From Bilabrum cf. latius (Eukaryota): 64,000 nt of DNA. Both the position numbers and the translations under genes were made by a program. The stretch spans positions 496,001 through 560,000 of the forward strand of contig OZ237757.1 of assembly GCA_965178125.1 (NCBI GenBank). Reading direction: 5' to 3'. A model generated the notes under the pieces. It searched no databases, was not told where the DNA came from, and worked only from the letters and a program-made list of their open reading frames with translations. This document shows, one piece after another, positions 1-64,000 of this stretch. Positions within the stretch are counted from its first letter, which is position 1. Every line of letters begins with the position of its first letter.

Positions 1-134
1 GACAGCCTCCTGCCCACACAAACCAGGTCGCTGCTGGAGGCACTCGTCATTTCAAGCGTTTTCGAGGCGACTTTGATTGATCCAATCGCATGCAATATAC
101 AGCCAATATCGTGATTGTTGCTTCAAGCGCGGCA

Positions 135-1104
135 TCAGGGCTTCGCAGCATCGATGGCCTTCCTAATCTCCTCGGCGTGCGCAGCGCCCGCCGCGTCCGC
201 AGTGGCCTTGCCTTCCTCCTCACCGTGCTTCTCGGCATCCCCAGCATTCTTGGACACCTCGTCCACGCCACCCTTGGCCGTAGAGGCGTGCTCCTACCCG
301 GCCTCGTCGGCCGATTTCCCAGCCTCTTCCTCCGAGACGCCCCCTGCATCCTTGTCGTTAGACACCGTGATGTGGGTGCTCGTCTCGGTCACGTGCTCAC
401 CGTGCTCGTTTGTGTGAGTTTTCGTCTCAGTCTTAAGGTTCACGTGCTTCTTCTGCGCGCAGGGCACGTCGTCCTCGCACTTGAGCTGGCAGTCGGGCCG
501 CGGGCAGTCCGATGGCTTGTGGCAGCTCCACTCGCATTCCACGTCCTCGCACTTCACCTCGCACTTGGCTGACGGGATGGAAGGCACGGTGACGCCACAC
601 TTGGGAGGCTTGCACACGGTCTCGCATTGCGGGCAATCCTCTTTCTCGCACACGTCCTCCGGGCACTGGACCTCGCACGCGGGCTCCTCACTGCGATCCG
701 AGAGAGCAGGCGCAGCAACACGGCAAATGAAAATACGTGAGATGAACTAGATACGAGCGGGTAGTACATGTGCAAGTAGTACATGTGCAATGCTCTAGAC
801 TACTTACCAGCTCGTTTTCGTGGACAGTTCATGCTCTTCGCAAGTGGTTTGGCACTTGGGTGCCTTGCAGACCGGGTCGCATACCTGCATGAGCATGAAT
901 TGAACAAGGGTACGCGGAACTAGGCGCCTAAATGAATAACGCGCAATGGTATCCCGAATGGAAGCAGGTACAGAATCTCACCTGAGGGCATACTGGGTCT
1001 GTGCACTCCCATCGGCATACTGGGTGGCAAGACTCGTCAACTTCACCTTCCTATGCGTACGCAACGGACAAGAAAACGAAAGAAGCAACAGTAAGCAGCC
1101 TCAT
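135..1104 (-). CDS. Secreted cysteine-rich repeat protein, ~251 aa (exons 1104-982, 884-808, 690-135)
   Basis: The signal-like MRLLTVASFVFLSVAYA is followed by an in-frame TAG and then CHPVCRWECTDPVCPQ|VCDPVCKAPKC...CEWSCHKPSDCPRPDCQLKCE. Two GTRAG..CAG introns restore the frame. A second TAG lies at 294-296, and the acidic tail ends at TGA 135-137. Confidence 0.85.
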
Positions 1105-1251
1105 GGGGGCTACGCTGCAGCAATGTATTTGGCCCTGAGCTGGCTCAATTTAGTCAGATTCTGCTCGCAACATTCAAGCTGCATTCGTCACAGACAGAGC
1201 AGTTGCTGCAAAATTTCATTCGGAGTGTCCTGTTGATTACACGACGTTTCA

Positions 1252-2205
1252 ATGGCGTTATTTGACCGTAGCAGAGTTCGATTGCATCTTACATTTGAGC
1301 GACGTGCTGGGGGTACTTTGGTTGTTCCAGTCGTCACAGAAACTCCTAGAGAGGCATGGCCAAGGTTGAATCGATTGTCAAGTCTTGTGCTCGATCATGT
1401 ACGAGATCTCGTGTTGAAAAAGGGCCTAGATTTGCTTGGCTACGTTGGTTTAGAAGTTCGCGATGCAGGTCTTCGAAAGAAAGGGTAGGATGAGTTCTCG
1501 ACGTAGTTCGAGATGGACATTGAGATTGGGATTGGCAGCTCGTCATACCGCGTCCTCGAATTGGGCGGGGTTCGGGCGCAGACGGCCAGTCAACCTACAA
1601 CATCGGTCCAATCTGAGTAGCTGAAGGAAGGCGACGCCATAGCCTCCACCCTGCCTGCCATGCGCTCGTCTGAAGTGGCATTGCACCCTTTGATTGTGTC
1701 CATCCAGCCAAAGACAGGCATCCAAGCTGATCTGGCAAGAGAAGGCTATAGCGACCATCCATCATTGCCCAGTACTACATCGATCGGAGGCATTACACTA
1801 AGGAGTGCGGTGCCGGGGGCCGGTGCCTCCTTGCCGACAATGCCGTCGGCCGCCAGCCCAGACACAACTGGAGTGTCCCTGGGACATGCAGCTACTAGCA
1901 GCACTGCCAGCGGGCCCGGTACACCTGCATCATCATCATCATCATCATCATCATTATTTGCAGGATCATCGTCCTCATCATCGGTGCCACAGACAGTGCC
2001 TGCTAGCATGTCCAGTACGGGAGGAGGCAGAGGGGGTCGAGCGGTGAGCGAAGGCAGTGCCGGCGGCAAGGCAGCAGCACTGGGCAGCGGCACCGCCCCG
2101 GACCCAAAAAGCAAAGGTCCTGGGCAATCAGGCAAGCAAGATAGCAAAGGGCAGGAGCGAATGGGGGATTCGGATTCGGATTTCGAATCCTCTAGCCAGG
2201 ACTAA
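1252..2205 (+). CDS. Hypothetical protein, ~317 aa, with a Ser/Gly-rich C-terminus
   Basis: ORFs 1252..1488 and 1660..2205 share a frame and are joined through three TAGs. The frame ends at TAA. No recognisable domain. Confidence 0.65.
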
Positions 2206-2367
2206 TATCACTCGCAGGCTTGGAGATCTAGGACACGTGCATCCGCCGTGGCTAATAAGTTTGGGCCGACATAGCAGAAGACCAAACTCCACTACTACGC
2301 GTCGATCATACATCGTACACATGCTGGTGAAACCCCCTTGCCTGCCAGCCTGTCCCCGTGTTCCCGC

Positions 2368-3660
2368 TCACCTGCCACTGCCACCACCACGTCGCACGGT
2401 CCTGCCGAACTCATCCACCTCTGGCTCGGCCTCCCGCTGGTACCCGCCCCTGTCCCCACTACGGGGACCTCCGTGAAATCCGCCCATGGCAGCGGAGGAG
2501 GAGGAGGAGGAGGAGGAGGAGGAGGAAGAGCTGGTGCCAGCTCCCGGAGGTGGGGGCGGGGCACCGTACCCGTATCCAGGGCCAGCCACGGGGCCGCCGC
2601 TAGGGAAACGATGGTGACCCGCGCCGGCCGTGTTACCAGCCCACCCATCCCGCCTGCCACCCTCCCGACCAAATTCGGCTCCGGGTCCTGACCGGCTCGC
2701 CCCCACGCCGCCGAAGCTCCTCCGGAAATCCACTGCTGCTGGTCCCGGCAGCGATGCCGCTGCGGAAGCGGCAGGCGGGGGCGGGGGCCCTCTGCCATGC
2801 CCGGGCTCGGACCTGGGCATGTCTCGCCTAAAATCGAACTCGCCCCGCGCGGGTGGGGGTGGGCCCCCGGATAACCCCGGCCCCCCATGCGGGGGTCCCC
2901 CCATGGGCCTGGCACCGTACCCGTACCCAGGCCCACTCTATGGGGGCGGGTGAGGGGATGAAGATTCGGAAGCTAGCTTCGCCCTGAGATCATCGGCGGC
3001 CCCCGGTGTGCCCAAGGGGAGCGGGCCTGGTCGGCTGCTGGCGCCCATTGCCCCCATGGGAACCGACGGAAGCAGAGCACCACCTGCTGGCAACCTGTCC
3101 ATGGCTCGCGCGTCCGCCCCAAATGCTCGTCCAGCGGACGCCATATCCTCTGCTAAGGGATCTAATTCAACAGATCCCTCCGCACCTCCTGTACCGCCGA
3201 GCTGCGCGCGCGCAGTTGCGCCGCCAAATCCGCCGCGACCGGCGTCGAAGCCCTCGCGCAACTAGTCTCGCAACTGCAGACCACTCTCAGCCCGACCGAA
3301 TTCGCGACCCGGTCTGAAACCCTTATCCATTTCTACGCTTATACGCCTGCCATCTAGTGCTGCGCCTTGCAGGTGATTCACAGCCGCGATGGCTCCCGCT
3401 CTCTCAACAAACTCTGCGATACAGAAGCCGACCGCCTCTCCAGTCTCCCGATTCACCCCCATAACAATATGTTCAACTGCTCCACACGTTTCTAGGAGGT
3501 GCCGAATCTACGGCTCGCTGGTGGTAAACGCGAGATTTCCCACATACACCCAACAAGAACTCGCAGTCACTTTGTAGAAGTTAGCATCGGTTTTGTACCG
3601 CTTCTTGTCTTGAAAGTACGGTTTTGATACGTCAGAATCGTACTTCAAAAAGCATGCCAT
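2368..3660 (-). CDS. NCBP2: Nuclear cap-binding protein subunit 2 (CBP20) with a long Gly/Pro/Arg-rich tail, ~430 aa
   Basis: The RRM sequence VYVGNLAFTTSEP*IRHLL...IVMGVNR...GFCIAEF...LDGRRISVEMDKGFRPGREFGRAESGLQLRD*LREGFDAGRGGFG matches the CBP20 pattern. TAGs at 3508, 3262 and 2938 are in frame. Ends at TGA 2368-2370. Confidence 0.9.
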
Positions 3661-3813
3661 GCGGAAATATGTTACAAACGTGCAAGAAAGTGGACCGGCT
3701 AGAGCACCTCGACCACTTCTGGCTCCGAGCTGCGCTTGTCGGGCTGCAAGCGATGTTGATGAAGCCCCCAACCAGTGATGCAGATGCGTCCCACAAGCCC
3801 GTATGTTAACCCT

Positions 3814-5724
3814 TCAGCCGAAACCAGGGATGAACCTGCGCTTCGGGCGCGCGGGCGCCGGAGCCGGGGCCGGTGCAGGCGCGGGCGCGGGCGAAAACCC
3901 TGGCGCGGCCGGCTCGGGAGAAGGAGCTGGAGCTGGAGCTGGCGCCGGTGCCGGGCCGGCCTCGTCGTCGCTCGAGTCTCCGCCATCCCCGCCCAGGCCC
4001 TCCTCATCCGCCTCATCGTCATCGCTCGAGTCGCCGTCGTCGTCGTCGTGCCCGTGCCCGAAGGCGTGCCCACCGCCCACCCACTCGCCTCCCTTGCCGC
4101 TTCCTCCACCGGCACCGCCCGACGCGCCGCCACTGGCACCCGGCGCGGCAGACGGGTCATCATCATCGTACTCTTCATCGCTCGACTCGCCATCATCTTC
4201 ATCATCTTCTTCTTCGTCGTCGTCATCCTCGTCATCCGTGTCCTCCACGACCTCGATCAGACCGTGCCCCCCCCCTGTGGGACCCCCCCCAGCACCCCCT
4301 TTAGCTCCTGAGCTCCCGCCCCCACCGGACTCGTCATCACCACCAGCCTCCTTACCCCCGGCATCCCCCCCATCATCCTCACCACCGGCTCCGGACGAGC
4401 CCCCGCCGCTACCGCCGCTTGCTGCACCACCAGCCGCTGCACCTGCCGCCCCCGCCTCCCCATCCGCACTCGTCACAACGAAAGACGCCGGAGAGTCACC
4501 GAGCGCCAGCCCGCCGGCACCGACAGTCAGGTACTTCCCGCACGACATGGAGCACAGCTGCACGGTGCGACCAACCTGCAGCGGAACCAGGTCCCGGCTC
4601 TCCTCAGCGGCGCCCGCCCCGCCGGCACCGTGCACCGACACGATCCAGCGGCCGCAGAGACCGCGCATCGTGCGGCCAGCGGGCTTGAAATCGCCGCTGC
4701 GGGTGGCCCCTAGGTGCATTGCACGGCGGCTCGCGCCCTTGCCGTCGGCCCCTGCTTCGCGCTGCAGGCTCACCACGCCCTGCCCATGGTTCCACACGCG
4801 CAGCTGGGACTGCTCGTTGGCCTCGCCCGTGAAGCAGTACCCGGCATCGTCTGCGGAACCCTTGCGCTTGCCCTTCCCGGCGAAACCGACGAACTGGCCC
4901 GTGCTCGCCTCCTTGAGCGCGATGGGGACGGTGGTGCGAGCACCGCCGCGGCTCACACCGCGCTCGCTGTGGACGTAGAACCGTGCCCACTTGCCCTGCT
5001 TGCCCTTCACGTTCACGTCACCTCCTTTCGTGATGCGAAGGTAACGCCCGGTGCGAGTGCTCTCGAACAGGTAAATGCCTGCCTTGCGGATCTTGCCCTC
5101 GAAGCGGCGAGCAGGCGCCTTGGGTCCGTCGGCGCACCAGACCTGCGGTTAGATGTTCGACCGGTACGTAAGTAGGCTATGCACATCATAGGGTTCTAGG
5201 TTAGGGTTAGGGTTGTTATGCGTAAATGGTTCACAAATGCACTCACGCGCCAACGTGCCCGCTTGCCTGTGCCAGTCTTCGCGGGGGGCTTGATCGACCC
5301 ATCGTCTTTCGTTCCGACGTGGTGCTTATTGGTTCCTGCCTTGAAACCGAGTTCGATGGACTGCAGGCTCACGGTGCCATCTCCGTGGTACTCGATCTGC
5401 GAGTTAGGTAGGTGTAGCTTCAAAGATCGGTTGAACATTCTGTCGCGGGTAGTAGCTCGCGTCAACGTGCCAAATGAGCATCGAAACGCCAATAACTCAA
5501 TTCAGTGTCGGTATTGCAAATGTAGAAACGAAATATGACCCTTAAGTGTACAACAAAACATAGCTTACATGCAGATTGCACCACTTTCCGCCGTGCCCAG
5601 CGACCGCGTTGCCCGCGCCGTTGATTGCTAGCCACTGAGACCCTTTCCCCACATTCTGCAGCTTGATTGCGTCCGGCTATTGCACACCCCTGCCTTTGCG
5701 ACCAAATTTTCTGAACTTTGGCAT
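3814..5724 (-). CDS. Beta-trefoil (fascin-like) repeat protein with an acidic, Pro-Ala-rich tail, ~544 aa (exons 5724-5569, 5396-5247, 5142-3814)
   Basis: Repeated ~45-aa units (IKLQN..WLAI..GGKWCNLH; YLFES..GRYLRI..GKWARFYV; VQLCS..GKYLTV..ASFVV). Two phase-0 GTRAG..CTAAC..GCAG introns and one in-frame TAG. The fold assignment is an inference. Confidence 0.7.
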
Positions 5725-5875
5725 GATATCGTCAAATAAATGATGTGACACTCGGGGTCCGTGTCGCCGAGGCGTTCGATGTGCTATGTGATGATTGCGG
5801 AGAGAGCGGTCGCAACTTGTGGTCGCAGCTCGCTGGCATTGCTGAGCCCTGTTCACAAACCAAACAGAAGATCCT

Positions 5876-7924
5876 TCATCCCTCGGGCACGTGCTCCTTG
5901 GCACGGTTGTACTCTGCCTCCTTCTTGCTCTTCTGCCTGTACCTCGCCGACATTTCCGCCTGCCGCTGCCTCACCCTCCTCACGATGTCGTCACCAAACA
6001 CGAGGTCGGAGCCGAGCGCGATCCGTCGGAGCTTCTTCTCTTCACGGGGCAGCGTGAGGGAGTCTTGGATGGCGCGACGCACCTGCTCCCGCCTCGAGAG
6101 CGTGGCGGAAGCGATGCTTTCACTGGAGGAAATCACCCTGGCGCCCCCGCTGTCCTCCCCTGCTCCTTCCGCGGCATGGGACGCTCGCCCGTGCCCCTCG
6201 GTGGGTTTAACCTATTCTTCCCCTGTTGTCTTCTCCTCGTCCACCCCACCCTCCTCCTCGTCGTCCTCCTCGTCCATGTACCCGCCATCCCCGGGGGGAA
6301 GCAGGTCGCTCCTTGAGGGCTATACCACTATCTGCACATTAAAATTAAGCAGCAGGTCCCTCGTCACGTGAAAGGGCGCGTTCATGACCACCTCGTCCGC
6401 GTACCTGCAGGCCAGCACGCTCATGGTCCTCTCGTACTGGTTGAGCACCGGCCAGCCCCCGCCACGCAGCCGGTTGACAGTTTGGTCGTCGTACACTCCC
6501 ACCAGTACGAAGTCGCCGAGCTTCTTGCAGCGCCGCAACGTCTCGATATGGCCGGTGTTGAAGAGGTCCCAGCCGCCGGGCACGTACACAACCCTATCGC
6601 CGGGGCCGGGGGCCTTTCCGGTGGAGAACTGGGTGAACCTTCGGCTAGTGGGAAGGAACCGAACGGGCCCTTGCATGGCGGCGATCCGCCTCATCTGGCT
6701 TGACACGGAGCGGCTGCGCACCGGAGAGGGTGGTTCCATCCCTGCACCTGTCCCCGCGCCGCCGCCCGCACTTGCTTCTATCGCCAGCCCGCCGTCATGC
6801 ACCGGGCCTGGCTCGGCCTCCACGCCAGCAAACACTGGGGTCAGGTGCCCCGGCCCCAGGCCCGTCGCACCCTCAAAGTCACCGCCATCGTCCTCCTCAT
6901 CATCCTTGTCTCCAAGAGATACAATCGAGCCGGACCTTCCCGCGCCCACCCCCAGTGCGGGGAGGACTGGTGACCCGGGAGCAGAGCCGCCTTCCTCTCC
7001 CCCCATGGCACCAGACCCCGCATGGTGTGGTGTCCTCAGGTGGTGCTCAGTCGTCATCAGGAGCATCCTCCCGACAATGTCCGTGGTGCTGACCCCTTCC
7101 GTCCTCTTGATCATCCGGAATCGACCGAGAGACTTGGCGTAGGCATATGCGTCCTTCCCGTCGGCCGTGATGCAGGGGTCATCCCCGTGCACCACGTACT
7201 CGATGCCGTGTTCCCTGACGAGGTAGTCGACCCACTCCTGGGTGAGATCGTAGGGCGCATCCGGGATGACTTTGTCCACCCACTTGCAGGCCCTGAGTGC
7301 CTCTAGCCTCTCCTTGAAGGACATGACGGGGGCGCTCCCCTTGTTCTTGACGATGTCAGCGTCGCCGACCAAACCCACCACGAGCTCGTCGCCGACCGCA
7401 CGTGCCTAGCGAAGTGCATTCCTGTGACAAAGGCGGTACACATAGCATGCATGCAACGGGATGAAATGGGCTACAGGTGGCTGGGCGCGATATAGGCAGT
7501 TGCGGCCAAGTTCACAAGCAAGGTATCGGTCGGCTGGCTTTTCTCACGAATGCCCGTAATGCATCATGTCAAAACATCCATCGATATAGACTCTGCCCTT
7601 CCTGCCACTAGGAGTGCTCCTGCCTACCTCCGACCCAGAGTGCGGCCGTCCAACTTGCGAGGACGAAGCCCGCCTCCCTCTCCCAACGTTTGATCCCGTA
7701 CGCTTTCGGGCCGTGCCCCCAATATCAACATGTGGCTTATCAGCAGTCTAGTCCTTGCCAGTTCCGCTAGATAGAGCGGGTACAGCGTACTTAGAGACCA
7801 ATTTATACACGGCGAATCCAGTTGCTGCTAGTCCCACAACAGCAAGCACGTTCTTTGCGGTTTCGATCGCCCCTTCAGATATGCCTGTAACCGTAGATTT
7901 ACCTGATGATCCGTTATCTCCCAT
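5876..7924 (-). CDS. PCYT2: Ethanolamine-phosphate cytidylyltransferase (ECT/PCYT2); one intron at 7547-7422
   Basis: RVYIDGCFDMMHYGHS|NALR*ARAVGDELVVG, VVHGDD and KRTEGVSTTDIVGRML, a second CTase domain (VYVPGGWDLFNTGH...ERTMSVLACRYADEVV), and an N-terminal hydrophobic anchor. Four in-frame TAGs. Ends at TGA. Confidence 0.93.
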
Positions 7925-8104
7925 GGTAGCAGGATATCCAGGTCACGTTGAATCTAAAAAGATGCAGAACTGTTGACTGTTCGCTCAAAGACCGGAACCC
8001 TCGGCGGGCACCGCACCTCCGTGCCAGATGCCCACTTTAAACTTGGCAAGAATGATCGTGGTAGGATAACATCGACTAATTGGGCGACCTGTACACTCAT
8101 TGTC

Positions 8105-10486
8105 TCACTATCTCCCACTTTCATCCCATCCCTCCTGCCGCAGGCCCCTACGAGTGCTGCCTCTGGCTGCCCCATCCTCCCAATCGCCACCCCGCCGGCC
8201 TCGCTCTCGCCCATCATGGTCTTGCCCATGCTGTCGCCTATGGTCTCGCCGAGCGCTCCTACCTCCCGCCCCACGATGTCCACCTCCCTACTCAAAGCCC
8301 CTACCCCTGCCTCTTCCTTGCCTCTCACGGGAGAATGAACCCCCTCTCTCTCCACTTGCCTCGGCCTCATCCACATCCACATCCTCTTCTGTCGCAGAAC
8401 GAAGCAGCCGATCGAGGTCTGCGTCGCGACCGCCATCCAGATCCAGTGGAAGCGCGACCGAGGCATCACTCGTCACACCGCCGTTTCCTATCCGGACCTC
8501 GTTACGAGACCCGCTCAGCCGCCCGCCCACGCTCTGTGCAAATGCCGCCGCCGCCATCCCGATGCCCACCTCACTCGTCACACCATCGATCCCATCCCCG
8601 GACTGGCTCGATCCTTTGCTACCCTGCAGTGCCTCCGCAAGAGGTACCCACGCCGGCCGCGCCTCCCAACCGCTCGTCACACCCCTCAACCGCTCCAGCA
8701 CCTCGGTCAGCGCGCAGCTGTGCCCCTCCCCTGGCCTCTTGCCTTCCTCCACAGGACCGCCAAGGCCGCGCTCAAGGTGGCCAAACAGGGGTAACACTCC
8801 GGACCGCGGCACGCCCAGCTGGCCCACCAGCTTGTGTTCCCTCCGGAGAGCGCTAGTCCAGGCTTTCTTGGACATGCCGCCGGAGCCATGTGACGAGTGA
8901 CTGAAACCATGTGACGAGTGGCCTTGGTGTGACGGGTGCTCTTCTTTCTTGTGCCTTCGGCTGCCAGTGCCCCGCAGGGTAGGAGGCACCTCCACGTCCC
9001 TACCTGGCTGCAGCCTTGGCCAAACAGCTAGGCTGCTGGAGCTGCCGCGGCTAGCCGAATCGCCGCGCACAGAATCCCCACCGGGAGCCTCCCACACCGG
9101 GTCTACATCAAGCAAATGCGCCCGCGAAACCGCCCCGAGAGCCGCCTTGCTCCTCGCGGCCATCAGCGGGGATACCCTGCTGGCTGTGGAGGAGAAGGGG
9201 GCCCGCAGCACCTGCAGGGCGGAGGCACGGAGCTCAAGGAGACTGTTCCCCGCACCTCCGTGCAATGCACCCTGAGGGGATCCTGCCGCAAGGCCCTCCT
9301 CGCCCGCCCGCCGGAGTTGTTCCCTGGCATCTTGCCTGGAGGAGTCCTCCTCCACGATGTCCTGCAGCCTCAGTGTGCCGTCCTGCAGCACCCGCGCGTT
9401 CCGCCCGTGGGCGAACCGAAGCCTCTGCCAGCGATCCAGGTGCACTGCACTGTGATGCTAGGATCCACTCTGTATGCGCCCCGGTGATGAGTTGCTAGCC
9501 CCTACCCCCCTTTCTCCTTCCCCTTCTCCTTCTCCCCACTGCTGCTGCCGGCCCGTCTCAGAGGCCCGCCCCCCGGCACCCCCCGCCTCCCTCCTCCCCT
9601 GTCTGGGGAACAGCCCCCACTGCTCGTGAAATAGAGCAGACGCGGCCACCTGGTCCGGAGCATTTATGACTCCGGGCTGGTCCAGCGACACCCCCGCCGC
9701 ATCGCATGCCTCTCTCCAGTCTGCGGCGTGCCTCGCGCTGGCCTCCCAATCGCTCGGGGGCGCCAATCTGACGTCGTAGCGCCTGCCCGTGGGTGTGTCA
9801 AAGGCCACTCGTGCGGCGTGTAGCATTGTCACCGGCCATTCGTGACCCCCATATTTGTCATCTCCCACGATCGGGCAACCGAGCGCTCTGCACGTTGCGC
9901 GCAGCTGGTGCTGCCGACCGGTGACAAGCTGGAGGCGGAGGAGGCTGACCGCACCCATCGTGGGGTGCTCTCTAGATGCGAGAACCTCGAATTTGGTCTC
10001 TGCTTTCCGCACGCCGGAGCTTCGAAACGTGAATCTCTGCCCGTCGGGCGTCTTGCCGTAGCTGCCGGTGAGCACGCCCCGTTCGTGCAGAGGCCTGCCC
10101 GTCACGACTGCCAGGTATTCTTTCCGCATAAATCGGTGGCCCTACATCATACCCCTGGCAAATCGAAATGCATTCGGCGTCTTTGCGTATAGAATTAGCC
10201 CGGAGACCGGGCGATCGAGCCTGTGCAAGAGGCGAGGCATCGTACGCCAGCCATTCCTAACACCATGGTCGACAGCCCAGGCGTGCGTTGATCTATCGCC
10301 ATCTAGCGAATTCTAATCTTGAGATCCTGCGGTAGGCTAGCCGCGCGGTTTGCTGATAAAACAGAAATGGTCATCCTCCCAGACTACATGCGGCAACTGC
10401 GGCTGGGGAGCGCTTGAGAAGCCACGAATGATTCCACGACGGGGCAAAATACAAACAAATTGTCGTAGTCTAGATAGTCCTGACAT
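8105..10486 (-). CDS. RluA/RPUSD-family RNA pseudouridine synthase, possibly mitochondrial, with a long low-complexity C-terminal extension (~793 aa)
   Basis: Motifs WEDDHFCFISKPRG*PT, LHRLDRPVSGLILYAK, KEYLAVV, LVTGRQHQLR, LGCPIVGDDKYG and MLHAARV. The N-terminus is Arg/Ser-rich and presequence-like. Six in-frame TAGs; ends TAG-TGA. The extent of the C-terminal tail is less certain. Confidence 0.85.
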
Positions 10487-10629
10487 CCCCTTCGCACTGT
10501 AGCTTCACCAGGCTTGTTTGCCGGCCACCTATTCCGGAGCCACAACACAGTTGCCACGCATCGCAGTCCGGCAATTGCGGCGGTGTGCCCAGACTGTTCT
10601 CACTTCAAACTTATCAAAGAACCGATACA

Positions 10630-13413
10630 ATGCTGCAAGCAGTTCAATCTGTACCAAAGGTAGTTGTCGATGAGCACGAAGAGGTTATCGGGAGGGCGTG
10701 CTACCTGCCATCACAGGCAGCTGTTTCACTTCAAGCAGAAGCAGGCACCGCTGTGCGAGGCCGCACCGGTGTCGCCAGGGGAGAATCGATCGTGCTTCAC
10801 GCAGTCAGCGTTTAGGTTGGTACAACCGTAATCTTGGATGATGCTGACATTCGTTTGAAGGCCGGCTCGAGGTATGGCCTGGTAGCCAAGAACGGTGAAG
10901 GAAAGTCCGTAGTTCTCAAGCTTCTGGCGACCGGTGCCATGCCGCATATTCAGGAGCATATCAACACGGTGTATGTTCAGCGAGAAGCGAGAGCATCTGA
11001 CCAGTCTTTGGTTGATTTTGTCATGCAAGGGGCGTGCCAGCTCCAGGCGTGGAGGCAGCACGTGGATCGCTTGGAGCGAGCCGTCGCTGATCTGGCTGGC
11101 GGGCAAAGCCCAGGAGGGACCAGCCCCGACGTCCAACTTGCAACCGACTCAAATTTACCTCCCGCGGAAATTGCACCCACGGCAGACAAGACAGACGGCA
11201 GCGCAGCACCCATGCCACCTGGATCTCCGTACGCCTTCACCTCCGTGGAGGAGGCAGTCGAGGCACTTGGGGAGGCCCAAACGAAACTGGAGGAAATGTA
11301 GGGACACTCTGCTCGAGCCCGGGCCCGGAACTGCCTCAGGCAGTGCGGATTTCCCGATGCCCAGCACAGCAGGACCACGCGGGAGCTCAGCGGCGGGTGG
11401 AGGATGCGGTGCTCCGTCGCCAGGGCACTGTTCGCAGAGCCAGACATCCTCTTCCTGGACGAAATCGAGACGTTTGCAGACTTGCCCACCCTTCTTTGGC
11501 TGCAAGGGTTCCTGCAGCAGGTCGGGCATGCCGCTGCTTCAGCTTCTGAGGAGGCGCCCGGCGCCGGTGCCGCTACTGGTGGAGCGGCCTCAGCTGGCAT
11601 GGCCGCGGATCTGCAGGCCACCACCGCCGTCATCGTGTCCCACAACCGAGCCTTCTTGGATGCAGTGACGACTGACACCATCCATCTCCACAGAAAAAAG
11701 CTGAGGCCGTGCCCAGGCTCCTACTCTGTATTCGTCAAGGCCAGGGAGGACCTCGCGACCAAAGAGGCGCACCTGTTTGAGAAGCAGGAGAAGAGGAGAG
11801 GCAAGCTGAAGCAGTCCGTGGAGAACGTGAAAAAGCAGGTCAAGCGAGCGGGAGACCACCGCATGAGTGCGGGCCAGGTTCGAAACCTCAAGAAGAAGCT
11901 GGAGCACTCGGGCGTTCAGAAGACGGCGGACGGGAAGCGGTGGAAGCTGAGCTACATGTGCGAGAGGCGAGAGGCCACCATCGAGCCGCCTGAGCCCAAG
12001 GTTCACTTTCAGATGCAATCGGCGGCTCCCATCAGCAAGGGAACAACCGTCATGCAGCTAGAGGGGGCCAGCTTCGCATACGGGACCAGGGTTGTAGGCT
12101 CATCAGAGGCTGCCTCAGCAAGCCCATCTGCGAGCGCAGATGCCAGCGATAGCCACCCCTGGGTCATCGAAGAAGCCACAGCGGCGGTCCGGGCGGGAGA
12201 CCGCATCGCGATCGTGGGTGCGAACGGCCACGGGAAATCGACCCTGGTTCGTCTGCTGCTAGGCGAGCTGAGCCCGCAGCGCGGGTCCCACGCGCGACTG
12301 GGGACTGCGCGAGTTAGGCACTTCGCGCAGCACTCGCTGGACGACCTTGACGGTAGCAAGACTGCCTTTGAGCATTTCATGGGGTCTATCGACGGCTCCG
12401 GGTTGAGCGACAGGGACGCCAGAGCGCAGCTGGGCAAGTTCGGCTTACGGGGTGAAGCTGCGGACAGGCCCATGGCCACGCTGTCTGGAGGACAGAGGTC
12501 GCGAGTGGCTCTGGCGGTGCTTTCGTTTGAGCCGTCTCACGTGCTGGTGCTTGATGAGCCCTTGCATTACCTCGACATTGACACGACGGAGGGTCTAGTG
12601 GATGCCCTGCAGAGCTACGACGGCACTGTGGTGCTGGTGAGCCACGACCTAAGCTTCCTGCAGGACGTGTGCCCGCAAGACGGACCCAGCACGCGCGTGT
12701 GGACGGTGAAAGACGGGCGGGTTATGGAGTCGACGACGCTTGAGACGTATCTTGGCTCTCTGGGGTCCTCGTTCAAGCAAGCCACTGGGTAGGCCGGGGC
12801 TGACGCCGTCGGCCTCGCCGGCGCTGCGGCTGGTTTGCTTACCCTGGAAGCAGCCAAGGAGCAGGCCAGCCCGTCTCCCGACGCTGTGGCTTCCGCTATT
12901 GCGGCAGAAACTAATTCCATCGATGCTGTTCGCGAGGCGAGCAGCAAGCCTGCAGTCGCAGCTGCCAGTGCTGAAGGCAGCGTGCGTGGCTCGGCTGGGG
13001 GGGCAAGCCTCGAGTGGGGCGGGCTCGGGCTTGAAGGGGCATTTGAGGACGGCAGTACGATCGAGACCGATGCAGTTAGTGGGGGCGATGCTGCTGCTAG
13101 TGCGCCTGGGATCCAGCGACTCGGGGGCGCCCCTCGTACGGCAGCTCCACTCCCAGACTCGAAATTGCCCAGTTCGAGGAAGGGTCCTGGTGCACCGCGA
13201 GCAGCCGATTCTGCAGACGCGAAGCTAGCAGACCCAGCGAGTGCAGCTGCAGCAGCACCCAAAGGACCGTGGGGCACCGCCGGTGCGGCAGTGGCTGTGG
13301 GGGGCAAGGATCGGGGTGGTGGCAGGGGCCGAGGAGGGCGCAAGGTGCCCAAGAGGATGCGGGCGAAAGCAAGAACTGCTGGGAAGGCTGGGGGTAGTCC
13401 TGAGTGGAGGTGA
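10630..13413 (+). CDS. ABC-F family ATPase (two NBDs, no TM domain), ~927 aa
   Basis: NBD1: RYGLVAKNGEGKS / LSGGWRMR / ILFLDE / VIVSHNRAFLD. NBD2: GANGHGKST / LSGGQRSR / LVLDEP / VLVSHD. One frame runs through TAGs at 10813, 11299 and 12790 to TGA 13411-13413. The TAG at 11299 lies between Walker A and the signature motif of NBD1. Confidence 0.9.
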
Positions 13414-13569
13414 AGGTGAAATTAAGGTGCCAATGAATCATCTTTTGGCGCCAAGCAAAGCCATGCAGAGCTCTTTAATGCTCTAGGAGCAATCGCAATA
13501 GCTAGCTTGGATTCCACCATAGACTACCATGCCCTAAAACACGCCTCGAAAACCACGCGAGAAAGGCAA

Positions 13570-14276
13570 TCACTGACTGGCAATCAGGCAGGTAATACCA
13601 GCATTCTCAAGAGCCAAATGACCATCGCCTGAGTTGTACGCCCAATATGACAGCCAACCTTGAAGGCCATTCCTGCGCAGCGATCCTGGCACACCGAAGC
13701 TGCGCGTCGCAGCCTTGCATTCCACAAGCTGGAACCCGCCGGCTTCATTATTCGCAGCCATGCACAGGGATAAATCAAGCTGAGACCGGATCCGAAAGTC
13801 GTAGTTGCCCGAGTCTTTCTGCAGCCTGGTCGCGTTGGCACAACGGTGCTGAACATGCGTAGGTGCCTTGGTGTCGCAGGAAGCAATCGACACATTCATT
13901 CCCGCCGCTGGTTTGCAATCTGATCCAGTCATTACAATAGAAAGACACATCCCGATCGCTTCATCGTAGACCTGATCTGGTGCAATCGTTGGGTTGTCGA
14001 AGGACCATGAGGTAGCGTGCCCTCCCATACAGGGTCCCAATGAAAGACTAGCTCCAATTGTGTACTAAACAAGTAGCATACCTGCAATGTTAGACTATAG
14101 TGGTGATGGAACGTGTTGAAGGCACATGGAAGGATGATACATTACAGTTCGAACAGATATGTTTCCGTGCTGGCACCGGCTGTTCTGCTTCGAATTCGCT
14201 AGATGCTGGTAATCCAGGTTGTAAAACAATACAAATAACTCTCACAAAGGCTTGCCAATACGCCAAAAGATAGCAT
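13570..14276 (-). CDS. Small secreted ricin-B-lectin-like protein, ~180 aa (exons 14276-14246, 14081-13570)
   Basis: Signal-like MLSFGVLASLC|MLLV*YTIGA spans a GTGAG..CTAAC..GCAG intron. Ricin-like Cys spacing (GMCLSI...VSIASC; IRSQLDLSLCM...QLVEC). Confidence 0.65.
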
Positions 14277-14342
14277 GATGGCTCTTTCTTGCGTTGAGTC
14301 CCAAAGTGCAACTATGTCCTGGTCCGATCTTTCTGGCATTCA

Positions 14343-17240
14343 TCACACAGCCTGCTGAGCGCCGTGAGCTGCAGCAGTGCCACTCGGTCTTGGCAAGAGA
14401 GCACCCACAGCCATCTTTGGGCCGGTTGGAGGCTTATTCTGCCCCTAGCTAGCCCTCTCTCTTGTTGTCACCCCTGCCTTTGGTCTTGCCGCACCTCCTT
14501 GCCGGCCACTCTCACGGGCAGGAGAAGCACCACCCCCACCGCGGCCTGCCCCACGCCACAGCAGCCTTTTCCAGCCCGGCTGCTGCCTGCCGAGCCGAAG
14601 ATCAGCCGCTCGCTCCATGTCGTTATCCCGGTAGTACACGGCAGCGAAGTACAGCCCGGCCACCGCCGCCGCGAACGCAAGCGAGCAAGCCAGTGACACC
14701 CAGGCCAGTGCAGACGACCGGGCGTCGGAGAAGTCGTTGGAGTCGATGGGGGCTGGAACGGGGCTGCTTGAGGGAACAGGAGAGGCAGTCGGCGTGACCT
14801 GTGGCCACCACGGTTCCCAGCCGCGCATGTCGGCCTCAATCGGAACCAGGCCCCGGGGCATCCCAGGGCACATGACGTCGGGCAGCTACCAGAATGGGGG
14901 CAGGTCCCGCCACGCCTCGATAGTCGCTGCAAGCTCGTCCACAGAACACACCCTTCTCAACGCCACCTCATCAATGGAGTCGGTGGAGCCCCCCTTGGGG
15001 CACACGAACGGCACATTGGCCTCTCCCACGGGCAGGCCCGTCTGCGCATCACGGATTCCACCCTCCAACGTGATGTCCAAGATGCTGGGCACCTCATATG
15101 TCCCCCTCCTCAAGCGAATGCCGCTGTATGGCGCGTTGCTGTTCCTTCTCTCCTTCACGGCCCTGTCTTCTGCGTATGCACCGCAAGTAAGCACAGTGGC
15201 GCCACCTGCCGGCAGGCCCGGCTGGAAGCCCCTAGCCCCGTGCTGCCCAGCGAACTGGTTCGTTGCAGATGCGATGTATCCTGCCTCGCGCACCTAGAGC
15301 CAGCCGTCCAGCGGGAGCTAGTTTGAAGGAGAGGGAGATGGGGATGGTGTGGCAGCTGGTGAGACGGAGGCCTGCACACGGCGGGCACTGCCATCATCCG
15401 AGTGTGTAGGCCGGTGCACAGGCTGCCATAGATTCTGAACCTACCCTCCGCGAGACATACCGGGAACGTTCCAGCGCACCAAACCGGGGTGCTGCAAGAT
15501 GCGCCTTGCCGCATCACCACCGTCCCGGCCGTCTCCAGACGCATGCATCGCGCGAGCAAGCCCCTGACCTTGCCCCACCCCACTGGAGCCATGGCCTGCT
15601 GCAGCGTCCTTCGCCCGCATCGTGCCGACGCTCCAGCCAGGAGGCTTGCTTGCTGCGTTTGGATCTGGCCCAGTAGCATTCGCGGCTCTGGTTCGGTTGA
15701 ATGCAGCCGAGTATGACACCTCCATGTAGCTCGATACGAGCCTGGAAGCGAGCGGAGTGCCGCCCGCCAAGTCGTTGAAGCGCGGTGGCAGCACGCACCT
15801 CCCATAGTCTCGCGCGCTTGTCGTCCGACCGAGCTGCATGCGCGCGGGAAACACTGACAGAAAGTACACGGACACGTTAGCGTCAACAAAGGCCATGGCA
15901 CATGCCGCCTGCTCCTCGTTGATCTGGCCCAGTGCATGCCACCTGCCTCGGTAGGGCCTCGGTGCCTCGTTCCGTGGCGATGTCTCAACGGTGTAGTTGG
16001 ATGGTGGGGGCGGTGGGAGCGGGGCCGCCAGCGGGTCTGGCCCGGTGCATCGGACTGCAGGGACTCCGGGGCCTGGGCTGCTCCCCGGGAGCCGGTACGG
16101 CCCCACTCGAACCACGTACTCCGCTGGATTTTGCACCGACAGGCCGCAAGGAGCGATGGAATCACCGCCACCTGCGGATCCTGGCCTGGTATAGAGGGGT
16201 GAGACTGCCTGCATGTAGGTATTCCCGTCACCGACCTCTGCTGCCAGGGCCTGGAGGCAGATGGAATCGAGCTTGTACGACCGAGGGGGCTGCCCGAACC
16301 CCTGCAGCTGATTCACTGTGCCAGCTGCGGTCAGGCTCTGCAGCTGCTACCCGAGGCGGGTATAGCTCCGCAGCGGGAAGGATGGCAGGCCCACTTGGAC
16401 ACCGAATGGAGGATCCGTGTGGCCGATGTCGTAGGTCGTGTAGCTGGAAGGCACCACGTCCCCGGATGGACTCTGCCGAGACACAGAGCTGTACCAAACC
16501 ATGCCCGTCTCGTTAATCATCATATGGTCACAGGTGATTTCTCCGCCCCCTTCCGCTGTGCCGTTCTGCCACCACCACTCTCCCCTAAGCTGTGGGGGTA
16601 TGCCAGGGGCAGGGGATGGGGAGGGTGCTACGGGCGGGGCCAGAGGATCCCTGGACGAGCAGCGCGGGCTGTCAGGCAAAGAGCCAACGTATGGATCCTC
16701 CGGATGCCGATAATCGCCCACCTTGATCAACGGGATGAGGGCGTCGGAAGTCGTCGGGCAGGCCGCGCCGCCGATGCGCGTGACAGCGTCTGGAGCAACA
16801 GAGAATAGCACAGTGCTGTTCTCGCTCTGAAATTGAGCAAAGTACTGGCACACGCCCCGCTGAGTTACGAAATCCAGCTACTGTGGAGGAGATGCGCGCC
16901 AGGCTTGGTATCGAAATGGCTGCGAGTCAACCTCGTATCCAGACAGCGGCCCGAGGCCTGGGATCGACGTGGTCGAGGACACGGACTCAAACCCGAGCGA
17001 CTGCCTGTATCTATCTGAAGCTGGCAATGTCGGCGCCAATGCGAACAAATCGGCCTCATATATCATAAAATGCGTTTCGTTGACAATGGCGTGAGTGCAC
17101 CGAGCGGTCGTCGACGTAAACGAAGCATTGAATCCGACGTATTCACCGCGGTAGGAACTGGGAAGTTCGGCTCGCGACGGCAAAATACAACCAATACAAG
17201 CTAATATTACCTAGCAGACTGAGCCGAGCATTAATCCCAT
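14343..17240 (-). CDS. Type I membrane protein with 3-4 repeated extracellular modules, ~965 aa
   Basis: Five listed ORFs share one frame and are joined via eight TAGs. N-terminal signal peptide, Pro/Ser linkers, and TM segment ALAWVSLACSLAFAAAVAGLYFAAVYY. Ends at TGA 14343-14345. Confidence 0.8.
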
Positions 17241-17534
17241 AATGGAGGGTTGCTTCATACGAGTCCCAATCACGTTTCCACGAAATGTCCGCATCTCTGT
17301 TATGGTCCCTGCACAATCTTGTTCAGAGCGGCAACCGCGTCAACTTAAAACGTGTATCACAGATTGTGAAAGAAGTACATCTCGGGCAACCGCAAATGCA
17401 GCGGTGTCATGGTCGCTGGGGTTTCGTGCGACCAGCGCCGGTGGTTCCGTTTTCTAGTGTTGCCGCGCACCGGCCGACCGACCGACTTTATTGAGACGCT
17501 CCATTTTTTCCGTGACTCTTGAAATCTCGGCGTC

Positions 17535-20500
17535 ATGAGCAGTGAACGCAGTCGAATTGGGGTGACAGTTGCCGCGACGCTAGGCCCGGCGATCCCTGCA
17601 AGCCTGATTCCAAGCATCGGATCGCGGCAGCTATCCTGCTCAAGAGCGGGTGATTCAGATCAGGATAGCACGGTCAGGCCAAATGTGTCGATGCGTACTT
17701 CATCTCGTTTGTACCCTGGGTAGTTTGCAGCCTGGGTTGGACCGACCGGTGGCCTGATGCCCAAAGGCTCGATCGATCCTTCGGACGGGTCGATCGGAGA
17801 CGATGCAGATGCCTGGCTCGATGCAATCCGCCCTATTCGGTGCACCCCGGCTGTGCTCATCAATGAGCTTGGAGTAAGCAGCTCCCTCGTTGACGGGTTG
17901 GATTGGTCCTAGGCGTACGGCGGAACCTCACCAGATTCGGTCCACTCTCTTGGCCCAGTTTCAAGGGACCACGGTGGTGCAGACACGACTGGAGCCCACA
18001 TCGACCGTTTCGTACCTGGTGAAGATGACCAATCGGCCCTAGGCGCCGCGGATCGGGCCGCCCGTGCTCGCCTTTCGAAAGTTGCTTCCACGGAGGCCCG
18101 TCTGCTCTCGAGACAGGCGGGCATCGGCCTGCTTGGCGCGTGGGCCAGGGACACGGACGCGCTGCGTGCCGCCACGAGGTACGGCCTCGGACTAGTTGCC
18201 ATGCTGTACGCCTACCGAGGCCTGGATCAGTCCCTGCCGCAGCCGGGCTCGCACACACGGACAGACAGCGCCGGCGCGGAAGGCGGCGCTGGCTCGTCGG
18301 GCATTGGAGCAGGCGCACAGGGGGCGGCGCAAGCCGCGCGGGAGGCGCATCGAGCCATCGTGCGCGTGCTAGGACCCCGCGTGAGGCAGCTGGTTGCGCT
18401 GTTCCGGTTTAAGGACCGGGCCTGCGCCCTCCTGCGGGGCCTCCTCCCCAGGGTAACCCTGCTTCGGCCGGCGGGGTCCAGGCCGGGATCGGACGCGCCT
18501 CCCGCCCCCCTCAGTCTGTACGCGGCACTTGCGGGGCTCATTGACGTCCTCGCGCAGCTGGATAGCCTGAAAGACTCGAAAGCTGCCGCCAAGAACGAGC
18601 TTGCGCAGTTCGGGAGGTCGGTGCAGGCGCTGGGGGAGGCAGCAGCGGAGAGAGAGGTGTCGGCAGGGCTTGTAGCGCTGGCGGGGAGGGTCAGGGGGGC
18701 CGAAGGGGGCACCCCTGTGGCGGGTGGTAGCGATAGGGGGGCGGGTGCTGGAGCGGCTGGGGAACAGCAGCGGTGCTGGTGGCTGAGGGGCACCACGGGG
18801 CTTGACCCATCGGGTGATGCGCCCAGCCGATGGCCGGCCTTCTGGCGGGCCGAGTCAGGCGTCCCCTCGCCCAGGGCAGACTCCTGTCCACTTGTTCCCT
18901 CGAGGCACACCCTTTTGCTGTGCAAGATGTTTCTGGGGACGCCGCGAGCCTTTCACCAGGCTTTGGTGGAGGACGTGATATGCGCACAGGTGGTCAAACC
19001 GGGGGAGAAGCCGGGCAGTGGTGCCGGTGGGAGAGGCACAGCCGCGGCGATGGCGGCGGCGATGGCCGCCAGCTCTGGTGAAGGGGGTGGATCATGGCAG
19101 GCTGGATTCGGTTGCACTGAGCTGGGCGAGAGGCTTCGGGCCCTGGGGCCCGCGGGCACTCGGCAGGTGTACGTCAGTGCGCTGCACTCCGTGGTAGGGC
19201 ACTGCGCTGTGCTGCAGGCGCACGCCTTGCCGGTAGGACCACTCCGTGGGGCAGCCGCTCAGGCCGCCGTGCGGGCAGGCACCCAGGCCGTGCGCGCGGC
19301 ATGCGGAGCCTCCTTTGCCACTGGTCAGGACCTGAGTGCCATTGACAGGGCAGAGATGGAGAAGGACACAAAGAGGCAGAGGGAGGAAGCAGAGGACGCC
19401 CGGGAGGAGTAGAAGCGGCTGCAAGCGAGCGGAGCGTCGTCGGCCGCCGGGTCCAGCGCCGGGGCATTCACCACCGCGGAGAAGAGGGCACGAGCAGCGC
19501 CGCGCATCGCACGAGACATGCAGCAGAAGCGCAGGGGGCCGCCTCCGCCACCGGGTGCAGCAGACGTGACCACTGCCGCGGTGGAGGAGCGCCTGCCCGG
19601 GCTGGCTGTGCCGACGGGCGACGCTCTCGTGCTGCTGCAGGGCACTCTAGGGGCGGACGCTGCGGGCTGGGGGCTGGTGGACCTGGGCGTCAGCCGGCGG
19701 GCAGTGATGGTGGGCAGTCTGGGTCTATCGGGTGCAGCGAACGACAGTGCTGAGCGGGCCGCTGCGCTGGTGCGGACATCGACGCTGCTTCCTCCCTCGT
19801 AGCGCGTTCCCTCCGGCACGTCTATGGCTATTCCCGAGGGCGCGCTTGGGGCGCACAGCGCTGCAGCCAGCGTGCCGGGCGCGCCATCGGCCTCCCAGCG
19901 CGGCGAAGAGTCGTAGACTACCGCGGGCAAGAAGCGCACGTTTGGACCATTGAGCACCACCGGCGGTCCCATGCATCCCATGGCTCGCTTCGGACTGGCC
20001 AGAGCCATCGCCCAATCGGCAGTGGCGCTCGACCCGCCCGAGGGCAGCGCGGGAGGCTCTGCTCCTGCACTGCAGTCGCAGCTTGCATCAGGGTCGTCCT
20101 TCCTAGGGCTGGAGGCATGCGCCGCCATGAGGCTGTGTCCCGTGTGTCCCGTGCTGGGTGACAGTGCCATGGACCTGGGACGCTTCATCGCCAAGCGGCT
20201 GCCCCGTGGAACGGATACCAAGCCGGTGGTGGCTGCAGCCCTCGGTGGAGACAGGTCAAGGAGAGCGGGCATGGCGGCCACGACGATCCTGGCACGCAGA
20301 GATGCGCTGCTGGCCCTCGCACAGGACGCGAGTGCGCAGCTAGACGCGTCCCTCGCTGCTGTAGGCACCTTCGGTCTGGCCCCAATCCCGGGTGGTGGTA
20401 CCTGGAAGGACGCAGCTGGCGCATCATCAAGCAGGACGCCAGGCAGCGGGTCGGCGGCTGCTTCATCGCCTGCATCCGGGCTGGCTGAAGAGAGGCTAGA

Positions 20501-23500
20501 TGACGCGCACGCCGCAGTGGTCGGAATGGGCCACGTGCTGGCCACGCTGCTCGAAAGTGTGGCGGCGCACTGGGCTGTTAAACTGGCGCATCCCGTGCCG
20601 GCTTCCGCCGTGGGTGGGGGAGGTTCGGTTGCGCTGCACTACGGCGCGTATGACAGGCAGGTGCGACTGAACCATTCCAGAGCGGAGCTTCTTGGCCTTC
20701 TTGAGGTGTTGCTGGTGGCCCGGCGCTGTGAGGCGGCCCTGAGGGGCGCTGTGCCTGTGCTCGGCCATTCGATCCGGGCACGCGGGCACGCATGGACGCA
20801 GAGGCTGGTGCACGGCTTCCTGTCGGAGCAAATGGCAAAATCAGCAGACAAGGGCGCAGACGGTATCAGAACGGCTCTGGATCGCGCCAGGGCAGCCGTG
20901 GGCGACTGGGGCGTGCCGAGCCCCGTGCCTGCCTCCTTCCCTGCCCTGGTGCGGGCGGCCGAGTCTGCTGCTTTGGCTAGCCGACCGGACGGTGCTGGCC
21001 AGGCCGTGGACGCGGGCGTGCTCAAGGAGTCCATCAAGAAAGGGGACCCAAACAGAGGGACGGCTGGTGCACCGCACCTCGCAGCAATGGTGCAGTCCGT
21101 GGATGCAAGCGGTAAGGGCGGGGCGGCGAGGACAGGGGCTGGGGCCGGTGGCACCAGCTCGGGGCAGATGGCCATGATGTCGCAGAGTGCTGCCACCCGC
21201 AGGGCGGAGAGCTGGAAGGAGTGGCAATCGGGCGGGTCGTACGACCGGGCGAAACGGCCTCGGTCTGATGCAGCCGAACCGCCCACGCTCACGGACGGGA
21301 CCGGTGGCGGTATCAGCGGCAGCGGTGCCGGATCAAGTGCGGGCAGTCTGGCCGGCTCCCAGGTGGGCGGGCTGTCGGCTGGTCGATGGAGCGCTCTCGA
21401 GCTGGCCCTGACTGCGCTGGGTCACCCCAAGGGGACCCATGTGGCAAGCAAAGGCTTTTTCACCGGGAGGGTTCTGATCGAAGACAAGGCGCAGATGATC
21501 AGGAGGGCGGCACTGGCTGCAGGTGAGTGCGGGTGGCTGGAGAGCATCCTCGACGGGGCCGAGGTTGCATCGCACTGCAGCATCTTTGGGGGTAACGGCG
21601 GCGTGCCGGTCCATGGTGAGTCGGGGGGCTGGGCACTCGTCAGTGGAGCCTGCCTATTGGTTGCCTTTGGTCAGTTGTGGCTGCGGGAAATGGCGCTGGA
21701 CCGGCCTGAGTCGGTGCAGGTGCCCATCGAGGCCTCTTTGCCCTTCCTTGCCATTAGAGCCGCGAGTCAGTCCACCGGGATACCAGATGCGCCAGCAAGT
21801 GCTGTGCAGGCGTTTGCTTGTTTGTATGATGCCGCGGGTCTGGTGGCATCGGATGGACTGCGGCTGGGGTACCTGTACGAGGAGGCAGAAAGTGAGGCAT
21901 TCCTGGCATTCGATCGGATGCGGTTCGACATGGCCAGACGGCTGTACGCGGCGAGCAGGCACGTCTCAGCCATCGATAGTGGCATGGACGAACCCGGCAA
22001 GAGGCTGCTGCGGGTGATGCTCGGAGCGGGGGTGGCGGCCGGGCTCCAGTCCAGGGGTGGTGACTTGTCCGAGGCAGCTGCCACGGAGGCTGCAAGCAAG
22101 GCCATTGATGGCGGTGAGGGCTTGAGCGGGTCGTCGGGTGCGGCTGCTGGAGCAGGGACCGGCGGCGGTCCCCTGGCCCTTGCCTTTGCTGGAGGAAGCG
22201 GTGGCGAGCTGGACGACAGGCCGCCCGTGGGCCTCGAGGGGACAGCTGCGCTAGCAGGGGCAACTGCCACTGCAACGATTGGCACGCTTGCTGCCGCCCG
22301 CCGAATCGTGGCTCAGAGATGGAGGGAGGCCCTGGGTCCCCATGCGCGGTTCACGGTGCTAGGCAGGACCATCCAGTTCGGTCCCTCGGTGGCCGGGGTG
22401 TGCGAGGGCCTCATTCGGCAGGACCTCCGGCTTGTGTTGGAGGCTCTGGAAGCAGGCACTGCCGAATCTGTGCTAGAGTACGAGAGGGCTATACGTGTCA
22501 TCAGGAGGACGCACGCACTGCTTGAGGAGCGGGGCGCATTGGTGCTACCGCAGTTCGACTCCATGCTCAGCGCAGAAGAAGGCACATGCATGAGGCAGGA
22601 CGGCAGGATTGGTGACGCGGGGCACGTGGGTCGAGGGGCCAGACGAAAGGCGGCAGGAAGGGTCGCCCGCCACATGGTGCGGATCCTGACTCTGGACGTG
22701 CTACCAAACTACGTGCTGGGGGCAGGAGAGAAGACCCTGTCCTACGATGGGCAGTACGTCCTGACCGAGAGAAGGATGGCCACGAGGCGCCGCGTGGTTG
22801 CGTCCGGTAGTGAGGGCAAGGAACAGGGGCTGCCGCCGGATGTGACTCGCATGGCGTCAGATGCATCAGACACCGGGGCTGCCTCTGGAGCTGGGCACAG
22901 GGGACGCGCCACTAATCGCACCCTCGCAAACCTTGACGAGGTGCTCGGCGGTGGTGTGCTGCAGGCAGCTCTTGATAGCGAGACAGGAGCACCGCAGTCG
23001 GATCAGGACGGCAATGGAGCGACCAATGCCAGTAGTACGCAGATGGCAGCCAGCTTGCAGATCACAGCAGAAGAAGCGCAGCTCAGGCGCAGGCTTGCCG
23101 CCAGGCACGCCAAGCACCTCGGAGCCGTCGGCGTGTGGGGGTTCCTTGACATCAACGGGCTGGACTTAGGAGACGGCGTCTTGCCCCAGGGTGGCGCCGT
23201 GGGGTCTGGTTCCGCAGACGCGCAGCTGGTTCCGCTGCGAAGTCTCGCAATTCCGCCGTCCGAGCTGCTGGCGCGCGCGGCTGCTGCCGGACGAGCGCAC
23301 TTGTCGCCCACGCACGTCTTGGCCGCCGCCCGCTCTCTCGGCCGGGTGGGTCTGGTTTCCGTGGTGGAGGGTATCACCAGGTGGGTGTGCAAGGACTTGA
23401 TTCGGAGGAGACTTGCGGCCGTCTTGCCCGAGCTGATGGCTGCTTTGCCTCCGTTGCTTCCACCACCTCGAAAGTATCGCGCGCCTGCCTGCCTTCTGCT

Positions 23501-24599
23501 GCTAGAGACGAAGATGTCTCGATTCCTCCAGTACGACGAGCTGATTCCAGGGGCAATGCAAGGCATTCGAGCCCTTGGAAATGCAATGGCCCTCGTCTGC
23601 ATGATGCAGGACGCGCAGTCGGAGCTAGATGCCAGCCTGTCGGCACGAACGCCGGTCACGACGGCAGAGGCGGGCGTGACTGGTGATGGGTCCGGAGCAA
23701 CGAATGCGTCTAGCTTCCGTCAGCCACCAGAGCTGGTAAAGTTGTTCGTGGCGGAGTGCTTTCACGCTTTATGGCGTCCGAATGGGGAATCGAATGGAGC
23801 TGAATCCACGCTTGGATGGGCTTTGGGCGGGGCAGTGGGCACCAGCGGACTGGCAGGGCAGCTGCGTGCTGCTTACGACCACCCCAGGTCATTTTCTCGA
23901 CTTGCTACTGCTCTCAGCCTGGCTGCTTGCTTGCCTCATGGCGGTGGGGGGCGGCAGTCCGACTGGACCTCTGCCCGCCCCGAGCGGCGGGGCTACAAGC
24001 TCGCAGTGTCGGCAAGCGATATGCCCTGCGGCAGGTTCGGAGACGGGCTGTCTTGGGGCCTGTCGCTGCTGCTGCACCTGCTGGGGCATACCGGTCTGTT
24101 TTCTGCGACCAATCTGTGTGAGCAGGTGCTCGAGCGGTAGGTCGCGGAGGACATGCTCGTCTCGGGCAGAACTGGCAGACCCATCCCTCCCTCAATCCAG
24201 GAGGGGCTGGCGGCTTAGGTGAGCGTAAAATGGGACGCAGGGGCTACTGGAGGTGTTACGAGTGCGGTAGGGCGAGGGTTGAGTCAAGTAGGGGCGCAGG
24301 CCTCGGCGACTGCGGCGCACTGGGAGGCCGAGGCAGACCCGCTGCCCGCGGGGGCTGAGGCGGAGGCGAGGTTTCGCGTGTGGGCGGCACACGTGAAGCC
24401 GTTCTTTGATGAAATGTAGCAGGCGTCTAGGACCTTGGGACGATGCGCCGGGATTCTGTTCGATCCAAAGTGCCTGGTGGCGGAGCCTGCAAATGAAGAG
24501 CGGTTGCAGGTTGGGCTGCAGGCGGCTGCGGCCACAGAAATAGGTGCTGGGACATTCGCGCCAGTTGCAGCTGTCGTGATTCCAGGTGTGGACATTTGA
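17535..24599 (+). CDS. CYFIP: CYFIP/PIR121/Sra-1-like (WAVE regulatory complex subunit), ~2354 aa, expanded by Ala/Gly-rich insertions
   Basis: Family-like blocks MLYAYRG, QLDSLKDSKAAAKNE, QLWLREMALD..VQVPIEASLPFL, YLYEEAESEAFLAFD, DVLPNY, LGNA and RFGDGLSWG. Continuous frame through eight TAGs to TGA 24597-24599. The start codon is uncertain. Confidence 0.85.
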
Positions 24600-24852
24600 A
24601 GTCTCTAGGTATAATCTCCTGAGCATTGACCAGACCTTGCAATCGAACTCAGGCACGTTTTTGTCGCGAATACAGGATACGGGACGAGCAGTTCGCTGAA
24701 ATTATACCTTACTGAATGTCCGGATAGCAGATTTTTGTGGTGCGCGCGGGGATGCTCCACTCTTACTCTGGTGCCGGTCAAGGTACCCCTTTCGTATTTA
24801 TCCTCTATTTGCAGCCAAACAATTCAATTGATTGACGTTTAAGTTAACCACG

Positions 24853-27800
24853 ATGAAGTGGATGCATCGCAGTAGAGAATTTCAAGCTGCTACTCTGTTT
24901 TCTGTAGTACTGTTTGCAGTGTCCGTGTCCACTGCTCAGGACATCCAGGTCTATGAGCTCTCTGGAGCAGGAGAAAGCCTCAAACTTAGAAGTGGCGCAG
25001 GATCGAGTGCAACTAACTCCTCTGCCATATTTTATGGGGGAGATATAGAGCAGGGGGGTACCACGGTCGCACGCGTGGACGAGAGTAAGCGACTCTGTGA
25101 ATTGCAGCAACTCACGCACCAAGCGCCACACGATAACTAAAGTCGAAATGAATATCCATTACTAATCCGCAGCTGGGATTGCCACTACGATGAGCTCGAG
25201 TGGTACAGCACCTCCAGTCCTTGGGACTGCGTTCGCAGCCTCGTCCACGCACGCGTACACATACGGTGGCGCCAATCCAACGAACGGAGCCGCCATGCGA
25301 GGTACATATGTAATGTCATTAGGTAAGAATTATGAATGATATGGTCCTGTGACTGAGCCAGTCCTGCTTCACCTCGACAATGCAAACACTCGCTGCTGCT
25401 GTCGCCGCTGCTGCTGCTTCTCGTCGTCACAGACACTATGGCTTGGACTAAACTGGCACCAACAGTTCTGACAAGCCCTCGGCGATACGCGGCAGCCACT
25501 GTGCTGCGCGACTGCGAGGCGTTGGGTGAGGACTGCTTGCTCGTCAACGGCGGGCAGGGAGGCGGCTCCACCATCCACGCGAGTACCGCCGTGCTCAAGC
25601 CGGACAGCACTCCTCTCGAGTGGGAAGCACCTGCGGCAGCCCAGAGCGATGCACCCGCGGGCCGTTTTGACCACTCTCTTACGGCTGATCCCACTGGCCG
25701 CATGGCCGTGCTGTTCGGGGGCCGCACTGGACCCGACGCCGAGGACGCAACCAACCACGTGTGGGCGATCAGCTCGGTGGGGTTCAGGGGATCCGGGGAT
25801 CTCGCCAACATCGCCAAGGGACAGCCCGTTTACCAGACCAGCTCTAATGACAACTCGAGATTCAAGCCAGGGCGGGCTGTGGACGGGCTGTTGTCAACCA
25901 ATGCGGACAACGAGTAGTGCTCGGCAGGCACGACTGAATCGAACCCGTCGCTGTCGGTGGACCTCGGGGGTCCAAGAGAGGTGTCTGAGATCCGCTTCTA
26001 CCGCCGCTCGGACTGGCGTCAAGACAACCCGAATGGAGTGCGGTTCTCCGTGAATAACCACCGCACGGACCCGCTGGATGGTGAGGGCACTTCTTCCTTC
26101 ACCGAGTGCAACAACCCGTACACTGGCAGGTTGCCGGTGCCTACCGTGGTCAGCTGCACCGGGGCTGTGGGACGGTATGTACATGCCTTCCTGCGTGGAT
26201 CCGACAAGCGGCTGGACGTGTGCGAGCTCATGGTCATGGGCCCGCAGCCGTGGAAGTGGAAGTCCATCAACAACGGAGAGATCGAGGTGGCCAGCGGCAA
26301 GCCCACTGCTGCCACGCAGCAGGCGTGGGATGGAACCGCCGCCAAGATCAACGACGGGACCAAGGATCAGAGCCACAGCAACTTCAAGTCGTGCACCCAC
26401 TCTGGCGGTCACTCAGGCACGCACCACTGGGTGAGGATCGATCTCGAGAAGACGTTCGACCTGACCCGGGTGAAGATCTACGACCGCGAGGACGGGTGCT
26501 GCAGGGACCGGTCCAAGCAGATCTCCGTGTGGGTGGGGAACAACAAGGAGAGGTACGACCTCAACACCGAATGCGACGAAGACGTGCCGAGCCCCATCGC
26601 CAAGACCGCAGATGTGACATGCAAGCGGACCGGCAGGTATGTCTGGTTCGTTCAGCCTAAAGTAGGCAACACCTTATCTATATGCGAAGCCGAAGTGTAC
26701 GCGATGCCTGTCCGCAACCTGCCCGTGCCCCGCTTCGGTCACGCTACCACGCAGCATCGCGGTGTGGCCTGGATCTACGGTGGCATAGACGCGGATGGAT
26801 CTGCCCTGGGAGACGTGCACGCCCTGGATCTGCGCACCTTTGAGTTCAATTCGGCCCTGAAGATCGTGGGCCAGGCCCCTGCCGCACGTGGATTCGCATC
26901 GCTGGCCCCTGCAGGCGATGGGTCTCTCATCTTGCTTGGCGGCAGGTCAGGCGCTCTCGTGTCTTCCGACCGCGTGGAGGGCGCATACAGGATGCAGCTG
27001 CCTGCCTGCAGCGACCTGAACTTGGCGGGTGTGACGGGTAAGGACTGCTTCCGTGGGTCGTGCTACTACGAGTGCTCGACCGGATTCGAGGCGACTAACC
27101 TGGTGGGTGGCCCGCCTGTGACGTGTGAGCTGACTGGGTACTACTCGGGCTTCTCTCCAGTTTGCAAGGCCGAAACAGCCGATGCACCCCCGAGTGTGTC
27201 AGCCACCATCAGCGGTCGCACTGCAACGGTGACATGGGACCCGCCGACCGACTTCGGCACGTACACGAGTGCCACCCACTACGCAGTGCGGGCGGGCGAT
27301 ACGTACGTCGGCACGGACTTCAGTGATGGCGAGCTCCCTGCTGGCTGGACGTACAGCAACTACGGCAAGAGCACCAACACAATCACGTTTGAGCCTGGCC
27401 GCGATAAGTCCGGGGGCAGTGGATACGTGAAGTGGGACATGAAGGAGCGAGGCAACTGCTGGTGGTCCGAGAACGACTGTCCCCGGATCTTCGTGCCTTG
27501 GCCAGCTGGCATCAACTTTGAATCTAGCCCAACCGAAGGTAATAAGTGGGACGTGCAAGTGAAGGTGTGGGTCGGTGATGGCGCGCTTCCACATGGATAC
27601 ACGGGGGTGGGCATCGGTCTCGTCGAGGATGACCCAGCCAAACCAGAGTACGGCCAAGTTCGCCTGTACATGATGTTCGGTCGTCTAGCTGGATCGAATA
27701 CCATGCGAGTTTATGTGGAAGAGAATGGATATAACAAGCGAGTTCGAGATATTCCTGCAGATGAGAACGGAAGATTGTAGACGCTACGCATGATGTACGA

Positions 27801-30800
27801 CCCACAGTACGAAAGGATCACGACGTTTCATCGCGGACCCAATGACAACAACTGGAGAGAGATCTTTGAAGGGGGCTGGTGGATGGGACACTTACAGAGG
27901 GGTGGTCGTGTTAGCAAGGGCAAGCTGGTCATCATGTCCAAGTCGTGGTCAGACGTGGCTCAGACCTACTTCATCGACGACATCAAGGTCTCTGTGCAGG
28001 ACTGCCCAGCGAGCGGAGTGACTCGCCTCGCACCCCTCGCTGGCCTGACCCCCGCAGGCACTCCCAGCGGCAAGCTCCGTGCAACGTCTCCCATGCTGTC
28101 CAAGGGAATCAACTACAAGTTCCAGACGGCCGCAGTGACAGAGGCTGGGCTGGGCGACTGGTCTGACTACAGCAACTGGGTAATGCCCACCAACCCGCTT
28201 GAGTTCGGGCTGGAGAACGTGGCGAGGCAAAAGCCTGTCCGAGAATGGGGCGGAATATCAAACGGAAATTGGGCTTCAAGAGCTGTGGACGGCTACAACG
28301 GAAATGGAGAAATGGGATCTGGCCGCTGCATGCACGGGGCTTGGGCAAACTAGCCAAGGATCCGTATCGACCTCGAGTCACAGTTCAAAGTGGACACCAT
28401 CCGAGTGGCCCAGCGGATCAACTACTGCTGCTACGACCGAAGCTTGGGCACTGTGGCGTACGTGGGTGATGACCCCAACAACTTCAACAATAACCAGGTA
28501 TGTGAGGGTAGTCTCAACGCTTGGGACGGCCTCATCAAACTCCTGCGGTGCAACAACGCGATTGGCCGGTACGTGTGGATTGTCACGCCACCAAAGTGGA
28601 CTTTCCTGGAGCTTTGTGAGGTGGAGGTGCTGGCAGACAACAAGTGCGACGATCGGCAGCCGGCCAACACGGCTAGCGTTGGCACATGCACGAACGCTCG
28701 CAACGGTGACATCTGCACACACTCGTGCCTCCCTGGCTATGTCGAATCATCCGGGGAGTCTACCGCGGTGTGTAGGTACGGTGACTGGACCACGGAGCCT
28801 CTCGAGTGTGTGAAGCAGTGCCCTGCTCTTCCTGCCCCTTCTGGCTCCGAATCTTGCAAGCAGGCCGTGGCAGCCGAGGACTTCGAGATTGCTGACTCTG
28901 CCATGAAGCGGTTCGCGTCATCGGACCAGGCCAAGTTCCCGCTGACCGATTACTGGCACGTGGTGGACGGCCGCATGCTGGCCATGCCTCCACCCAGCGA
29001 TGGCGAGTGCCTCATGGACAACGAGGGCATGGTGGCGCTGCTGACCGATCCTGACCCTCGCGCGCAAGACGTGGAGTACTCTGTGTCTGTGGACCTGAGA
29101 TCGGAAGATGATGCCGGGTTGGTTTTCCGGGCAGCTACTTCTGGTCTCTTCTACTATGCATCGATCGGGTTCAGGTCCGGAATCCACCGCATCGTACGGC
29201 GAACGGGGGCTGCATCCGACGACGTGGAGATCGCGACGTCGGGCGTGTCTTTGCGCCGACTGGACTCGTCCGACCCACAGGACAAGCACAAGCTGGAGGT
29301 GCTGCTGAACGGCGAGAACATGGAAGTACGGCTGGATGGAGCACGTGTCATGACGGCCTCGGATGGATCCATCGCTTCGGGTGACGCGGGACTGTGGGCG
29401 CTGGGCCCCGCCGAGTTCGATAATCTGCGTGTGGATGCGCCCTGCCTGGTGGGTGGTGGCGACTCGGTCAGTGGATGCAGGCAGCTCTTCTACCAGGACG
29501 AGTGCGGGTTCACCTGCCGCAAGGGCTTCGATTCCAACGGGACCTCTGTGTCGAGGTGCATGGCCAATGGGGTCCTCCAGCAGCCCCAGGGCCCGCCGCA
29601 GTGCCTCATCCGGCCCCCTGTGGCAGTGGACCAGGAGCGCAACGTGACCGAGAATTCGCCCAGGAACACAGCCGTGGGGGATCCCGTCCGCGCCTCACTT
29701 GAGGCGGACGAGCAGATGGAGTTCAGCATCGTGGCAGGCGACGCCATGGAGGCCTTCCGCATCGGGCTGTGCGACGGGCAGCTGCGGGTGTTCGACCAGA
29801 GCCAGCTGGACTATGAGGTCAAGGAGGAGTTTGAACTGACCATTCGGATCGGCGTGAATGGGTTCTCGGCTTACACGGACATCAACGTCACGGTGCACGT
29901 GCAGGACGTGAACGAGCCCCCCACGCTGCCCGCCCAGAGCTTTGTAGTGCAGGAGAACTGCCAACCCATGACGCCGGTCGGGTAGCCGCTCGTGGGGCTG
30001 GCAGATGATCCCGAGGATGATACGCTGACCTTCCATCTGGACTTTGATGGAACTGACGGGATGTTGCTGCTGGACGAGACCTCGGGTCAACTGTCGCTCA
30101 ACTTCTCATCTCCACAGCGGCCCACAGGTACTGGTCACCCCGTCGATTTCGAGAATGGCCCCGCCTCCGGGTCCTTCTTGGCCATCGTGCAGGTGGAGGA
30201 CACCGTGGGAAACACGGCCTCCAGCTTCATCACCATGGCTCTCAACGACACCAACGATGCCCCCGAGCTAGACACCGTCAGTGGTGCAGGAGCTTCGAGT
30301 CTGCCTCAGTCCCAGGTCCTCACCGTGGATGAGTACGTGGCTGTGAGCATGGACGGGGCTCCCATGGATCCTTCGGTGCAGGCCGTGGACCAGGACCAGG
30401 GCCTTTACACTTCCGAACTGTCCTTCCGATTCACGAGCAAGGGTGCCAGCGGCTCTTCCCCGCTGCAGGGGACCCTCATCCGGCAGCAGGCCTCGGACAG
30501 CACTCCACAGGAAACCACTGGTGTCGTCTTGCAGGAGGGTGGGCAGGACCTGTTCACGATTGATGCTCACAGGGGCAATGTGTCTGTCACAGCCGTGCCC
30601 AGTCCTCAGTGGTCCATCACCAGCGACTACTCGCCGTACCTGTCTTTGGACGCTTCCACACAGGGCGTGCTGGTGCGGGCAGAGTACGTGTTGGAAGTGG
30701 AGGTGCGAGACAGGTTCGGAGCCACGGCCACGAGCAATGTGCGCTTTGTGATCGCCGCAAATGACTCGAGCATTCCTGTGATCCGCGAGGTGGCCTGCGA

Positions 30801-33800
30801 GGGTGATGGCATGCCCACGCGGGGTGGGGTGGTGTGCAACTTTACTGGCACTGGACTGGGGTCTGCAAGCAACACCGTGGGTGCATGGGTGACTCGCGCA
30901 AACCCACAGGGTGGCACGGGCCGCCTGGATTTCACCGGCTGCTCGATCGTGAAGGACTCTGTGATGATCCAGTGCATGAGTCCCGAAGGGTATGGCCGTG
31001 GATTTGACGTGCACGTGCAGGCGCAGGGACAGGAGGCCTTCAAGGCATCTCAGCTGCGGCTCAACTTCAGAGACCCCACCGTGACCGCTGTGAGCTAGAG
31101 CGCGCAGGCACTGGCCACCGAGGGAGGTACGGAGGTGGTGCTGTCAGGCGAGAACCTGGGGCCTGCGGGCAAGCAGACGGTGCGGTACAGCGATGGTCGT
31201 GGCGGGCAGCTGACCTGCCAGGTGAGAAGCTCGCTTGAGATCGGCGAGACGAGCCATGACACGGTGCGCTGCATCACGCAGGAGGGCTCGGGCAGCAACC
31301 TGCAGTGGATGATGTCCATCAACGAGGAAGCCGAGCTCACTGTCATGTCCATGCGTGCAGATGGGCAGGCCGATGCCGGGGCAGGGGCTGGTGAGGGTAC
31401 TGTAGCGGACCTGTTCGGATTCTCGTATGCACTCCCGCAGATCACAGGCGTGGAGGGACTGTCCAGCTCGCAGGACGTGAGGCAGCTATCCACGGCCGGC
31501 GGTGAGACCGTGGTGGTGCGAGGCAATAACTTCGGACCTGCTTCGGAAGCCGTGCGGGTGTGGCTGACGTATGCCCCGGAAAGCCCCGTGACCAGTATGG
31601 GAGCGGCGCTGGGCGGATACATGTACGAGATGGCCAGCTGCAGCAAGCCCGAGACAGGGGCCATGGCGCACAAACTGCTGCACTGCACAATGCCTGCGGG
31701 AGTGGGGCGGGGCCTGGTGTTGAGCATGTCCGTGAACGGCCAGTCGCAGGACGGCAGCACCTGCTATGCCCCTACTGTGGACGAGGGCAGCGATGCCGTG
31801 GATCAGCTGGACAGGGACCTGGTGTGTCCCAATTCCACGATCGCGTTCGTATCCTATGCGCCACCTCGCGTGGACCGCGTGCTGGGCGCAGACGGATCTG
31901 ACACGCGTGGCGGGCAGTCCTTCACGCTGGTGGGCGCGGGTTTCGGGCCCATGGAGCTGACAAATCTGGGCAGCGTGTCGTCTGTACTGTACGGTCCTGC
32001 AGACGCGGGCAACCTCAGGTATGATGCCACTGCCACCTGCAGGGTGTCGCAGGCCGATGTGGAGATCGAGTGCAGCACGCTGCCAGGGACCGGCAAGGAC
32101 CTGCAATTCAACCTGGCCGTGGCTGGGCAGGCCTCCACTAGCGATGTGGTACAGACCACGCATGCCTACGCGCAGCCCGTGCTGGCCACATTCGAGGGCG
32201 ACGGTGCGTCTGGTGCGGAGACTCCCGGTGGGCAGGTGGTGGCGCTGCACGGCAACAACTTCGGGCCCATGGGCGCCGGAATCGACACGCCCCTCAACGC
32301 GACGTACGACCTGTCCGTGGCGGGCGTGGGCTCAACCACGTTCCAGGCCGTGGACTGCCAGCTCACGGTGGCACATATCACGATCGAGTGCAGGACAGCA
32401 GAGGGGGCTGGCCGTGCCCTGGCCTGGACCGTGGTCGTGGACTCGCAGCCCAGCCGCAGCCCCACCACGAACTACGAGGTGCCTGTGGTGACCGCGGTGG
32501 TGCGGCCAGGGACCAGCGCAGGAGCGCGCGTGTCCGATGCAGACGTGGACGGCGGTGAGACGTTGGAGATTCACGGCACTGGCTTTGGGTCGCCTGACTT
32601 GGTGCTGGTGGACGAGGAGACGGGGGCTGTGTCGAACGCGCTGGAGAGCATCACGTACGGTCCCACAGGCACGGAATATACGCCGGTGTCTGTGACACAT
32701 GTGTCGCACACGCTGATCCAGATCGTGACGGAGCCGGGATGGGCCATGAATGCGTTCTTCCGCGTGGTGGTGGCCGGGCAGTCCAGCAGCACGAGCCCGC
32801 CCGCCTCGACCGACGCCACATTCGACTTCGCCAAGCCTTTGCTGGTGTCCCTGGCGCCGTCGGCAGTCAGCAGCACGTACTCGCCCGAAGACATCCCGCA
32901 GATCGTGAGGCTGACCACGCGGAATGTGCCCCTGAGGGACCGTCTGTCCAGGCCCGTGGTGCTGTTTGGGGGTCAGGTGCGGCAACCGACGTCTGCCATT
33001 CGCAATCAGGATGGCAGCCAGACCATCGCATTCACCCTCCCCGAGCATGGAGGCGGTTTCGCCATCCCAGTGAGGGTGGGGGTGGCCCCGGTCCGCGAGG
33101 ACGCCTCCCAGTCCGCGCCCAACCCGGAGTCGCTGTCTCTGCTGCAGGACCCGGCCACCATCTTCGCCTACCAGGCTCCCAGCATCGACCGACTCGTGGT
33201 GACCCGGCCTGCATGGACACAGCCGGGTTACGTGTCAGGCGCGAACACCCCGGCAGAGCAAAACTGCACCTTCGGGCCAGGGGATCCGTTCACATGCACC
33301 GACACGGACGTGCTGCAGGTGCTCATCATCGGGACTGGATTCTCGGATCCAAGGGGCTTCCGCCAGGACGGCGACGCGAGGGGGCTGCTGCGGGCGGACG
33401 TGTCTATGCTGCCTCTGCTGCGGTACCCGCTGGTGGTGCGGTCGCACACGCACAACCGTATCTTGGCCTACACTAACGAGCAGACAGGATCTGTGCAAGT
33501 GCAGGTGAGCGCCACGCTGCCTCAGTCGCTGGTGGACCAGGGCATGACCAGCGCGCTGGGCGTGGCAGTGGACACGATGGAGCAGCGCACCGACAGCGAG
33601 ACCTGGCAGCTGCTGGCGCCCTCCATCGCGGCGCTGCAGGGCACCACAACCGGACTGCCCACGGCCGGCCAACAGCCCGAAGATGGCACGCCGGCGGACG
33701 GCAACGGCATCACGATCGTGGTGGGCGGACTGGAGACGACCAAGAAGGTGAGGGTGCTGGTGGGGCCCAGCGCCAGCTCGGTGACTGCTTGCCGGGTGTG

Positions 33801-36800
33801 GTCGCTGCTGGAGAGCCGCTGGCTGGAAGCGAGTGCGAGTGGGTCCGACATCCAAACGCACGTGATCGACGTGATCGACGCCGCGGCTAACCAGCAGGGC
33901 ACGCAGGCCGTGTACGAGGTGTCGTTCCTGATCCCCGAGGCGCCCGCCACGCCCGAGCCGCTGGACGACATCCGGGTGTTTGTGGACCGCGATGGGGCGC
34001 TGTCCAGTGGCGACGACTCGTTCGCATATGCCGAGCCGTACGTGGCAGCTGTGGACGTGTGGATGCCGGCGGACGGCGCGTCCGGAGACCAGCCCACGGA
34101 CGCGAGTCCCGTGGAGTCCCACTGGCAGCGGGCCTGGGTTGCGCTGGATGCGAGCGATGTCCGGGTGCCCACTCGCGGTGGCTGGATCCGGGTGCGGGGC
34201 CAGGACCTGACGCAGTGTCCGCTGGTACGACTGGGCGACGGGCACATGAGCACGTGCACGCAAGGCATCGTCGCGTACGGACACCCGGACAGTGCCTCTT
34301 CTGCCAATCGACTGGCCTGCCAGCCAGCTGTTGCAGGTGGCAGCACGCCGTCGCTGCACGAGTGCTTCATCATCCCCGTGCCCGCGGGTGAGGGCGACGG
34401 TCTGCAGTACAACGACACGATGACCGGCTTCGTGCTGGATGTAGAGGCGGGGCTGCAGTCCATGGTACTGGCGGAGGACGTGGAAGACGTGCAGGCGGGA
34501 GGCGTCACGGACGGCGCTGACGGGATCGTGCCGAGGCGGCCCGGCGACGGTCCCACGGCGGTGCGGCTGGCCAACGTGCGGCGCGGCCTGCTGCAGTACT
34601 CGCACATCCGGCCTAGTATTGTCAGCGTGCAGCCCGCGGCGCAGACCGACTCGGTGCCGACCGCGGGCGGCGTGACTATGCTGGTGCGTGGAGCGAACTT
34701 CGGTGAGACCCCGAGCATGCGGCAGGCCCAAGCCGATGGCATCGACATGTTCATCCGCGTGGAGCTGGGCGTGCCTAGCAACAATGCAGGGGCCGTGCAG
34801 GCGTTTGGTCGAGCGGTGGAGTGGGTGGACTGTGCGAATGCAACCCGAGTGTCGCACGAGGTGGTGGAGTGCGTGCTGCCCGAAGGAGCCGGGTCCAACG
34901 TGGCGGCTCGAGTGACGGTGGCCGGGCTGGTGGGCGAGGCTGGCGGCATGGTGACGTATGACGCGCCCGTGGTGACCGCCGTGGCTCTGCATGGGCACTC
35001 GTCATCCTTCATGTCAGCGCTGGACGAGATGGATGACCTGTTCGAGGACGACGCCGACCCCACTGGGCTGCTGCGGGCTCAGGCCGTGTGGCTAGACACT
35101 GGCTTGGTCCGGCATGTGCCAAACGCCACGGTGCGCGCCACCATCGGACCGGTGGTACAGTTCGCATCTTTGTCGAGCGGAAGCCTGCAGGTGACAGGGG
35201 CTCCCACCAGAGGAGGTCGTCCCAACGGCCTGGACATGATGTACCCAGCAGCGGCCCACGTGACGCTGTTCGGACAGAACCTGGGCCGCAGGGGGGCGGT
35301 GGGTGATCCCCAGCTGTGCGTGTTCCTGGCGCAGTCCACGCGCAACACGGGTCTTGCTCTGGTGTGCGACGGCATGGAGGGCTTCCCCGGAGAGGGCGAG
35401 GTGCCGTCGTGGACGGTGGTGGTACACACGCACGACCGCATCACGTTCGAGCTGCCCGAGGGCGTGGGCCAGAAGGATCTGCAGGTGTCTGTGGGCGGGC
35501 GCACGCTTGTGGTGCCCACCACGCAGGACCAGCCCCGCCTACTGTATGCCCCCCCAAGCATCAGGGAAGTGCTGCCCGTTGTGCCCGCCAACGGCCCCAC
35601 CATCGGTGGGTACCTAGTGACGGTGCATGGAGCCAACTTCGGTCCCAAGCAGCGCAACGTCACATCGTTGGGTCAAGCCGTGGAGCTGGCCCAGGGTCGC
35701 TTTGTGTCCCCGCTGCCTCTGTCCATGGCATCCGCCGTGCCCACGTCATACCTGGTGGTGGACTTCTACCGGTCGTGCATCACGGACGCCACGTCGCCCG
35801 AGGGCCTGAAGCCCCAGCTGGGACGCACAGCAGGGTGCGACTATGTGATCGAAGACCGCGACCATGACTTCGTGACCTTCCGTGTGCCCGAGGGGATCGG
35901 GGCGAGCAGGGACGTGGCAGTGGAGGTCGTGGACGTGGCGGTGGCCGAGCTCCGAGCAAGCAGCGGCGCCGTGGGCTTCTCGGGCGTGTAGCGATCCGAG
36001 TCTCGCGGGGCCTTCTCCTACGATGCGCCGGAGATCGACCGCACGGATCCCACGCGCGTGTACCTCGAGTCTGGCCAGGACCTGGAGCAGTACCGGGACG
36101 TGCTGCTAGAGGTGCAGCGGCGTGTAGAGGAGCTGTTCGCCGGCGTCAGTAGCACTGGCACTGCCGACGTTGATGCCATCCTGCACGCGGCCCAGCAGCC
36201 TCTGTCGGAGTTCATCAACAGCGGCGAGCAGGCTTGGGGACAGGCGCTGGATGAGCTGCGACAAGAGGCCGGGTCCTCGCCGCGGCAGGCAGACGCGCTG
36301 CAGGGCCCCACCAAGATGGTGTACATGTTCGGCCGCAACTTCGGCAACCCTGCACTGGCACTGCGGTAGAACTGGAGCGATGCAGAGCGCTTCGTGGGTG
36401 CGTCCATCGGGAACGTGACCTGCCTGGAGACCAACCGCGGCAGACAAGCCGTGACGGATGACCCGCTGGAAGACCCGGCATCCACGCAGGTGGAGTGCGA
36501 GATCGAGGCACTGACAGTGGGGTACAAGAACGTGACGCTGCGAGTGGCAGGCCAGGTGGGCATGCTGGACGCCAGAGAGGGAGTGAGCGGGGTGCACTTC
36601 GTGTGCGCGCCTGGCCAGTTCGGGTTGGACGGGGAGTTCTGCCTGCCATGCCCGCAAGGAGCGGACTGCCCGGGCTACGACACGGATGTGCGGCGCAGCA
36701 TGCCGCCGCGTCCGCAGAGCGGCTTCTACAACCTCAACTCCTCTGACGGTCTCAGCGGCAACATGACCGACGCTGAGTGCCCCAGCCGCAAGCAGGTGCC

Positions 36801-39132
36801 CACCAGGGACGTGTGCGTGGTGGCATGTGAGCCGGCATGGGCCTGCGTGGGCGACAACTACTGTGCCGTGGGGTATGCCTCCAAGGCGCCCATGTACAGG
36901 TGCGGGTCCTGCGCGGACAACTTCTACAGGCGTGCAGGCGAGTGCGTGAAGTGCCCGGACAACCCATGGATCCTGATCGTGGCCTTCGTGGCGATGGCGC
37001 TGTTCGCGTGTGGGTTCGGTTTCTGGCTGAACCAGTCCAAGATCAACATCGCGCTGATCGCCATCGGCGTGGACTACTTCCAGGTGCTGGCCATCTTCGC
37101 CAATGCACGCGTGCAGTGGCCGCGACTGATCAAGGACATGTTCCACATCTTGTCGGCCTTCAACTTGAACCTGGAGATCACGGCTCCCGAATGCACTGTG
37201 CCCGAGCTGGCGTTCCAGACGAAGTGGTACTTCATCATCCTGCTGCCCATCGCGGCGATGGTGATGGTGGTGGGTATGTACTTGATAGGCATGGTGTACG
37301 TGTGCGCCAAGAGCGGCAGGTGCAAGCAGCCCAAGGACAAGACCAAGGACGAGCTGGCCCCGCTGGTGGCGGGCGCCATCGTGCTGAGCCTGTTCCTGTA
37401 CCTGGTGACCACGCGATCAATCCTGGACGTCTTCAACTGCGTGCCCACCACGCCCCCGGACGGGCAGCTGTACATGCAAGCCGTGTTTGAGCCTTGCGGC
37501 AAGAAGGGCGGCGTGCAGCTGACGTTGCTGCCATTCGCCATCATCGCGCTGGGCGTGTACACGATCGGCTTCCCGGCATGGGTGTGCTTCATGCTGGTGA
37601 CGAGCCGCAAGACCATGCTGCTGGACCAGCTGATGAGGTCGATCGGCAAGGGCAACGACATCAACTCGGACTGGCCCGAGGATGTGCAGGCGTCGTGCCA
37701 GTTCAGGCAGCGGTACCAGCGTCTGTACTACTACTTCAAGCCCGAGTACTACTGGTGGATCGTGACCATTCTGGCGCGCAAGGCCCTGATTGCGTTCTGC
37801 TCGCTCTTCTTCAATACCAACGCATCCTTCCAGATGGCCGCCGTGAACATGGTGCTGTTCATGTGCTACACAGCCCAGGTGCGCATCAACCCGTACATGC
37901 CGCCCGCGGACTACGCTGAGGTGATCACGGGCTGGGCCCAGAGCGCGCTGGACGGGGCAGCCAAGGACGCCCGCACGCCAGGGCGGCTGGCCGTCAAGGA
38001 CATCGAGGGCGCCGCCAAGACTCGCAGCGAACAGGCGGGGCAGGCGTCGTCGCAGGCGGCCGGTGGCATGATCCGCGACTCGTCGGGCCGGGCTGTGACG
38101 GGCAGAGACGTGCACGGCGAGCTGTGGTTCAAGATCCGGGAGGTGATCCAGTCCCTGGATCGCCGGGACCAGCGCCGCTTTGGCACCACGCTGGCCAACG
38201 CAGGTTCGAGCAACGGCGGTCGGTAGGCGGGACAGACCGCCATCGGCGGACTGGGCACGAGCATCGGCGTGCTTGGCAACTCGCTCATGAACTGGAACAC
38301 CGTCGAGACTCTGCTGCTCTCGTGTGCTATCCTGGTGACTCTGGGCGGCATCATGCTCGAATCCGGGAGGCTGGACCAGGAGGGCGCCGAGGGCCAGCGG
38401 GACGCTCTGACCATCCTGCTGATGATGGTGATCATGGCATCGATCCTGTACTACTTCACGGTGCTGTTCACGGAGGTGTATGTCCTGGTGACGGACGCGC
38501 AGAGCCGCAAGGAGGCCCTCATCAAGAAATCCGAGAAGGCAAGGGCCGCCCGCAAGGCCTCGGCCAGTGCACCCAACGCGGCTGTGCTGGAGGAGGTGGA
38601 CATCGACACCACCGGTATGATGCACCAGAGCAACCCCGCCTTCAGCTCACAGCAGGGTCGCGACTCCCAGGCAGGCGGGCAGGCCATGGTGGGCCAGATC
38701 AAGGAGATCACCGGCCTCAAGAACATGAACGCTGACACCTGGAACCGCCTTCGCCCCCAGCTGGAGGACTTCGCCGGCAGGTTCGGCGAGATGAAGGAAG
38801 AGATTGATGCGCTGCGCAAGGACCTGGCTCGCGCCCAGGGCCGGAACAGCGTTATGGGCGCGGATCTGGGAGTTCTCGGCGGTGCAGCGGCTCGTCGAGA
38901 GTCCGTAGCCCAGGCTGCCGGATCTGGGTCCAACCCTCTACTGGCTGCACGCGGCTCCCGCCGCAGTTTTGCAGCGAAGGGGAGTGGCATGGGAGGCCGG
39001 CGAGCAAGCAAGGGCCTGCTTGCATCTGCACGAAAGGCCAGCTTCCGCACGCTGCAAACTGGAGCCGTGACTAGCAAGGCTGGTGCGGACGGAGGCAAGG
39101 CCGCCGGTGAGTCAGACAACAAAGAGCAGTGA
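24853..39132 (+). CDS. Giant multidomain surface receptor/adhesin, copy A, ~4693 aa (exons 24853-25084, 25173-25322, 25433-39132)
   Basis: Signal peptide, kelch repeats, three F-type-lectin/discoidin domains, sushi and FN3-like modules, ConA-like domains, cadherin repeats (LDYE, DVNEPP, DTNDAP), many IPT/TIG repeats, a Cys-rich stalk, ~9 TM helices and a coiled-coil tail. Nine listed ORFs lie in one frame, separated only by eight TAGs. Ends at TGA. Confidence 0.9.
25459..39114 (+). repeat. Left arm of a ~13.7-kb inverted repeat (pairs with ~40587-54227)
   Basis: The reverse complement of the right arm matches nearly base for base over long stretches, and translations of 600-1500 aa are almost identical. 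Boundaries are approximate. Confidence 0.95.
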
Positions 39133-39611
39133 TCGCATGTGATCTGGTGCCACATCCATTGCGCTGCATGTTTCTTGTGCCGCACTACGTCTAGCTCACA
39201 CTGCCATCTACACTTCTCATTGTGAATCTAAATGAGGGCCGTATCCGTGGCAGGCTTGACATGGGTGGCAAAATTGTTGTGATTAGCCTCGCGGTGAAAC
39301 GCTGCATTATCAGTTTTAACGTTGCTTTGCTCTTGTTTTATTAGCCTTACGTTGTATATTCTATATTAATATTTGTCATTCAATTCAAATATTCAGGCAA
39401 ATGGCCTCGGGCCGTCACCAGCATCCCGCTGCGGGCTGCGACTCCCCGACACGAGAAAATGACACATCAAACCTAGGATCTCGGCTGCTCCACAACGCTG
39501 TACGCGCTATTTACTCTGCAACACTTATGCGTTTGGGGCTCTGCCACTCTTTTTCGAATTAAGGAAGGTAAGTGTATTTACAATTTGTTGGCGTTCAAGC
39601 TGGTCGCACTA

Positions 39612-39802
39612 GTTGGTGAGGCAAGCAAGGTCTCAGAGATCCGAGGATTGAGGTTGCGCGCTGGGCACAGTACCCGCTCGAGACGCAGGATCAGATGCAA
39701 CGTAGCGACGGGGAGGAGAGAGAGCGCGTTTAAGGAGGCCAGGTTAGGGATGAAGAGCAAGAGCGGCGGCTAGGGATGGGCGAGGGGGGGGGGGGGATGA
39801 GG
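39612..39802 (+). repeat. Degenerate dispersed repeat, copy 1 (decayed coding fragment ending in poly-G)
   Basis: gttggtgaggcaagcaaggtctcagagat..attgaggttgcgcgctgggcacagtacccgctcgag..gcggcggc..poly-G-atgag aligns with 56904-57222. Confidence 0.75.
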
Positions 39803-40568
39803 GCGGAGTAGTGGAGGAGGAGATGAGTGATGGGGTCATCTGGTTGATACGGCGGATTAGAATGGAGAGGCACAAGGTGGGCAGGTGGGGTGAAGGCGTA
39901 TGCGTGTCGAGTGACTTGGATCAGGGAATCGGATCACCCGACCGCATGCAGATTAGGAATTTGGGAGGTCACAGTTAGACTTGAGCGGCAATCTAGCCGT
40001 GTGCTATTCGGGTGCTGAAGGGCAGCACTCGCCAGTTTTTGCTATTTTACCTCTCGCTCAACTATGGATCCAATGGCAGCATCGCGCTGAGCGTCGGACT
40101 GTTGCGACCGCCTGAGGACGGCCCAGGCTGGCAAAGAAACGCTCCCAATCCAAATATAACTCCGACGACACCGAACAGTAAATGGCATCGGAAACCTGGA
40201 CAGGCTATCCGGATGTTTGTGTTCTTGTTTTCGGTGGCGGATCCATTTCAGTCCGATGATTTCTTGCATTTGTGGAATAGGGAGCAGGGGGGGTCACTTT
40301 ATGGGACCTATCCTGATCTAGTCGGAAAAAACTTGGTAAAAAGTACAAATTAACAAAGCAAAAATGGTTTTCAAATCGTGAAGCAGGAAAGAGCCAGTCT
40401 AACTCCGCCCAGACTAAACAGCCTCGTTGTTTTGCCATCAACAGCAAGGATCTCCAAAGAACACTGTAGGATTCAGCTGGGGGATCAAGCCTAGGCAAGA
40501 ACTGCTATCATCTATCACTAACACATGCAAATTCATTTAGTCGATGAACTAAGAGGAATGTAATAGGA

Positions 40569-43500
40569 TCACCGCTCTTGACTATCGGACTCACCGGCGG
40601 CCTTGCCTCCGTCCGAACCAGTCACGGCTCCAGTTCGCAGCGTGCGGAAGCTGGCCTTTCGTGCAGATACAAGCAGACCCTTGCTTGCTCGCCGGCCTCC
40701 CATGCCACTCCCCTTCGCTGCAAAACTGCGGCGGGAGCCGCGTGCAGCCAGTAGAGGGTTGGACCCAGATCCGGCAGCCTGGGCTACGGACTCTCGACGA
40801 GCCGCTGCACCGCCGAGAACTCCCAGATCCGCGCCCATAACGCTGTTCCGGCCCTGGGCGCGAGCCAGGTCCTTGCGCAGCGCATCAATCTCTTCCTTCA
40901 TCTCGCCGAACCTGCCGGCGAAGTCCTCCAGCTGGGGGCGAAGGCGGTTCCAGGTGTCAGAGTCCATGTTCTTGAGGCCGGTGATCTCCTTGATCTGGCC
41001 CGCCATGGCCTGCCCGCCTGCCTGGGAGTCGCGACCCTGCTGTGAGCTGAAGGCGGGGTTGCTCTGGTGCGTCATACCGGTGGTGTCGATGTCCACCTCC
41101 TCCAGCACAGCCGCGTTGGGTGCACTGGCCGAGGCCTTGCGGGCGGCCCTTGCCTTCTCGGATTTCTTGATGAGGGCCTCCTTGCGGCTCTGCGCGTCCG
41201 TCACCAGGACATACACCTCCGTGAACAGCACCGTGAAGTAGTACAGGATCGATGCCATGATCACCATCATCAGCAGGATGGTCAGAGCGTCCCGCTGGCC
41301 CTCGGCGCCCTCCTGGTCCAGCCTCCCGGATTCGAGCATGATGCCGCCCAGAGTCACCAGGATAGCACACGAGAGCAGCAGAGTCTCGACGGTGTTCCAG
41401 TTCATGAGCGAGTTGCCAAGCACACCGATGCTCGTGCCCAGTCCGCCGATGGCGGTCTGTCCCGCCTACCGACCGCCGTTGCTCGAACCTGCGTTGGCCA
41501 GCGTGGTGCCAAAGCGGCGCTGGTCCCGGCGATCCAGGGACTGGATCACCTCCCGGATCTTGAACCACAGCTCGCCGTGCACGTCTCTGCCCGTCACAGC
41601 CCGGCCCGACGAGTCGCGGATCATGCCACCGGCCGCCTGCGACGACGCCTGCCCCGCCTGTTCGCTGCGAGTCTTGGCGGCGCCCTCGATGTCCTTGACG
41701 GCCAGCCGCCCTGGCGTGCGGGCGTCCTTGGCTGCCCCGTCCAGCGCGCTCTGGGCCCAGCCCGTGATCACCTCAGCGTAGTCCGCGGGCGGCATGTACG
41801 GGTTGATGCGCACCTGGGCTGTGTAGCACATGAACAGCACCATGTTCACGGCGGCCATCTGGAAGGATGCGTTGGTATTGAAGAAGAGCGAGCAGAACGC
41901 AATCAGGGCCTTGCGCGCCAGAATGGTCACGATCCACCAGTAGTACTCGGGCTTGAAGTAGTAGTACAGACGCTGGTACCGCTGCCTGAACTGGCACGAC
42001 GCCTGCACATCCTCGGGCCAGTCCGAGTTGATGTCGTTGCCCTTGCCGATCGACCTCATCAGCTGGTCCAGCAGCATGGTCTTGCGGCTCGTCACCAGCA
42101 TGAAGCACACCCATGCCGGGAAGCCGATCGTGTATACACCCAGCGCGATGATGGCGAATGGCAGCAACGTCAGCTGCACGCCGCCCTTCTTGCCGCAAGG
42201 CTCAAACACGGCTTGCATGTACAGCTGCCCGTCCGGGGGCGTGGTGGGCACGCAGTTGAAGACGTCCAGGATTGATCGCGTGGTCACCAGATACAGGAAC
42301 AGGCTCAGCACGATGGCGCCCGCCACCAGCGGGGCCAGCTCATCCTTGGTCTTGTCCTTGGGCTGCTTGCACCTACCGCTCTTGGCGCACACGTACACCA
42401 TGCCTATCAAGTACATACCCACCACCATCACCATCGCCGCGATGGGCAGCAGGATGATGAAGTACCACTTCGTCTGGAACGCCAGCTCGGGCACAGTGCA
42501 TTCGGGAGCCGTGATCTCCAGGTTCAGGTTGAAGGCAGACAGGATGTGGAACATGTCCTTGATCAGTCGCGGCCACTGCACGCGTGCATTGGCGAAGATG
42601 GCCAGCACCTGGAAGTAGTCCACGCCGATGGCGATCAGCGCGATGTTGATCTTGGACTGGTTCAGCCAGAAACCGAACCCACACGCGAACAGCGCCATCG
42701 CCACGAAGGCCACGATCAGGATCCATGGGTTGTCCGGGCACTTCACGCACTCGCCTGCACGCCTGTAGAAGTTGTCCGCGCAGGACCCACACCTGTACAT
42801 GGGCGCCTTGGAGGCATACCCCACGGCGCAGTAGTTGTCGCCCACGCAGGCCCATGCCGGCTCACATGCCACCACGCACACGTCCCTGGTGGGCACCTGC
42901 TTGCGGCTGGGGCACTCAGCGTCGGTCATGTTGCCGCTGAGACCGTCAGAGGAGTTGAGGTTGTAGAAGCCGCTCTGCGGACGCGGCGGCATGCTGCGCC
43001 GCACATCCGTGTCGTAGCCCGGGCAGTCCGCTCCTTGCGGGCATGGCAGGCAGAACTCCCCGTCCAACCCGAACTGGCCAGGTGCGCACACGAAGTGTAC
43101 CCCGCTCACTCCCTCTCTGGCGTCCAGCATGCCCACCTGGCCTGCCACTCGCAGCGTCACGTTCTTGTACCCCACTGTCAGTGCCTCGATCTCGCACTCC
43201 ACCTGCGTGGATGCCGGGTCTTCCAGCGGGTCATCCGTCACGGCTTGTCTGCCGCGATTGGTCTCCAGGCAGGTCACGCCCCCGATGGACGCACCCACGA
43301 AGCGCTCTGCATCGCTCCAGTTCTACCGCAGTGCCAGTGCAGGGTTGCCGAAGTTGCGGCCGAACATGTACACCATCTTGGTGGGGCCCTGCAGCGCGTC
43401 TGCCTGCCGCGGCGAGGACCCGGCCTCTTGTCGCAGCTCATCCAGCGCCTGTCCCCAAGCCTGCTCGCCGCTGTTGATGAACTCCGACAGAGGCTGCTGG

Positions 43501-46500
43501 GCCGCGTGCAGGATGGCATCAACGTCAGCAGTGCCAGTGCCACTGACGCCGGCGAACAGCTCCTCGACACGCCGCTGCACCTCTAGCAACACCTCCCGGT
43601 ACTGCTCCAGGTCCTGGCCAGACTCGAGGTACACGCGCGTGGGATCCGTGCGGTCGATCTCCGGCGCATCGTAGGAGAAGGCCCCGCGAGACTCGGATCG
43701 CTGCACGCCCGAGAAGCCCACGGCGCCGCTGCTTGCCCGGAGCTCGGCCACCGCCACGTCCACGACCTCCACTGCCACGTCCCTGCTCGCCCCGATCCCC
43801 TCGGGCACACGGAAGGTCACGAAGTCATGGTCGCGGTCTTCGATCACATAGTCGCACCCTGCTGTGCGTCCCAGCTGGGGCTTCAGACCCTCGGGAGACG
43901 TGGCATCTGTGATGCACGACCGGTAGAAGTCCACCACCAGGTATGACGTGGGCACGGCGGATGCCATGGACAGAGGCAGCGGGGACACAAAGCGACCCTG
44001 GGCCAGCTCCACGGCTTGACCCAACGATGAGACGTTGTGCTGCTTGGGACCGAAGTTGGCTCCATGCACCGTCACTAGGTACCCACCGATGGTGGGGCCG
44101 TTGGCGGGCACAACGGGCAGCACTTCCCTGATGCTTGGGGGGGCATACAGTAGGCGGGGCTGGTCCTGCGGGGTGGGCACCACAAGCGTGCGCCCGCCCA
44201 CAGACACCTGCAGATCCTTCTGGCCCACGCCCTCGGGCAGCTCGAACGTGATGCGGTCGTGCGTGTGCACCACCACCGTCCATGCCGGCACCTCGCCCTC
44301 TCCGGGGAAGCCCTCCATGCCGTCGCACACCAGAGAAAGACCCGTGTTGCGCGTGGACTGCGCCAGGAACACGCACAGCTGGGGATCACCCACCGCCCCC
44401 CTGCGGCCCAGGTTCTGACCGAACAGCGTCACGTGGGCCGCTGCTGGGTACATCATGTCCAGGCCGTTGGGACGACCTCCTCTGGTGGGAGCCCCGGTCA
44501 CCTGCAGACTTCCAGTCGATAAAGATGCGAACTGTACCACCGGTCCGATGGTGGCGCGCACCGTGGCGTTTGGCACATGCCGGACCAAGCCAGTATCTAG
44601 CCACACGGCCTGAGCCCGCAGTAGCCCAGTGGGGTCGGCGTCGTCCTCGAACAGGTCATCCATCTCGTCCAGCGCTGACATGAAGGATGACGAGTGCCCA
44701 TGCAGAGCCACGGCGGTCACCACGGGCGCGTCATACGTCACCATGCCGCCAGCCTCGCCCACCAGCCCGGCCACCGTCACTCGAGCCGCCACGTTGGACC
44801 CGGCTCCTTCGGGCAGCATGCACTCCACCACCTCGTGCGACACTCGGGTTGCATTCGCACAGTCCACCCACTCCACCGCTCGACCGAACGCCTGCACGGC
44901 CCCTGCATTGTTGCTGGGCACGCCCAGCTCCACGCGGATGAACATGTCGATGCCATCGGCTTGGATCTGCCGCATGCTCGGGGTCTCGCCGAAGTTCGCT
45001 CCACGCACCAGCATAGTCACGCCGCCTGCGGTCGGCACCGAGTCGGTCTGCGCCGCGGGCTGCACGCTGACAATACTAGGCCGGATGTGCGAGTACTGCA
45101 GCAGGCCGCGCCGCACGTTGGCCAGCCGCACCGCCGTGGGACCGTCACCGGGCCGCCTTGGCACGATCCCGTCACCGCCGTCCGTGACACCTCCCACCTG
45201 GACGTCTTCCACATCCTCCGCCAGTACCATGGACTGCAGCCCCGCCTCCACATCCAGCACGAAGCCGGTCATCGTGTCGTTGTACTGCAGACCGTCGCCC
45301 TCACCCGCAGGCACGGGGATGATGAAGCACTCGTGCAGCGACGGCGTGCTGCCACCTGCAACAGCTGGCTGGCAGGCCAGTCGATTGACAGAAGAGGCAC
45401 TGTCCGGGTGTCCGTACGCGACGATGCCTTGCGTGCACGTGCTCATGTGCCCGTCGCCCAGTCGTACCAGCGGACACTGCGTCAGGTCCTGGCCCCGCAC
45501 CCGGATCCAGCCACCGCGAGTGGGCACCCGGACATCGCTCGCATCCAGCGCAACCCAGGCCCGCTGCCAGTGGGACTCCACGGGACTCGCGTCCGTGGGC
45601 TGGTCTCCGGACGCGCCGTCCGCCGGCATCCACACGTCCACAGCTGCCACGTACGGCTCGGCATATGCGAACGAGTCGTCGCCACTGGACAGCGCCCCAT
45701 CGCGGTCCACAAACACCCGGATGTCGTCCAGCGGCTCGGGCGTGGCGGGCGCCTCGGGGATCAGGAACGACACCTCGTACACGGCCTGCGTGCCCTGCTG
45801 GTTAGCCGCGGCGTCGATCACGTCAATCACGTGCGTTTGGATGTCGGACCCACTCGCACTCGCTTCCAGCCAGCGGCTCTCCAGCAGCGACCACACCCGG
45901 CAAGCAGTCACCGAGCTGGCGCTGGGCCCCACCAGCACCCTCACCTTCTTGGTCGTCTCCAGTCCGCCCACCACGATCGTGATGCCGTTGCCGTCCGCCG
46001 GCGTGCCATCTTCGGGCTGTTGGCCGGCCGTGGGCAGTCCGGTTGTGGTGCCCTGCAGCGCCGCGATGGAGGGCGCCAGCAGCTGCCAGGTCTCGCTGTC
46101 GGCGCGCTGCTCCATCGTGTCCACTGCCACGCCCAGCGCGCTCGTCATGCCCTGGTCCACCAACGACTGGGGCAGCGTGGCGCTCACCTGCACTTGTACA
46201 GATCCTGTCTGCTCGTTGGTGTAGGCCAAGATACGGTTGTGCGTGTGCGACCGCACCACAAGCGGATACCGCAGCAGAGGCAGCATAGACACGTCCGCCC
46301 GCAGCAGCCCCCTCGCGTCGCCGTCCTGGCGGAAGCCCCTTGGATCTGAGAATCCAGTCCCGATGATGAGCACCTGCAGCACGTCCGTGTCACTGCACGT
46401 GAACGGATCCCCTGGCCCGAAGGTGCAGTTTTGCTCTGCCGGGGTGTTCGCGCCTGACACGTAGCCCGGCTGTGTCCATGCAGGCCGGGTCACCACGAGT

Positions 46501-49500
46501 CGGTCGATGCTGGGAGCCTGGTAGGCGAAGATGGTGGCCGGGTCCTGCAGCAGAGACAGCGACTCCGGGTTGGGCGCGGACTGGGAGGCGTCCTCGCGGA
46601 CTGGGGCTACCCCCACCCTCACTGGGATGGCGAAACCGCCTCCATGCTCGGGGAGCGTAAATGCGATGGTCTGGCTGCCATCCTGATTGCGAATGGCAGA
46701 CGTCGGCTGCCGCACCTGACCCCCAAACAGCACCACGGGCCTGGACAGGCGATCCCTGAGGGGCACATTCCGCGTGGTCAGCCTCACGATCTGCGGGATG
46801 TCCTCGGGCGAGTGCGTGCTGCTGACTGCCGACGGCGCCATGGACACCAGTAAAGGCTTGGCGAAGTCGAATGTGGCGTCGGTCGAGGCGGGCGGGCTCG
46901 TGCTGCTGGACTGCCCGGCCACCACCACGCGGAAGAACGCATTCACGGCCCATCCCGGCTCCGTCACGATCTGGATCAGCGTGTGGGACACATGTGTCAC
47001 AGACACCGGCGTATATTCCGTGCCTGTGGGACCGTATGTGATGCTCTCCAGCGCGTTCGACACAGCCCCTGTCTCCTCGTCCACCAGCACCAAGTCAGGC
47101 GACCCGAAGCCAGTGCCGTGGATCTCCAACGTCTCGCCGCCGTCCACGTCTGCATCGGACACGCGCGCTCCTGCGCTGGTCCCTGGCCGCACCACCGCGG
47201 TCACCGCAGGCACCTCGTAGTTCGTGGTGGGGCTGCGGCTGGGCTGCGAGTCCACGACCACGGTCCAGGCCAGGGCACGACCGGCCCCCTGTGCTGTCCT
47301 GCACTCGATCGTGACGTGCGCCACCGTGAGCTGGCAGTCCACGGCCTGGAACGTGGTGGAGCCCACGCCCGCCACGGACAGGTCGTACGTCGCGTTGAGG
47401 GGCGTGTCGATTCCGGCGCCCATGGGCCCGAAGTTGTTGCCGTGCAGCACCACCACCTGCCCGCCGGGAGTCTCCGCACCAGACGCACCGTCGCCCTCGA
47501 ATGTGGCCAGCACGGGCTGCGCGTAGGCATGCGTGGTCTGTACCACATCGCTAGTGGACGCCTGCCCAGCCACGGCCAGGTTGAATTGCAGGTCCTTGCC
47601 AGTCCCTGGCAGCGTGCTGCACTCGATCTCCACATCGGCCTGCGACACCCTGCAGGTGGTAGTAGCATCATACCTAAGGTTGCCCGCGTCTGCAGGACCG
47701 TACAGCACCGACGACACGCTGCCCAGATTGGTCAGCTCCATGGGCCCGAAACCCGCGCCCACCAGCGTGAAGGACTGCCCGCCACGCGTGTCAGATCCGT
47801 CTGCGCCCAGCACGCGGTCCACGCGAGGTGGCGCATAGGATACGAACGCGATCGTGGTATTGGGACACACCAGGTCCCTGTCCAGCTAATCCACGGCATC
47901 GCTGCCCTCGTCCACAGTGGCAGCATAGCAGGTGCTGCCGTCTTGCGACTGGCCGTTCACAGACATGCTCAACACCAGGCCCCGCCCCACTCCCGCAGGC
48001 ATTGTGCAGTGCAGCAGTTTGTGCGCCATGGCCCCTGTCTCGGGCTTGCTGCAGCTGGCCATCTCGTACATGTATCCGCCCAGCGCCGCTCCCATACTGG
48101 TCACGGGGCTTTCCGGGGCATACGTCAGCCACACCCGCACGGCTTCCGAAGCAGGTCCGAAGTTATTGCCTCGCACCACCACGGTCTCACCGCCGGCCGT
48201 GGATAGCTGCCTCACGTCCTGCGAGCTGGACAGTCCCTCCACGCCTGTGATCTGCGGGAGTGCATACGAGAATCCGAACAGGTCCGCTTCAGTACCCTCA
48301 CCAGCCCCTGCCCCGGCATCGGCCTGCCCATCTGCACGCATGGACATGACAGTGAGCTCGGCCTCCTCGTTGATGGACATCATCCACTGCAGGTTGCTGC
48401 CCGAGCCCTCCTGCGTCATGCAGCGCACCGTGTCATGGCTCGTCTCGCCGGTCTCAAGCGAGCTGCTCACCTGGCAAGTCAGCTGCCCGCCTCGACCATC
48501 GCTGTACCGCACCGTCTGCTTGCCTGCAGGCCCCAGGTTCTCGCCTGACAGCACCACCTCCGTGCCTCCCTCGGTGGCCAGCGCCTGCGCGCTCTAGCTC
48601 ACAGCGGTCACGGTGGGGTCTCTGAAGTTGAGCCGCAGCTGAGATGCCTTGAAGGCCTCTTGTCCCTGCGCCTGCACGTGCACGTCAAATTCCCGGCCAT
48701 ATCCTTCGGGACTCATGCACTGGATCATCACAGAGTCCTTCACGATCGAGCAGCCGGTGAAATCCAGGCGGTCCGTGCCACCCTGTGGGTTTGTGCGAGT
48801 CACCCATGCACCCACGGTGTTGCTTGAAGACCCCAGTCCAGTGCCAGTAAAATTGCACACCACCCCACCCCGCGTGGGCATGCCGTCACCCTCGCAGGCC
48901 GCCTCGCGGATCACAGGAATGCTCGAGTCATTTGCAGCGATCACAAAGCGCACATCGCTCGTGGCCGTGGCTCCGAACCTGTCTCGCACCTCCACTTCCA
49001 ACACGTACTCTGCCCGCACCAGCACGCCCTGTGTGGACGCGTCCAAAGACAGGTACGGCGAGTAGTCGCTGGTGATTGACCACTGAGGACTGGGCACGGC
49101 TGTGACAGACACATTGCCCCTGTGGGCATCAATCGTGAACAGGTCCTGCCCACCCTCCTGCAAGACGACACCAGTGGTTTCCTGTGGAGTGCTGTCCGAG
49201 GCCTGCTGCCGGATGAGGGTCCCCTGCAGCGGGGAAGAGCCGCTGGCACCCTTGCTCGTGAATCGGAAGGACAGTTCGGAAGTGTAAAGGCCCTGGTCCT
49301 GGTCCACGGCCTGCACCGAAGGATCCATGGGAGCCCCGTCCATGCTCACAGCCACGTACTCATCCACGGTGAGGACCTGGGACTGAGGCAGACTCGAAGC
49401 TCCTGCACCACTGACGGTGTCTAGCTCGGGGGCATCGTTGGTGTCGTTGAGAGCCATGGTGATGAAGCTGGAGGCCGTGTTTCCCACGGTGTCCTCCACC

Positions 49501-52500
49501 TGCACAATGGCCAGGAAGGACCCGGAGGCGGGGCCATTCTCGAAATCGACGGGGTGACCAGTGCCTGTGGGCCGCTGTGGAGACGAGAAGTTGAGCGACA
49601 GTTGACCCGAGGTCTCGTCCAGCAGCAACATCCCGTCAGTTCCGTCAAAGTCCAGATGGAAGGTCAGCGCATCATCCTCGGGATCATCTGCCAGCCCCAC
49701 GAGCGGCTACCCGACCGGCGTCATGGGTTGGCAGTTCTCCTGCACAACAAAGCTCTGGGCGGGCAGCGTGGGAGGCTCGTTCACGTCCTGCACGTACACC
49801 GTGACGTTTATGTCGGTGTAGGCCGAGAACCCATTCACGCCGATCCGAATGGTCAGTTCAAACTCCTCCTTGACCTCATAGTCCAGCTGGCTCTGGTCGA
49901 ACACCCGCAGCTGCCCGTCGCACAGCCCGATGCGGAAGGCCTCCATGGCATCACCCGCCACGATGCTGAACTCCATCTGCTCGTCCGCCTCCAGTGAGGC
50001 GCGGACGGGATCCCCCACTGCTGTGTTCCTGGGCGAATTCTCGGTCACGTTGCGCTCCTGGTCCACAGCCACAGGGGGCCGGATGAGGCACTGCGGCGGG
50101 CCCTGGGGCTGCTGGAGGGCCCCATTGGCCATGCACCTCGACACGGAGGTCCCGTTGGAATCGAAGCCCTTGCGGCAGGTGAACCCGCACTCGTCCTGGT
50201 AGAAGAGCTGCCTGCATCCACTGACCGAGTCGCCACCGCCCACCAGGCAGGGCGCATCCACACGCAGGTTGTCGAACTCGGCGGGGCCCAGCGCCCACAG
50301 TCCCGCGTCGCCCGAAGCGATGGATCCATCCGAGGCCGTCATGACACGTGCTCCATCCAGCCGTACTTCCATGTCCTCACCGTTCAGCAGCACCTCCAGC
50401 TTGTGCTTGTCCTGTGGGTCGGACGAGTCCAGCCGGCGCAGAGACACGCCCGATGTCGCGATCTCCACGTCGTCGGATGCAGCCCCCGTTCGTCGTACGA
50501 TGCGGTGGATCCCGGACCTGAACCCGATCGATGCATAGTAAAAGAGACCAGGAGTGGCTGCCCGGAAAACCAACCCGGCATCATCTTCCGATCTCAGGTC
50601 CACAGACACAGAGTACTCCACGTCTTGCGCGCGAGGGTCAGGATCGGTCAGCAGCGCCACCATGCCCTCGTTGTCCATGAGGCACTCGCCATCGCTCGGT
50701 GGAGGCATGGCCAGCATGCGGCCGTCCACCACGTGCCAGTAGTCGGTCAGCGGGAACTTGGCCTGGTCCGATGACGCAAACCGCTTCATGGCAGAGTCGG
50801 CAATCTCAAAGTCCTCGGCTGCCACGGCCTGCTTGCAGGATTCGGAGCCAGAAGGGGCGGGAAGAGCGGGGCACTGCTTCACACACTCGAGAGGCTCCGT
50901 GGTCCAGTCGCCATACCGGCAAACAGCAGTAGATTCCCCGGATGATTCGACATAGCCAGGGAGGCACGAGTGAGTGCAGATGTCACCGTTGCGAGCATTC
51001 GTGCATGTACCAACGCTAGCCGTGTTGGCCGGCTGCCGATCGTCGCACTTGTTGTCTGCCAGCACCTAGACCTCACAAAGCTCCAGAAAAGTCCACTTTG
51101 GCGGCGTGACAATCCACACGTACCGGCCAATTGCGTTGCATTTCAGAAGTCTGGTTAGACCTGACCACGCGTTGAGGCTGCCTTCACACAGCTTGTTGTT
51201 GTTGAAGTTGTTGGGGTCATCACCCACGTACGCCACAGTGCCAAAGCTTCTTTCATAGCAGCAGTCCCTCCGCTGGTACACCCGGATTGTGTCCACCTTG
51301 TACTTGGCCTCGAGGTCGATGCGGATCCTGGGCTAGTATGCCCAAGCCCCGTGCATGCAGCGGCCAGATCTCATCGCTCCATTTCCATTGTAGCCGTCCA
51401 CGGCTTTCGAAGCCCAATACCTGTTGTATATTCCACCCCATTCTCGGACAGGCTTTTGCCTAGCCACGTTCTCCAGCCCGAACTCAAGCGGGTTGGTGGG
51501 CACTACCCAGTTGCTGTAGTCAGACCAGTCGCCCAGCCCAGCCTCTGTCACTGCGGCCGTCTGGAACTTGTAGTTGATCCCCTTGGACAGCATGGGAGAC
51601 GTTGCACGGAGCTTGCCGCTGGGAGTGCCTGTGGGGGTGAGGCCAGCGAGGGGTGCGAGGCGAGTCACTCCGCTCGCTGGGCAGTCCTGCACAGAGACCT
51701 TGATGTCGTCGATGTAAAAAACCTAGTCTGCGTTCGTCCAAGACTTCGCAAAGATCACCAGCTTGCCTTTGCTGACCCTGCCGCCCCTTCGCATGTGTCC
51801 CATCCAGAACCCGCCTTCATACAGGTCCCTCCAGTTGTTGTCGTTAGGGCCTCGGTAGAATGCCGTTACACGATCCTCTCCTGGGTCGTACTTCATTCGC
51901 AGAGTGAGTTCCCTGTCGTTGGCACCAGCACCAATAGTTTTGGTTCGCTGGCCATATCCATTCTGCTCGAAGTATACCCGCATGTTATTCTGTCCTGCTA
52001 CACGACCATACATCATGTACACACGCAGCTGCCCATACTCGGGCATTGAAGGGTTATCCTCGACGAGACCGATGCCGAGGCCTGCATATCCGTGCGGCAA
52101 CGCGCCATCACCAACCCACACCTTAACTTGCACGTCCCACATGTTGCCTTTGAATCCACTAGTCGCGTCATCGATGCCAGCTGGCCAAGGCACGAAGATC
52201 CGGGGACAGTCGTTCTCGGACCACCAGCAGTTGCCTCGCTCCTTCATGTCCCACTTCACGTACCCGCTGCCCCCGGACTTATCGCGACCAGGCTCAAACG
52301 TGATCGTGTTGGTGCTCTTGCCGTAGTTGCTGTACGTCCAGCCGGCAGGGAGCTCGCCGTCACTGAAGTCCGTGCCAACGTACGTATCGCCCGCCCGCAC
52401 TGCGTAGTGGGTGGCACTCGTGTACGTGCCGAAGTCGGTCGGCGGGTCCCATGTCACCGTTGCAGTGCGACCGCTGATGGTGGCTGACACACTCGTGGGC

Positions 52501-54884
52501 GCATCGGCTGTTTCGGCCTTGCAAACTGGAGAGAAGCCCGAGTAGTACCCAGTCAGCTCGCACGTCACAGGCGGGCCACCCGCCGGGTTGGCCACCTCGA
52601 ATCCGTTCGAGCACTCGTAGTAGCACGACCCGCGGAAGCAGTCCTTACTCGTCACTCCCGCTAAGTTCAGATCGCTGCAGGCAGGCAGCTGCATCCTGTA
52701 TGCGCCCTCCACGCGGTCGGAAGATACGAGAGCGCCCGACCTGCCGCCAAGCAAGATGAGAGACCCATCGCCTGCAGGGGCCAGCGATGCGAATCCACGT
52801 GCGGCGGGGGCCTGGCCCACGATTTTCAGGGCCCCGTTGAACTCAAAGGTGCGCAGATCCAGGGCGTGCACGTCTCCCAGGGCAGATCCATCCGCATCGA
52901 TGCCACCGTAGATCCAGGCAACGCCGCGATGCTGCGTGGCGGCGTGACCGAAGCGGGGCACGGGCAGGTTGCGGACAGGCATCGCGTACACTTCGGCTTC
53001 GCAAATGGTCAAGGTGTTGCCTGCTTTAGGCTGAACGAACCAGACATACCTGCCGGTCCGCTTGCAGGTCACATCGGCGGTCTTCGCGATGGGACTCGGC
53101 ACGTCTCCGTCGCATTCGGTGTTGAGGTCGTACCTCTCCTTGTTGTTCCCCACCCACACGGAGATCTGCTTGGATCGGTCCCTGCAGCACCCGTCCTCGC
53201 GGTCGTAGATCTTCACCCGGGTCAGGTCGAACGTCTTCTCGAGATCGATCCTCACCCAGTGGTGCGTGCCTGAGTGACCGCCCGAGTGGGTGCACGACTT
53301 GAAGCGGCTGTGGCTCTGATCCTTGGTTCCATCGTTGATCTTGGCGGCAGTTCCTTCCCACGCCTGCTGCGTGGCAGCGGTGGGCTTGCCGCTGGCCACC
53401 TCGATCTCTCCGTTGTTGATGGACTTCCACTTCCACGGCTGCGGGCCCATGACCATGAGCTCGCACACGTCCAGCCGCTTGTCGGCTCCACGCAGGAAGG
53501 CATGTACATACCGTCCCACAGCCCCGGTGCAGGTGACCACGGTAGGCACCGGCAACCTGCCAGTGTACGGGTTGTTGCACTCGGTGAAGGAAGAAGTGCC
53601 CTCACCATCCAGCGGGTCCGTGCGGTGGTTATTCACGGAGAACCGCACTCCATTCGGGTTGTCTGGACGCCAGTCCGAGCGGCGGTAGAAGCGGATCTCA
53701 GACACCTCTCTTGGACCCCCGAGGTCCACCGACAGCGACGGGTTCGATTCAGTCTTGCCTCCAGCGCACTGCTCGTTGGTTGACACCGTCGACAGTAGCC
53801 CGTCCACAGCCCGCTCTGGCTTGAATCTCGAGTTGCCATTAGAGCTGGTCTGGTACACGGGCTGTCCCTTGGCGATGTTGGCGAGATCCCCGGATCCCCT
53901 GAACCCCACCGAGCTGATCGCCCACACGTGGTTGGTTGCGTCCTCGGCGTCGGGTCCAGTGCGGCCCCCGAACAGCACGGCCATGCGGCCAGTGGGGTCA
54001 GCCGTGAGAGAGTGGTCGAAGCGGCCCGCGGGTGCATCGCTCTGGGCTGCCGCGGGTGCTTCCCACTCGAGAGGAGTGCTGTCGGGCTTGAGCACGGCGG
54101 TACTCGCGTGGATGGTGGAGCCGTCTCCCTACCCGCCGTTGACGAGCAAGCAGTCCTCACCCAACGCCTCGCAGTCGCGCAGCACAGTGGCTGCCGCGTA
54201 TCGCCGAGGGCTCGTCAGAACTGTTGGATTTATGGTTTCCCATGTTAATGAGGCTGCGGGGTCCAATCGGATGCTTGAAATCTACCACTGGCTAAATGAA
54301 GTGAGTTGGATCCACTGACGCGTCTCGACTCCGGGGATACTATCTTCGCATACGTGTTCAAATATTGGGCTAAGCCAAACAGTAAAACCAAATATACACT
54401 TTCTCACATGTTGGCATTTTGTAGGTAGTCCGCGTTGCAGCTGACCTGGCGCTATTTTCTCCGCCGTATGCATACACGACAGTCTTGCCTTGTGCGACTG
54501 CAACCCCGTTTTTCGAGGGTTGCACAGACGAACCAAAGTCTTGAGTGCGAGCGACACCGTCTGCAAGGAAATTATTGGAAATTTCAATTATGGAGGCGGG
54601 CTTTATGGCTCCCGTTCGGGCGGGCTAGCATGCAATGACCTTGGCACTGGTGTTTTGGTTCGTGCACCCAACAGTGGTCACTCACGCTGGTCAACCTCAA
54701 TGAGAGAAGCTGCTCCAGAGCCAGCATCTCCACCAAAGAACATCGCTGAAGCATTTGTAGACACCGATCTTGCTCCACTTCGTAGCTTTAGTGCCGATCC
54801 TGAAGCAGAAAGCTCGAACACAGCCACATCAGCGGCACGCGTCAACGCGAAGAGCACTAGGATTAGGGAAAACTCGGATAGCAT
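40569..54884 (-). CDS. Giant multidomain surface receptor/adhesin, copy B, ~4678 aa (exons 54884-54686, 54560-54408, 54253-40569)
   Basis: Inverted paralogue of copy A with the same two phase-1 intron positions. Nine in-frame TAGs. Ends at TGA 40569-40571. Confidence 0.9.
40587..54227 (-). repeat. Right arm of the ~13.7-kb inverted repeat
   Basis: Same evidence as the left arm. The arms are separated by a ~1.45-kb spacer that is not part of the repeat. Confidence 0.95.
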
Positions 54885-55111
54885 ACTGCTAAAGAGCACA
54901 GTAACTAAATTAACTCTCAAGCAGCTGGACCAAGTCTGCGGTCCAGACACGCCCAAGAACACTGGGCGACGAATGAGCAGAGCGCCACGAGTCAAGCGTG
55001 CATTGCGGAACTCAACTGTAGTCGCGGCGCCGGCCTCGACCCGGAATCTGGAGCGTGTGGTGCTGTTCTGTGTTTTTGCTTGATTGAAGCCAGAAAAACT
55101 GCGTAGAGTGC

Positions 55112-56377
55112 ATGCAATACTTATGGATTAAGAACATCTTGAATACATGTCAACGACGACTATCCGGTTTTGCCTCTTTGTCCAGAATTGGACAAGTTGC
55201 CAGCTGCTTTTCGCGAAGCAGGGACGCGCCGCGACAGGGGGCTTTGGCCCATTCGCTTCGGTGCAAAGTATCGATTGATTCTGAGTTATCGCCGGCAATA
55301 CTCCGAGGTCTAGATCAGTTTTCGCACGCATGGCTTCTCTACGAGTTTCACCATGCTTCGCGGAGTGGCGTTCGGGCCACTGTGAGGCCGCCAGCACTCG
55401 GGGGTAAGAGGGTTGGTACACTCGCCACCAGGAGTCCGCATCGTCCCTCCAGAATTGGTTTATGCTTGGGAAAGGTGTTCAGAGTCCGCTGTAATGAAGG
55501 CGAACCCGGCGAGGTTCTGATGTCGGGTTGCGATGCCGTAGACGGCTCTCCTGTGCTGGACATCAAGCCATGGATCCCGGCTGTTGATGTACCACGGGAG
55601 TTCATGGCATCGTGCTTCCTGGGAGTGGAACAAGATCTGTCAGCAGCCGCCCCGCAATGGGTGGCTCAGCCTTGGAAATCCTCGCAGTGCCAGGTCCGTT
55701 GGCAGCGGGCAGCAGAGACGCAGCTCGAGTGCCTGGGCCCGTGGTTGGCAGCGAGGAGCAGGCCACATTGCTTGAAGTTATATTCAAATGCGTTTGATTC
55801 TGGTCCCCGTGGCACTCCCTCTCGGATCGATGCAGACGATCTGCGGACGGCTGTGGAGCAGGTGCTGGCAGCAGATCTGCGGCCTGGCTTCCAACGAGCG
55901 CAACCACTTGCAGACTCTGAGATAGGTCTTGATGCAACGGACCGCTCTGATTTCTCTATCTTATGCTCAACAAAGAACGCTGCGGGGCCTGCTGACATTC
56001 AGGCAAGTACTGATGCCGAGGCCCAGGCCGAGCTTGGAGGGGTCAAGCCCGCAGCAGGATTCAGCCTCGCGGAACACACGTTTGCAATCGTGATGGATGG
56101 CATCGAGTTCTTGTACCAGATCAAAGGCAAGGGTCCCAAGTTAGATCCAGCGAGCAAATTGACCGATAGACGGGGCCAAAGCTCAAGCAGTGGCGAAATC
56201 CCGGTGGATGCTTGCGGCGACTAGCTGCCTCACCCTTCAGAGAGTAGCCCGGATGATGGACCCTCTGATGATAATCACATGTCATGGCACAAGACGATTC
56301 AACCCTCACATATAGACATCATTGGGTTGCATCCTGTGGGTCATTTGATTCGTAGAAGCAAGGAAGGGCGCGCCTAA
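55112..56377 (+). CDS. TRMO: tRNA (adenine(37)-N6)-methyltransferase TrmO/TsaA-like, ~421 aa
   Basis: IGQVASCF..APRQG, LRGLDQFSHAWLLYEFH, VRPPALGGKRVGTLATRSPHRPSRIGL and DAVDGSPVLDIKPWIP. The frame continues through TAG 56222 to TAA 56375-56377. Confidence 0.9.
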
Positions 56378-56903
56378 ATGGTTATGCTTTGGAGGCCTGT
56401 GAGAGGACTGTGGTGCTGGGAGACACACCTGGATCAACACAGCCGCACTGGAAGTCATAGCCAGTGCTTATGCTAAAAATGCTCCGATGCTCACGCATAC
56501 TGTTCCAAGCCAGATGTACAGGCTTGCACAAAACCTCTCAGAATTTACCGGCATCGCTTGAGTTCCTCGGTTCGGCTTGGCCAACGTCGCAAGCTCAGGT
56601 GGTGATTTCTTTGCGCCCAGGTGGCCTGTGTCGACAGACAATTAGATAGAGGTGCGCGTTGCAGAGGCGGATAGGGCATGCGGGTGGTGTCACACAGTAA
56701 GGTGTGGCAGAGATGTAGCGGCGACGACCGGACGGAACAGGCAGCAGTGACTAGGGATAGGATCGCGGCCGTTGGGTTGGCGGGTCCGGGACACGCAGAG
56801 GAGCGGAGGGCCAGCTTGGACCAATGTCAGTCTCAGGTCGTCTCAAGACACACGGGCAGCGGTCAGAGATGGCCCAGCGGGTAGGATGCGGGGTGCGGTG
56901 TTT

Positions 56904-57222
56904 GTTGGTGAGGCCAATGAGGTCTCTGAGATTGAGGTCGCGCGGTGGGCGCAGGACCCGCTCGAGGTACAGGCTCAAATGCGACGTAAGGATGCGGAGG
57001 AGCGAGAGAGAGAATAGATATATCTGTATCAAAGCACACACTACCCAACTGCAACGAGAGAGAGAGAGAGAGAGAGAGCGGCTAGTGAGGAGGAGGCACA
57101 AAAGCGGCGGCAACGAGGGGTGGGCGAAGAGAGGGAGGGGGGGCGGGTGAGGTGAGGTGAGGACGGAGCAGAGGGAGAGGGAGCGACGGTTCAATGAAAG
57201 GGGGGGGGGGGGGGGGGATGAG
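56904..57222 (+). repeat. Degenerate dispersed repeat, copy 2, with a (GA)n microsatellite and a poly-G tract
   Basis: Homologous to 39612-39802 in the same orientation. (GA)n at ~57055-57078 and a G-run at ~57199-57217. Confidence 0.75.
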
Positions 57223-57703
57223 CGGGCTTGTGCACAAGGTTTCCCACGCAGAGGGGGCCCGCAATGGTGGTCAGATCCGAGGATGCGCCCTTCGTGGCCG
57301 ATAGTCGCGGTTCAGAGGAATAATCTGTCTCCGGATCAGCTCAAGTTGTGGGTGCGGGCATGAGGTGTGCATGCTTTGTACGTGGGTGTGCGGCAAAGCA
57401 AAAAGCGGAAAGCAAAGTTCACCTACATACGTACAAGACCAAACATGAGCTTTGGAATCGAAGCTGCAGGCCTGTCAACGGCAGGTGGCAGGCGTCTTGA
57501 TCGCATCCGGGCGAAAAATCTAGATCCCCGAATCGCTGCTGTTCGGTGAGGAGCAGTCCCACTCAACACAGCAGCGAGACGAGCTAGCGAGGGAGATGCA
57601 AAAGCAAGTAGATCAAACAGGGCCCATGATGGACCCGCGAGAGATTCGAACAGCTCTGCATGCGAGCGAAGTTCGACAGACTGCAACACTTCACGGGTCG
57701 TCT

Positions 57704-60700
57704 TCATTCTGTCGGGTCTATCGCGCCGTCTTGCCCAGCTGGGCCGTCCGGTGTGGTTGGCCCTCCACCACCGCGCTGTTGGCCGTCATGGTCGGTCTGC
57801 TCTCCACCAACATGCTATTGGGCTCGCACATCCTGCGCAGTTTGGCGATGTCCATGCTGGTGGGAATGCTACGCGCCAGCACCCTCGGCCTGCAGCTCGG
57901 GGCTGGTAGGGTTTACAGCATTAAGCATCTTCTTAAGGAGCGACAGCAGTTGGACGTCTCGGTCCAGATTACCGCTTTGAAGGGACTCAGTGGCAGAGTG
58001 AACCTTGCTGCGCTGCTTGGAGTCTTTGATGAAGCCATCGCATGGCAGCAGGGGGTCGAGCGCTTCAAATCCTGCATTCCCCATGGCAAAAGCCAGATCG
58101 TCGACTTTCTTCAGGGATGGATCGATCATATCGCACTACTTCTTGATGGATTCTTCGGTGCCATCGCATTGGGACTGCCCAAGAAGGAGGCCACCTTGCA
58201 CATTGGCTTGCTCAGCGGTGTACTCCGCGTAGTCCTTCTCAAGAAGTATCGTCTCGAGCTTTACGAGGGCTTGCTGCGCGGCCACTCGGTCAGGACCGCC
58301 CCGCACGCAGACTGAGTCCTGCTCCTTGGCACTGCCCCATGCATCTGAGCCGCGCACGGATGATCGTTGATCTGCACCAAAGAATCTAAAGTGCTCTTTC
58401 GGGATCTTTGAATCTGCATCGCGGAGACTGTTGCCTGTTCCGAGCAATGAAGCGTGCAGCACCCGAGTAACCGCGGCAGCCATGTTGAGAATGGACTCTG
58501 GGGACGTATCACTACTTGTGGTGCGATGCTGACGATGGTGGTGATCATGGACGTTGTCGTGATGGCGAAGGTGACGATGGCGCAGGTGCTGATTAGAGTG
58601 GTGGTGTCGACCGGCCCGCTAGAGCAGCAGTAGCGATGCACCCTGGTTTCTTCCACTTGATCCGTCGACGCCTGGATTCGAGTCTTGCCCGCTAATCGGT
58701 GCCCTAGTAACAGAGGTGCTGGACGATGCAGCTTCTGGCAGGCTCCAGTCAAGCAAGTGAGGTGTATTCCTCACTGTCGCGGCGTGTGCGTCACCAAGGA
58801 TACCACTCGCCGCAAGTTCCTGCGCAGCTTGGCGGCCTGCCTTGCTATGAAGCACTCCTGGTGGTAGTAACTGCAAGTGGGTTGCACTGTCTAGCACTGG
58901 CACTGGGGTGAACAATTTCGCAACAGTGCGTTGCAGACCCTCCGTGACGAATCGCATGGCCTGGAGCGATGCATGGTATGCCCGGTAGCTGAACGAGGTC
59001 TCGGTATGTGACTCTCCCGCGGTGTCTCCTAGCGGGAGTAGGAGAATTGATGCAGCATCTGACGACAGCGCACCCACGGGCAGACAAGCAAAGGCCTGCT
59101 CAAGCGTGAGCATCCGGTCAGCGAAGCGGTCGTACACAACCCAGCTCTTCGAAATATCGCTGAAGAAGACAGCAACTCCGTAGTCCCCAATACCAGTTCC
59201 TGGCTGTGTGCGTTTTGTTGAGGTGCAGCTGGCTTGAACTACTATAACTGCTTTCTCTGGCAACAGCATTGTGTCGTAGGCGATGGCTGCCGCTACTAGA
59301 CCATCACCTGCGGTGCGGCTCGTGGTTGACCTGGACGAGCGGGTAGCATGCACCCAGCTTTCCTTGGTTTTCTTCGATTCCACTGCGGCCTATAGCACGA
59401 GATCTTTCCCGCGTGCTGCTGGACACTTTGCGATGCCTGACTGGGTTTGACAGCAAGCTAATCCTAGCTGCTCGAGCGTGCCGGCTGATGAGGCTGTGTT
59501 GGTGATACCTGGCAGCTGGCTGCACACCTCACCGTTGTGGCGGCTTGCCACTAGAGTTGCTGTTCGAAGGGCTGTGCCGAAAGACTGAAATTTGATGCAT
59601 GCATAGTTGGTATCGCTACAGATCTGCTCTAGAGCGTCCTGCTCCAGCCGTGCGGTCCCACCAGCTCCAGGTTGCTCTTGCCGCTGCTGGTTGAGACCAC
59701 GCAGAGCCATAGCGACACGCTTTTCCAAGGGAGCGTCCGCGGAGGAAGCGGCGTTGGTCGATCTGAAAACTTGTGCCAGGTTGGATCGCATGCGTGCGTT
59801 GTTGTCCGAAGAGCACTTCTCGCTCACGGGGAAGTACCTCCAGGTGTCCTCGCTCTCTGAATGTATCACAACGCCATCCGAGTACAGAGATCTGGACCAC
59901 TCGTTCGCTCCGACAAGCTCCATGGAGCTTTGCTCCAATCCTGAAGGTGAAGTGAAGCCGTTCACGAGGCCGACGAGTCCGCCGTGCAAGGTCGCCGTGA
60001 GGGTTTCTTTGCTGCGGCTGGACGATTGCTCAGTGGACCGCTTCCACTTGTCCTTGTAGTGAGCTTCGAGCGACGGGATTTCCTCCACCATAGATTGCAG
60101 AGCCATGGCAGTCAGGTCTTGCGCTGTTGAGACCGCGCCCTTGCCGATCTTCTCGAGGAGTTTGCTGTTGTAGCCGTCCACCTGCTCCGGGGCACCCAGC
60201 TTGGCATTCTTGAGGTCGCCGCGGGTCTTCTGCACCATCCGAGAGATCGTGCCCCCGTTCCCGTCCTTCTGCTCAACCGTGTGCGTGGTTTGCATGAAGG
60301 TCACCACTGCGTCTGTCTCTTCCTCCACTTGCTACTTCAGCTCGGCACTCGTACTCGTCGCACCCGACATCGACTTGGAGTCTTCGTGGTGGGAGCTGCG
60401 GATTGCTTTCTGAAGCCCGATGCTGCCTCCAACAGACACCCCCGTGCGTATCTGCGAGCCTCGGCTGAGCAAGAACCACCGGGCGGTCTTGCGCGCCGCA
60501 TCAGGGACTTGGTCTGCGGCTTGCCTGGTGCTGGAACTGGCAAACACCTTGCGAAGGGCTTCGTGAGCAGAGTGCAGGGCTGCAACACTTCTGATGTCAC
60601 ACAGGAACTCGGGTGTGAACACATCCGCTGGGTGTGGGCTGTGGCAAGTACGATCTTCACCGACCCCGCAGTCAGGTCGCAGCGTTGGTGCGCGGAGCTC

Positions 60701-61440
60701 GACCGTGTGCATGCGCAGCGAACGCTATGATGATACAAGGTCCACTTGCACGCTGTCAGAACTAGACGAAGAATGCGATAGGGTTGTTGATCCCGACATA
60801 CCAGCCGCCAGGAACGGAATCTAGATCCCAAAGGAGGCGGAACCTCCTGCGACCACTAGCATGTCTTTGGTGGTCGCACTCGTCACTGCGTTCGTCAGCG
60901 CGGCCAAATTTGGCTCCTTTCGGTAGCCAAGGAATGGCGATAACAGCTTGCTGCACTCATCTCCAGCCGTTACCTATATACAATTCTAAGCTACCGACCG
61001 AAACGGTGCTGTCGCATTTAGTGCCGCCAGAACTGCGAAAGAGCTTCGACTCCAAAGATCCCCTACGGCATCTCTGTTTGAGCACTGTCTGCGCCGTATA
61101 GAGCAGTACAGTCGAGAGGCTATTAACACTTTGATGCATTTCATGCGATTTATATGATTATGCTGTTTATTCAAGAACTTGCTCACACAAATGCGGGTCC
61201 GGTGTGAAAACCAGCAATCTGTACAGTCCCCCCGATTTGTTCCATTCCCGGTAGCTATAGTGGAAACGATGAGGCTGGTGTTGTCACAAGGAGGCAAAAA
61301 CTGACCGCAAGCGCAACCAGACCGCATCTGGACTCTAGGGTGGGGGACTTGGGACCGCTACACTTGGTTGCAGAACCATCCACAGCATTCCGCACCAAAT
61401 AGGCGCCGCCATGGCAGCAAATCTTGGACCTCTGTAGCAT
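57704..61440 (-). CDS. MACPF/perforin-like protein 1, ~1212 aa (exons 61440-61187, 61088-57704)
   Basis: Hydrophobic leader followed by LPGMEQIG. MACPF-like signature WFLLSRGSQIRTGVSVGG, then LHGG and EWSRSLYSDGVVI. Six listed ORFs are in frame via ~11 TAGs, ending at TGA. The start codon and family call are inferred from degenerate motifs. Confidence 0.65.
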
Positions 61441-61644
61441 CGAATGCCTTTTGCGTGATTTAGTAGGAAAATTCAATAGAATCTTATGAATCTGTGGGGT
61501 GCAAGGCCTCATCAAGAATCTAGCTGGCTATAATATTAAAGATTCGACACGCTACTGGTTGCTTTCTTCAGAATGAAAACGCCCTATACCCGCCCATACA
61601 CCAATATTTTCCCTGTTAATCGAAGTATCGACCGTGGTATCTTC

Positions 61645-64000
61645 ATGTTGGCCAATGAAGCGCTGAGAATGCTTGTTCTAGCGTCCATACTGGCCTCGAT
61701 CCTGCTCGCGAACGCCGTGAATGCCGATTCACAGCCAAGCACGTCCGAAACTAGCGAAGACCGGCGTTGCAATGCTCCCGATGTGCTAAACTAGCTAGGT
61801 ATATCATATTTACCGTTCACTATGACAGCTACTGGTGTTCCAGGGCACCGTTTGGGACGAGTGGTCGAAGCCACGTGCGGATCCTACAGCTGCATCCGTC
61901 CAGCCTGTATGCCAGAACATGTGAGCTAGCTGAAACGAACTAAGAAACTTTCTACCTATATCAAAGTATGACGCCGACGTAAAGTAAGATTTAAGCAAAC
62001 CCTGTCCCAAGACAGCAAAAAATCGCTACGGCCGTCATTCGCAGCTCCATGCAGTGAAGACCTAGCGCGCGTATTCATCAGTCCAGACACACTCGACTGA
62101 GTCAACAGTAGAAAAAGCAGAGATGATAGCTCGTCAAGCCGGGTTCTCTGCATCTTACGGCCCGGTTGGAATGGGATTCGGCTACATCTTCGAATCCTCT
62201 ACAGAGACGGCTAAAGGATCACAGGGATTTGAAGTCATTTCGACCCGGCACATCGACGTGATTGACTACTCTTTGAAGCCAAGTTCATGGTTTACTGCGT
62301 GTTTTGCCGAGTACCCCCAGGGAACTCCAGGGTCTGCCGAAATGCTGCAAGTCCCATCAAGTTTCCGAGACATGTCGCAAGAACCGCCGACGGCAGAATC
62401 AGGTCGCTTGAGTTGTGATCGTCTTTTTACCCAGTCGGCCCTCTCGGATGCATTTGAGAAAGCATCTCAAGGATTACCTGTTCCGGAATCTCTGCTCTCC
62501 GAGTAGTTGCCGAGGTATCAATCTGAGCGGCTTGCAGTTCTGGAGCAAGCATCCGAAATCATTCAGAACTATTATGCAGAGTTCGTGCGGTAGTATGGAG
62601 CAATGACTATTGCAAACATAAGCTTAGGCGGGGAGTTGTCGGCAGTTCACAGCTTCGCTTCCGAAAATCTTGCTGCAGAAGACAAGCTTGAGATCGGACT
62701 CTAGCTTCAGGCCGGTATTGACAGCGAGTCTGCATTCAACTTGGGGGATCTGCTGGCTTCTGCAAGTGGAATAACATCGACTGAAACCCACTTGAACTAC
62801 AGCAAGGTTATCGATGGCCTGAAGGACGTGACTTCGACTGCGTATTACTCTCGATCGGAGCGGCAAAAAGGAGCTTCAAGTGAGCGTATCCTGAACATCC
62901 TGAGCGCAGCAGCCCACGGTGGAAAATTCGTGTTAGACATGAGCATGAAGTACAGCACATCGTAGCAGGTTCGCATCGCGAATACCGCGAAAAATGTTAG
63001 GCATACCGCTACGGGCGGCAAGCCGGAACTGATCACTATTGGTGGTGCATCCAACGTGGGGGATTCGCAGGCCAACGCTCACATGGAGTGGTCTGCCTCA
63101 GTACAAGACTTCCCAAGCGTGGTTCGAAGCGTGTCCATCCCCACCAGCGCGTTCATGGCCTTCGGCGACAGGTTCGCCTGCACCCGCCTGCTGGAGGCTT
63201 CCGACCAGCCCCACCTGTACGCCACCGAGGCCGACAGGGAGAGAGACTTCCGCGCGTGCTTCGCCTCGGGGTCCGGCCACCTGCTGAAGGATGACGACAG
63301 CACGCGAGAAGTGGAAGCGCACGAGCTGCCCCTCGTGTCGCGCTGGCGCAAGGCCCTGGTGCGGGCCGCCACCGAGGCCCGTCTGCGGGATGCCACCCGG
63401 CTGTCGTCGACGTTCGAGGCGGCTCGCACCGCGGGCGAGGTGATCCGCAGGGGCATGGAGATGTCGGATGGCGAGTGCAAGGACCTGTCAGAGCTGGTCC
63501 GGTGGTACACCATGATGCGGCTCACGGACTGGCCCGAGCTGGCCCCGATGGAGCCTGTGGACTGCGACAGGCGCGGGGAGCAGCCGCAGGGTGGGCGCCG
63601 GGGCCTGCACAGTCTGTCGACCGAGGACAAGACCATACTGGGGAACAAGGGACAGGACGCGAACAAGTACAAGGGGCACGCCACGGACCACTGCAGGGCC
63701 TGTCTGAACACAGTGCACGCCTACCTGACGTACAGCGCGCAGACCGGGCCTGGGCCACACAACCTGCAGTGCACGACGGTATCGAGCTTCACGCCCCCAT
63801 CTAGCTTGCAGTGCAATGCGTTCGCGCAGCTGTGGGGCGTGTCCGCCGACTCGGAGACGAAGGAAAGACGCATCGCCCGCCACTGCTCGATGCTGCCGCT
63901 GGAGGTGGAGCAGGGGCTGCGGCTGCACGCGGCACTGGACACGAAGCGGGAGGTGCAGGCGGGCACCGAGACTCGGATCGAGCCGCCGAAGTGCCGTGTG
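61645..64000 (+). CDS. MACPF/perforin-like protein 2 (intron 61921-62044; runs off the window end)
   Basis: Signal peptide MLVLASILASILLANAVNA and LN*LGISY. Signature YAEFVR*YGAMTIANISLGGEL, plus TGGKP...EWSASVQDFPSVVRSVSIPTSAFM. Six in-frame TAGs and no TAA/TGA up to the window end. Confidence 0.8.

What the first reader, a model, noticed from the sequence alone, without database searches (positions are those of the whole stretch)
135..64000. Non-standard nuclear genetic code: UAG is a sense codon (Gln) while UAA and UGA stay stops
Seen: all 15 reconstructed genes carry in-frame TAGs (about 70 by hand count) and none has an internal TAA or TGA. The 14 complete genes end in TGA (12) or TAA (2). 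Established: in nuclear codes UAA and UAG usually change meaning together; UAG-only reassignment is rare (e.g. the fornicate Iotanema, an uncultured rhizarian, some phyllopharyngean ciliates). Inference: this GC-rich, intron-poor genome does not look ciliate-like, so it may represent an independent, possibly undescribed UAG=Gln lineage. That would require a tRNA-Gln(CUA) and an eRF1 that discriminates UAG from UAA.
Basis: partly seen in the sequence, partly recalled or inferred. Interest (0 to 1): 0.95.

Follow-up and report, generated by a model that had tools for sequence, protein, structure and literature searches.

The report
UAG codes glutamine in protist genome
In this GC-rich eukaryotic DNA every gene contains TAG codons that are read as glutamine, while TAA and TGA still end genes; this rare variant of the genetic code is known from only a handful of protists.

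Summary
In 14 gene models (18,690 codons) I count 71 in-frame TAG, 0 TAA and 0 TGA. Of the 13 complete genes, 11 end in TGA and 2 in TAA.

Reading TAG as sense opens ORFs of 4564, 4634 and 2354 codons. Reading TAA as sense opens nothing comparable.

TAG means glutamine:
- It falls on a Gln column in ECT (107 of 119 homologues) and in CBP20 (5 of 5 solved chains).
- Q has the best summed log-odds over 9 columns.
- 9 of 12 TAG sites that differ between paralogues or orthologues are CAG in the other copy.

Spliced contigs from three runs of two other studies carry 19 of the 31 TAGs in the first 20 kb unchanged.

A related organism in two metagenome contigs keeps the same gene order and has its own in-frame TAGs.

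TAA is not sense here: about 14 would be expected, and none is seen.

I could not test the tRNA-Gln(CUA), eRF1, peptides or the organism's position, because no genome is held.

The code itself is already known (Iotanema, three ciliates). The lineage looks different and is unplaced.

The parts
135..1104 (-). Gene G1: secreted Cys-rich protein of 251 aa. Exons 1104-980, 882-808, 690-135. 2 in-frame TAG, stop TGA.
   Evidence: Spliced contigs join 690/808 and 882/980. Model and counts. No Pfam family.
1252..2205 (+). ORF of 317 aa, no known family. 3 TAG, stop TAA.
   Evidence: Reading through the TAA would run antisense into the neighbouring CBP20 coding region.
2368..3660 (-). Nuclear cap-binding protein subunit 2 (CBP20)-like RRM protein, 430 aa. 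3 TAG, stop TGA.
   Evidence: Pfam RRM_1 2.2e-12. PDB NCBP2 4.7e-29. The TAG at residue 51 aligns with Q in 5 of 5 chains. All 3 TAGs lie in X5 and X6 contig pieces.
3814..5724 (-). Gene X: beta-trefoil (fascin/FRG1-like lead only) protein with an acidic tail, 544 aa. Exons 5724-5569, 5396-5245, 5140-3814. 1 TAG, stop TGA.
   Evidence: Joints 5140/5245 and 5396/5569 appear in X5, X6 and X7. Model. Atlas gave leads below 0.9 only.
5876..7924 (-). Ethanolamine-phosphate cytidylyltransferase (ECT), 640 aa. Exons 7924-7547, 7420-5876. 4 TAG, stop TGA.
   Evidence: Pfam CTP_transf_like 7.5e-23. Joint 7420/7547. The TAG in the motif NALR-x-AR aligns with Q in 107 of 119 homologues (106 of 106 non-gap rows in the alignment). 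The orthologue in L001 has CAG there.
8105..10486 (-). RluA-type pseudouridine synthase, 793 aa. 6 TAG; the last sense codon is TAG, directly before the TGA stop.
   Evidence: Pfam PseudoU_synth_2 3.1e-22. Columns. Stop context.
10630..13413 (+). ABC-F ATPase, 927 aa. 3 TAG, stop TGA.
   Evidence: Pfam ABC_tran 2.1e-38. At the TAG at residue 62, Q is the commonest residue (29 of 74). All 3 TAGs are in X5 and X6 contigs.
14343..17294 (-). Membrane protein of 983 aa, no family. 8 TAG, tandem TGA TGA stop. A 3'-UTR intron lies at 14080-14243.
   Evidence: All 8 TAGs are in an X5 contig with 0 other letters.
17535..24599 (+). CYFIP/Sra1-like protein (SCAR/WAVE complex) with long low-complexity inserts, 2354 aa. 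8 TAG, stop TGA.
   Evidence: Pfam FragX_IP 6e-35. PDB CYFIP1 4.5e-14.
25438..39132 (+). Giant surface protein A, 4564 aa: Kelch, F5/8-type-C, Sushi, cadherin and IPT/TIG domains, with a multi-pass C-terminus. 8 TAG, stop TGA.
   Evidence: Paralogue comparison.
40569..54473 (-). Giant surface protein B, up to 4634 aa; the start is uncertain. It is an inverted paralogue of A. 10 TAG (one in the unaligned N-terminal 75 residues), stop TGA.
   Evidence: Inverted repeat 25459-39134 / 54227-40567 at 96.3% nt identity.
55112..56377 (+). TrmO-type tRNA methyltransferase, 421 aa. 1 TAG, stop TAA.
   Evidence: Pfam TrmO_N 1.2e-32. A second in-frame TAA follows 32 codons after the stop.
57704..61327 (-). 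Protein of 1207 aa, no family. 10 TAG, stop TGA.
62123..64000 (+). MACPF-domain protein that runs off the window (625+ aa). 4 TAG.
   Evidence: Pfam MACPF 7.6e-07. Counts.

Best explanation
This is nuclear DNA of a GC-rich, gene-dense eukaryote with few introns. Its cytosolic translation reads UAG as glutamine and terminates at UGA (mostly) and UAA. That is the pattern of NCBI table 15.

Shown here: UAG is an ordinary sense codon. It makes up about 8% of Gln codons, lies anywhere in a gene (catalytic motifs included), is present unedited in spliced mRNA, and is exchanged with CAG as a synonymous change. The same usage occurs in a related organism seen in metagenomes.

Inferred, not shown: a tRNA-Gln with anticodon CUA decodes UAG but not UAA, probably derived from tRNA-Gln(CUG) by one anticodon change. 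An eRF1 has lost recognition of UAG but keeps UAA and UGA.
For: 1. Reading frames. There are 67 TAG, 0 TAA and 0 TGA in frame 1 of 18,210 codons, and hundreds of TGA in the other two frames. With the small exons the count is 71 TAG in 14 genes. ORFs of 4564, 4634 and 2354 codons open only when TAG is read as sense.

2. Amino acid, from homologue columns:
- ECT: Q in 107 of 119.
- CBP20 residue 51: Q in 5 of 5 PDB chains.
- ABCF residue 62: Q is commonest, 29 of 74.
- Summed log-odds over 9 TAG columns: Q +2.87, next best R -4.26.

3. Substitutions. Between the giant paralogues, of 12 aligned TAG sites 5 are shared, 5 are CAG in the other copy, 1 is GAG and 1 is CTC. Their dN/dS is 0.20. Between the window's ECT and the orthologue in L001, 4 of 6 TAG sites are CAG in the other, 1 is GAG and 1 is a gap.

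4. RNA. Contigs of X5, X6 and X7 (studies P2 and P3) skip six GT..AG introns that the DNA run X1 keeps. So at least those contigs come from spliced RNA. Their listed pieces cover 19 of the 31 TAGs in bases 1-20000 with 0 other letters. The only difference listed in 20 kb is C>A at 14385.

5. TAA as stop. If TAA:TAG followed CAA:CAG, 13.8 in-frame TAA would be expected; 0 are seen (Poisson P about 1e-6). Two genes end at TAA, and their read-through continuations are implausible. No TAG<->TAA exchange occurs in either comparison.

6. Relatives. Contigs L001 and L002 come from two metagenomes. They show 72% ECT identity and the same ECT-gene X order. They carry their own in-frame TAGs, and their ECT ends in TGA.
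Against: - One TAG (RluA residue 50) falls on a hydrophobic column: L 60, M 24, V 18, I 16 and Q 5 of 132. Five of the 9 scored columns do not favour Q.
- Three of the 12 differing TAG sites pair with GAG (2) or CTC (1).
- The ORFs were delimited using TAA and TGA as stops, so 'no in-frame TAA' is partly built in. It rests on the ORFs matching homologues end to end and on the giant genes.
- Only 13 stop codons were seen, so rare termination at UAG cannot be excluded.
- No tRNA gene is in the window or in L001-L004. No genome is held. No peptide data exist.
- The run finder labels X5-X7 only as guessed RNA, and X5 as 'probably DNA'.
Confidence: 0.88

Rival explanations
1. Both UAA and UAG encode Gln (table 6 type, as reported for Amoeboaphelidium, hexamitids, ulvophytes and many ciliates). 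UGA is the only stop, and TAA is merely rare because the genome is GC-rich.
For: TGA ends 11 of 13 complete genes. Codons ending in A are the minority (CAA is 18% of CAR).
Against: 0 in-frame TAA against 13.8 expected. Frames 2 and 3 of the same genes hold 27 and 56 TAA. Two genes end at TAA: one read-through would run antisense into the CBP20 coding region, the other meets a second TAA after 32 codons. Making TAA sense as well lengthens the top ORFs only marginally, 4672 to 4702 and 1251 to 1287.
Confidence: 0.04
2. UAG has a dual, context-dependent meaning: Gln inside genes and stop near some 3' ends, as in the ambiguous codes of Condylostoma, karyorelicts or Blastocrithidia.
For: The sample holds only 13 stops. 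In RluA a TAG sits directly before the TGA. In ABCF the last TAG is followed by a 206-codon low-complexity tail.
Against: No gene needs TAG as its stop. TAGs are not depleted towards gene ends: the last quintile holds 14 of 63. The ABCF tail stays open for 206 codons and ends in a basic stretch. An X5 contig runs on past that TAG to 13273.
Confidence: 0.06
3. UAG is a sense codon for another residue, such as Leu (as in the rhizarian exLh and some phyllopharyngean MAGs) or Glu.
For: The RluA residue-50 column is hydrophobic, with L in 60 of 132. One paralogue site pairs TAG with CTC and two sites pair it with GAG.
Against: The log-odds for L are -3.21 (ECT residue 5) and -2.76 (ABCF residue 62). 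At RluA residue 50, L scores +1.50 and Q +0.05. Neither L nor E is among the eight best summed scores, the eighth being -10.16. The two most conserved columns are Gln. 9 of 12 exchanges are with CAG and none with TTG or CTG.
Confidence: 0.02
4. The TAGs are not translated: they are sequencing errors, pseudogenes, RNA editing or unrecognised introns.
For: None was found. The RNA labels of the runs are guesses.
Against: Five TAGs are shared by both giant paralogues, whose dN/dS is 0.20. 19 of 31 TAGs are unchanged in spliced contigs from two other studies. TAGs sit inside the RRM and the cytidylyltransferase motif. A relative from independent metagenomes has its own TAGs.
Confidence: 0.01

Closest known systems
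Iotanema spirale (Fornicata, Caviomonadidae): UAG=Gln, UAA kept as stop (Panek et al. 2017, PMC5304391, passages read; PMC9161772, passages read)
   Same: Same reassignment: UAG alone goes to Gln while UAA stays a stop. The same mechanism is predicted: tRNA-Gln(CUA) plus an altered eRF1 (a change in the GTS motif is reported there).
   Different: UAA is described there as the dominant stop; here TGA ends 11 of 13 genes. Iotanema is an anaerobe known from a transcriptome only; here there is a 61% GC genome. Kinship was not tested. As a weak lead only, three of the six introns here have CTAAC about 7 nt before the AG, a feature I recall from metamonad introns.
Ciliates with UAG=Gln only: Hartmannula sinica, Trochilia petrani, Protocruzia tuzeti (McGowan et al. 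2024, PMC11687900; abstract, introduction and discussion passages read)
   Same: Same code table. UAG is widely used as a sense codon.
   Different: Those authors report UAA as the preferred stop. This window is 61% GC, has 100-170 nt GT..AG introns and encodes a CYFIP-like protein. From recall, I know of none of these features in ciliates. No ciliate marker was tested.
UAR=Gln codes (NCBI table 6: many ciliates, hexamitids, Ulvophyceae, Streblomastix, Amoeboaphelidium; listed in PMC11687900 and PMC5304391)
   Same: A stop codon is read as Gln, one transition away from CAG.
   Different: TAA is not a sense codon here: 0 seen against about 14 expected.
UAG-only reassignments to other residues: rhizarian exLh and phyllopharyngean MAGs (Leu), Scotinosphaera (Ser)
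   Same: UAG is uncoupled from UAA.
   Different: The residue here is Gln.

Membership tests
UAG=Gln-only nuclear code (NCBI table 15 pattern; the table number is recalled) | In-frame UAG inside conserved protein-coding genes | tested here: met
   71 TAG in 14 genes, including positions inside the RRM of CBP20 and the cytidylyltransferase motif of ECT.
UAG=Gln-only nuclear code (NCBI table 15 pattern; the table number is recalled) | UAG positions correspond to Gln in homologues | tested here: met
   ECT Q 107 of 119. CBP20 Q 5 of 5. ABCF Q 29 of 74 (commonest). Q has the best summed log-odds over 9 columns. 9 of 12 exchanges are with CAG. One column (RluA residue 50) disagrees.
UAG=Gln-only nuclear code (NCBI table 15 pattern; the table number is recalled) | UAA is not used as a sense codon and ends genes | tested here: met
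   0 in-frame TAA in 18,210 codons against 13.8 expected. 2 of 13 genes end in TAA. This covers the window only.
UAG=Gln-only nuclear code (NCBI table 15 pattern; the table number is recalled) | UGA ends genes and is not sense | tested here: met
   0 in-frame TGA. 11 of 13 genes end in TGA.
UAG=Gln-only nuclear code (NCBI table 15 pattern; the table number is recalled) | UAG never terminates translation | tested here: inconclusive
   No gene needs it as a stop, but only 13 stops were seen.
UAG=Gln-only nuclear code (NCBI table 15 pattern; the table number is recalled) | A tRNA with anticodon CUA and Gln identity | not testable with these tools
   No tRNA in the window or in L001-L004. No genome is held.
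UAG=Gln-only nuclear code (NCBI table 15 pattern; the table number is recalled) | eRF1 domain 1 altered so that UAG is not recognised | not testable with these tools
   eRF1 is not in the window and no genome is held.
UAR=Gln code (table 6) | In-frame UAA at Gln positions | tested here: not met
   0 TAA in frame. No TAA paired with CAA, CAG or TAG in the paralogue or orthologue comparisons.
Caviomonadidae / Iotanema lineage | Phylogenetic placement within Fornicata | not tested
   No rRNA gene and no set of marker genes in the window. The best named protein hits are at 31-55% identity and come from plants, algae, a dinoflagellate record and fungi.
Ciliophora | Phylogenetic placement and ciliate genome traits | not tested
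   Only indirect signs: 61% GC, 97-172 nt GT..AG introns and a CYFIP-like gene. That ciliates lack these is recalled, not tested.

The most novel reading that the evidence does not exclude
This is an independent UAG-to-Gln reassignment, not yet described in print. It sits in a GC-rich, non-ciliate, non-fornicate protist clade with at least two species, one seen only in environmental metagenomes. Here UGA, not UAA, is the main stop. It would also be the first such non-ciliate case with a genome assembly in which the suppressor tRNA and eRF1 can be read directly.
Probability: 0.5. Interest if true: 0.82.

Novelty: new member of a known kind. Interest (0 to 1): 0.72.

Why it matters
UAA and UAG almost always change meaning together. 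The few codes that split them are the natural experiments showing how a release factor and a tRNA can tell UAG from UAA. The cases in print that I read are one fornicate transcriptome and a few AT-rich ciliates, all with UAA as the main stop.

A GC-rich organism with UGA as its main stop, a contiguous genome and expression data would add an independent data point. It would also let tRNA-Gln(CUA) and eRF1 be examined directly.

There is a practical side too. Public gene calls for this clade are made with the standard code and come out as fragments. P0006 is the piece of the L001 ECT that lies between two TAGs, and P0270 is a 53-aa piece of the RluA gene. The genome therefore needs re-annotation with TAG=Q.

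Tried and rejected
- Whole genome: not held. Genome-wide code inference, a tRNA scan and eRF1 were therefore out of reach.
- tRNA and Rfam scans of the window: nothing. No tRNA in L001-L004.
- Run finder: no RNA holder listed.
- CYFIP search among shorter proteins: no hit, probably swamped by low-complexity words.
- PDB alignments of ABCF and CYFIP: the TAGs fall in variable or unaligned parts.
- Flank test for TAA/TGA read-through: too noisy, because GC-rich DNA has long spurious ORFs.
- Column scoring from multiple alignments: one search timed out. In one search I translated ECT in a wrong frame, and the fast alignment shifted a RluA column. Both were discarded and replaced by the pairwise BLASTP tally.
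- Atlas: one search was a size slip. One search, on gene X, gave only beta-trefoil/fascin leads below 0.9.
- Placing the organism failed. The best named hits are ECT at 55% over a quarter of the query (a Symbiodinium record, then plants and green algae) and ABCF at 31% (fungi, then Andalucia and Creolimax). There are no rRNA genes.
- Amoeboaphelidium considered and rejected. It is reported as UAR=Gln (PMC5304391, passage), TAA is not sense here, and the ECT hits are not closest to opisthokonts.
- Literature searches found no paper on a GC-rich non-ciliate UAG=Gln genome. They cover only CC-licensed PMC and bioRxiv. Supplements were closed, so codon-usage tables of the published cases were not seen.

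Full report
**What is there.** The window is 61% GC. It holds no tRNA gene and no Rfam family. Under the standard code the longest stop-to-stop frames are 1630, 1520 and 1407 codons. With TAG read as sense they become 4672, 4591 and 2358. Reading TAA as sense changes none of the three longest.

The frames opened in this way are real genes:
- a CBP20-like cap-binding protein;
- an ethanolamine-phosphate cytidylyltransferase (ECT);
- a RluA pseudouridine synthase;
- an ABC-F ATPase;
- a CYFIP-like protein;
- TrmO;
- a MACPF protein;
- two 4.5-thousand-residue surface proteins with Kelch, discoidin, Sushi, cadherin and IPT/TIG domains.

**Counts.** In 13 coding segments (18,210 codons) frame 1 holds 67 TAG, 0 TAA and 0 TGA. 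Frames 2 and 3 of the same DNA hold 27 and 56 TAA, and 379 and 321 TGA. Three genes are spliced, and their small exons add four TAGs. That gives 71 TAG in 14 gene models (18,690 codons). Each model has at least one TAG.

Of the 13 complete genes, 11 end in TGA and 2 in TAA. TAG makes up 8.4% of Gln codons if it is read as Gln. It is spread along the genes, with quintile counts of 19, 15, 6, 9 and 14 for 63 TAGs.

**Which amino acid.** Three independent lines point to glutamine.

(a) Homologue columns, tallied from pairwise BLASTP alignments:
- The TAG in the ECT motif NALR-x-AR meets Q in 107 of 119 homologues.
- ABCF residue 62 meets Q in 29 of 74, the commonest residue there.
- RluA residue 115 has Q third, 18 of 139.
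- Over 9 columns the summed log-odds are +2.87 for Q, and the next best is R at -4.26.
- CBP20 residue 51 meets Q in 5 of 5 solved chains, which are three distinct proteins.

(b) The two giant genes are inverted paralogues (96.3% nt identity; dN/dS 0.20). Of 12 aligned TAG sites, 5 are TAG in both copies. Five are CAG in the other copy, one is GAG and one is CTC.

(c) A metagenome contig, L001, carries the orthologous ECT (362 of 502 aligned residues identical). The same gene X follows it on the same strand, and a second contig, L002, is nearly identical. L001 has its own in-frame TAGs. Of the 6 TAG sites in either sequence, 4 are CAG in the other (two in each direction), one is GAG in an acidic low-complexity stretch, and one faces a gap.

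Against Gln:
- RluA residue 50 lies on a hydrophobic column: L 60, M 24, V 18, I 16 and Q 5 of 132.
- Several TAGs lie in variable positions that say nothing.

**Are the TAGs in the message?** The run finder listed no run on record as RNA. Even so, contigs of X5, X6 and X7 skip six short segments with GT..AG ends on the coding strand. These are 690/808, 882/980, 5140/5245, 5396/5569, 7420/7547 and 14079/14244. The runs belong to two studies other than that of the full holder X1. X1 shows none of these joints and runs straight through. Those contigs therefore derive from spliced RNA.

The listed pieces cover 19 of the 31 TAGs in bases 1-20000 with no differing letter. The other 12 lie outside the listed pieces, and 439 further pieces were not shown. 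The only difference reported in the 20 kb is C>A at 14385 in one low-depth contig. Editing, splicing-out and base-call error are thus excluded for those 19 TAGs.

**UAA.** If TAA shared the meaning of TAG and followed the CAA:CAG ratio, 13.8 in-frame TAA would be expected in the 11 ORFs. None is seen (Poisson P about 1e-6). The test is partly circular, because the ORFs were cut at TAA and TGA. Three things offset this:
- The ORFs match their homologues from end to end where that could be checked: CBP20, ECT and the paralogue pair.
- Making TAA sense lengthens the top frames only by some 30 codons.
- The two TAA-terminated genes have implausible continuations. One would run antisense into the CBP20 coding region. 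The other meets a second TAA after 32 codons.

No TAG<->TAA exchange occurs between paralogues or orthologues.

**Mechanism.** Shown: UAG is decoded as a sense codon, best read as Gln, while UGA and UAA end genes. Inferred from established knowledge (Panek 2017, passages): only a CUA anticodon reads UAG without reading UAA. A tRNA-Gln(CUA) one mutation away from tRNA-Gln(CUG) is therefore expected, together with an eRF1 that no longer recognises UAG. Neither could be examined. Whether UAG ever terminates remains open, since only 13 stops were seen.

**Comparison with what is known.** I read the following in PMC5304391, PMC9161772 and PMC11687900 (abstracts, introductions and the passages found; no supplements).
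- UAG-only reassignment to Gln is reported for Iotanema spirale, Hartmannula sinica, Trochilia petrani and Protocruzia tuzeti.
- In Iotanema and the phyllopharyngean ciliates UAA is the main stop.
- UAG=Leu occurs in a rhizarian and in phyllopharyngean MAGs, and UAG=Ser in Scotinosphaera.
- UAR=Gln occurs in many lineages, Amoeboaphelidium among them.

The code is therefore a known kind. What differs here is the setting: 61% GC, UGA as the main stop, 97-172 nt GT..AG introns and a CYFIP-like gene.

I could not place the organism. The closest named proteins are only 31-55% identical and come from scattered groups. Closer relatives exist only as unnamed contigs (P0004, P0244, L001-L003). Five literature searches found no report of such a genome, within the limits of that library.

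**Verdict.** It is a new member of a known kind. There is roughly an even chance that it is an independent lineage not yet in print. Interest is 0.72.

Noticed in passing
window 25459-39134 and 40567-54227: The two giant genes form a tail-to-tail inverted repeat of 13.7 kb at 96.3% nt identity, around a 1.4 kb spacer. Synonymous differences fall from about 100 per 500 codons near the 5' parts to 3-4 per 500 codons next to the spacer. This looks like gene conversion spreading from the centre of the palindrome.
   Followed up: partly
window introns 5141-5244, 5397-5568, 14080-14243: Three of the six introns have CTAAC about 7 nt before the 3' AG. The 5' sites are GTAAG or GTGAG. From recall, a branch point this close to the AG is typical of metamonad introns. 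This is a lead for placing the organism, not evidence.
   Followed up: no
window 14080-14243: An intron lies in the 3' UTR of the 983-aa membrane-protein gene, about 100 nt after its tandem TGA TGA stop. It is spliced in the X5 and X7 contigs.
   Followed up: no
L001 1-3910; L002 1-1713: Metagenome contigs from two data sets carry the same ECT-gene X pair as the window at about 72% protein identity and 55-56% GC. The ECT stop is TGA. Public gene calls on them are fragments cut at TAG (P0006).
   Followed up: partly
window 3850-4250 and 6210-6275: Acidic and Ser/Gly low-complexity coding repeats in gene X and ECT attract many false joints and loose ends from all four runs (tables 5 and 7). Assemblies may be unreliable there.
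   Followed up: no
window 8105-8113: The last sense codon of RluA is TAG, immediately followed by the TGA stop.
   Followed up: no
window 54228-54473: The N-terminal 75 residues of giant gene B have no counterpart in gene A and include one TAG. A's start codon is not conserved in B, so B's true start is uncertain.
   Followed up: no

Follow-up and report, generated by a model that had tools for sequence, protein, structure and literature searches.

The window, the whole 64,000-base stretch that we analysed, is GC-rich (about 62%) and intron-poor, with spliceosomal introns, and contains 11 gene models whose identities come from Pfam and PDB matches (Table 1). Two of these, A and B, are convergent giant paralogues. 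A carries Kelch, three F5/8 type C, Sushi, cadherin and many IPT/TIG domains, with a C-terminal multi-pass membrane region, and the pair, arranged as a tail-to-tail palindrome, would be giant surface-protein genes that gene conversion has probably kept partly alike. B lacks the ATG of A and has a splice acceptor at about 54253; B probably starts in an exon further upstream, and a TAG at 54282–54284, the tenth in its long reading frame, lies upstream of the acceptor and is non-coding.

Table 1. Gene models, associated features and the aligned TAG sites of paralogues A and B (window positions).
Feature	Position	Strand	Details
CBP20 (cap-binding protein) homologue	2368–3771	−	3 in-frame TAG; TGA end
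Ethanolamine-phosphate cytidylyltransferase (ECT)	5876–7924	−	Exon 1 7924–7548; GT..AG intron 7547–7422 (126 bases); exon 2 7421–5876; 4 TAG in total; TGA end
RluA-type pseudouridine synthase, long tail	8105–10486	−	6 TAG; final sense codon TAG, then TGA directly
ABC-F ATPase	10585–13413	+	3 TAG; TGA end
983-codon frame, no known family	14343–17294	−	8 TAG; TGA end
CYFIP (SCAR/WAVE complex) homologue	17535–24599	+	8 TAG; TGA end
GT..AG stretch, 88 bases	25085–25172	+	Absent from a contig of run X5; 5′-UTR intron of A
GT..AG stretch, 110 bases	25321–25430	+	Absent from the same X5 contig; ends 7 bases before ATG of A
Paralogue A	25438–39132	+	Single 13,695-base exon; 4,564 codons + TGA; 8 in-frame TAG
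Spacer, ~1.4 kb	39133–40568		Separates both convergent stop codons; centre of palindrome
Paralogue B	40569–54248	−	4,559 aligned codons + TGA; 9 coding TAG; convergent with A
TrmO tRNA methyltransferase homologue	55112–56377	+	1 TAG; TAA end
1,238-codon frame, no known family	57704–61420	−	11 TAG; TGA end
MACPF-domain protein	62054–64000	+	5 TAG; continues beyond window edge
TAG/CAG site	A 25555–25557	+	A CAG; B 54129–54131 TAG
TAG/CAG site	A 25915–25917	+	A TAG; B 53769–53771 CAG
TAG/CTC site	A 27778–27780	+	A TAG; B 51906–51908 CTC; most diverged patch
TAG/CAG site	A 27961–27963	+	A CAG; B 51723–51725 TAG
Common TAG	A 28351–28353	+	B 51333–51335
TAG/GAG site	A 28624–28626	+	A GAG; B 51066–51068 TAG; LCEV[E/Q]V motif
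Common TAG	A 29983–29985	+	B 49707–49709
Common TAG	A 31096–31098	+	B 48594–48596
TAG/CAG site	A 31804–31806	+	A CAG; B 47886–47888 TAG
TAG/CAG site	A 35989–35991	+	A TAG; B 43701–43703 CAG
Common TAG	A 36367–36369	+	B 43323–43325
Common TAG	A 38224–38226	+	B 41466–41468

The 11 models comprise 17,495 codons, with 65 in-frame TAG and neither TAA nor TGA. Every model has TAG, at 3.7 per 1,000 codons overall, and the TAGs, spread along entire gene bodies, make up 8.3% of glutamine codons (CAG 590, CAA 129, TAG 65). The two other frames of the same models hold 166 TAG (83 per frame), 81 TAA and 662 TGA. No gene of the window avoids TAG, which lies in the reading frame and is subject to purifying selection throughout.

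Aligned globally by codon under protein guidance, A (forward strand) and B (reverse strand, 54248 to 40569) share 4,560 codons, with 4,399 identical residues (96.5% amino-acid identity) and 4,130 identical codons; the three indels (1, 1 and 3 codons) are all in frame. The sequence-only reading had placed 12 TAG sites in the pair (five TAG/CAG, one TAG/GAG, one TAG/CTC and five common) and had noted no TAA, TGA or frameshift in ~14 kb of each copy; all of its site coordinates are correct, and the alignment shows no frameshift and no in-frame TAA or TGA ahead of the final TGA of either copy. Single-base differences fall at third positions 260 times, at first positions 59 times and at second positions 40 times, and dN/dS is 0.20 overall (0.26 in codons 1–1039, 0.11 in the remainder). 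Both copies are under purifying selection. CAG and TAG are exchanged at 5 of 180 sites (2.8%), the same rate as in the sole other silent first-position C/T class, leucine CTG/TTG (7 of 246, 2.8%), and tenfold above the replacement first-position C/T classes (3 of 1,108; Fisher p = 0.002). This codon-aware comparison of CAG/TAG with another synonymous class bears out the earlier proposal that the exchange is synonymous: the first-base C/T difference between A and B would be a silent change.

Several sequencing runs bear on whether the TAG alleles are real. Contigs from runs of three studies (X1, X5 and X7, over CYFIP) carry the TAGs unchanged. The X5 contig over CYFIP has no differences in 5,503 bases and keeps the TAGs at 19410, 19800, 19914, 24138, 24216 and 24417. 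Within A, an X1 contig at 29947–31730, spanning TAGs 29983 and 31096, shows no differences, and one at 34546–36098 shows three, none at TAG 35989. The T allele at 31804 is present in X1 (38.9/101.6), X5 (380/380) and X7 (2/2) and not in X3; among the read differences listed, the other TAG sites of A and B rest on X1 contigs, and X1 may itself be the source of the assembly. We infer that X5 is RNA-derived, because two GT..AG stretches are skipped in it and its contigs break off at gene borders; its label reads 'probably DNA', and no run is listed as RNA.

Under the standard code TAG terminates translation, and CAG to TAG is the most frequent nonsense mutation, so that A and B might be decaying pseudogenes, or their TAGs assembly errors or codons edited to CAG in RNA. 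On the present data we regard this as scarcely credible. The low dN/dS, the third-position excess, indels that are all multiples of three and the lack of TAA and TGA argue against decay, as the sequence-only reading had held; TAG occurs in 11 of 11 gene models, the same TAGs recur in contigs of three studies, and the spliced-looking X5 contig retains its six CYFIP TAGs.

Judged from alignments with homologues, TAG matches glutamine at invariant or nearly invariant columns. Opposite the TAG that forms residue 17 of ECT exon 2, 6 of 120 homologues are gapped and the remaining 114 of 114 have Q, as does human PCYT2. CBP20 TAG residue 88 faces Q in 116 of 118, and Q also in the human and yeast proteins. 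At residue 3644 of A (the TAG at 36367), 11 of 13 homologues have Q, one of them Cafeteria P0123, and CYFIP TAG 2202 lies opposite Q of human CYFIP1 in a weak alignment (a stretch of 1.2 bits).

Two sites point elsewhere, and could indicate that TAG is glutamate, or ambiguous between glutamine and glutamate. At CBP20 residue 170 nearly all homologues are acidic (E 87, D 23 and Q 0 of 118, hence E or D in 110), and the B TAG at 51066 lies opposite GAG in copy A, with E there in 9 of 13 homologues. Both sites are permissive, however: 8 of 118 CBP20 homologues are non-acidic at residue 170, and the first F5/8C repeat of A has M at the corresponding place. Glutamate occurs in none of 114 homologues at ECT residue 17 and none of 118 at CBP20 residue 88. 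TAGs not shared within the clade (A/B and the metagenomic relative L001 below) lie opposite CAG at 9 of 11 sites (five A/B, four window/L001) and opposite GAG once, with just two CAG/GAG exchanges between A and B. A glutamate or mixed reading is accordingly very improbable.

Elsewhere the columns are less regular. Ten of the 12 A/B TAG columns are variable or gapped against 13 homologues; those of ABC-F are variable (S/A/R/T/Q; E/D/G; largely gaps); those of the pseudouridine synthase are variable or gapped in its PDB alignment; and the MACPF protein had no PDB match. Most of the remaining TAG columns, variable or gapped as they are, carry no information on the amino acid.

Related organisms, as judged from metagenomic sequence, share the habit. 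Two contigs (L001 and L002) encode ECT proteins 70–72% identical to that of the window, open only with TAG as sense and ending in TGA. L001 has TAG opposite window CAG at two of two alignable sites, and CAG opposite window ECT TAG17 and TAG379. A more distant ECT relative (L003), with two introns, has no TAG in ~250 codons and is uninformative. Frames of 153 codons ending in TAA lie beside ECT in L001 and L002; they are unconvincing as genes and lack a counterpart in the window.

Among the 11 models, nine end in TGA, one in TAA and one is open. TAA ends the TrmO frame, the sole family-supported case, and an unassigned frame at 1237–2205; no further convincing gene end emerged from a scan of unannotated window DNA. 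Sequence 3′ of the TrmO TAA appears non-coding; the PDB match of TrmO stops before TAG 371 and leaves its C-terminus uncovered. From this one family-supported gene end, UAA is probably still a terminator.

Two other codes could be fitted to these ends. TAG might be context-dependent, sense within genes and stop where they end, a system known from Condylostoma and karyorelict ciliates; the pseudouridine synthase frame, ending ...TAG TGA, would allow its TAG to be a true stop. Yet such a stop is needed at none of ten gene ends, the TAGs run through entire gene bodies, and ECT continues ~110 codons past its last TAG, through a conserved C-terminal helix, to the end common to its homologues (TGA), making this arrangement most unlikely. 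Alternatively, UAA and UAG might both encode glutamine (NCBI table 6 type), with TAA missing here merely through high GC. TGA at nine of ten assignable gene ends suits this, as does the described tendency of UAA and UAG to shift almost always jointly in nuclear codes (PMC5304391). But CAA is used 129 times, and if TAA:CAA equalled TAG:CAG (65 to 590), 14.2 TAA would be expected where none is seen (P(0) = 7e-7); TAA is absent from all 17,495 codons although 81 lie out of frame and 160 in unannotated window DNA; and the TrmO frame stops at TAA. We therefore judge a table 6 code improbable, if a little less so than a context-dependent TAG. The earlier view of TAG as a sense codon stands, and the present analysis goes beyond it: TAA is not treated alike, which argues for a change of UAG only.

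Taken together, it is highly probable that throughout this nuclear genome UAG now specifies glutamine instead of stop, with UGA the usual terminator, UAA not read as glutamine, and A and B both working copies. By analogy with known codes as described in PMC5304391, decoding would fall to a tRNA-Gln whose anticodon, CUA, pairs with UAG but leaves UAA unread, and eRF1 would no longer recognise UAG. Neither a tRNA gene nor an eRF1 gene lies within the 64-kb window.

Eight of the 82 matches to the giant protein are organism-named (Cafeteria six, Phytophthora two), and these eight suggest that the source, a eukaryote, is probably a stramenopile. The Cafeteria roenbergensis protein FNF28_00400 (P0123, 4,574 aa) shares the length class and Pfam set of A (Kelch, F5/8 type C, cadherin, TIG) and is collinear with it (37% identity over 902 C-terminal residues, 26% over 2,660). 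Unlike A, it is predicted as an uninterrupted frame and is thus called under a standard-type code. Matches to ABC-F reached no more than 36% identity and were taxonomically uninformative, as were those to ECT. Most likely, on these similarities, the source is a heterotrophic stramenopile related to bicosoecids. Bicosoecids are hosts of giant viruses. Scanning viral contigs with the membrane region of the giant protein found no relative.

Table 6 codes (UAA and UAG as glutamine) occur in many ciliates, hexamitid diplomonads, some ulvophyte green algae, oxymonads and aphelids; they share UAG as glutamine and UGA as stop with the window but differ in using TAA as sense. A UAG-only glutamine reassignment is of the rare 'table 15' type, of which Iotanema and a small number of ciliates are the established examples. 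In the fornicate Iotanema spirale, the nuclear code is described as having UAG for glutamine with UAA and UGA as stops, and eRF1 carries a T32G change in the GTS motif (Panek et al. 2017, PMC5304391). As here, UAG alone has become glutamine there and UAA is kept outside coding sequence; in contrast, that organism is an unrelated anaerobic metamonad whose primary stop is UAA (PMC5304391), whereas TGA ends nine of ten genes here. The table 15 ciliates Hartmannula sinica, Trochilia petrani and Protocruzia tuzeti are reported with UAG as glutamine and UAA and UGA as stops (PMC11687900); the glutamine assignment was shown there, as here, through internal UAG at conserved glutamine positions. They differ in lineage: because the named relatives of the giant protein are only Cafeteria and Phytophthora (8 named of 82), the origin is very probably independent from that in ciliates. 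The crAss-like phages that use TAG for glutamine are described with this code table (TAG glutamine; TAA and TGA stops; PMC9523058) but are viral, unlike the window, whose spliceosomal introns and CYFIP, CBP20 and ECT genes belong to the nuclear genome of a cell. Nuclear codes that part UAG from UAA are few: PMC11687900 lists a fornicate, a rhizarian (Leu) and a green alga (Ser), one of each, besides some ciliates. No stramenopile or bicosoecid nuclear code change was found in the literature searched, which covered subscription journals thinly. Tentatively, and at somewhat less than an even chance, we propose that UAG changed to glutamine independently, without UAA, in a heterotrophic stramenopile clade, that this would be the supergroup's first nuclear code change, and that the clade occurs in several environmental samples and is systematically mis-annotated in public protein collections.

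Standard-code gene callers truncate the proteins of the source organism and its relatives at each TAG, so that the proteome is fragmented in databases and metagenomic relatives are missed; P0013 and P0331, two fragments in the public record, are proteins truncated in this way. Splits of UAG from UAA bear on why both codons nearly always change jointly. A GC-rich, TGA-terminating and probably stramenopile case would be an independent replicate for the tRNA(CUA) plus eRF1 model, and could test whether GC pressure, via rare TAA, uncouples UAG from UAA.

Read with the standard code, the window (~62% G+C) shows a mosaic of mid-length frames. Once TAG counts as a sense codon, a few very long frames replace them, and the summed length of frames of at least 300 codons rises from 18,631 to 34,451 codons. 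Reading through TAA brings a small gain only, and reading through TGA just more spurious frames. The two longest TAG-sense frames (4,564 and 4,672 codons) are the arms of one inverted repeat, 98% complementary over the central 10.5 kb and 82–97% farther outward. They correspond to A and B, two paralogues of a giant membrane-protein gene, set tail to tail with ~1.4 kb between their TGA stops. Both encode Kelch, F5/8 type C, Sushi, cadherin and many IPT/TIG domains, with a multi-pass membrane region at the carboxy terminus. B lacks the ATG of A (M-A-W in A aligns with L-T-W in B; 54150–54260, − strand), and an out-of-frame ATG lies downstream of its splice acceptor CCGCAG/CC; B must either start in an upstream exon or be translated by another route.

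The codon alignment of A and B (4,560 aligned codons, 4,399 identical residues) contains three indels, of 1, 1 and 3 codons, and neither copy is broken by an in-frame TAA or TGA, which bears out the earlier claim that neither these stops nor frameshifts interrupt the genes. TAG occupies 12 columns (8 TAGs in A and 9 coding TAGs in B; a tenth in B's long frame, 54282–54284, lies upstream of the splice acceptor and is hence noncoding). Five columns are TAG/CAG (TAG in A at two, in B at three), one is TAG/GAG, one TAG/CTC and five are shared, each falling where the sequence-only reading had placed it. That reading had taken the bidirectional CAG/TAG exchange for synonymous change and not pseudogene decay. 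With TAG taken as Gln, 430 codons differ (269 synonymous, 161 replacement), and the 359 single-base differences show a third-position excess (260, with 59 at first and 40 at second positions). The dN/dS ratio is 0.20 by Nei–Gojobori (0.26 over codons 1–1,039, the diverged part, and 0.11 over the remainder), which shows that purifying selection acts on both copies and that they are not decaying pseudogenes. The sharpest test of silence sets CAG/TAG, a first-position C/T transition, against the other first-position C/T classes. A and B differ at 5 of 180 CAG/TAG sites (2.8%), the rate seen in the sole other silent class, Leu CTG/TTG (7/246, 2.8%), and above that of the pooled replacement classes (His/Tyr, Pro/Ser, Arg/Cys, Arg/Trp and Leu/Phe; 3/1,108, 0.27%; Fisher p = 0.002 against CAG/TAG), so the exchange shows the exact behaviour of a synonymous change, as had been proposed. 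CAA/TAA (0/17) and CGA/TGA (0/23) show no difference between A and B. Synonymous divergence falls from a dS of 0.24 across the outer 3 kb (the 5′ gene ends) to 0.06 across the inner 10.5 kb. The 214 differences in the 98% arm form 45 clusters, the pattern expected from patchy gene conversion between the arms, so the five exchanges need not represent five independent recent mutations.

In-frame TAG recurs in all nine further gene models, which comprise seven family-assigned homologues (CBP20; ethanolamine-phosphate cytidylyltransferase, ECT; an RluA-type pseudouridine synthase; an ABC-F ATPase; CYFIP; TrmO; and a MACPF protein) and two frames without a family. The 11 models together hold 17,495 codons, with 65 TAG, 590 CAG, 129 CAA, 0 TAA and 0 TGA in frame, against 166 TAG, 81 TAA and 662 TGA in their two noncoding frames; TAG is as frequent in frame as out of frame, and TAA and TGA are wholly absent in frame. 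TGA stands at the end of nine models and TAA at that of TrmO; the eleventh model extends past the window edge. In the pseudouridine synthase frame the reassigned codon comes right before the stop (TAG TGA; 8105–8110, − strand). TAA as a Gln codon was rejected: with the TAA:CAA ratio set equal to TAG:CAG, 14.2 in-frame TAA would be expected and none was observed (P = 7e-7), so the change is confined to UAG.

Positions of the paralogues, frames without a family and intron-like intervals in the window
Feature	Coordinates	Strand	Description
ECT intron	7422-7547		126 bases, GT..AG
Frame, no Pfam family	14343-17294		983 codons, 8 TAG, C-terminal membrane helix, Pro-rich linkers
GT..AG skip	25085-25172		88 bases, one X5 contig, just upstream of A's ATG
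GT..AG skip	25321-25430		110 bases, same X5 contig, just upstream of A's ATG
Paralogue A	25438-39132	+	
Paralogue B	54248-40569	-	
Frame, no Pfam family	57704-61420		1,238 codons, 11 TAG

Homologue columns bear on the amino acid inserted. At ECT residue 17 (LR-TAG-ARA), human PCYT2 and 114/114 homologues with a residue there carry Q (best 120 of 1,467 matches, 6 of them gapped at this site). CBP20 residue 88 corresponds to Q in the human and yeast proteins and in 116/118 homologues (those of the best 150 whose alignment crosses the site in one match; the other 32 were left out). Opposite the TAG common to A and B (36367/43323), Q is present in 11/13 homologues (the 13 of 82 with the broadest BLASTP coverage of A) and also in the Cafeteria protein. 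Mixed decoding, Gln plus Glu, has a low probability. Two TAGs do stand in acidic columns: CBP20 residue 170 (3262–3264), where the 118 homologues have E in 87 and D in 23 (110/118 acidic) and Q in none, and B 51066–51068, opposite GAG in A and with E in 9/13 homologues. Neither site is invariant, however, with 8/118 homologues non-acidic at CBP20 residue 170 and Met at the equivalent spot in another F5/8C repeat of A, and Glu has 0 occurrences at the two invariant Gln columns (ECT-17 and CBP20-88). The other TAG columns are variable or gapped. Gln is by far the best single reading of TAG, and the TAGs at CBP20-170 and B 51066 are best read as E-to-Q replacements.

Thirteen sequencing runs from seven studies contain parts of A, and the best of these (X1) may be the assembly's own source. 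Four runs, all as contigs, were compared with 19200–39199. Zero-difference contigs over CYFIP span 19200–25503 in X1, 19200–24702 in X5 and 19200–22056 in X7, taking in six, six and three CYFIP TAGs, and X1 contigs are without differences at the A TAGs 29983, 31096, 35989 and 36367. At 31804 the copy-B T is present in X1 (38.9 of 101.6), X5 and X7 and, among the differences listed, absent in X3. We read X5, though labelled 'probably DNA', as RNA, because one contig makes two GT..AG skips (table), the run departs from the genome exactly at the AG acceptor upstream of B, and its contigs end at gene borders; its depths are very uneven. If X5 is RNA, the TAGs are present unedited in mRNA. Over 27972–36825 the high-depth X5 contigs (267–380) are B-like, with both B codon deletions and the T at 31804, and differ from A by 2.8%, above the 2.0% between B and A; the A-identical X5 contig has a depth of 38.7. 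This points to a much greater abundance of B in X5 or else to an additional copy or strain. The same DNA, with no difference over 2.9–6.3 kb, occurs in runs labelled as three organisms from three studies, and small shares occur in runs labelled as algae and protist metagenomes (X1–X13); one possibility is that the organism accompanies other protists in their cultures.

A metagenome scan with ECT returned 21 loci. Two of these, L001 and L002, are 98.7% identical, come from separate samples and encode ECTs 70–72% identical to that of the window, which are open solely with TAG as sense and end in TGA. At 2/2 alignable sites TAG in L001 faces CAG in the window, and the window's TAG17 and TAG379 are CAG in L001, so that exchange runs in both directions here too. 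Downstream of the last TAG, the window ECT and its relatives retain a conserved C-terminal helix that ends where the homologues end. Among public proteins, P0013 is the L001 gene call cut at TAGs (327 residues of a ~580-codon ECT), and P0331 is the window organism's own CBP20 (66 residues, 100% identical), cut just before TAG170.

These are nuclear genes of a eukaryote. Removal of the ECT intron restores the HYGHSNALRQ motif of homologues. The intron's length is a multiple of three, but it has a TGA inside. The introns of 126, 88 and 110 bases are short and canonical; the region is otherwise intron-poor, the 13.7-kb gene being a single exon. The membrane region of A has 82 relatives, of which the organism-named ones are only from Cafeteria roenbergensis (6) and Phytophthora (2), with no ciliate or metamonad among them; one Cafeteria protein has the length and Pfam set of A and collinear similarity. 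Searches with ECT and with ABC-F were taxonomically uninformative. With moderate confidence, these matches suggest a heterotrophic stramenopile near the bicosoecids as the source.

UAG alone encodes Gln in Iotanema spirale, Hartmannula sinica, Trochilia petrani and Protocruzia tuzeti, and it stands for Leu in a rhizarian and for Ser in Scotinosphaera; according to these sources, UAA and UAG shift jointly in all other cases (PMC11687900, PMC5304391). A tRNA with anticodon CUA pairs with UAG and not UAA, and eRF1 changes such as T32G have been proposed to free UAG (PMC5304391). We found no stramenopile nuclear code change in a full-text search of largely non-subscription literature. The exchange between A and B is confirmed and its synonymous interpretation supported; judging from the genes and relatives compared, a UAG = Gln code that leaves out UAA appears to extend genome-wide and clade-wide. 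It is probably an independent origin of a UAG-only Gln code in a new supergroup, and the proteomes of this organism and its relatives are fragmented by standard-code annotation.

Follow-up and report, generated by a model that had tools for sequence, protein, structure and literature searches.

The window (the whole stretch of DNA that was analysed, 64,000 nt) was aligned with itself by BLAST and a single large inverted repeat was found: 25459–39134 against 54227–40567, 96.25% identity, 13,676 columns, E = 0; the genes flanking it are not duplicated in the window. The left arm (25459..39134, plus strand) and the right arm (40567..54227, minus strand) enclose a spacer of 1.43 kb (39135..40566) that holds both unalignable 3' flanks and a dispersed short repeat (39612..39760, plus strand; 40 or more genomic matches; another copy at 56904–57008).

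Each arm carries most of one gene. Gene A (plus strand) was modelled as exon 1 (24853..25084; N-terminus with a signal peptide, assigned from hydrophobic residues 10–28), intron 1 (25085..25172, 88 nt), exon 2 (25173..25322), intron 2 (25323..25432, 110 nt) and exon 3 (25433..39132, 13.7 kb, TGA stop). Gene B (minus strand) comprises exon 1 (54686..54884, signal peptide), intron 1 (54561..54685, 125 nt), exon 2 (54408..54560), intron 2 (54254..54407, 154 nt) and exon 3 (40569..54253, TGA stop). In A and B, and likewise in two paralogs, both introns are in phase 1, as the conserved intron positions and phases noticed in the first-pass annotation implied. The proteins have 4693 (A) and 4678 (B) residues, and both genes are intact.

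Exon 3 of gene A encodes Kelch, F5/8, Sushi, cadherin, IPT/TIG and multi-pass membrane domains; Pfam cadherin matches were obtained only at exon 3 residues 1404–1553. The membrane domain (36967..38469, plus strand) has eight strong hydrophobic segments in the hydropathy plot and probably a ninth helix, one further long helix being present in the structure model (pLDDT 67). Foldseek gave no match to this domain at E ≤ 0.001, and the best VIA match (Z 8.4 over about 100 residues) was to generic helical bundles. A and B are surface proteins of ~4,700 residues with a lectin-like and Kelch head, a cadherin and IPT/TIG stalk and an anchor of 8–9 passes; judged from these domains, they probably act as receptors in adhesion or prey capture. 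The giant "cadherin domain-containing" proteins that include FNF28_00400 of Cafeteria roenbergensis are of the same length class, combine Kelch, IPT/TIG, F5/8-type and cadherin domains, and are 45% identical to A/B in the membrane region. The "nonagonal cadherins" of Fletcher et al. 2016 reportedly have nine membrane passes and a run of several cadherin repeats; A and B appear to differ from these and from the FNF28_00400-type giants in having a single cadherin-matching region and many IPT/TIG repeats.

The near-identity of exon 3, third codon positions included, was confirmed over the ~13.7 kb (fourfold sites different: 179/2541, 7.0%), and so were its limits: in both genes it sets in 26 nt after the start of exon 3 and decays over the last ~20 nt before TGA. 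Exons 1 and 2 are not homogenised and are alignable mainly as protein, in line with the first reading (42% protein and 48% DNA identity). The introns, upstream DNA and 3' flanks of A and B, described earlier as unalignable, align no better than shuffles; the observed score was reached by 88 of 200 shuffles for intron 1, 122 for intron 2, 53 for 600 nt upstream and 166 for 700 nt downstream. Different codons are used at 34 of 48 same-residue positions of exons 1–2 between A and B (A against the paralog C2: 31 of 47), and protein identity of C2 in this part is 40% to A and 39% to B. By these counts exons 1–2 appear saturated, A being as distant from B as from the nearest outside paralog, and any age estimate is therefore a lower bound; it is to be read with caution, exons 1–2 being fast-evolving anyway (40% identity to C2 versus 61% for the start of exon 3). 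Since both introns are kept in A and B and exons 1–2 and the 3' flanks are unshared, the likeness was not copied through mRNA.

Contigs from 4 of 11 listed public runs were compared with the assembly; all represent the same strain at the sites checked, and none of those listed is recorded as an RNA run. X5, X6 and X7, which bear other organism labels, were considered as an outgroup and rejected, as they reproduce arm B. A haplotype mis-join or polishing cross-talk would fit the position of the most identical part near the inner ends of the arms, the spanning of the whole structure by none of the listed contigs, and the somewhat lower depth of B-allele contigs in X1 (40–49, against about 63 for A-allele contigs). 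The outcomes named beforehand for such an artefact were not seen in the run contigs, and it is scarcely credible: the flanking genes are single, X1 contains both allele sets and both inner junctions, A–B differences are mostly at third positions, and B's letter was found at 14 of 14 listed positions checked. The exon 3 allele string of gene B is reproduced, contigs of two other studies giving the same difference count as arm B over 8.9 kb (245 = 245) and 7.4 kb (166 = 166). One X6 contig links exon 2 of gene B to its exon 3 and leaves a loose end at 25459; an X6 contig equals A (0 differences) over 37785–38134, within a tract assembled as identical.

The palindrome is real, as first proposed; exon 3 is a single 13.7-kb exon only if TAG is a sense codon, a condition that the first-pass annotation does not state. 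In-frame TAG occurs eight times in A (25915, 27778, 28351, 29983, 31096, 35989, 36367, 38224; plus strand) and nine times in B (54131, 51725, 51335, 51068, 49709, 48596, 47888, 43325, 41468; minus strand); in-frame TAA or TGA is absent from exon 3. A reading of these codons as pseudogene marks was discarded, as only TAG occurs, is common to both arms and is present in essential genes. In ten near-identical pairs of family genes the codon opposite TAG is TAG (64), CAG (40), CAA (3) or other (9). In columns conserved with outside homologs Gln stands at 14 of 27 TAG sites and another residue at 13 (CAG: Gln at 311 of 456), and in housekeeping genes TAG faces Gln of human CBP20 and PCYT2; the single TAG in a conserved part of PRP8 and the TAG sites of ABCF were uninformative on codon meaning. 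Of 48 family ORFs, 40 end with TGA, 4 with TAA, and 4 run off the fetched DNA.

The gene for the release factor eRF1 stops with TAA and itself carries TAG at the Leu69 position, which faces Leu in three of the four structures shown and Gln in one. Its GTS and YxCxxxF motifs are intact; TASNIKS reads TAVNIKS. A tRNA with CTA (CUA) anticodon was found on the same contig (G000:C23:907607-907679, 69.8 bits); 48–50 of its 75 letters match Tyr, Glu and Gln tRNAs alike. Judged from the alignments and the tRNA, TAG almost certainly stands for Gln in this organism, probably a bicosoecid stramenopile, and TAA and TGA are kept as stops. On lineage, ABCF homologs (best hits 35–39%) were uninformative; among the 120 NAD7 matches listed, five reach 88–100% identity, those at 88–98% pointing to existing relatives, and the sole one with an organism name, Cafileria marina at 71%, is no closer than many others.

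Uniform divergence along the gene, named at the outset as the pattern opposed to conversion, was not seen. Exon 3 is strongly uneven (χ2, p = 3e-22), and remains so without the diverged patch and the ends (p = 5e-5); dS between A and B: 0.115 (25459–27400), 0.09 (28600–33500), 0.044 (33500–36600) and 0.022 (36600–39060). The patch, at about 27400..28600 (plus strand; counterpart in gene B at about 51090–52290), comprises an unassigned extracellular domain and the following F5/8-like stretch (dS 0.53, 81% amino acid identity); outside it, protein differences are about 0–3% per window. The longest fully identical tract (37558..38267, plus strand, 710 nt) was reached in 0 of 2000 permutations. 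A third donor for the patch was rejected, A and B matching C2 equally (17 and 15 of 75 differing residues), and so was positive selection, a dN/dS of 0.23 giving no demonstration of it. C2 changes its nearest relative along the gene: it is closer to A upstream (0.61–0.70, versus 0.44–0.60 to C17), and nearer to C17 (0.86) than to A (0.83) in the membrane region.

Selection on protein and codon use alone could be invoked for the likeness of exon 3, dN/dS being 0.08–0.23 across all its segments and GC-ending codons dominating. Against this, C2 differs at 60% of fourfold sites, compared with 7% between the arms; and in the C4 pair the homogenised block includes two introns that are near-identical, with a diverged coding tail, so protein or codon selection cannot be the cause there. 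The selection-alone reading is largely refuted by these two comparisons and is very improbable.

The family as a whole was then set beside the palindrome: 28 of the 48 ORFs have a near-identical partner, and similar mosaics occur in nine other inverted pairs or clusters (C9 pair: patches of 4–12% amid 17–85%). In six of ten pairs examined identity drops at or before the stop codon; in the other four it continues past the stop, as recent duplication would also yield. In a membrane-domain tree (quick method, no close outgroup) local copies group together. Distance to the spacer is not supported as driver of the 3'-ward fall in dS, which is found also in a tandem pair (p = 7e-9); the head-to-head pair shows no reversal of it, and no more than 3 of 10 pairs give a significant fall. 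Cross-contig copies show co-variation of synonymous and protein divergence, which may reflect cross-contig conversion; a general dN–dS correlation or codon constraint could account for part of the gradient.

That co-variation in other pairs, and the coincidence of both arm ends with the limits of long homology, would also suit a single recent long replacement of exon 3 onto an old paralog (break-induced or template-switch repair), followed by rate differences. Such an event is improbable given dS from 0.02 to 0.53 within one exon, its fourfold fall where protein identity is flat at 98–99%, the absence of such a trend in the C19–C40 pair (0.122, 0.094, 0.127), the same pattern in most pairs, and a GC excess that requires repeated rounds.

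Nine of the ten inverted clusters are convergent (binomial p = 0.02; two are nested in one locus), and the extracellular heads are the variable parts. Both points would agree with convergent pairs serving as a regulated variation device, in which a spacer flip by crossover between the arms swaps 3' UTRs and distal exon parts, or read-through yields a long hairpin RNA, and one of two receptor heads is expressed at a time; the long contigs of runs X5 and X6 carry B alleles, although contig depth cannot rank expression of A against B. This device is quite unlikely: no recombinase and no specific boundary motif was seen, no flipped form was met among the run contigs, and the spacers range from 0.4 to 105 kb with other genes inside. 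Moreover, the mosaic of the inverted pairs recurs in tandem, head-to-head and cross-contig copies, and palindrome geometry is therefore not required.

Silent-site composition follows homogenisation. GC4 is 0.57–0.60 in the patch (C2 0.60) and 0.71–0.82 elsewhere in the arms (C2 0.65–0.74); where A and B agree and differ from C2, GC stands in A/B at 313 sites and the reverse holds at 163. Paired family genes have GC4 of 0.77 versus 0.70 for unpaired ones (exception: the unpaired C22, 0.85), and TAG/CAG is 85/2523 in paired and 150/1491 in unpaired genes, i.e., about threefold fewer TAG in converted copies; the counts behind these GC and TAG contrasts are not independent of one another, and at cluster level p = 0.016 (10 clusters versus 20 singles). 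Expression-linked codon bias is a rival cause of both contrasts. As GC4 tracks homogenisation, conversion is probably GC-biased.

The likely explanation of the locus, held with good confidence, is repeated gene conversion that is probably GC-biased and confined to long homology free of indels. A and B would derive from an old inverted duplication. In the non-coding DNA and the 5' exons of 150–230 nt homology would have decayed below the level that recombines; the indel-poor 13.7-kb exon would have stayed alignable and been repeatedly overwritten by non-allelic conversion in tracts of several hundred bases to kilobases, most often at the most conserved part of the protein (the membrane domain) and rarely in the variable extracellular patch. 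Mismatch repair favouring G/C would raise silent-site GC and push recoded TAG (Gln) codons towards CAG; proximity of copies would help, and palindromic geometry would be unnecessary. Of the old inverted duplication with ongoing conversion first proposed, the old duplication and repeated conversion are supported (uneven dS, diverged 5' ends, GC); conversion may also be ongoing, as the 710-nt tract identical between A and B of one strain suggests.

The system is of value because it is replicated: a compact protist genome carries some ten inverted clusters of a single family that have decayed to varied degrees, on which one can test what triggers and what halts conversion (indels, exon length, distance, orientation) and study GC bias outside animals, plants and yeasts. 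They also warn that the apparent age of such pairs lies far below the real one. Of more importance than the palindrome is the genetic code. It would be a further independent split of UAA and UAG, probably in a supergroup new to it, and is directly testable, as the tRNA and eRF1 are at hand and RNA data are available; annotation under the standard code would fragment these genes. A search of the literature outside subscription papers, database notes and bioRxiv supplements gave no report of a nuclear UAG change in stramenopiles and nothing on palindromes of this gene family. The chances are about evenly divided for the combined reading, in which an unreported stramenopile code change (UAG = Gln only, own CUA tRNA, eRF1 whose own synthesis needs UAG read-through) meets GC-biased conversion that removes TAG; the remaining doubt concerns the lineage, a possible earlier report and what caused the TAG deficit. 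If true, it would offer a natural experiment on the effect of recombination on how a newly captured codon is used.

According to the accessible parts of PMC11687900 and PMC5304391, UAA and UAG nearly always change jointly, and UAG = Gln with UAA as stop is described for Iotanema spirale, Protocruzia tuzeti and two phyllopharyngean ciliate lineages. There, as here, UAG stands in frame at Gln positions and UAA and UGA terminate; unlike those lineages, the present organism probably belongs to the bicosoecid stramenopiles, which are absent from the lists in those parts. For eRF1, the same parts give T32G in Iotanema, whereas here GTS is kept together with TAVNIKS and TAG at the Leu69 position.

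Coding-restricted concerted evolution is described for mammalian KRTAP1 in the available portion of bioRxiv 10.1101/282418. The same type of boundary, abrupt at the exon or coding edge with diverged flanks, is present here; the KRTAP1 test was made across species and on tandem repeats, whereas here the copies are mostly inverted and of one species, the tract is 13.7 kb and its 5' limit is an exon edge. Fugu protocadherins, as far as the consulted part of PMC1852091 describes them, resemble A/B: they too are surface proteins of cadherin type whose 5' coding part has diverged and whose 3' coding part is near-identical, with a discrete boundary between them and a GC3 that is higher on the converted side; they form tandem vertebrate arrays with >99% identity in the converted part, whereas the present family consists of giant proteins with several membrane passes, most of them in inverted pairs, at 95–98%. 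Arms around a spacer kept alike by conversion are reported, in the sections seen, for Caenorhabditis inverted pairs (PMC1803023) and the human Y palindrome P6 (PMC3723533), the latter with GC bias, multi-kb tracts and rare inversions. Those sections give 95–100% identity for the worm arms and >99.9% for the Y arms, non-coding DNA included in both. Here inverted 13.7-kb arms likewise surround a unique spacer; each arm coincides almost exactly with a single exon and identity is 96%, in place of the >99% identity extending into non-coding DNA of the Y/X type. Silent and intronic similarity beyond protein selection (fourfold sites; C4 introns) is present, and the palindrome cleanly exemplifies a process already known, conversion between old duplicates that is limited to an exon.

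Self-BLAST of the window gave a single large inverted repeat, 25459-39134 versus 54227-40567 (96.25% over 13,676 columns; spacer 1,432 nt). Each arm holds one reading frame interrupted by TAG alone (8 in the left gene A, +, exons within 24853-39132; 9 in the right gene B, −, 54884-40569), and neither TAA nor TGA was found in these frames ahead of the terminal TGA. Both genes were modelled with three exons and two phase-1 introns, as were paralogs C2 and C17a, in agreement with the conserved intron positions and phases noted by the first-pass annotation. Its near-identity of exon 3 over ~13.7 kb, silent sites included, was borne out (fourfold-site difference: A–B 7%, A–C2 60%), as were limits near the exon-3 start and just before the stops (identity starts 26 nt inside exon 3 and fades ~20 nt ahead of the stops); introns, upstream and downstream DNA, described there as unalignable, scored at shuffle level. 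Apart from the uneven divergence inside the arm, the pair was accurately described.

Contigs from 4 of 11 listed public sequencing runs were compared with the palindrome. Run X1 has the alleles of A together with those of B, one contig that enters arm A from the DNA upstream of it, and both arm–spacer junctions; it may be the source of the assembly and is therefore not independent support. Contigs of X5 and X7 (two other studies) show exactly the difference counts of arm B (245 over 27972-36825; 166 over 28834-36270); X6 contigs gave 111 and 281 differences, the expected arm-B counts being 107 and 277 plus gap columns. B's letter was present at 14/14 listed positions checked. An 11.8-kb X6 contig terminates in B exon 2 with exon 3 attached directly to it, as four diagnostic letters show; the predicted splicing of B therefore takes place. 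None of the run contigs listed spans the whole palindrome. A mis-join or polishing artefact, the alternative raised earlier, is unlikely, given both allele sets in X1 and the exact B matches in X5 and X7.

Exons 1-2 are 42% (A–B), 40% (A–C2) and 39% (B–C2) identical, with silent positions saturated in all three comparisons. In exon 3, dS between A and B was 0.115 (25459-27400), 0.53 (a patch, 27400-28600), 0.09 (28600-33500), 0.044 (33500-36600) and 0.022 (36600-39060). The longest identical tract, 710 nt, was reached in 0/2000 permutations, patch included or excluded; unevenness stayed significant within 28600-39060 (p = 5e-5), and uniform divergence along the gene, named beforehand as counter-evidence, was not observed. 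The patch is 81% identical between A and B versus 44% to C2, so an earlier round of homogenisation must have reached it too. With three or four ages or more within one gene, a single event is unlikely. Fourfold-site GC in the patch was 0.57-0.60, the C2 level; in the homogenised segments it exceeded that of C2 by 0.05-0.11. Among fixed A=B differences from C2, GC in A/B was favoured by 313 to 163.

The protein search returned 56 matches out of 71 candidates; 48 family ORFs were examined (one unrelated long ORF excluded; unpaired genes mostly covered by 10-kb stretches only). Mean fourfold-site GC was 0.77 in the 28 with a near-identical partner versus 0.70 in the 20 without (cluster level, p = 0.016), one unpaired gene at 0.85 being an exception; expression could contribute to this contrast. 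Ten inverted clusters (9 convergent, 1 head-to-head) lie on contigs C23, C33, C7, C3 (two nested, one separate), C29, C19, C4 and C9; the C17 copies are in tandem. Most paired arms share 95-98% identity, and their extent is often that of the long exon; of 10 pairs, 6 lost identity no later than the stop and 4 kept it into the flank. Among six pairs examined, the C29 and inner C3 copies again had diverged short 5' exons, and in C33 the likeness extends past the gene. In the C4 pair (G000:C4:316350-318400 vs 368200-370270; stretches L060, L107) two introns are near-identical inside the homogenised block, unlike the diverged coding tail. The C9 pair is decayed, with islands of 4-12% difference among 17-85%. 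Mosaics also occur between copies on different contigs, and the nearest relative of C2 switches along the gene; silent and protein divergence co-vary in these comparisons, for which general constraint could be part of the cause, counting against conversion.

Further observations were made at these loci: a recently converted island at the membrane domain of the convergent C9 pair (G000:C9:767413-779697 and 844753-857163); a ~136-kb nested palindrome of this gene family (G000:C3:826000-962400; L021-L034), made up of one outer pair and inner copies, 3 forward and 2 reverse, with intergenic DNA between opposite arms mostly unalignable; the 21-kb spacer of another pair (G000:C3:1158686-1176925; L036-L038), full of 87-nt tandem repeats arranged in three larger duplicated blocks; and, 100-400 nt beyond the stops of the C7 pair, a separate 90-100% identical 3'-flank block despite diverged final coding codons.

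Nuclear TAG is very probably read as Gln, TAA and TGA being stops. Once TAG is read through, the other genes of the window (CYFIP, ABCF, PCYT2, pseudouridine synthase, CBP20-like and TrmO) are long ORFs, each closed by TGA or TAA. Opposite TAG in ten pairs, 52 non-identical cases had CAG 40 and CAA 3 times; against outside homologs, TAG faced Gln in 14/27 conserved columns (some repeated among paralogs), and Tyr, Trp or Lys was the top residue in 0/27. Gln also stands opposite TAG in human CBP20 and human PCYT2. TAG made up 85/2608 of TAG+CAG codons in paired genes versus 150/1641 in unpaired. A CTA-anticodon tRNA was located at G000:C23:907607-907679 (L062:1500-1574; 63/780 tRNA candidates scored); it resembles the Tyr, Glu and Gln tRNAs about equally, with 48-50 of 75 letters shared. 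eRF1 (L137:1550-3420) terminates with TAA, has TAVNIKS in place of TASNIKS and keeps GTS intact. It also carries an in-frame TAG where human eRF1 has Leu69; among the other structures shown, three have Leu there and one, of plant type, has Gln. This TAG could make eRF1 synthesis self-limiting. Iotanema, Protocruzia and two phyllopharyngean lineages are known to read UAG as Gln while UAA still terminates (PMC5304391, PMC11687900). No stramenopile case was found in the literature searched, whose coverage was incomplete; the host is probably a new lineage for this code.

The genome comprises 48.6 Mb in 111 contigs. Mitochondrial genes on a 38.4-kb AT-rich contig (G000:C111; L132-L135) are open under table 4 (TGA=Trp), with a TCA-anticodon tRNA; such features are described for Cafileria and Cafeteria (PMC6723347), and the host is therefore likely a bicosoecid stramenopile. 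Among the matches listed, its NAD7 has relatives at 88-99%, then a drop to 73%. The A and B products (4693 and 4678 aa) have a signal-like N-terminus, Kelch, F5/8, Sushi, cadherin and IPT/TIG domains (Pfam) and 8 strong hydrophobic segments close to the C-terminus; the top named homolog, a 4574-aa Cafeteria roenbergensis protein, has a similar domain set and a 45% identical membrane region. The membrane-region model (pLDDT 67) gave no clear match to known structures; judged by their domains, the two proteins may serve in adhesion or in capturing prey.

A CYFIP-family gene (17523-24599, +; ~2,350 codons, enlarged by Gly/Ala-rich insertions) ends 250 nt ahead of A. A short repeat (39612-39760 and 56904-57008), with a purine-rich tract after it, is dispersed through the genome (at least 40 matches). 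Of two head-to-head long ORFs, the right (61988-64000, +) has a MACPF domain (Pfam, E 8e-7); the left (57704-61459, −) is similar by eye, with no Pfam match. Scattered over nuclear contigs (G000:C3:1096678, 1096994, 1133102; C5:282086; C7:1154419; C9:698618; C25:323122) are several AT-rich, tRNA-Met-like sequences that are nearly identical to one another, and a related one with a Pro anticodon; they may represent a mobile tRNA-derived element.

Divergence is old at the edges and layered in the interior, GC is in excess, and the pattern recurs family-wide. An old inverted duplication with arm-to-arm conversion, as first proposed, is supported by the layering, GC and family repetition, and we hold it to be probable. 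Conversion would require long gap-free homology, which coding constraint may have kept in the long exon only; it would be self-reinforcing wherever the protein tolerates it. Crossover between arms would invert the spacer. Such crossover is reported as rare in Y palindrome P6 (PMC3723533). Beyond the palindrome itself, the added value lies in replication across the family and in the probable new code lineage. Y/X palindromes are defined by >99% identity including non-coding DNA, and the A/B palindrome falls outside that definition. KRTAP1 is likewise reported to change abruptly at stop codons (bioRxiv 10.1101/282418), and fugu protocadherins (PMC1852091) and worm inverted pairs (PMC1803023) work in a comparable manner; the A/B palindrome is an instance of this known kind of process.

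What the first reader, a model, noticed from the sequence alone, without database searches (positions are those of the whole stretch)
27510..28625. Hypervariable islands in putative ligand-binding domains escape homogenisation
Seen: within otherwise near-identical arms, ~27510-27975 (vs ~51715-52180) and ~28255-28625 (vs ~51065-51430) are dense in replacement changes and small indels. An example is EENGYNKRVRDIPADENGRL vs EQNGYGQRTKTIGAGANDRE. These map to the ConA-like insert and the third F-type lectin domain. Inference: a constant scaffold with diversified recognition modules, such as a prey- or pathogen-glycan recognition system.
Basis: partly seen in the sequence, partly recalled or inferred. 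Interest (0 to 1): 0.7.

Follow-up and report, generated by a model that had tools for sequence, protein, structure and literature searches.

The report
Lectin islands in twin giant receptors
Two back-to-back copies of a giant surface-receptor gene in a single-celled eukaryote are kept almost identical by gene copying, except in two sugar-binding-type domains that have stayed different for a long time, and the same domains stand out in two other twin gene pairs of the same genome, which suggests twins with one scaffold and different ligands.

Summary
Real. The 13.7-kb inverted arms are two spliced paralogous genes (about 4,690 aa; TAG read as Gln) for giant Kelch/F-type-lectin/sushi/FN3/cadherin/TIG multi-pass membrane proteins. 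They differ at 31% of bases in 27514-27972 (C-terminal two-thirds of a ConA-fold insert) and 15% in 28249-28626 (third F-type lectin domain), against 2-4% elsewhere. Silent sites rise as much as replacements (pS 0.66 and 0.35 against 0.06-0.10; dN/dS about 0.2), indels are only two codons, and changes are not loop-enriched here. So these are old tracts that escaped gene conversion, not hypervariable, positively selected patches. The 5' exons (40% identical) show the duplication is ancient. Two independent twin pairs elsewhere in the genome peak at the same coordinates (joint P about 3e-4 for silent changes). In two pairs one twin keeps the fucose-binding RxD motif and the other has RxN. Best reading: selection preserving different ligand specificity against conversion (about 0.55). 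A toy simulation shows that faster lectin evolution plus a mismatch barrier can also produce the pattern. The mechanism is known (divergence peaks under concerted evolution); the receptor family (43 or more loci) was not found described. Ligand and role are untested.

The parts
24853..39132 (+). Gene copy A, 4,693 aa: exons 24853-25084, 25173-25322, 25433-39132; TAG read as Gln
   Evidence: Open frame of 4,591 codons with 8 TAG; exon model with GT..AG introns; the second intron is skipped in contigs of runs X5 and X6; the first intron is inferred
40569..54884 (-). Gene copy B, 4,678 aa: exons 54884-54686, 54560-54408, 54253-40569
   Evidence: the loose ends at 25459 in X5 and X6 read as the spliced exon2-exon3 join of B
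25459..39134 (+). Left arm of the inverted repeat (the homogenised part; starts 26 bases into exon 3 and ends at the stop codon)
   Evidence: 96.2% over 13,676 bp
40567..54227 (-). Right arm of the inverted repeat
24853..25458 (+). Unhomogenised 5' part (signal-peptide-like start, first Kelch-like motifs): 40% residue identity to B, pS 0.72
   Evidence: one 57-base DNA match only
25795..26709 (+). F-type lectin domains 1 and 2; domain 1 holds a small cluster of 6 residue changes at 25900-25932
   Evidence: Pfam F5_F8_type_C_2, 3 stretches; boundaries set by me
27298..28002 (+). ConA-fold beta-sandwich inserted in a fibronectin-III domain
   Evidence: Model residues 43-277 align to GH43 C-terminal sandwiches (Z 21.1, rmsd 2.8, 194 aligned) and legume lectins (Z about 15); no Pfam hit for this copy
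27514..27972 (+). Island 1 in copy A: 31% of bases differ, sharp edges, GC at four-fold sites 0.50 vs 0.79
51714..52172 (-). Island 1 in copy B
28207..28641 (+). Third F-type lectin domain; His 28333, Arg 28414, Asn 28420 (Asp in B), one extra codon, Cys-Cys 28426-28431, Arg 28438
   Evidence: phmmer to FBP32 (E 2e-19) and eel agglutinin 1k12; Z 17.5 to 1k12
28249..28626 (+). Island 2 in copy A: 15% of bases differ, two one-codon indels
51066..51437 (-). Island 2 in copy B; carries the canonical H-x26-RxD-x4-R motif
29611..36600 (+). Cadherin-like repeats followed by IPT/TIG repeats (stalk), 1-2% residue difference between copies
   Evidence: Pfam Cadherin and TIG; boundaries set by me
36601..38490 (+). 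Cys-rich module plus 8-9 hydrophobic helices; identical in protein between the copies
   Evidence: 0 of 630 residues differ; hydropathy; weak PF06011 TRP matches in 3 of 9 family members; Atlas look-alikes
39135..40566 (.). Unique 1.4-kb spacer between the two stop codons

Best explanation
An ancient duplication made two tail-to-tail copies of a giant cell-surface receptor or adhesin gene. Non-allelic gene conversion between the long coding exons keeps the stalk and membrane module nearly identical (well supported). Conversion tracts that would overwrite the ConA-fold insert or the third F-type lectin domain are selected against, because the twins bind different ligands (inferred). Silent changes then accumulate around the protected residues, and once local divergence is high the mismatch itself blocks further conversion and gives the sharp edges (inferred). 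The result is one anchoring or signalling scaffold with two fixed glycan-recognition variants. Copy B keeps a canonical fucose site in lectin domain 3; copy A keeps the basic triad but changes the Asp and lengthens the loop, so its fine specificity probably differs (motif shown, binding inferred). Whether the ligand is prey, parasite or self is not determined.
For: Old duplicate with young middle: 5' exons 40% identical with pS 0.72 and matching intron phases, flanks unalignable, repeat ending at the stop codon. Outside the islands, silent differences are patchy: longest run 231 codons vs 114 expected, P 0.0007; longest identical tract 708 bp. GC at four-fold sites is 0.79 in homogenised DNA and 0.50 in island 1; GC3 is 0.44-0.49 in the 5' exons. 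Homogeneous conversion gave no island in 0 of 60 toy runs. Joint circular-shift P is 5e-4 for residues and 3e-4 for silent changes, and 3e-3 and 1.6e-3 within the N-terminal ectodomain alone. Parallel RxD/RxN difference in the window pair and the C17 pair; C17 changes sit in CDR-like loops, 16/57 vs 4/88, P 1e-4. No donor in the assembly: the nearest other copy is 35-38% identical in this domain. The expected signature is described in PMC2588116 and PMC3924837 (passages).
Against: pN never exceeds pS in any window or loop set (highest 0.27/0.37). In the window pair, changes are not loop- or CDR-enriched (11/57 vs 13/88). The lectin-type domains evolve faster anyway: 11-15% difference in lectin 2 and ConA vs 3-6% elsewhere between the single-copy C2 gene and an orthologue-like protein (P 0.005). 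With that faster rate plus mismatch-sensitive conversion, toy runs gave lectin-only islands in 24 of 40 and 18 of 40 runs with no selection against conversion. C29 shows no residue enrichment in island 2 (4/122) and little silent enrichment in island 1 (1.2-fold). Site-by-site overlap of changes between pairs is weak (P 0.09, 0.26, 0.03). Three of six other near-identical sets of the wider family show no island, and one escape tract lies in cadherin repeats. One orthologue-like fragment is equidistant from both C17 twins, so those islands look younger than that split.
Confidence: 0.55

Rival explanations
1. Neutral escape. The lectin-type domains are under weaker constraint and gather mismatches two to three times faster, and mismatch-sensitive conversion then fails there in a self-reinforcing way. 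The twins need not differ in function.
For: Faster orthologue divergence in these domains in a single-copy paralogue. The ConA C-terminal part is the least conserved domain between subfamilies. Toy simulation reproduces lectin-only islands in 24/40 and 18/40 runs at a three-fold rate. dN/dS about 0.2 and no loop enrichment in this pair.
Against: The outcome depends on parameters: 0/40 and 1/40 at higher conversion rates with the same three-fold rate, and the simulated background (median 0.01-0.03) is below the observed 0.05. It does not predict the parallel RxD/RxN change or the CDR concentration in the C17 pair. The faster rate may itself reflect selection on binding sites.
Confidence: 0.27
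2. Import. One copy received the island by recombination with a divergent allele, a lost third paralogue or a sister lineage, so the island is a recent patch rather than an old survivor.
For: Very sharp edges (0/90 bases differ just before 27514, 5/276 just after 27972). Island 1 differs by 33% of residues, twice the 15-17% seen to orthologue-like proteins.
Against: No donor among the 5 matches in the assembly. Both island versions have the same low GC at four-fold sites (0.50, 0.52). The 5' exons already show an ancient duplication. Two other pairs peak at the same place.
Confidence: 0.1
3. Active or ongoing hypervariability (positive selection with dN above dS, or a programmed diversification mechanism) generating a repertoire.
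For: Sixteen-fold residue enrichment; many multi-base codon changes.
Against: pN below pS everywhere. Only two variants are seen: contigs of runs X3, X5 and X6 match A's island 1 with 0 differences, and B-type contigs match B (38 of 38 listed letters; difference counts 126 vs 126 and 52 vs 52). Contigs drop rare variants, so this is not proof.
Confidence: 0.05
4. Assembly artefact: two alleles of one gene joined as an inverted repeat.
For: All three twin pairs of the subfamily are about 96% identical, as allele pairs might be.
Against: Flanks, 5' exons and spacer are copy-specific and unalignable. Different neighbouring genes lie upstream of each copy. Pairs occur tail-to-tail, tandem and head-to-head. 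Copy-specific 5' ends of both genes occur in runs of a second study.
Confidence: 0.03

Closest known systems
Peaks of divergence between duplicates under gene conversion (Teshima-Innan signature; red/green opsin exon 5; Drosophila CG18281/CG17637), from passages of PMC3924837 and PMC2588116
   Same: Old duplicates kept alike by conversion, with local peaks flanked by near-identity; two peaks in one coding region; dN/dS tests are uninformative.
   Different: Here the peaks recur at the same domains in three independent twin pairs of one genome. The published test uses orthologues from a second species and a flat orthologous divergence; I had no A/B orthologues, and orthologous divergence here is not flat.
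F-type lectin domain family (eel agglutinin AAA, striped bass FBP32), passages of PMC5712786
   Same: Fold (Z 17.5), DG calcium motif, His/Arg/Arg triad, vicinal cysteines; isoform variation in CDR loops.
   Different: Three copies inside a 4,700-aa multi-pass membrane protein of a microbial eukaryote. Copy A has Asn for Asp plus one extra residue; one C17 twin has also lost the His.
ConA-like sandwiches: GH43 C-terminal domain (PF17851) and legume/L-type lectins
   Same: Same fold by model comparison (Z 18-21 and about 15); distant profile hits carry PF17851 and DUF1349.
   Different: About 10% identity, no Pfam hit, inserted in a fibronectin-III domain; sugar- and metal-binding residues not established.
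Clustered protocadherins and paired immune receptors shaped by conversion (Noonan 2004 seen only as a reference in PMC3924837; PMC7042247 and PMC3210942 seen as listing and abstract start only)
   Same: Conversion homogenises part of a receptor while another part escapes.
   Different: Unrelated proteins in animals. In the paired leukocyte receptors, by the title, it is the ligand-binding domains that are homogenised, the opposite polarity. That protocadherin specificity domains escape conversion is recalled, not read here.
Eukaryotic Ephrin_rec_like / TRP(PF06011)-like / DUF7630 multi-pass proteins with large ectodomains
   Same: The Cys-rich plus membrane module resembles these Atlas clusters (scores 0.93-0.95).
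   Different: These are unnamed, uncharacterised clusters; Pfam support is weak and the ectodomain combination here is not shown in them.

Membership tests
F-type lectin domain | F-type jelly-roll fold | tested here: met
   phmmer E 2e-19 to FBP32 and 2e-9 to 1k12; model Z 17.5, rmsd 2.8, 147 aligned
F-type lectin domain | Fucose motif H..RxDx4(R/K) (printed as HX24 in PMC5712786; its AAA numbering His52/Arg79 gives 26), third domain of copy B | tested here: met
   present in B, with spacing 26
F-type lectin domain | Same motif, third domain of copy A | tested here: not met
   RxN with five spacer residues; His and both Arg are kept, so it is a variant site
F-type lectin domain | Calcium motif h2DGx | tested here: met
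   A-V-D-G present in both copies (alignment)
F-type lectin domain | Binding of fucose or other glycans | not testable with these tools
   No assay possible
ConA-like / L-type lectin | ConA-type beta-sandwich fold | tested here: met
   model mean pLDDT 67.9 from a 7-row alignment
ConA-like / L-type lectin | Conserved sugar- and metal-binding loop residues of L-type lectins (recalled) | tested here: inconclusive
   No residue-level alignment or coordinates were returned; best matches are non-catalytic GH43 domains; no Pfam or PDB sequence match
Selection-maintained divergence peak under gene conversion | Old duplication with ongoing conversion outside the peak | tested here: met
   indirect, from one genome
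Selection-maintained divergence peak under gene conversion | Peak too high for homogeneous conversion | tested here: met
   0 of 60 toy runs
Selection-maintained divergence peak under gene conversion | Flat orthologous divergence across the gene (no relaxed constraint at the peak) | tested here: not met
   For the C2 paralogue the ConA part differs 12-15% from an orthologue-like protein vs 3-6% in non-lectin domains; protein level only, and not the window genes
Selection-maintained divergence peak under gene conversion | Peak sequences group by locus across species | tested here: inconclusive
   No A or B orthologue was found; one C17-like fragment is equidistant from both twins
Positively selected hypervariable region | dN/dS above 1 in the island or its loops | tested here: not met
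   0.16 and 0.21; loop sets 0.17-0.50
TRP/PKD2-like (PF06011) membrane domain | Pfam match above the curated cut-off, or a channel fold | tested here: inconclusive
   Best E 3e-4, in 3 of 9 members; window protein 9.2 bits vs cut-off 28.5; model pLDDT 48, not searched
Adhesion GPCR | Seven helices with a GAIN/GPS domain (recalled) | tested here: inconclusive
   8 hydropathy peaks, no such Pfam hit; passages of PMC12716839 named no matching family

The most novel reading that the evidence does not exclude
A single-celled eukaryote runs a paired-receptor recognition system. More than 40 giant cadherin/TIG receptors share one membrane module and are repeatedly kept as twins. Conversion standardises the scaffold while selection shields the distal glycan-binding modules, and the same switch in the fucose site (RxD in one twin, RxN in the other) arose independently in two pairs.
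Probability: 0.25. Interest if true: 0.75.

Novelty: new variant of a known kind. Interest (0 to 1): 0.5.

Why it matters
Divergence peaks under gene conversion are known from a handful of single gene pairs. Here one genome gives three independent twin pairs with the same domain order, so recurrence can be tested directly, and it points to the two domains most likely to decide ligand choice. Molecular receptors for prey, parasite or self recognition in free-living protists are poorly known (own knowledge). Twin domains of 150-230 residues that differ at the binding motif are a ready A/B test on glycan arrays.

Tried and rejected
Homologue searches: three word-index searches found nothing at E 0.001 (limited length ranges, so weak evidence). 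The profile search gave 11 hits, none an A or B orthologue (best 50% to A). The metagenome scan returned one locus, L043, which has no tblastn match to the family and was dropped as a chance hit. No Pfam or PDB sequence match for the ConA insert. Membrane-domain model too poor to search (pLDDT 48). No RNA holder is listed on record; X5 and X6 are guessed RNA, and contigs hold spliced joins. Their depths (A island 38.7 vs B-type 267-380 in X5; 5.5 vs 47.7 in X6) are contig figures and are not used as expression evidence. Loop mapping used predicted secondary structure only; my split of ConA loops into the two ends of the sandwich is inferred from strand order and gave 15/88 vs 5/78 for C17 plus C29 (P 0.054), so it is not claimed. 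Buried versus exposed residues could not be computed, as no coordinates were returned. No tRNA gene in the window. Literature searches for the genetic code and lineage and for this receptor architecture found no description; the library lacks most subscription journals, and no supplements were opened. Earlier scan findings: none. The lineage was not established. The Atlas gave no result for the ConA insert.
Full report
WHAT IS THERE. The window holds one large inverted repeat, 25459-39134 against 54227-40567, 13,676 bp at 96.2%. Each arm is a single frame if TAG is read as a residue (4,591 and 4,672 codons with 8 and 10 TAG); TAG columns align mostly to Gln in paralogues (126 times, next Glu 54). 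Each gene has two short 5' exons: A at 24853-25084, 25173-25322, 25433-39132 (4,693 aa) and B at 54884-54686, 54560-54408, 54253-40569 (4,678 aa). The second intron is missing from contigs of runs X5 and X6 for A (a GT..AG joint) and for B (spliced loose end), so both copies appear to be transcribed; these runs are only guessed to be RNA, and I laid 4 of the 7 runs listed. Pfam gives Kelch, three F5/8-type-C (F-type lectin) stretches, sushi, fn3, cadherin and TIG. The C-terminus has a Cys-rich module and 8 hydropathy peaks with only weak PF06011 similarity. Domain boundaries used below are mine.

THE OBSERVATION. Island 1 is 27514-27972 (144 of 459 bases differ; 54 of 155 codons change residue). 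Island 2 is 28249-28626 (56 of 372 bases; 22 of 122 codons). The flanks are 0/90, 5/276 and 3/129, and the rest of the gene 84/2055 and 198/10338. The quoted peptides are correct. Indels are not dense: none in island 1, two single codons in island 2. A model of the region (7-row alignment, mean pLDDT 67.9) matches GH43 C-terminal ConA-like sandwiches (Z 21.1, rmsd 2.8, 194 aligned) and legume lectins (Z about 15) over residues 43-277, and eel agglutinin (Z 17.5) over the third lectin domain. The domain names are therefore right as folds. Island 1 covers only the C-terminal two-thirds of the insert; the first 68 codons have no residue change.

NOT HYPERVARIABLE BUT OLD. Silent divergence rises with replacement divergence: pS 0.66 and 0.35 against 0.06-0.10; dN/dS 0.16 and 0.21 against 0.12-0.18. 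No 40-codon window and no loop set has pN above pS. In this pair changes fall equally on predicted strands and loops (28/114 vs 26/118 in ConA; 12/66 vs 12/79 in the lectin domain). The 5' exons are 40% identical with pS 0.72 and share intron phases. Upstream DNA shares one 57-base match and downstream DNA none, and the repeat ends at the stop codon. So the duplication is ancient and the long exon has been homogenised. Silent differences outside the islands are patchy (longest run 231 codons against 114 expected, P 0.0007). GC at four-fold sites is 0.79 in homogenised DNA but 0.50-0.52 in island 1, as GC-biased conversion would give (inference). A toy simulation with uniform conversion gave no island in 60 runs.

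REPLICATES IN THE SAME GENOME. Searches of the own genome found five more genes of the same architecture: a single copy on C2 (67% to A), a tandem pair on C17 (56%; twins 96.0% at DNA level) and a head-to-head pair on C29 (35%; twins 95.8%). In island 1 the twins are closest to each other (0.09 base difference vs 0.47-0.62 or so between subfamilies), so the pairs are independent. This drops the 5' Kelch edge and the tails, which in C29 lie at or outside the repeat edge; with them included C29's residue enrichment is only 1.7-fold. C17: residue changes 32/275 vs 73/3972 (circular-shift P 0.016), silent rate 0.218 vs 0.075 (P 0.015). C29: 17/276 vs 74/3845 (P 0.027), silent 0.181 vs 0.090 (P 0.004). 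Joint P is 5e-4 and 3e-4, and 3e-3 and 1.6e-3 when shifts are limited to the N-terminal ectodomain. Against this, C29 has no residue excess in island 2 (4/122) and little silent excess in island 1, and site-by-site overlap between pairs is weak.

THE BINDING MOTIF. PMC5712786 (passages) defines the fucose site by His52, Arg79, Asp81, Cys82-Cys83 and Arg86 of eel agglutinin, surrounded by five CDR loops. Copy B has the full motif in domain 3. Copy A keeps His and both Arg but has Asn for Asp and one extra residue. In the C17 pair one twin again has H..RxD, and the other has RxN and Arg for His. C17 changes concentrate in CDR-like segments (16/57 vs 4/88, P 1e-4); the window pair (11/57 vs 13/88) and C29 (3/57 vs 1/88) do not reach significance. 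I drew the CDR segments from homology after seeing the alignment.

THE MAIN RIVAL. These domains evolve fast anyway. Between the single-copy C2 gene and an orthologue-like protein (P0004), ConA and lectin 2 differ by 11-15% and non-lectin domains by 3-6%. In toy runs with mismatch-sensitive conversion and a three-fold faster residue rate in lectin domains, islands confined to those domains arose in 24 of 40 and 18 of 40 runs. They arose in 0 of 40 at equal rates, and in 0 of 40 and 1 of 40 at higher conversion rates. The simulated background was lower than observed, so this shows possibility, not fit. Recurrence therefore does not prove selection against conversion. The published test (PMC2588116, passages) needs orthologues of both twins and flat orthologous divergence. 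I found no A or B orthologue, and flatness fails for the one paralogue I could test.

WIDER FAMILY. The membrane module has 57 matches in the genome, 43 covering at least 245 of 367 residues; I examined 31 of the 43. Of six further near-identical sets, three diverge towards the membrane-distal 5' end (the six-gene C19/C40/C15 group, the five-gene C3 group, and the outer C3 pair, whose tract lies in cadherin repeats) and three show no island (C33, C3b/c, C7). First bins there include intron read-through and are inflated, and 5' gradients are confounded with the edge of homology. The window's islands are internal and are not.

NOT AN ARTEFACT. Flanks and neighbours are copy-specific. Contigs from runs X3, X5 and X6 carry A's island 1 with 0 differences, and B-type contigs match B (38 of 38 listed letters; 126 of 126 and 52 of 52 expected differences in two records; 80 vs 83, 111 vs 114 and 162 vs 165 in three others with aligner gaps). 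X3 may be the source; X5 and X6 are one other study and may be the same strain.

HOW IT MOST LIKELY WORKS. Shown: old duplication, homogenised scaffold, two escaped tracts in ConA-fold and F-type lectin domains, recurrence in two other pairs, a motif difference. Inferred: surface location and a sensing or adhesion role (signal-peptide-like start, stalk, multi-pass anchor); selection against conversion because the twins bind different glycans (0.55); neutral escape (0.27); import from a lost donor (0.10); active hypervariability (0.05); artefact (0.03). Prey versus parasite versus self is not addressed by any result.

COMPARISON AND NOVELTY. It works like the opsin exon-5 and Drosophila transporter peaks (PMC3924837 and PMC2588116, passages) and the copepod GOT1 islands (PMC3728101, abstract and outline only). 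It is not shown to meet all criteria of that class. The third domain is an F-type lectin by fold, and by motif in B only. Four searches and passages of PMC12716839 showed no description of this receptor architecture; the library omits most subscription journals and no supplements were read. Verdict: a real and replicated case of a known evolutionary pattern in an apparently undescribed protist receptor family; interest 0.5.

Noticed in passing
whole window: Nuclear code with TAG read as Gln while TAA and TGA stay stops: the seven long frames hold 6-15 TAG each, and TAG columns align to Gln 126 times, next Glu 54. Lineage not identified.
   Followed up: partly
   Followed up: partly
window 28756-28782: Eight consecutive or near-consecutive codons differ only silently (8 of 27 bases): an old unconverted patch with no residue change.
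   Followed up: partly
window 28626-39132: Silent divergence falls towards the centre of the palindrome (Spearman -0.72, P 0.0007).
   Followed up: partly
G000 C19, C33, C40, C15, C3, C7, C9, C1, C13, C21 (L044-L099): The membrane module has 57 matches in the genome, 43 of them covering at least 245 of 367 residues; many are twins or clusters in inverted orientation. The C19/C40/C15 group and two C3 sets diverge towards the 5' end; the C33, C3b/c and C7 pairs show no island.
   Followed up: partly
G000 C29:183148-184894 and ends of the C29 pair: Head-to-head twin genes whose last about 90 codons and first exons lie outside the homogenised repeat (tail pS 0.58).
   Followed up: partly
G000 C17:1100375-1115000 (L031, L032): Dense array of 1-4 kb direct repeats next to the C17 twins.
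   Followed up: no
window 61988-64000 (+) and 57707-61459 (-): A MACPF-domain frame (E 8e-7) runs off the window end; a divergent 1,251-codon frame without a Pfam match lies beside it.
   Followed up: no
window 17523-24599, 10432-13413, 8105-10504, 5876-7543, 2368-3813, 55088-56377: Housekeeping neighbours: CYFIP-like, ABC-F-like, pseudouridine synthase, cytidylyltransferase, RRM protein, TrmO.
   Followed up: no
window 14343-17339 (-): 998-codon frame with no Pfam match, a hydrophobic start and one C-terminal hydrophobic stretch.
   Followed up: no
window 39612-39724 and 56904-57008: A 113-bp, 75% identical direct repeat shared by the spacer and a downstream intergenic region.
   Followed up: no
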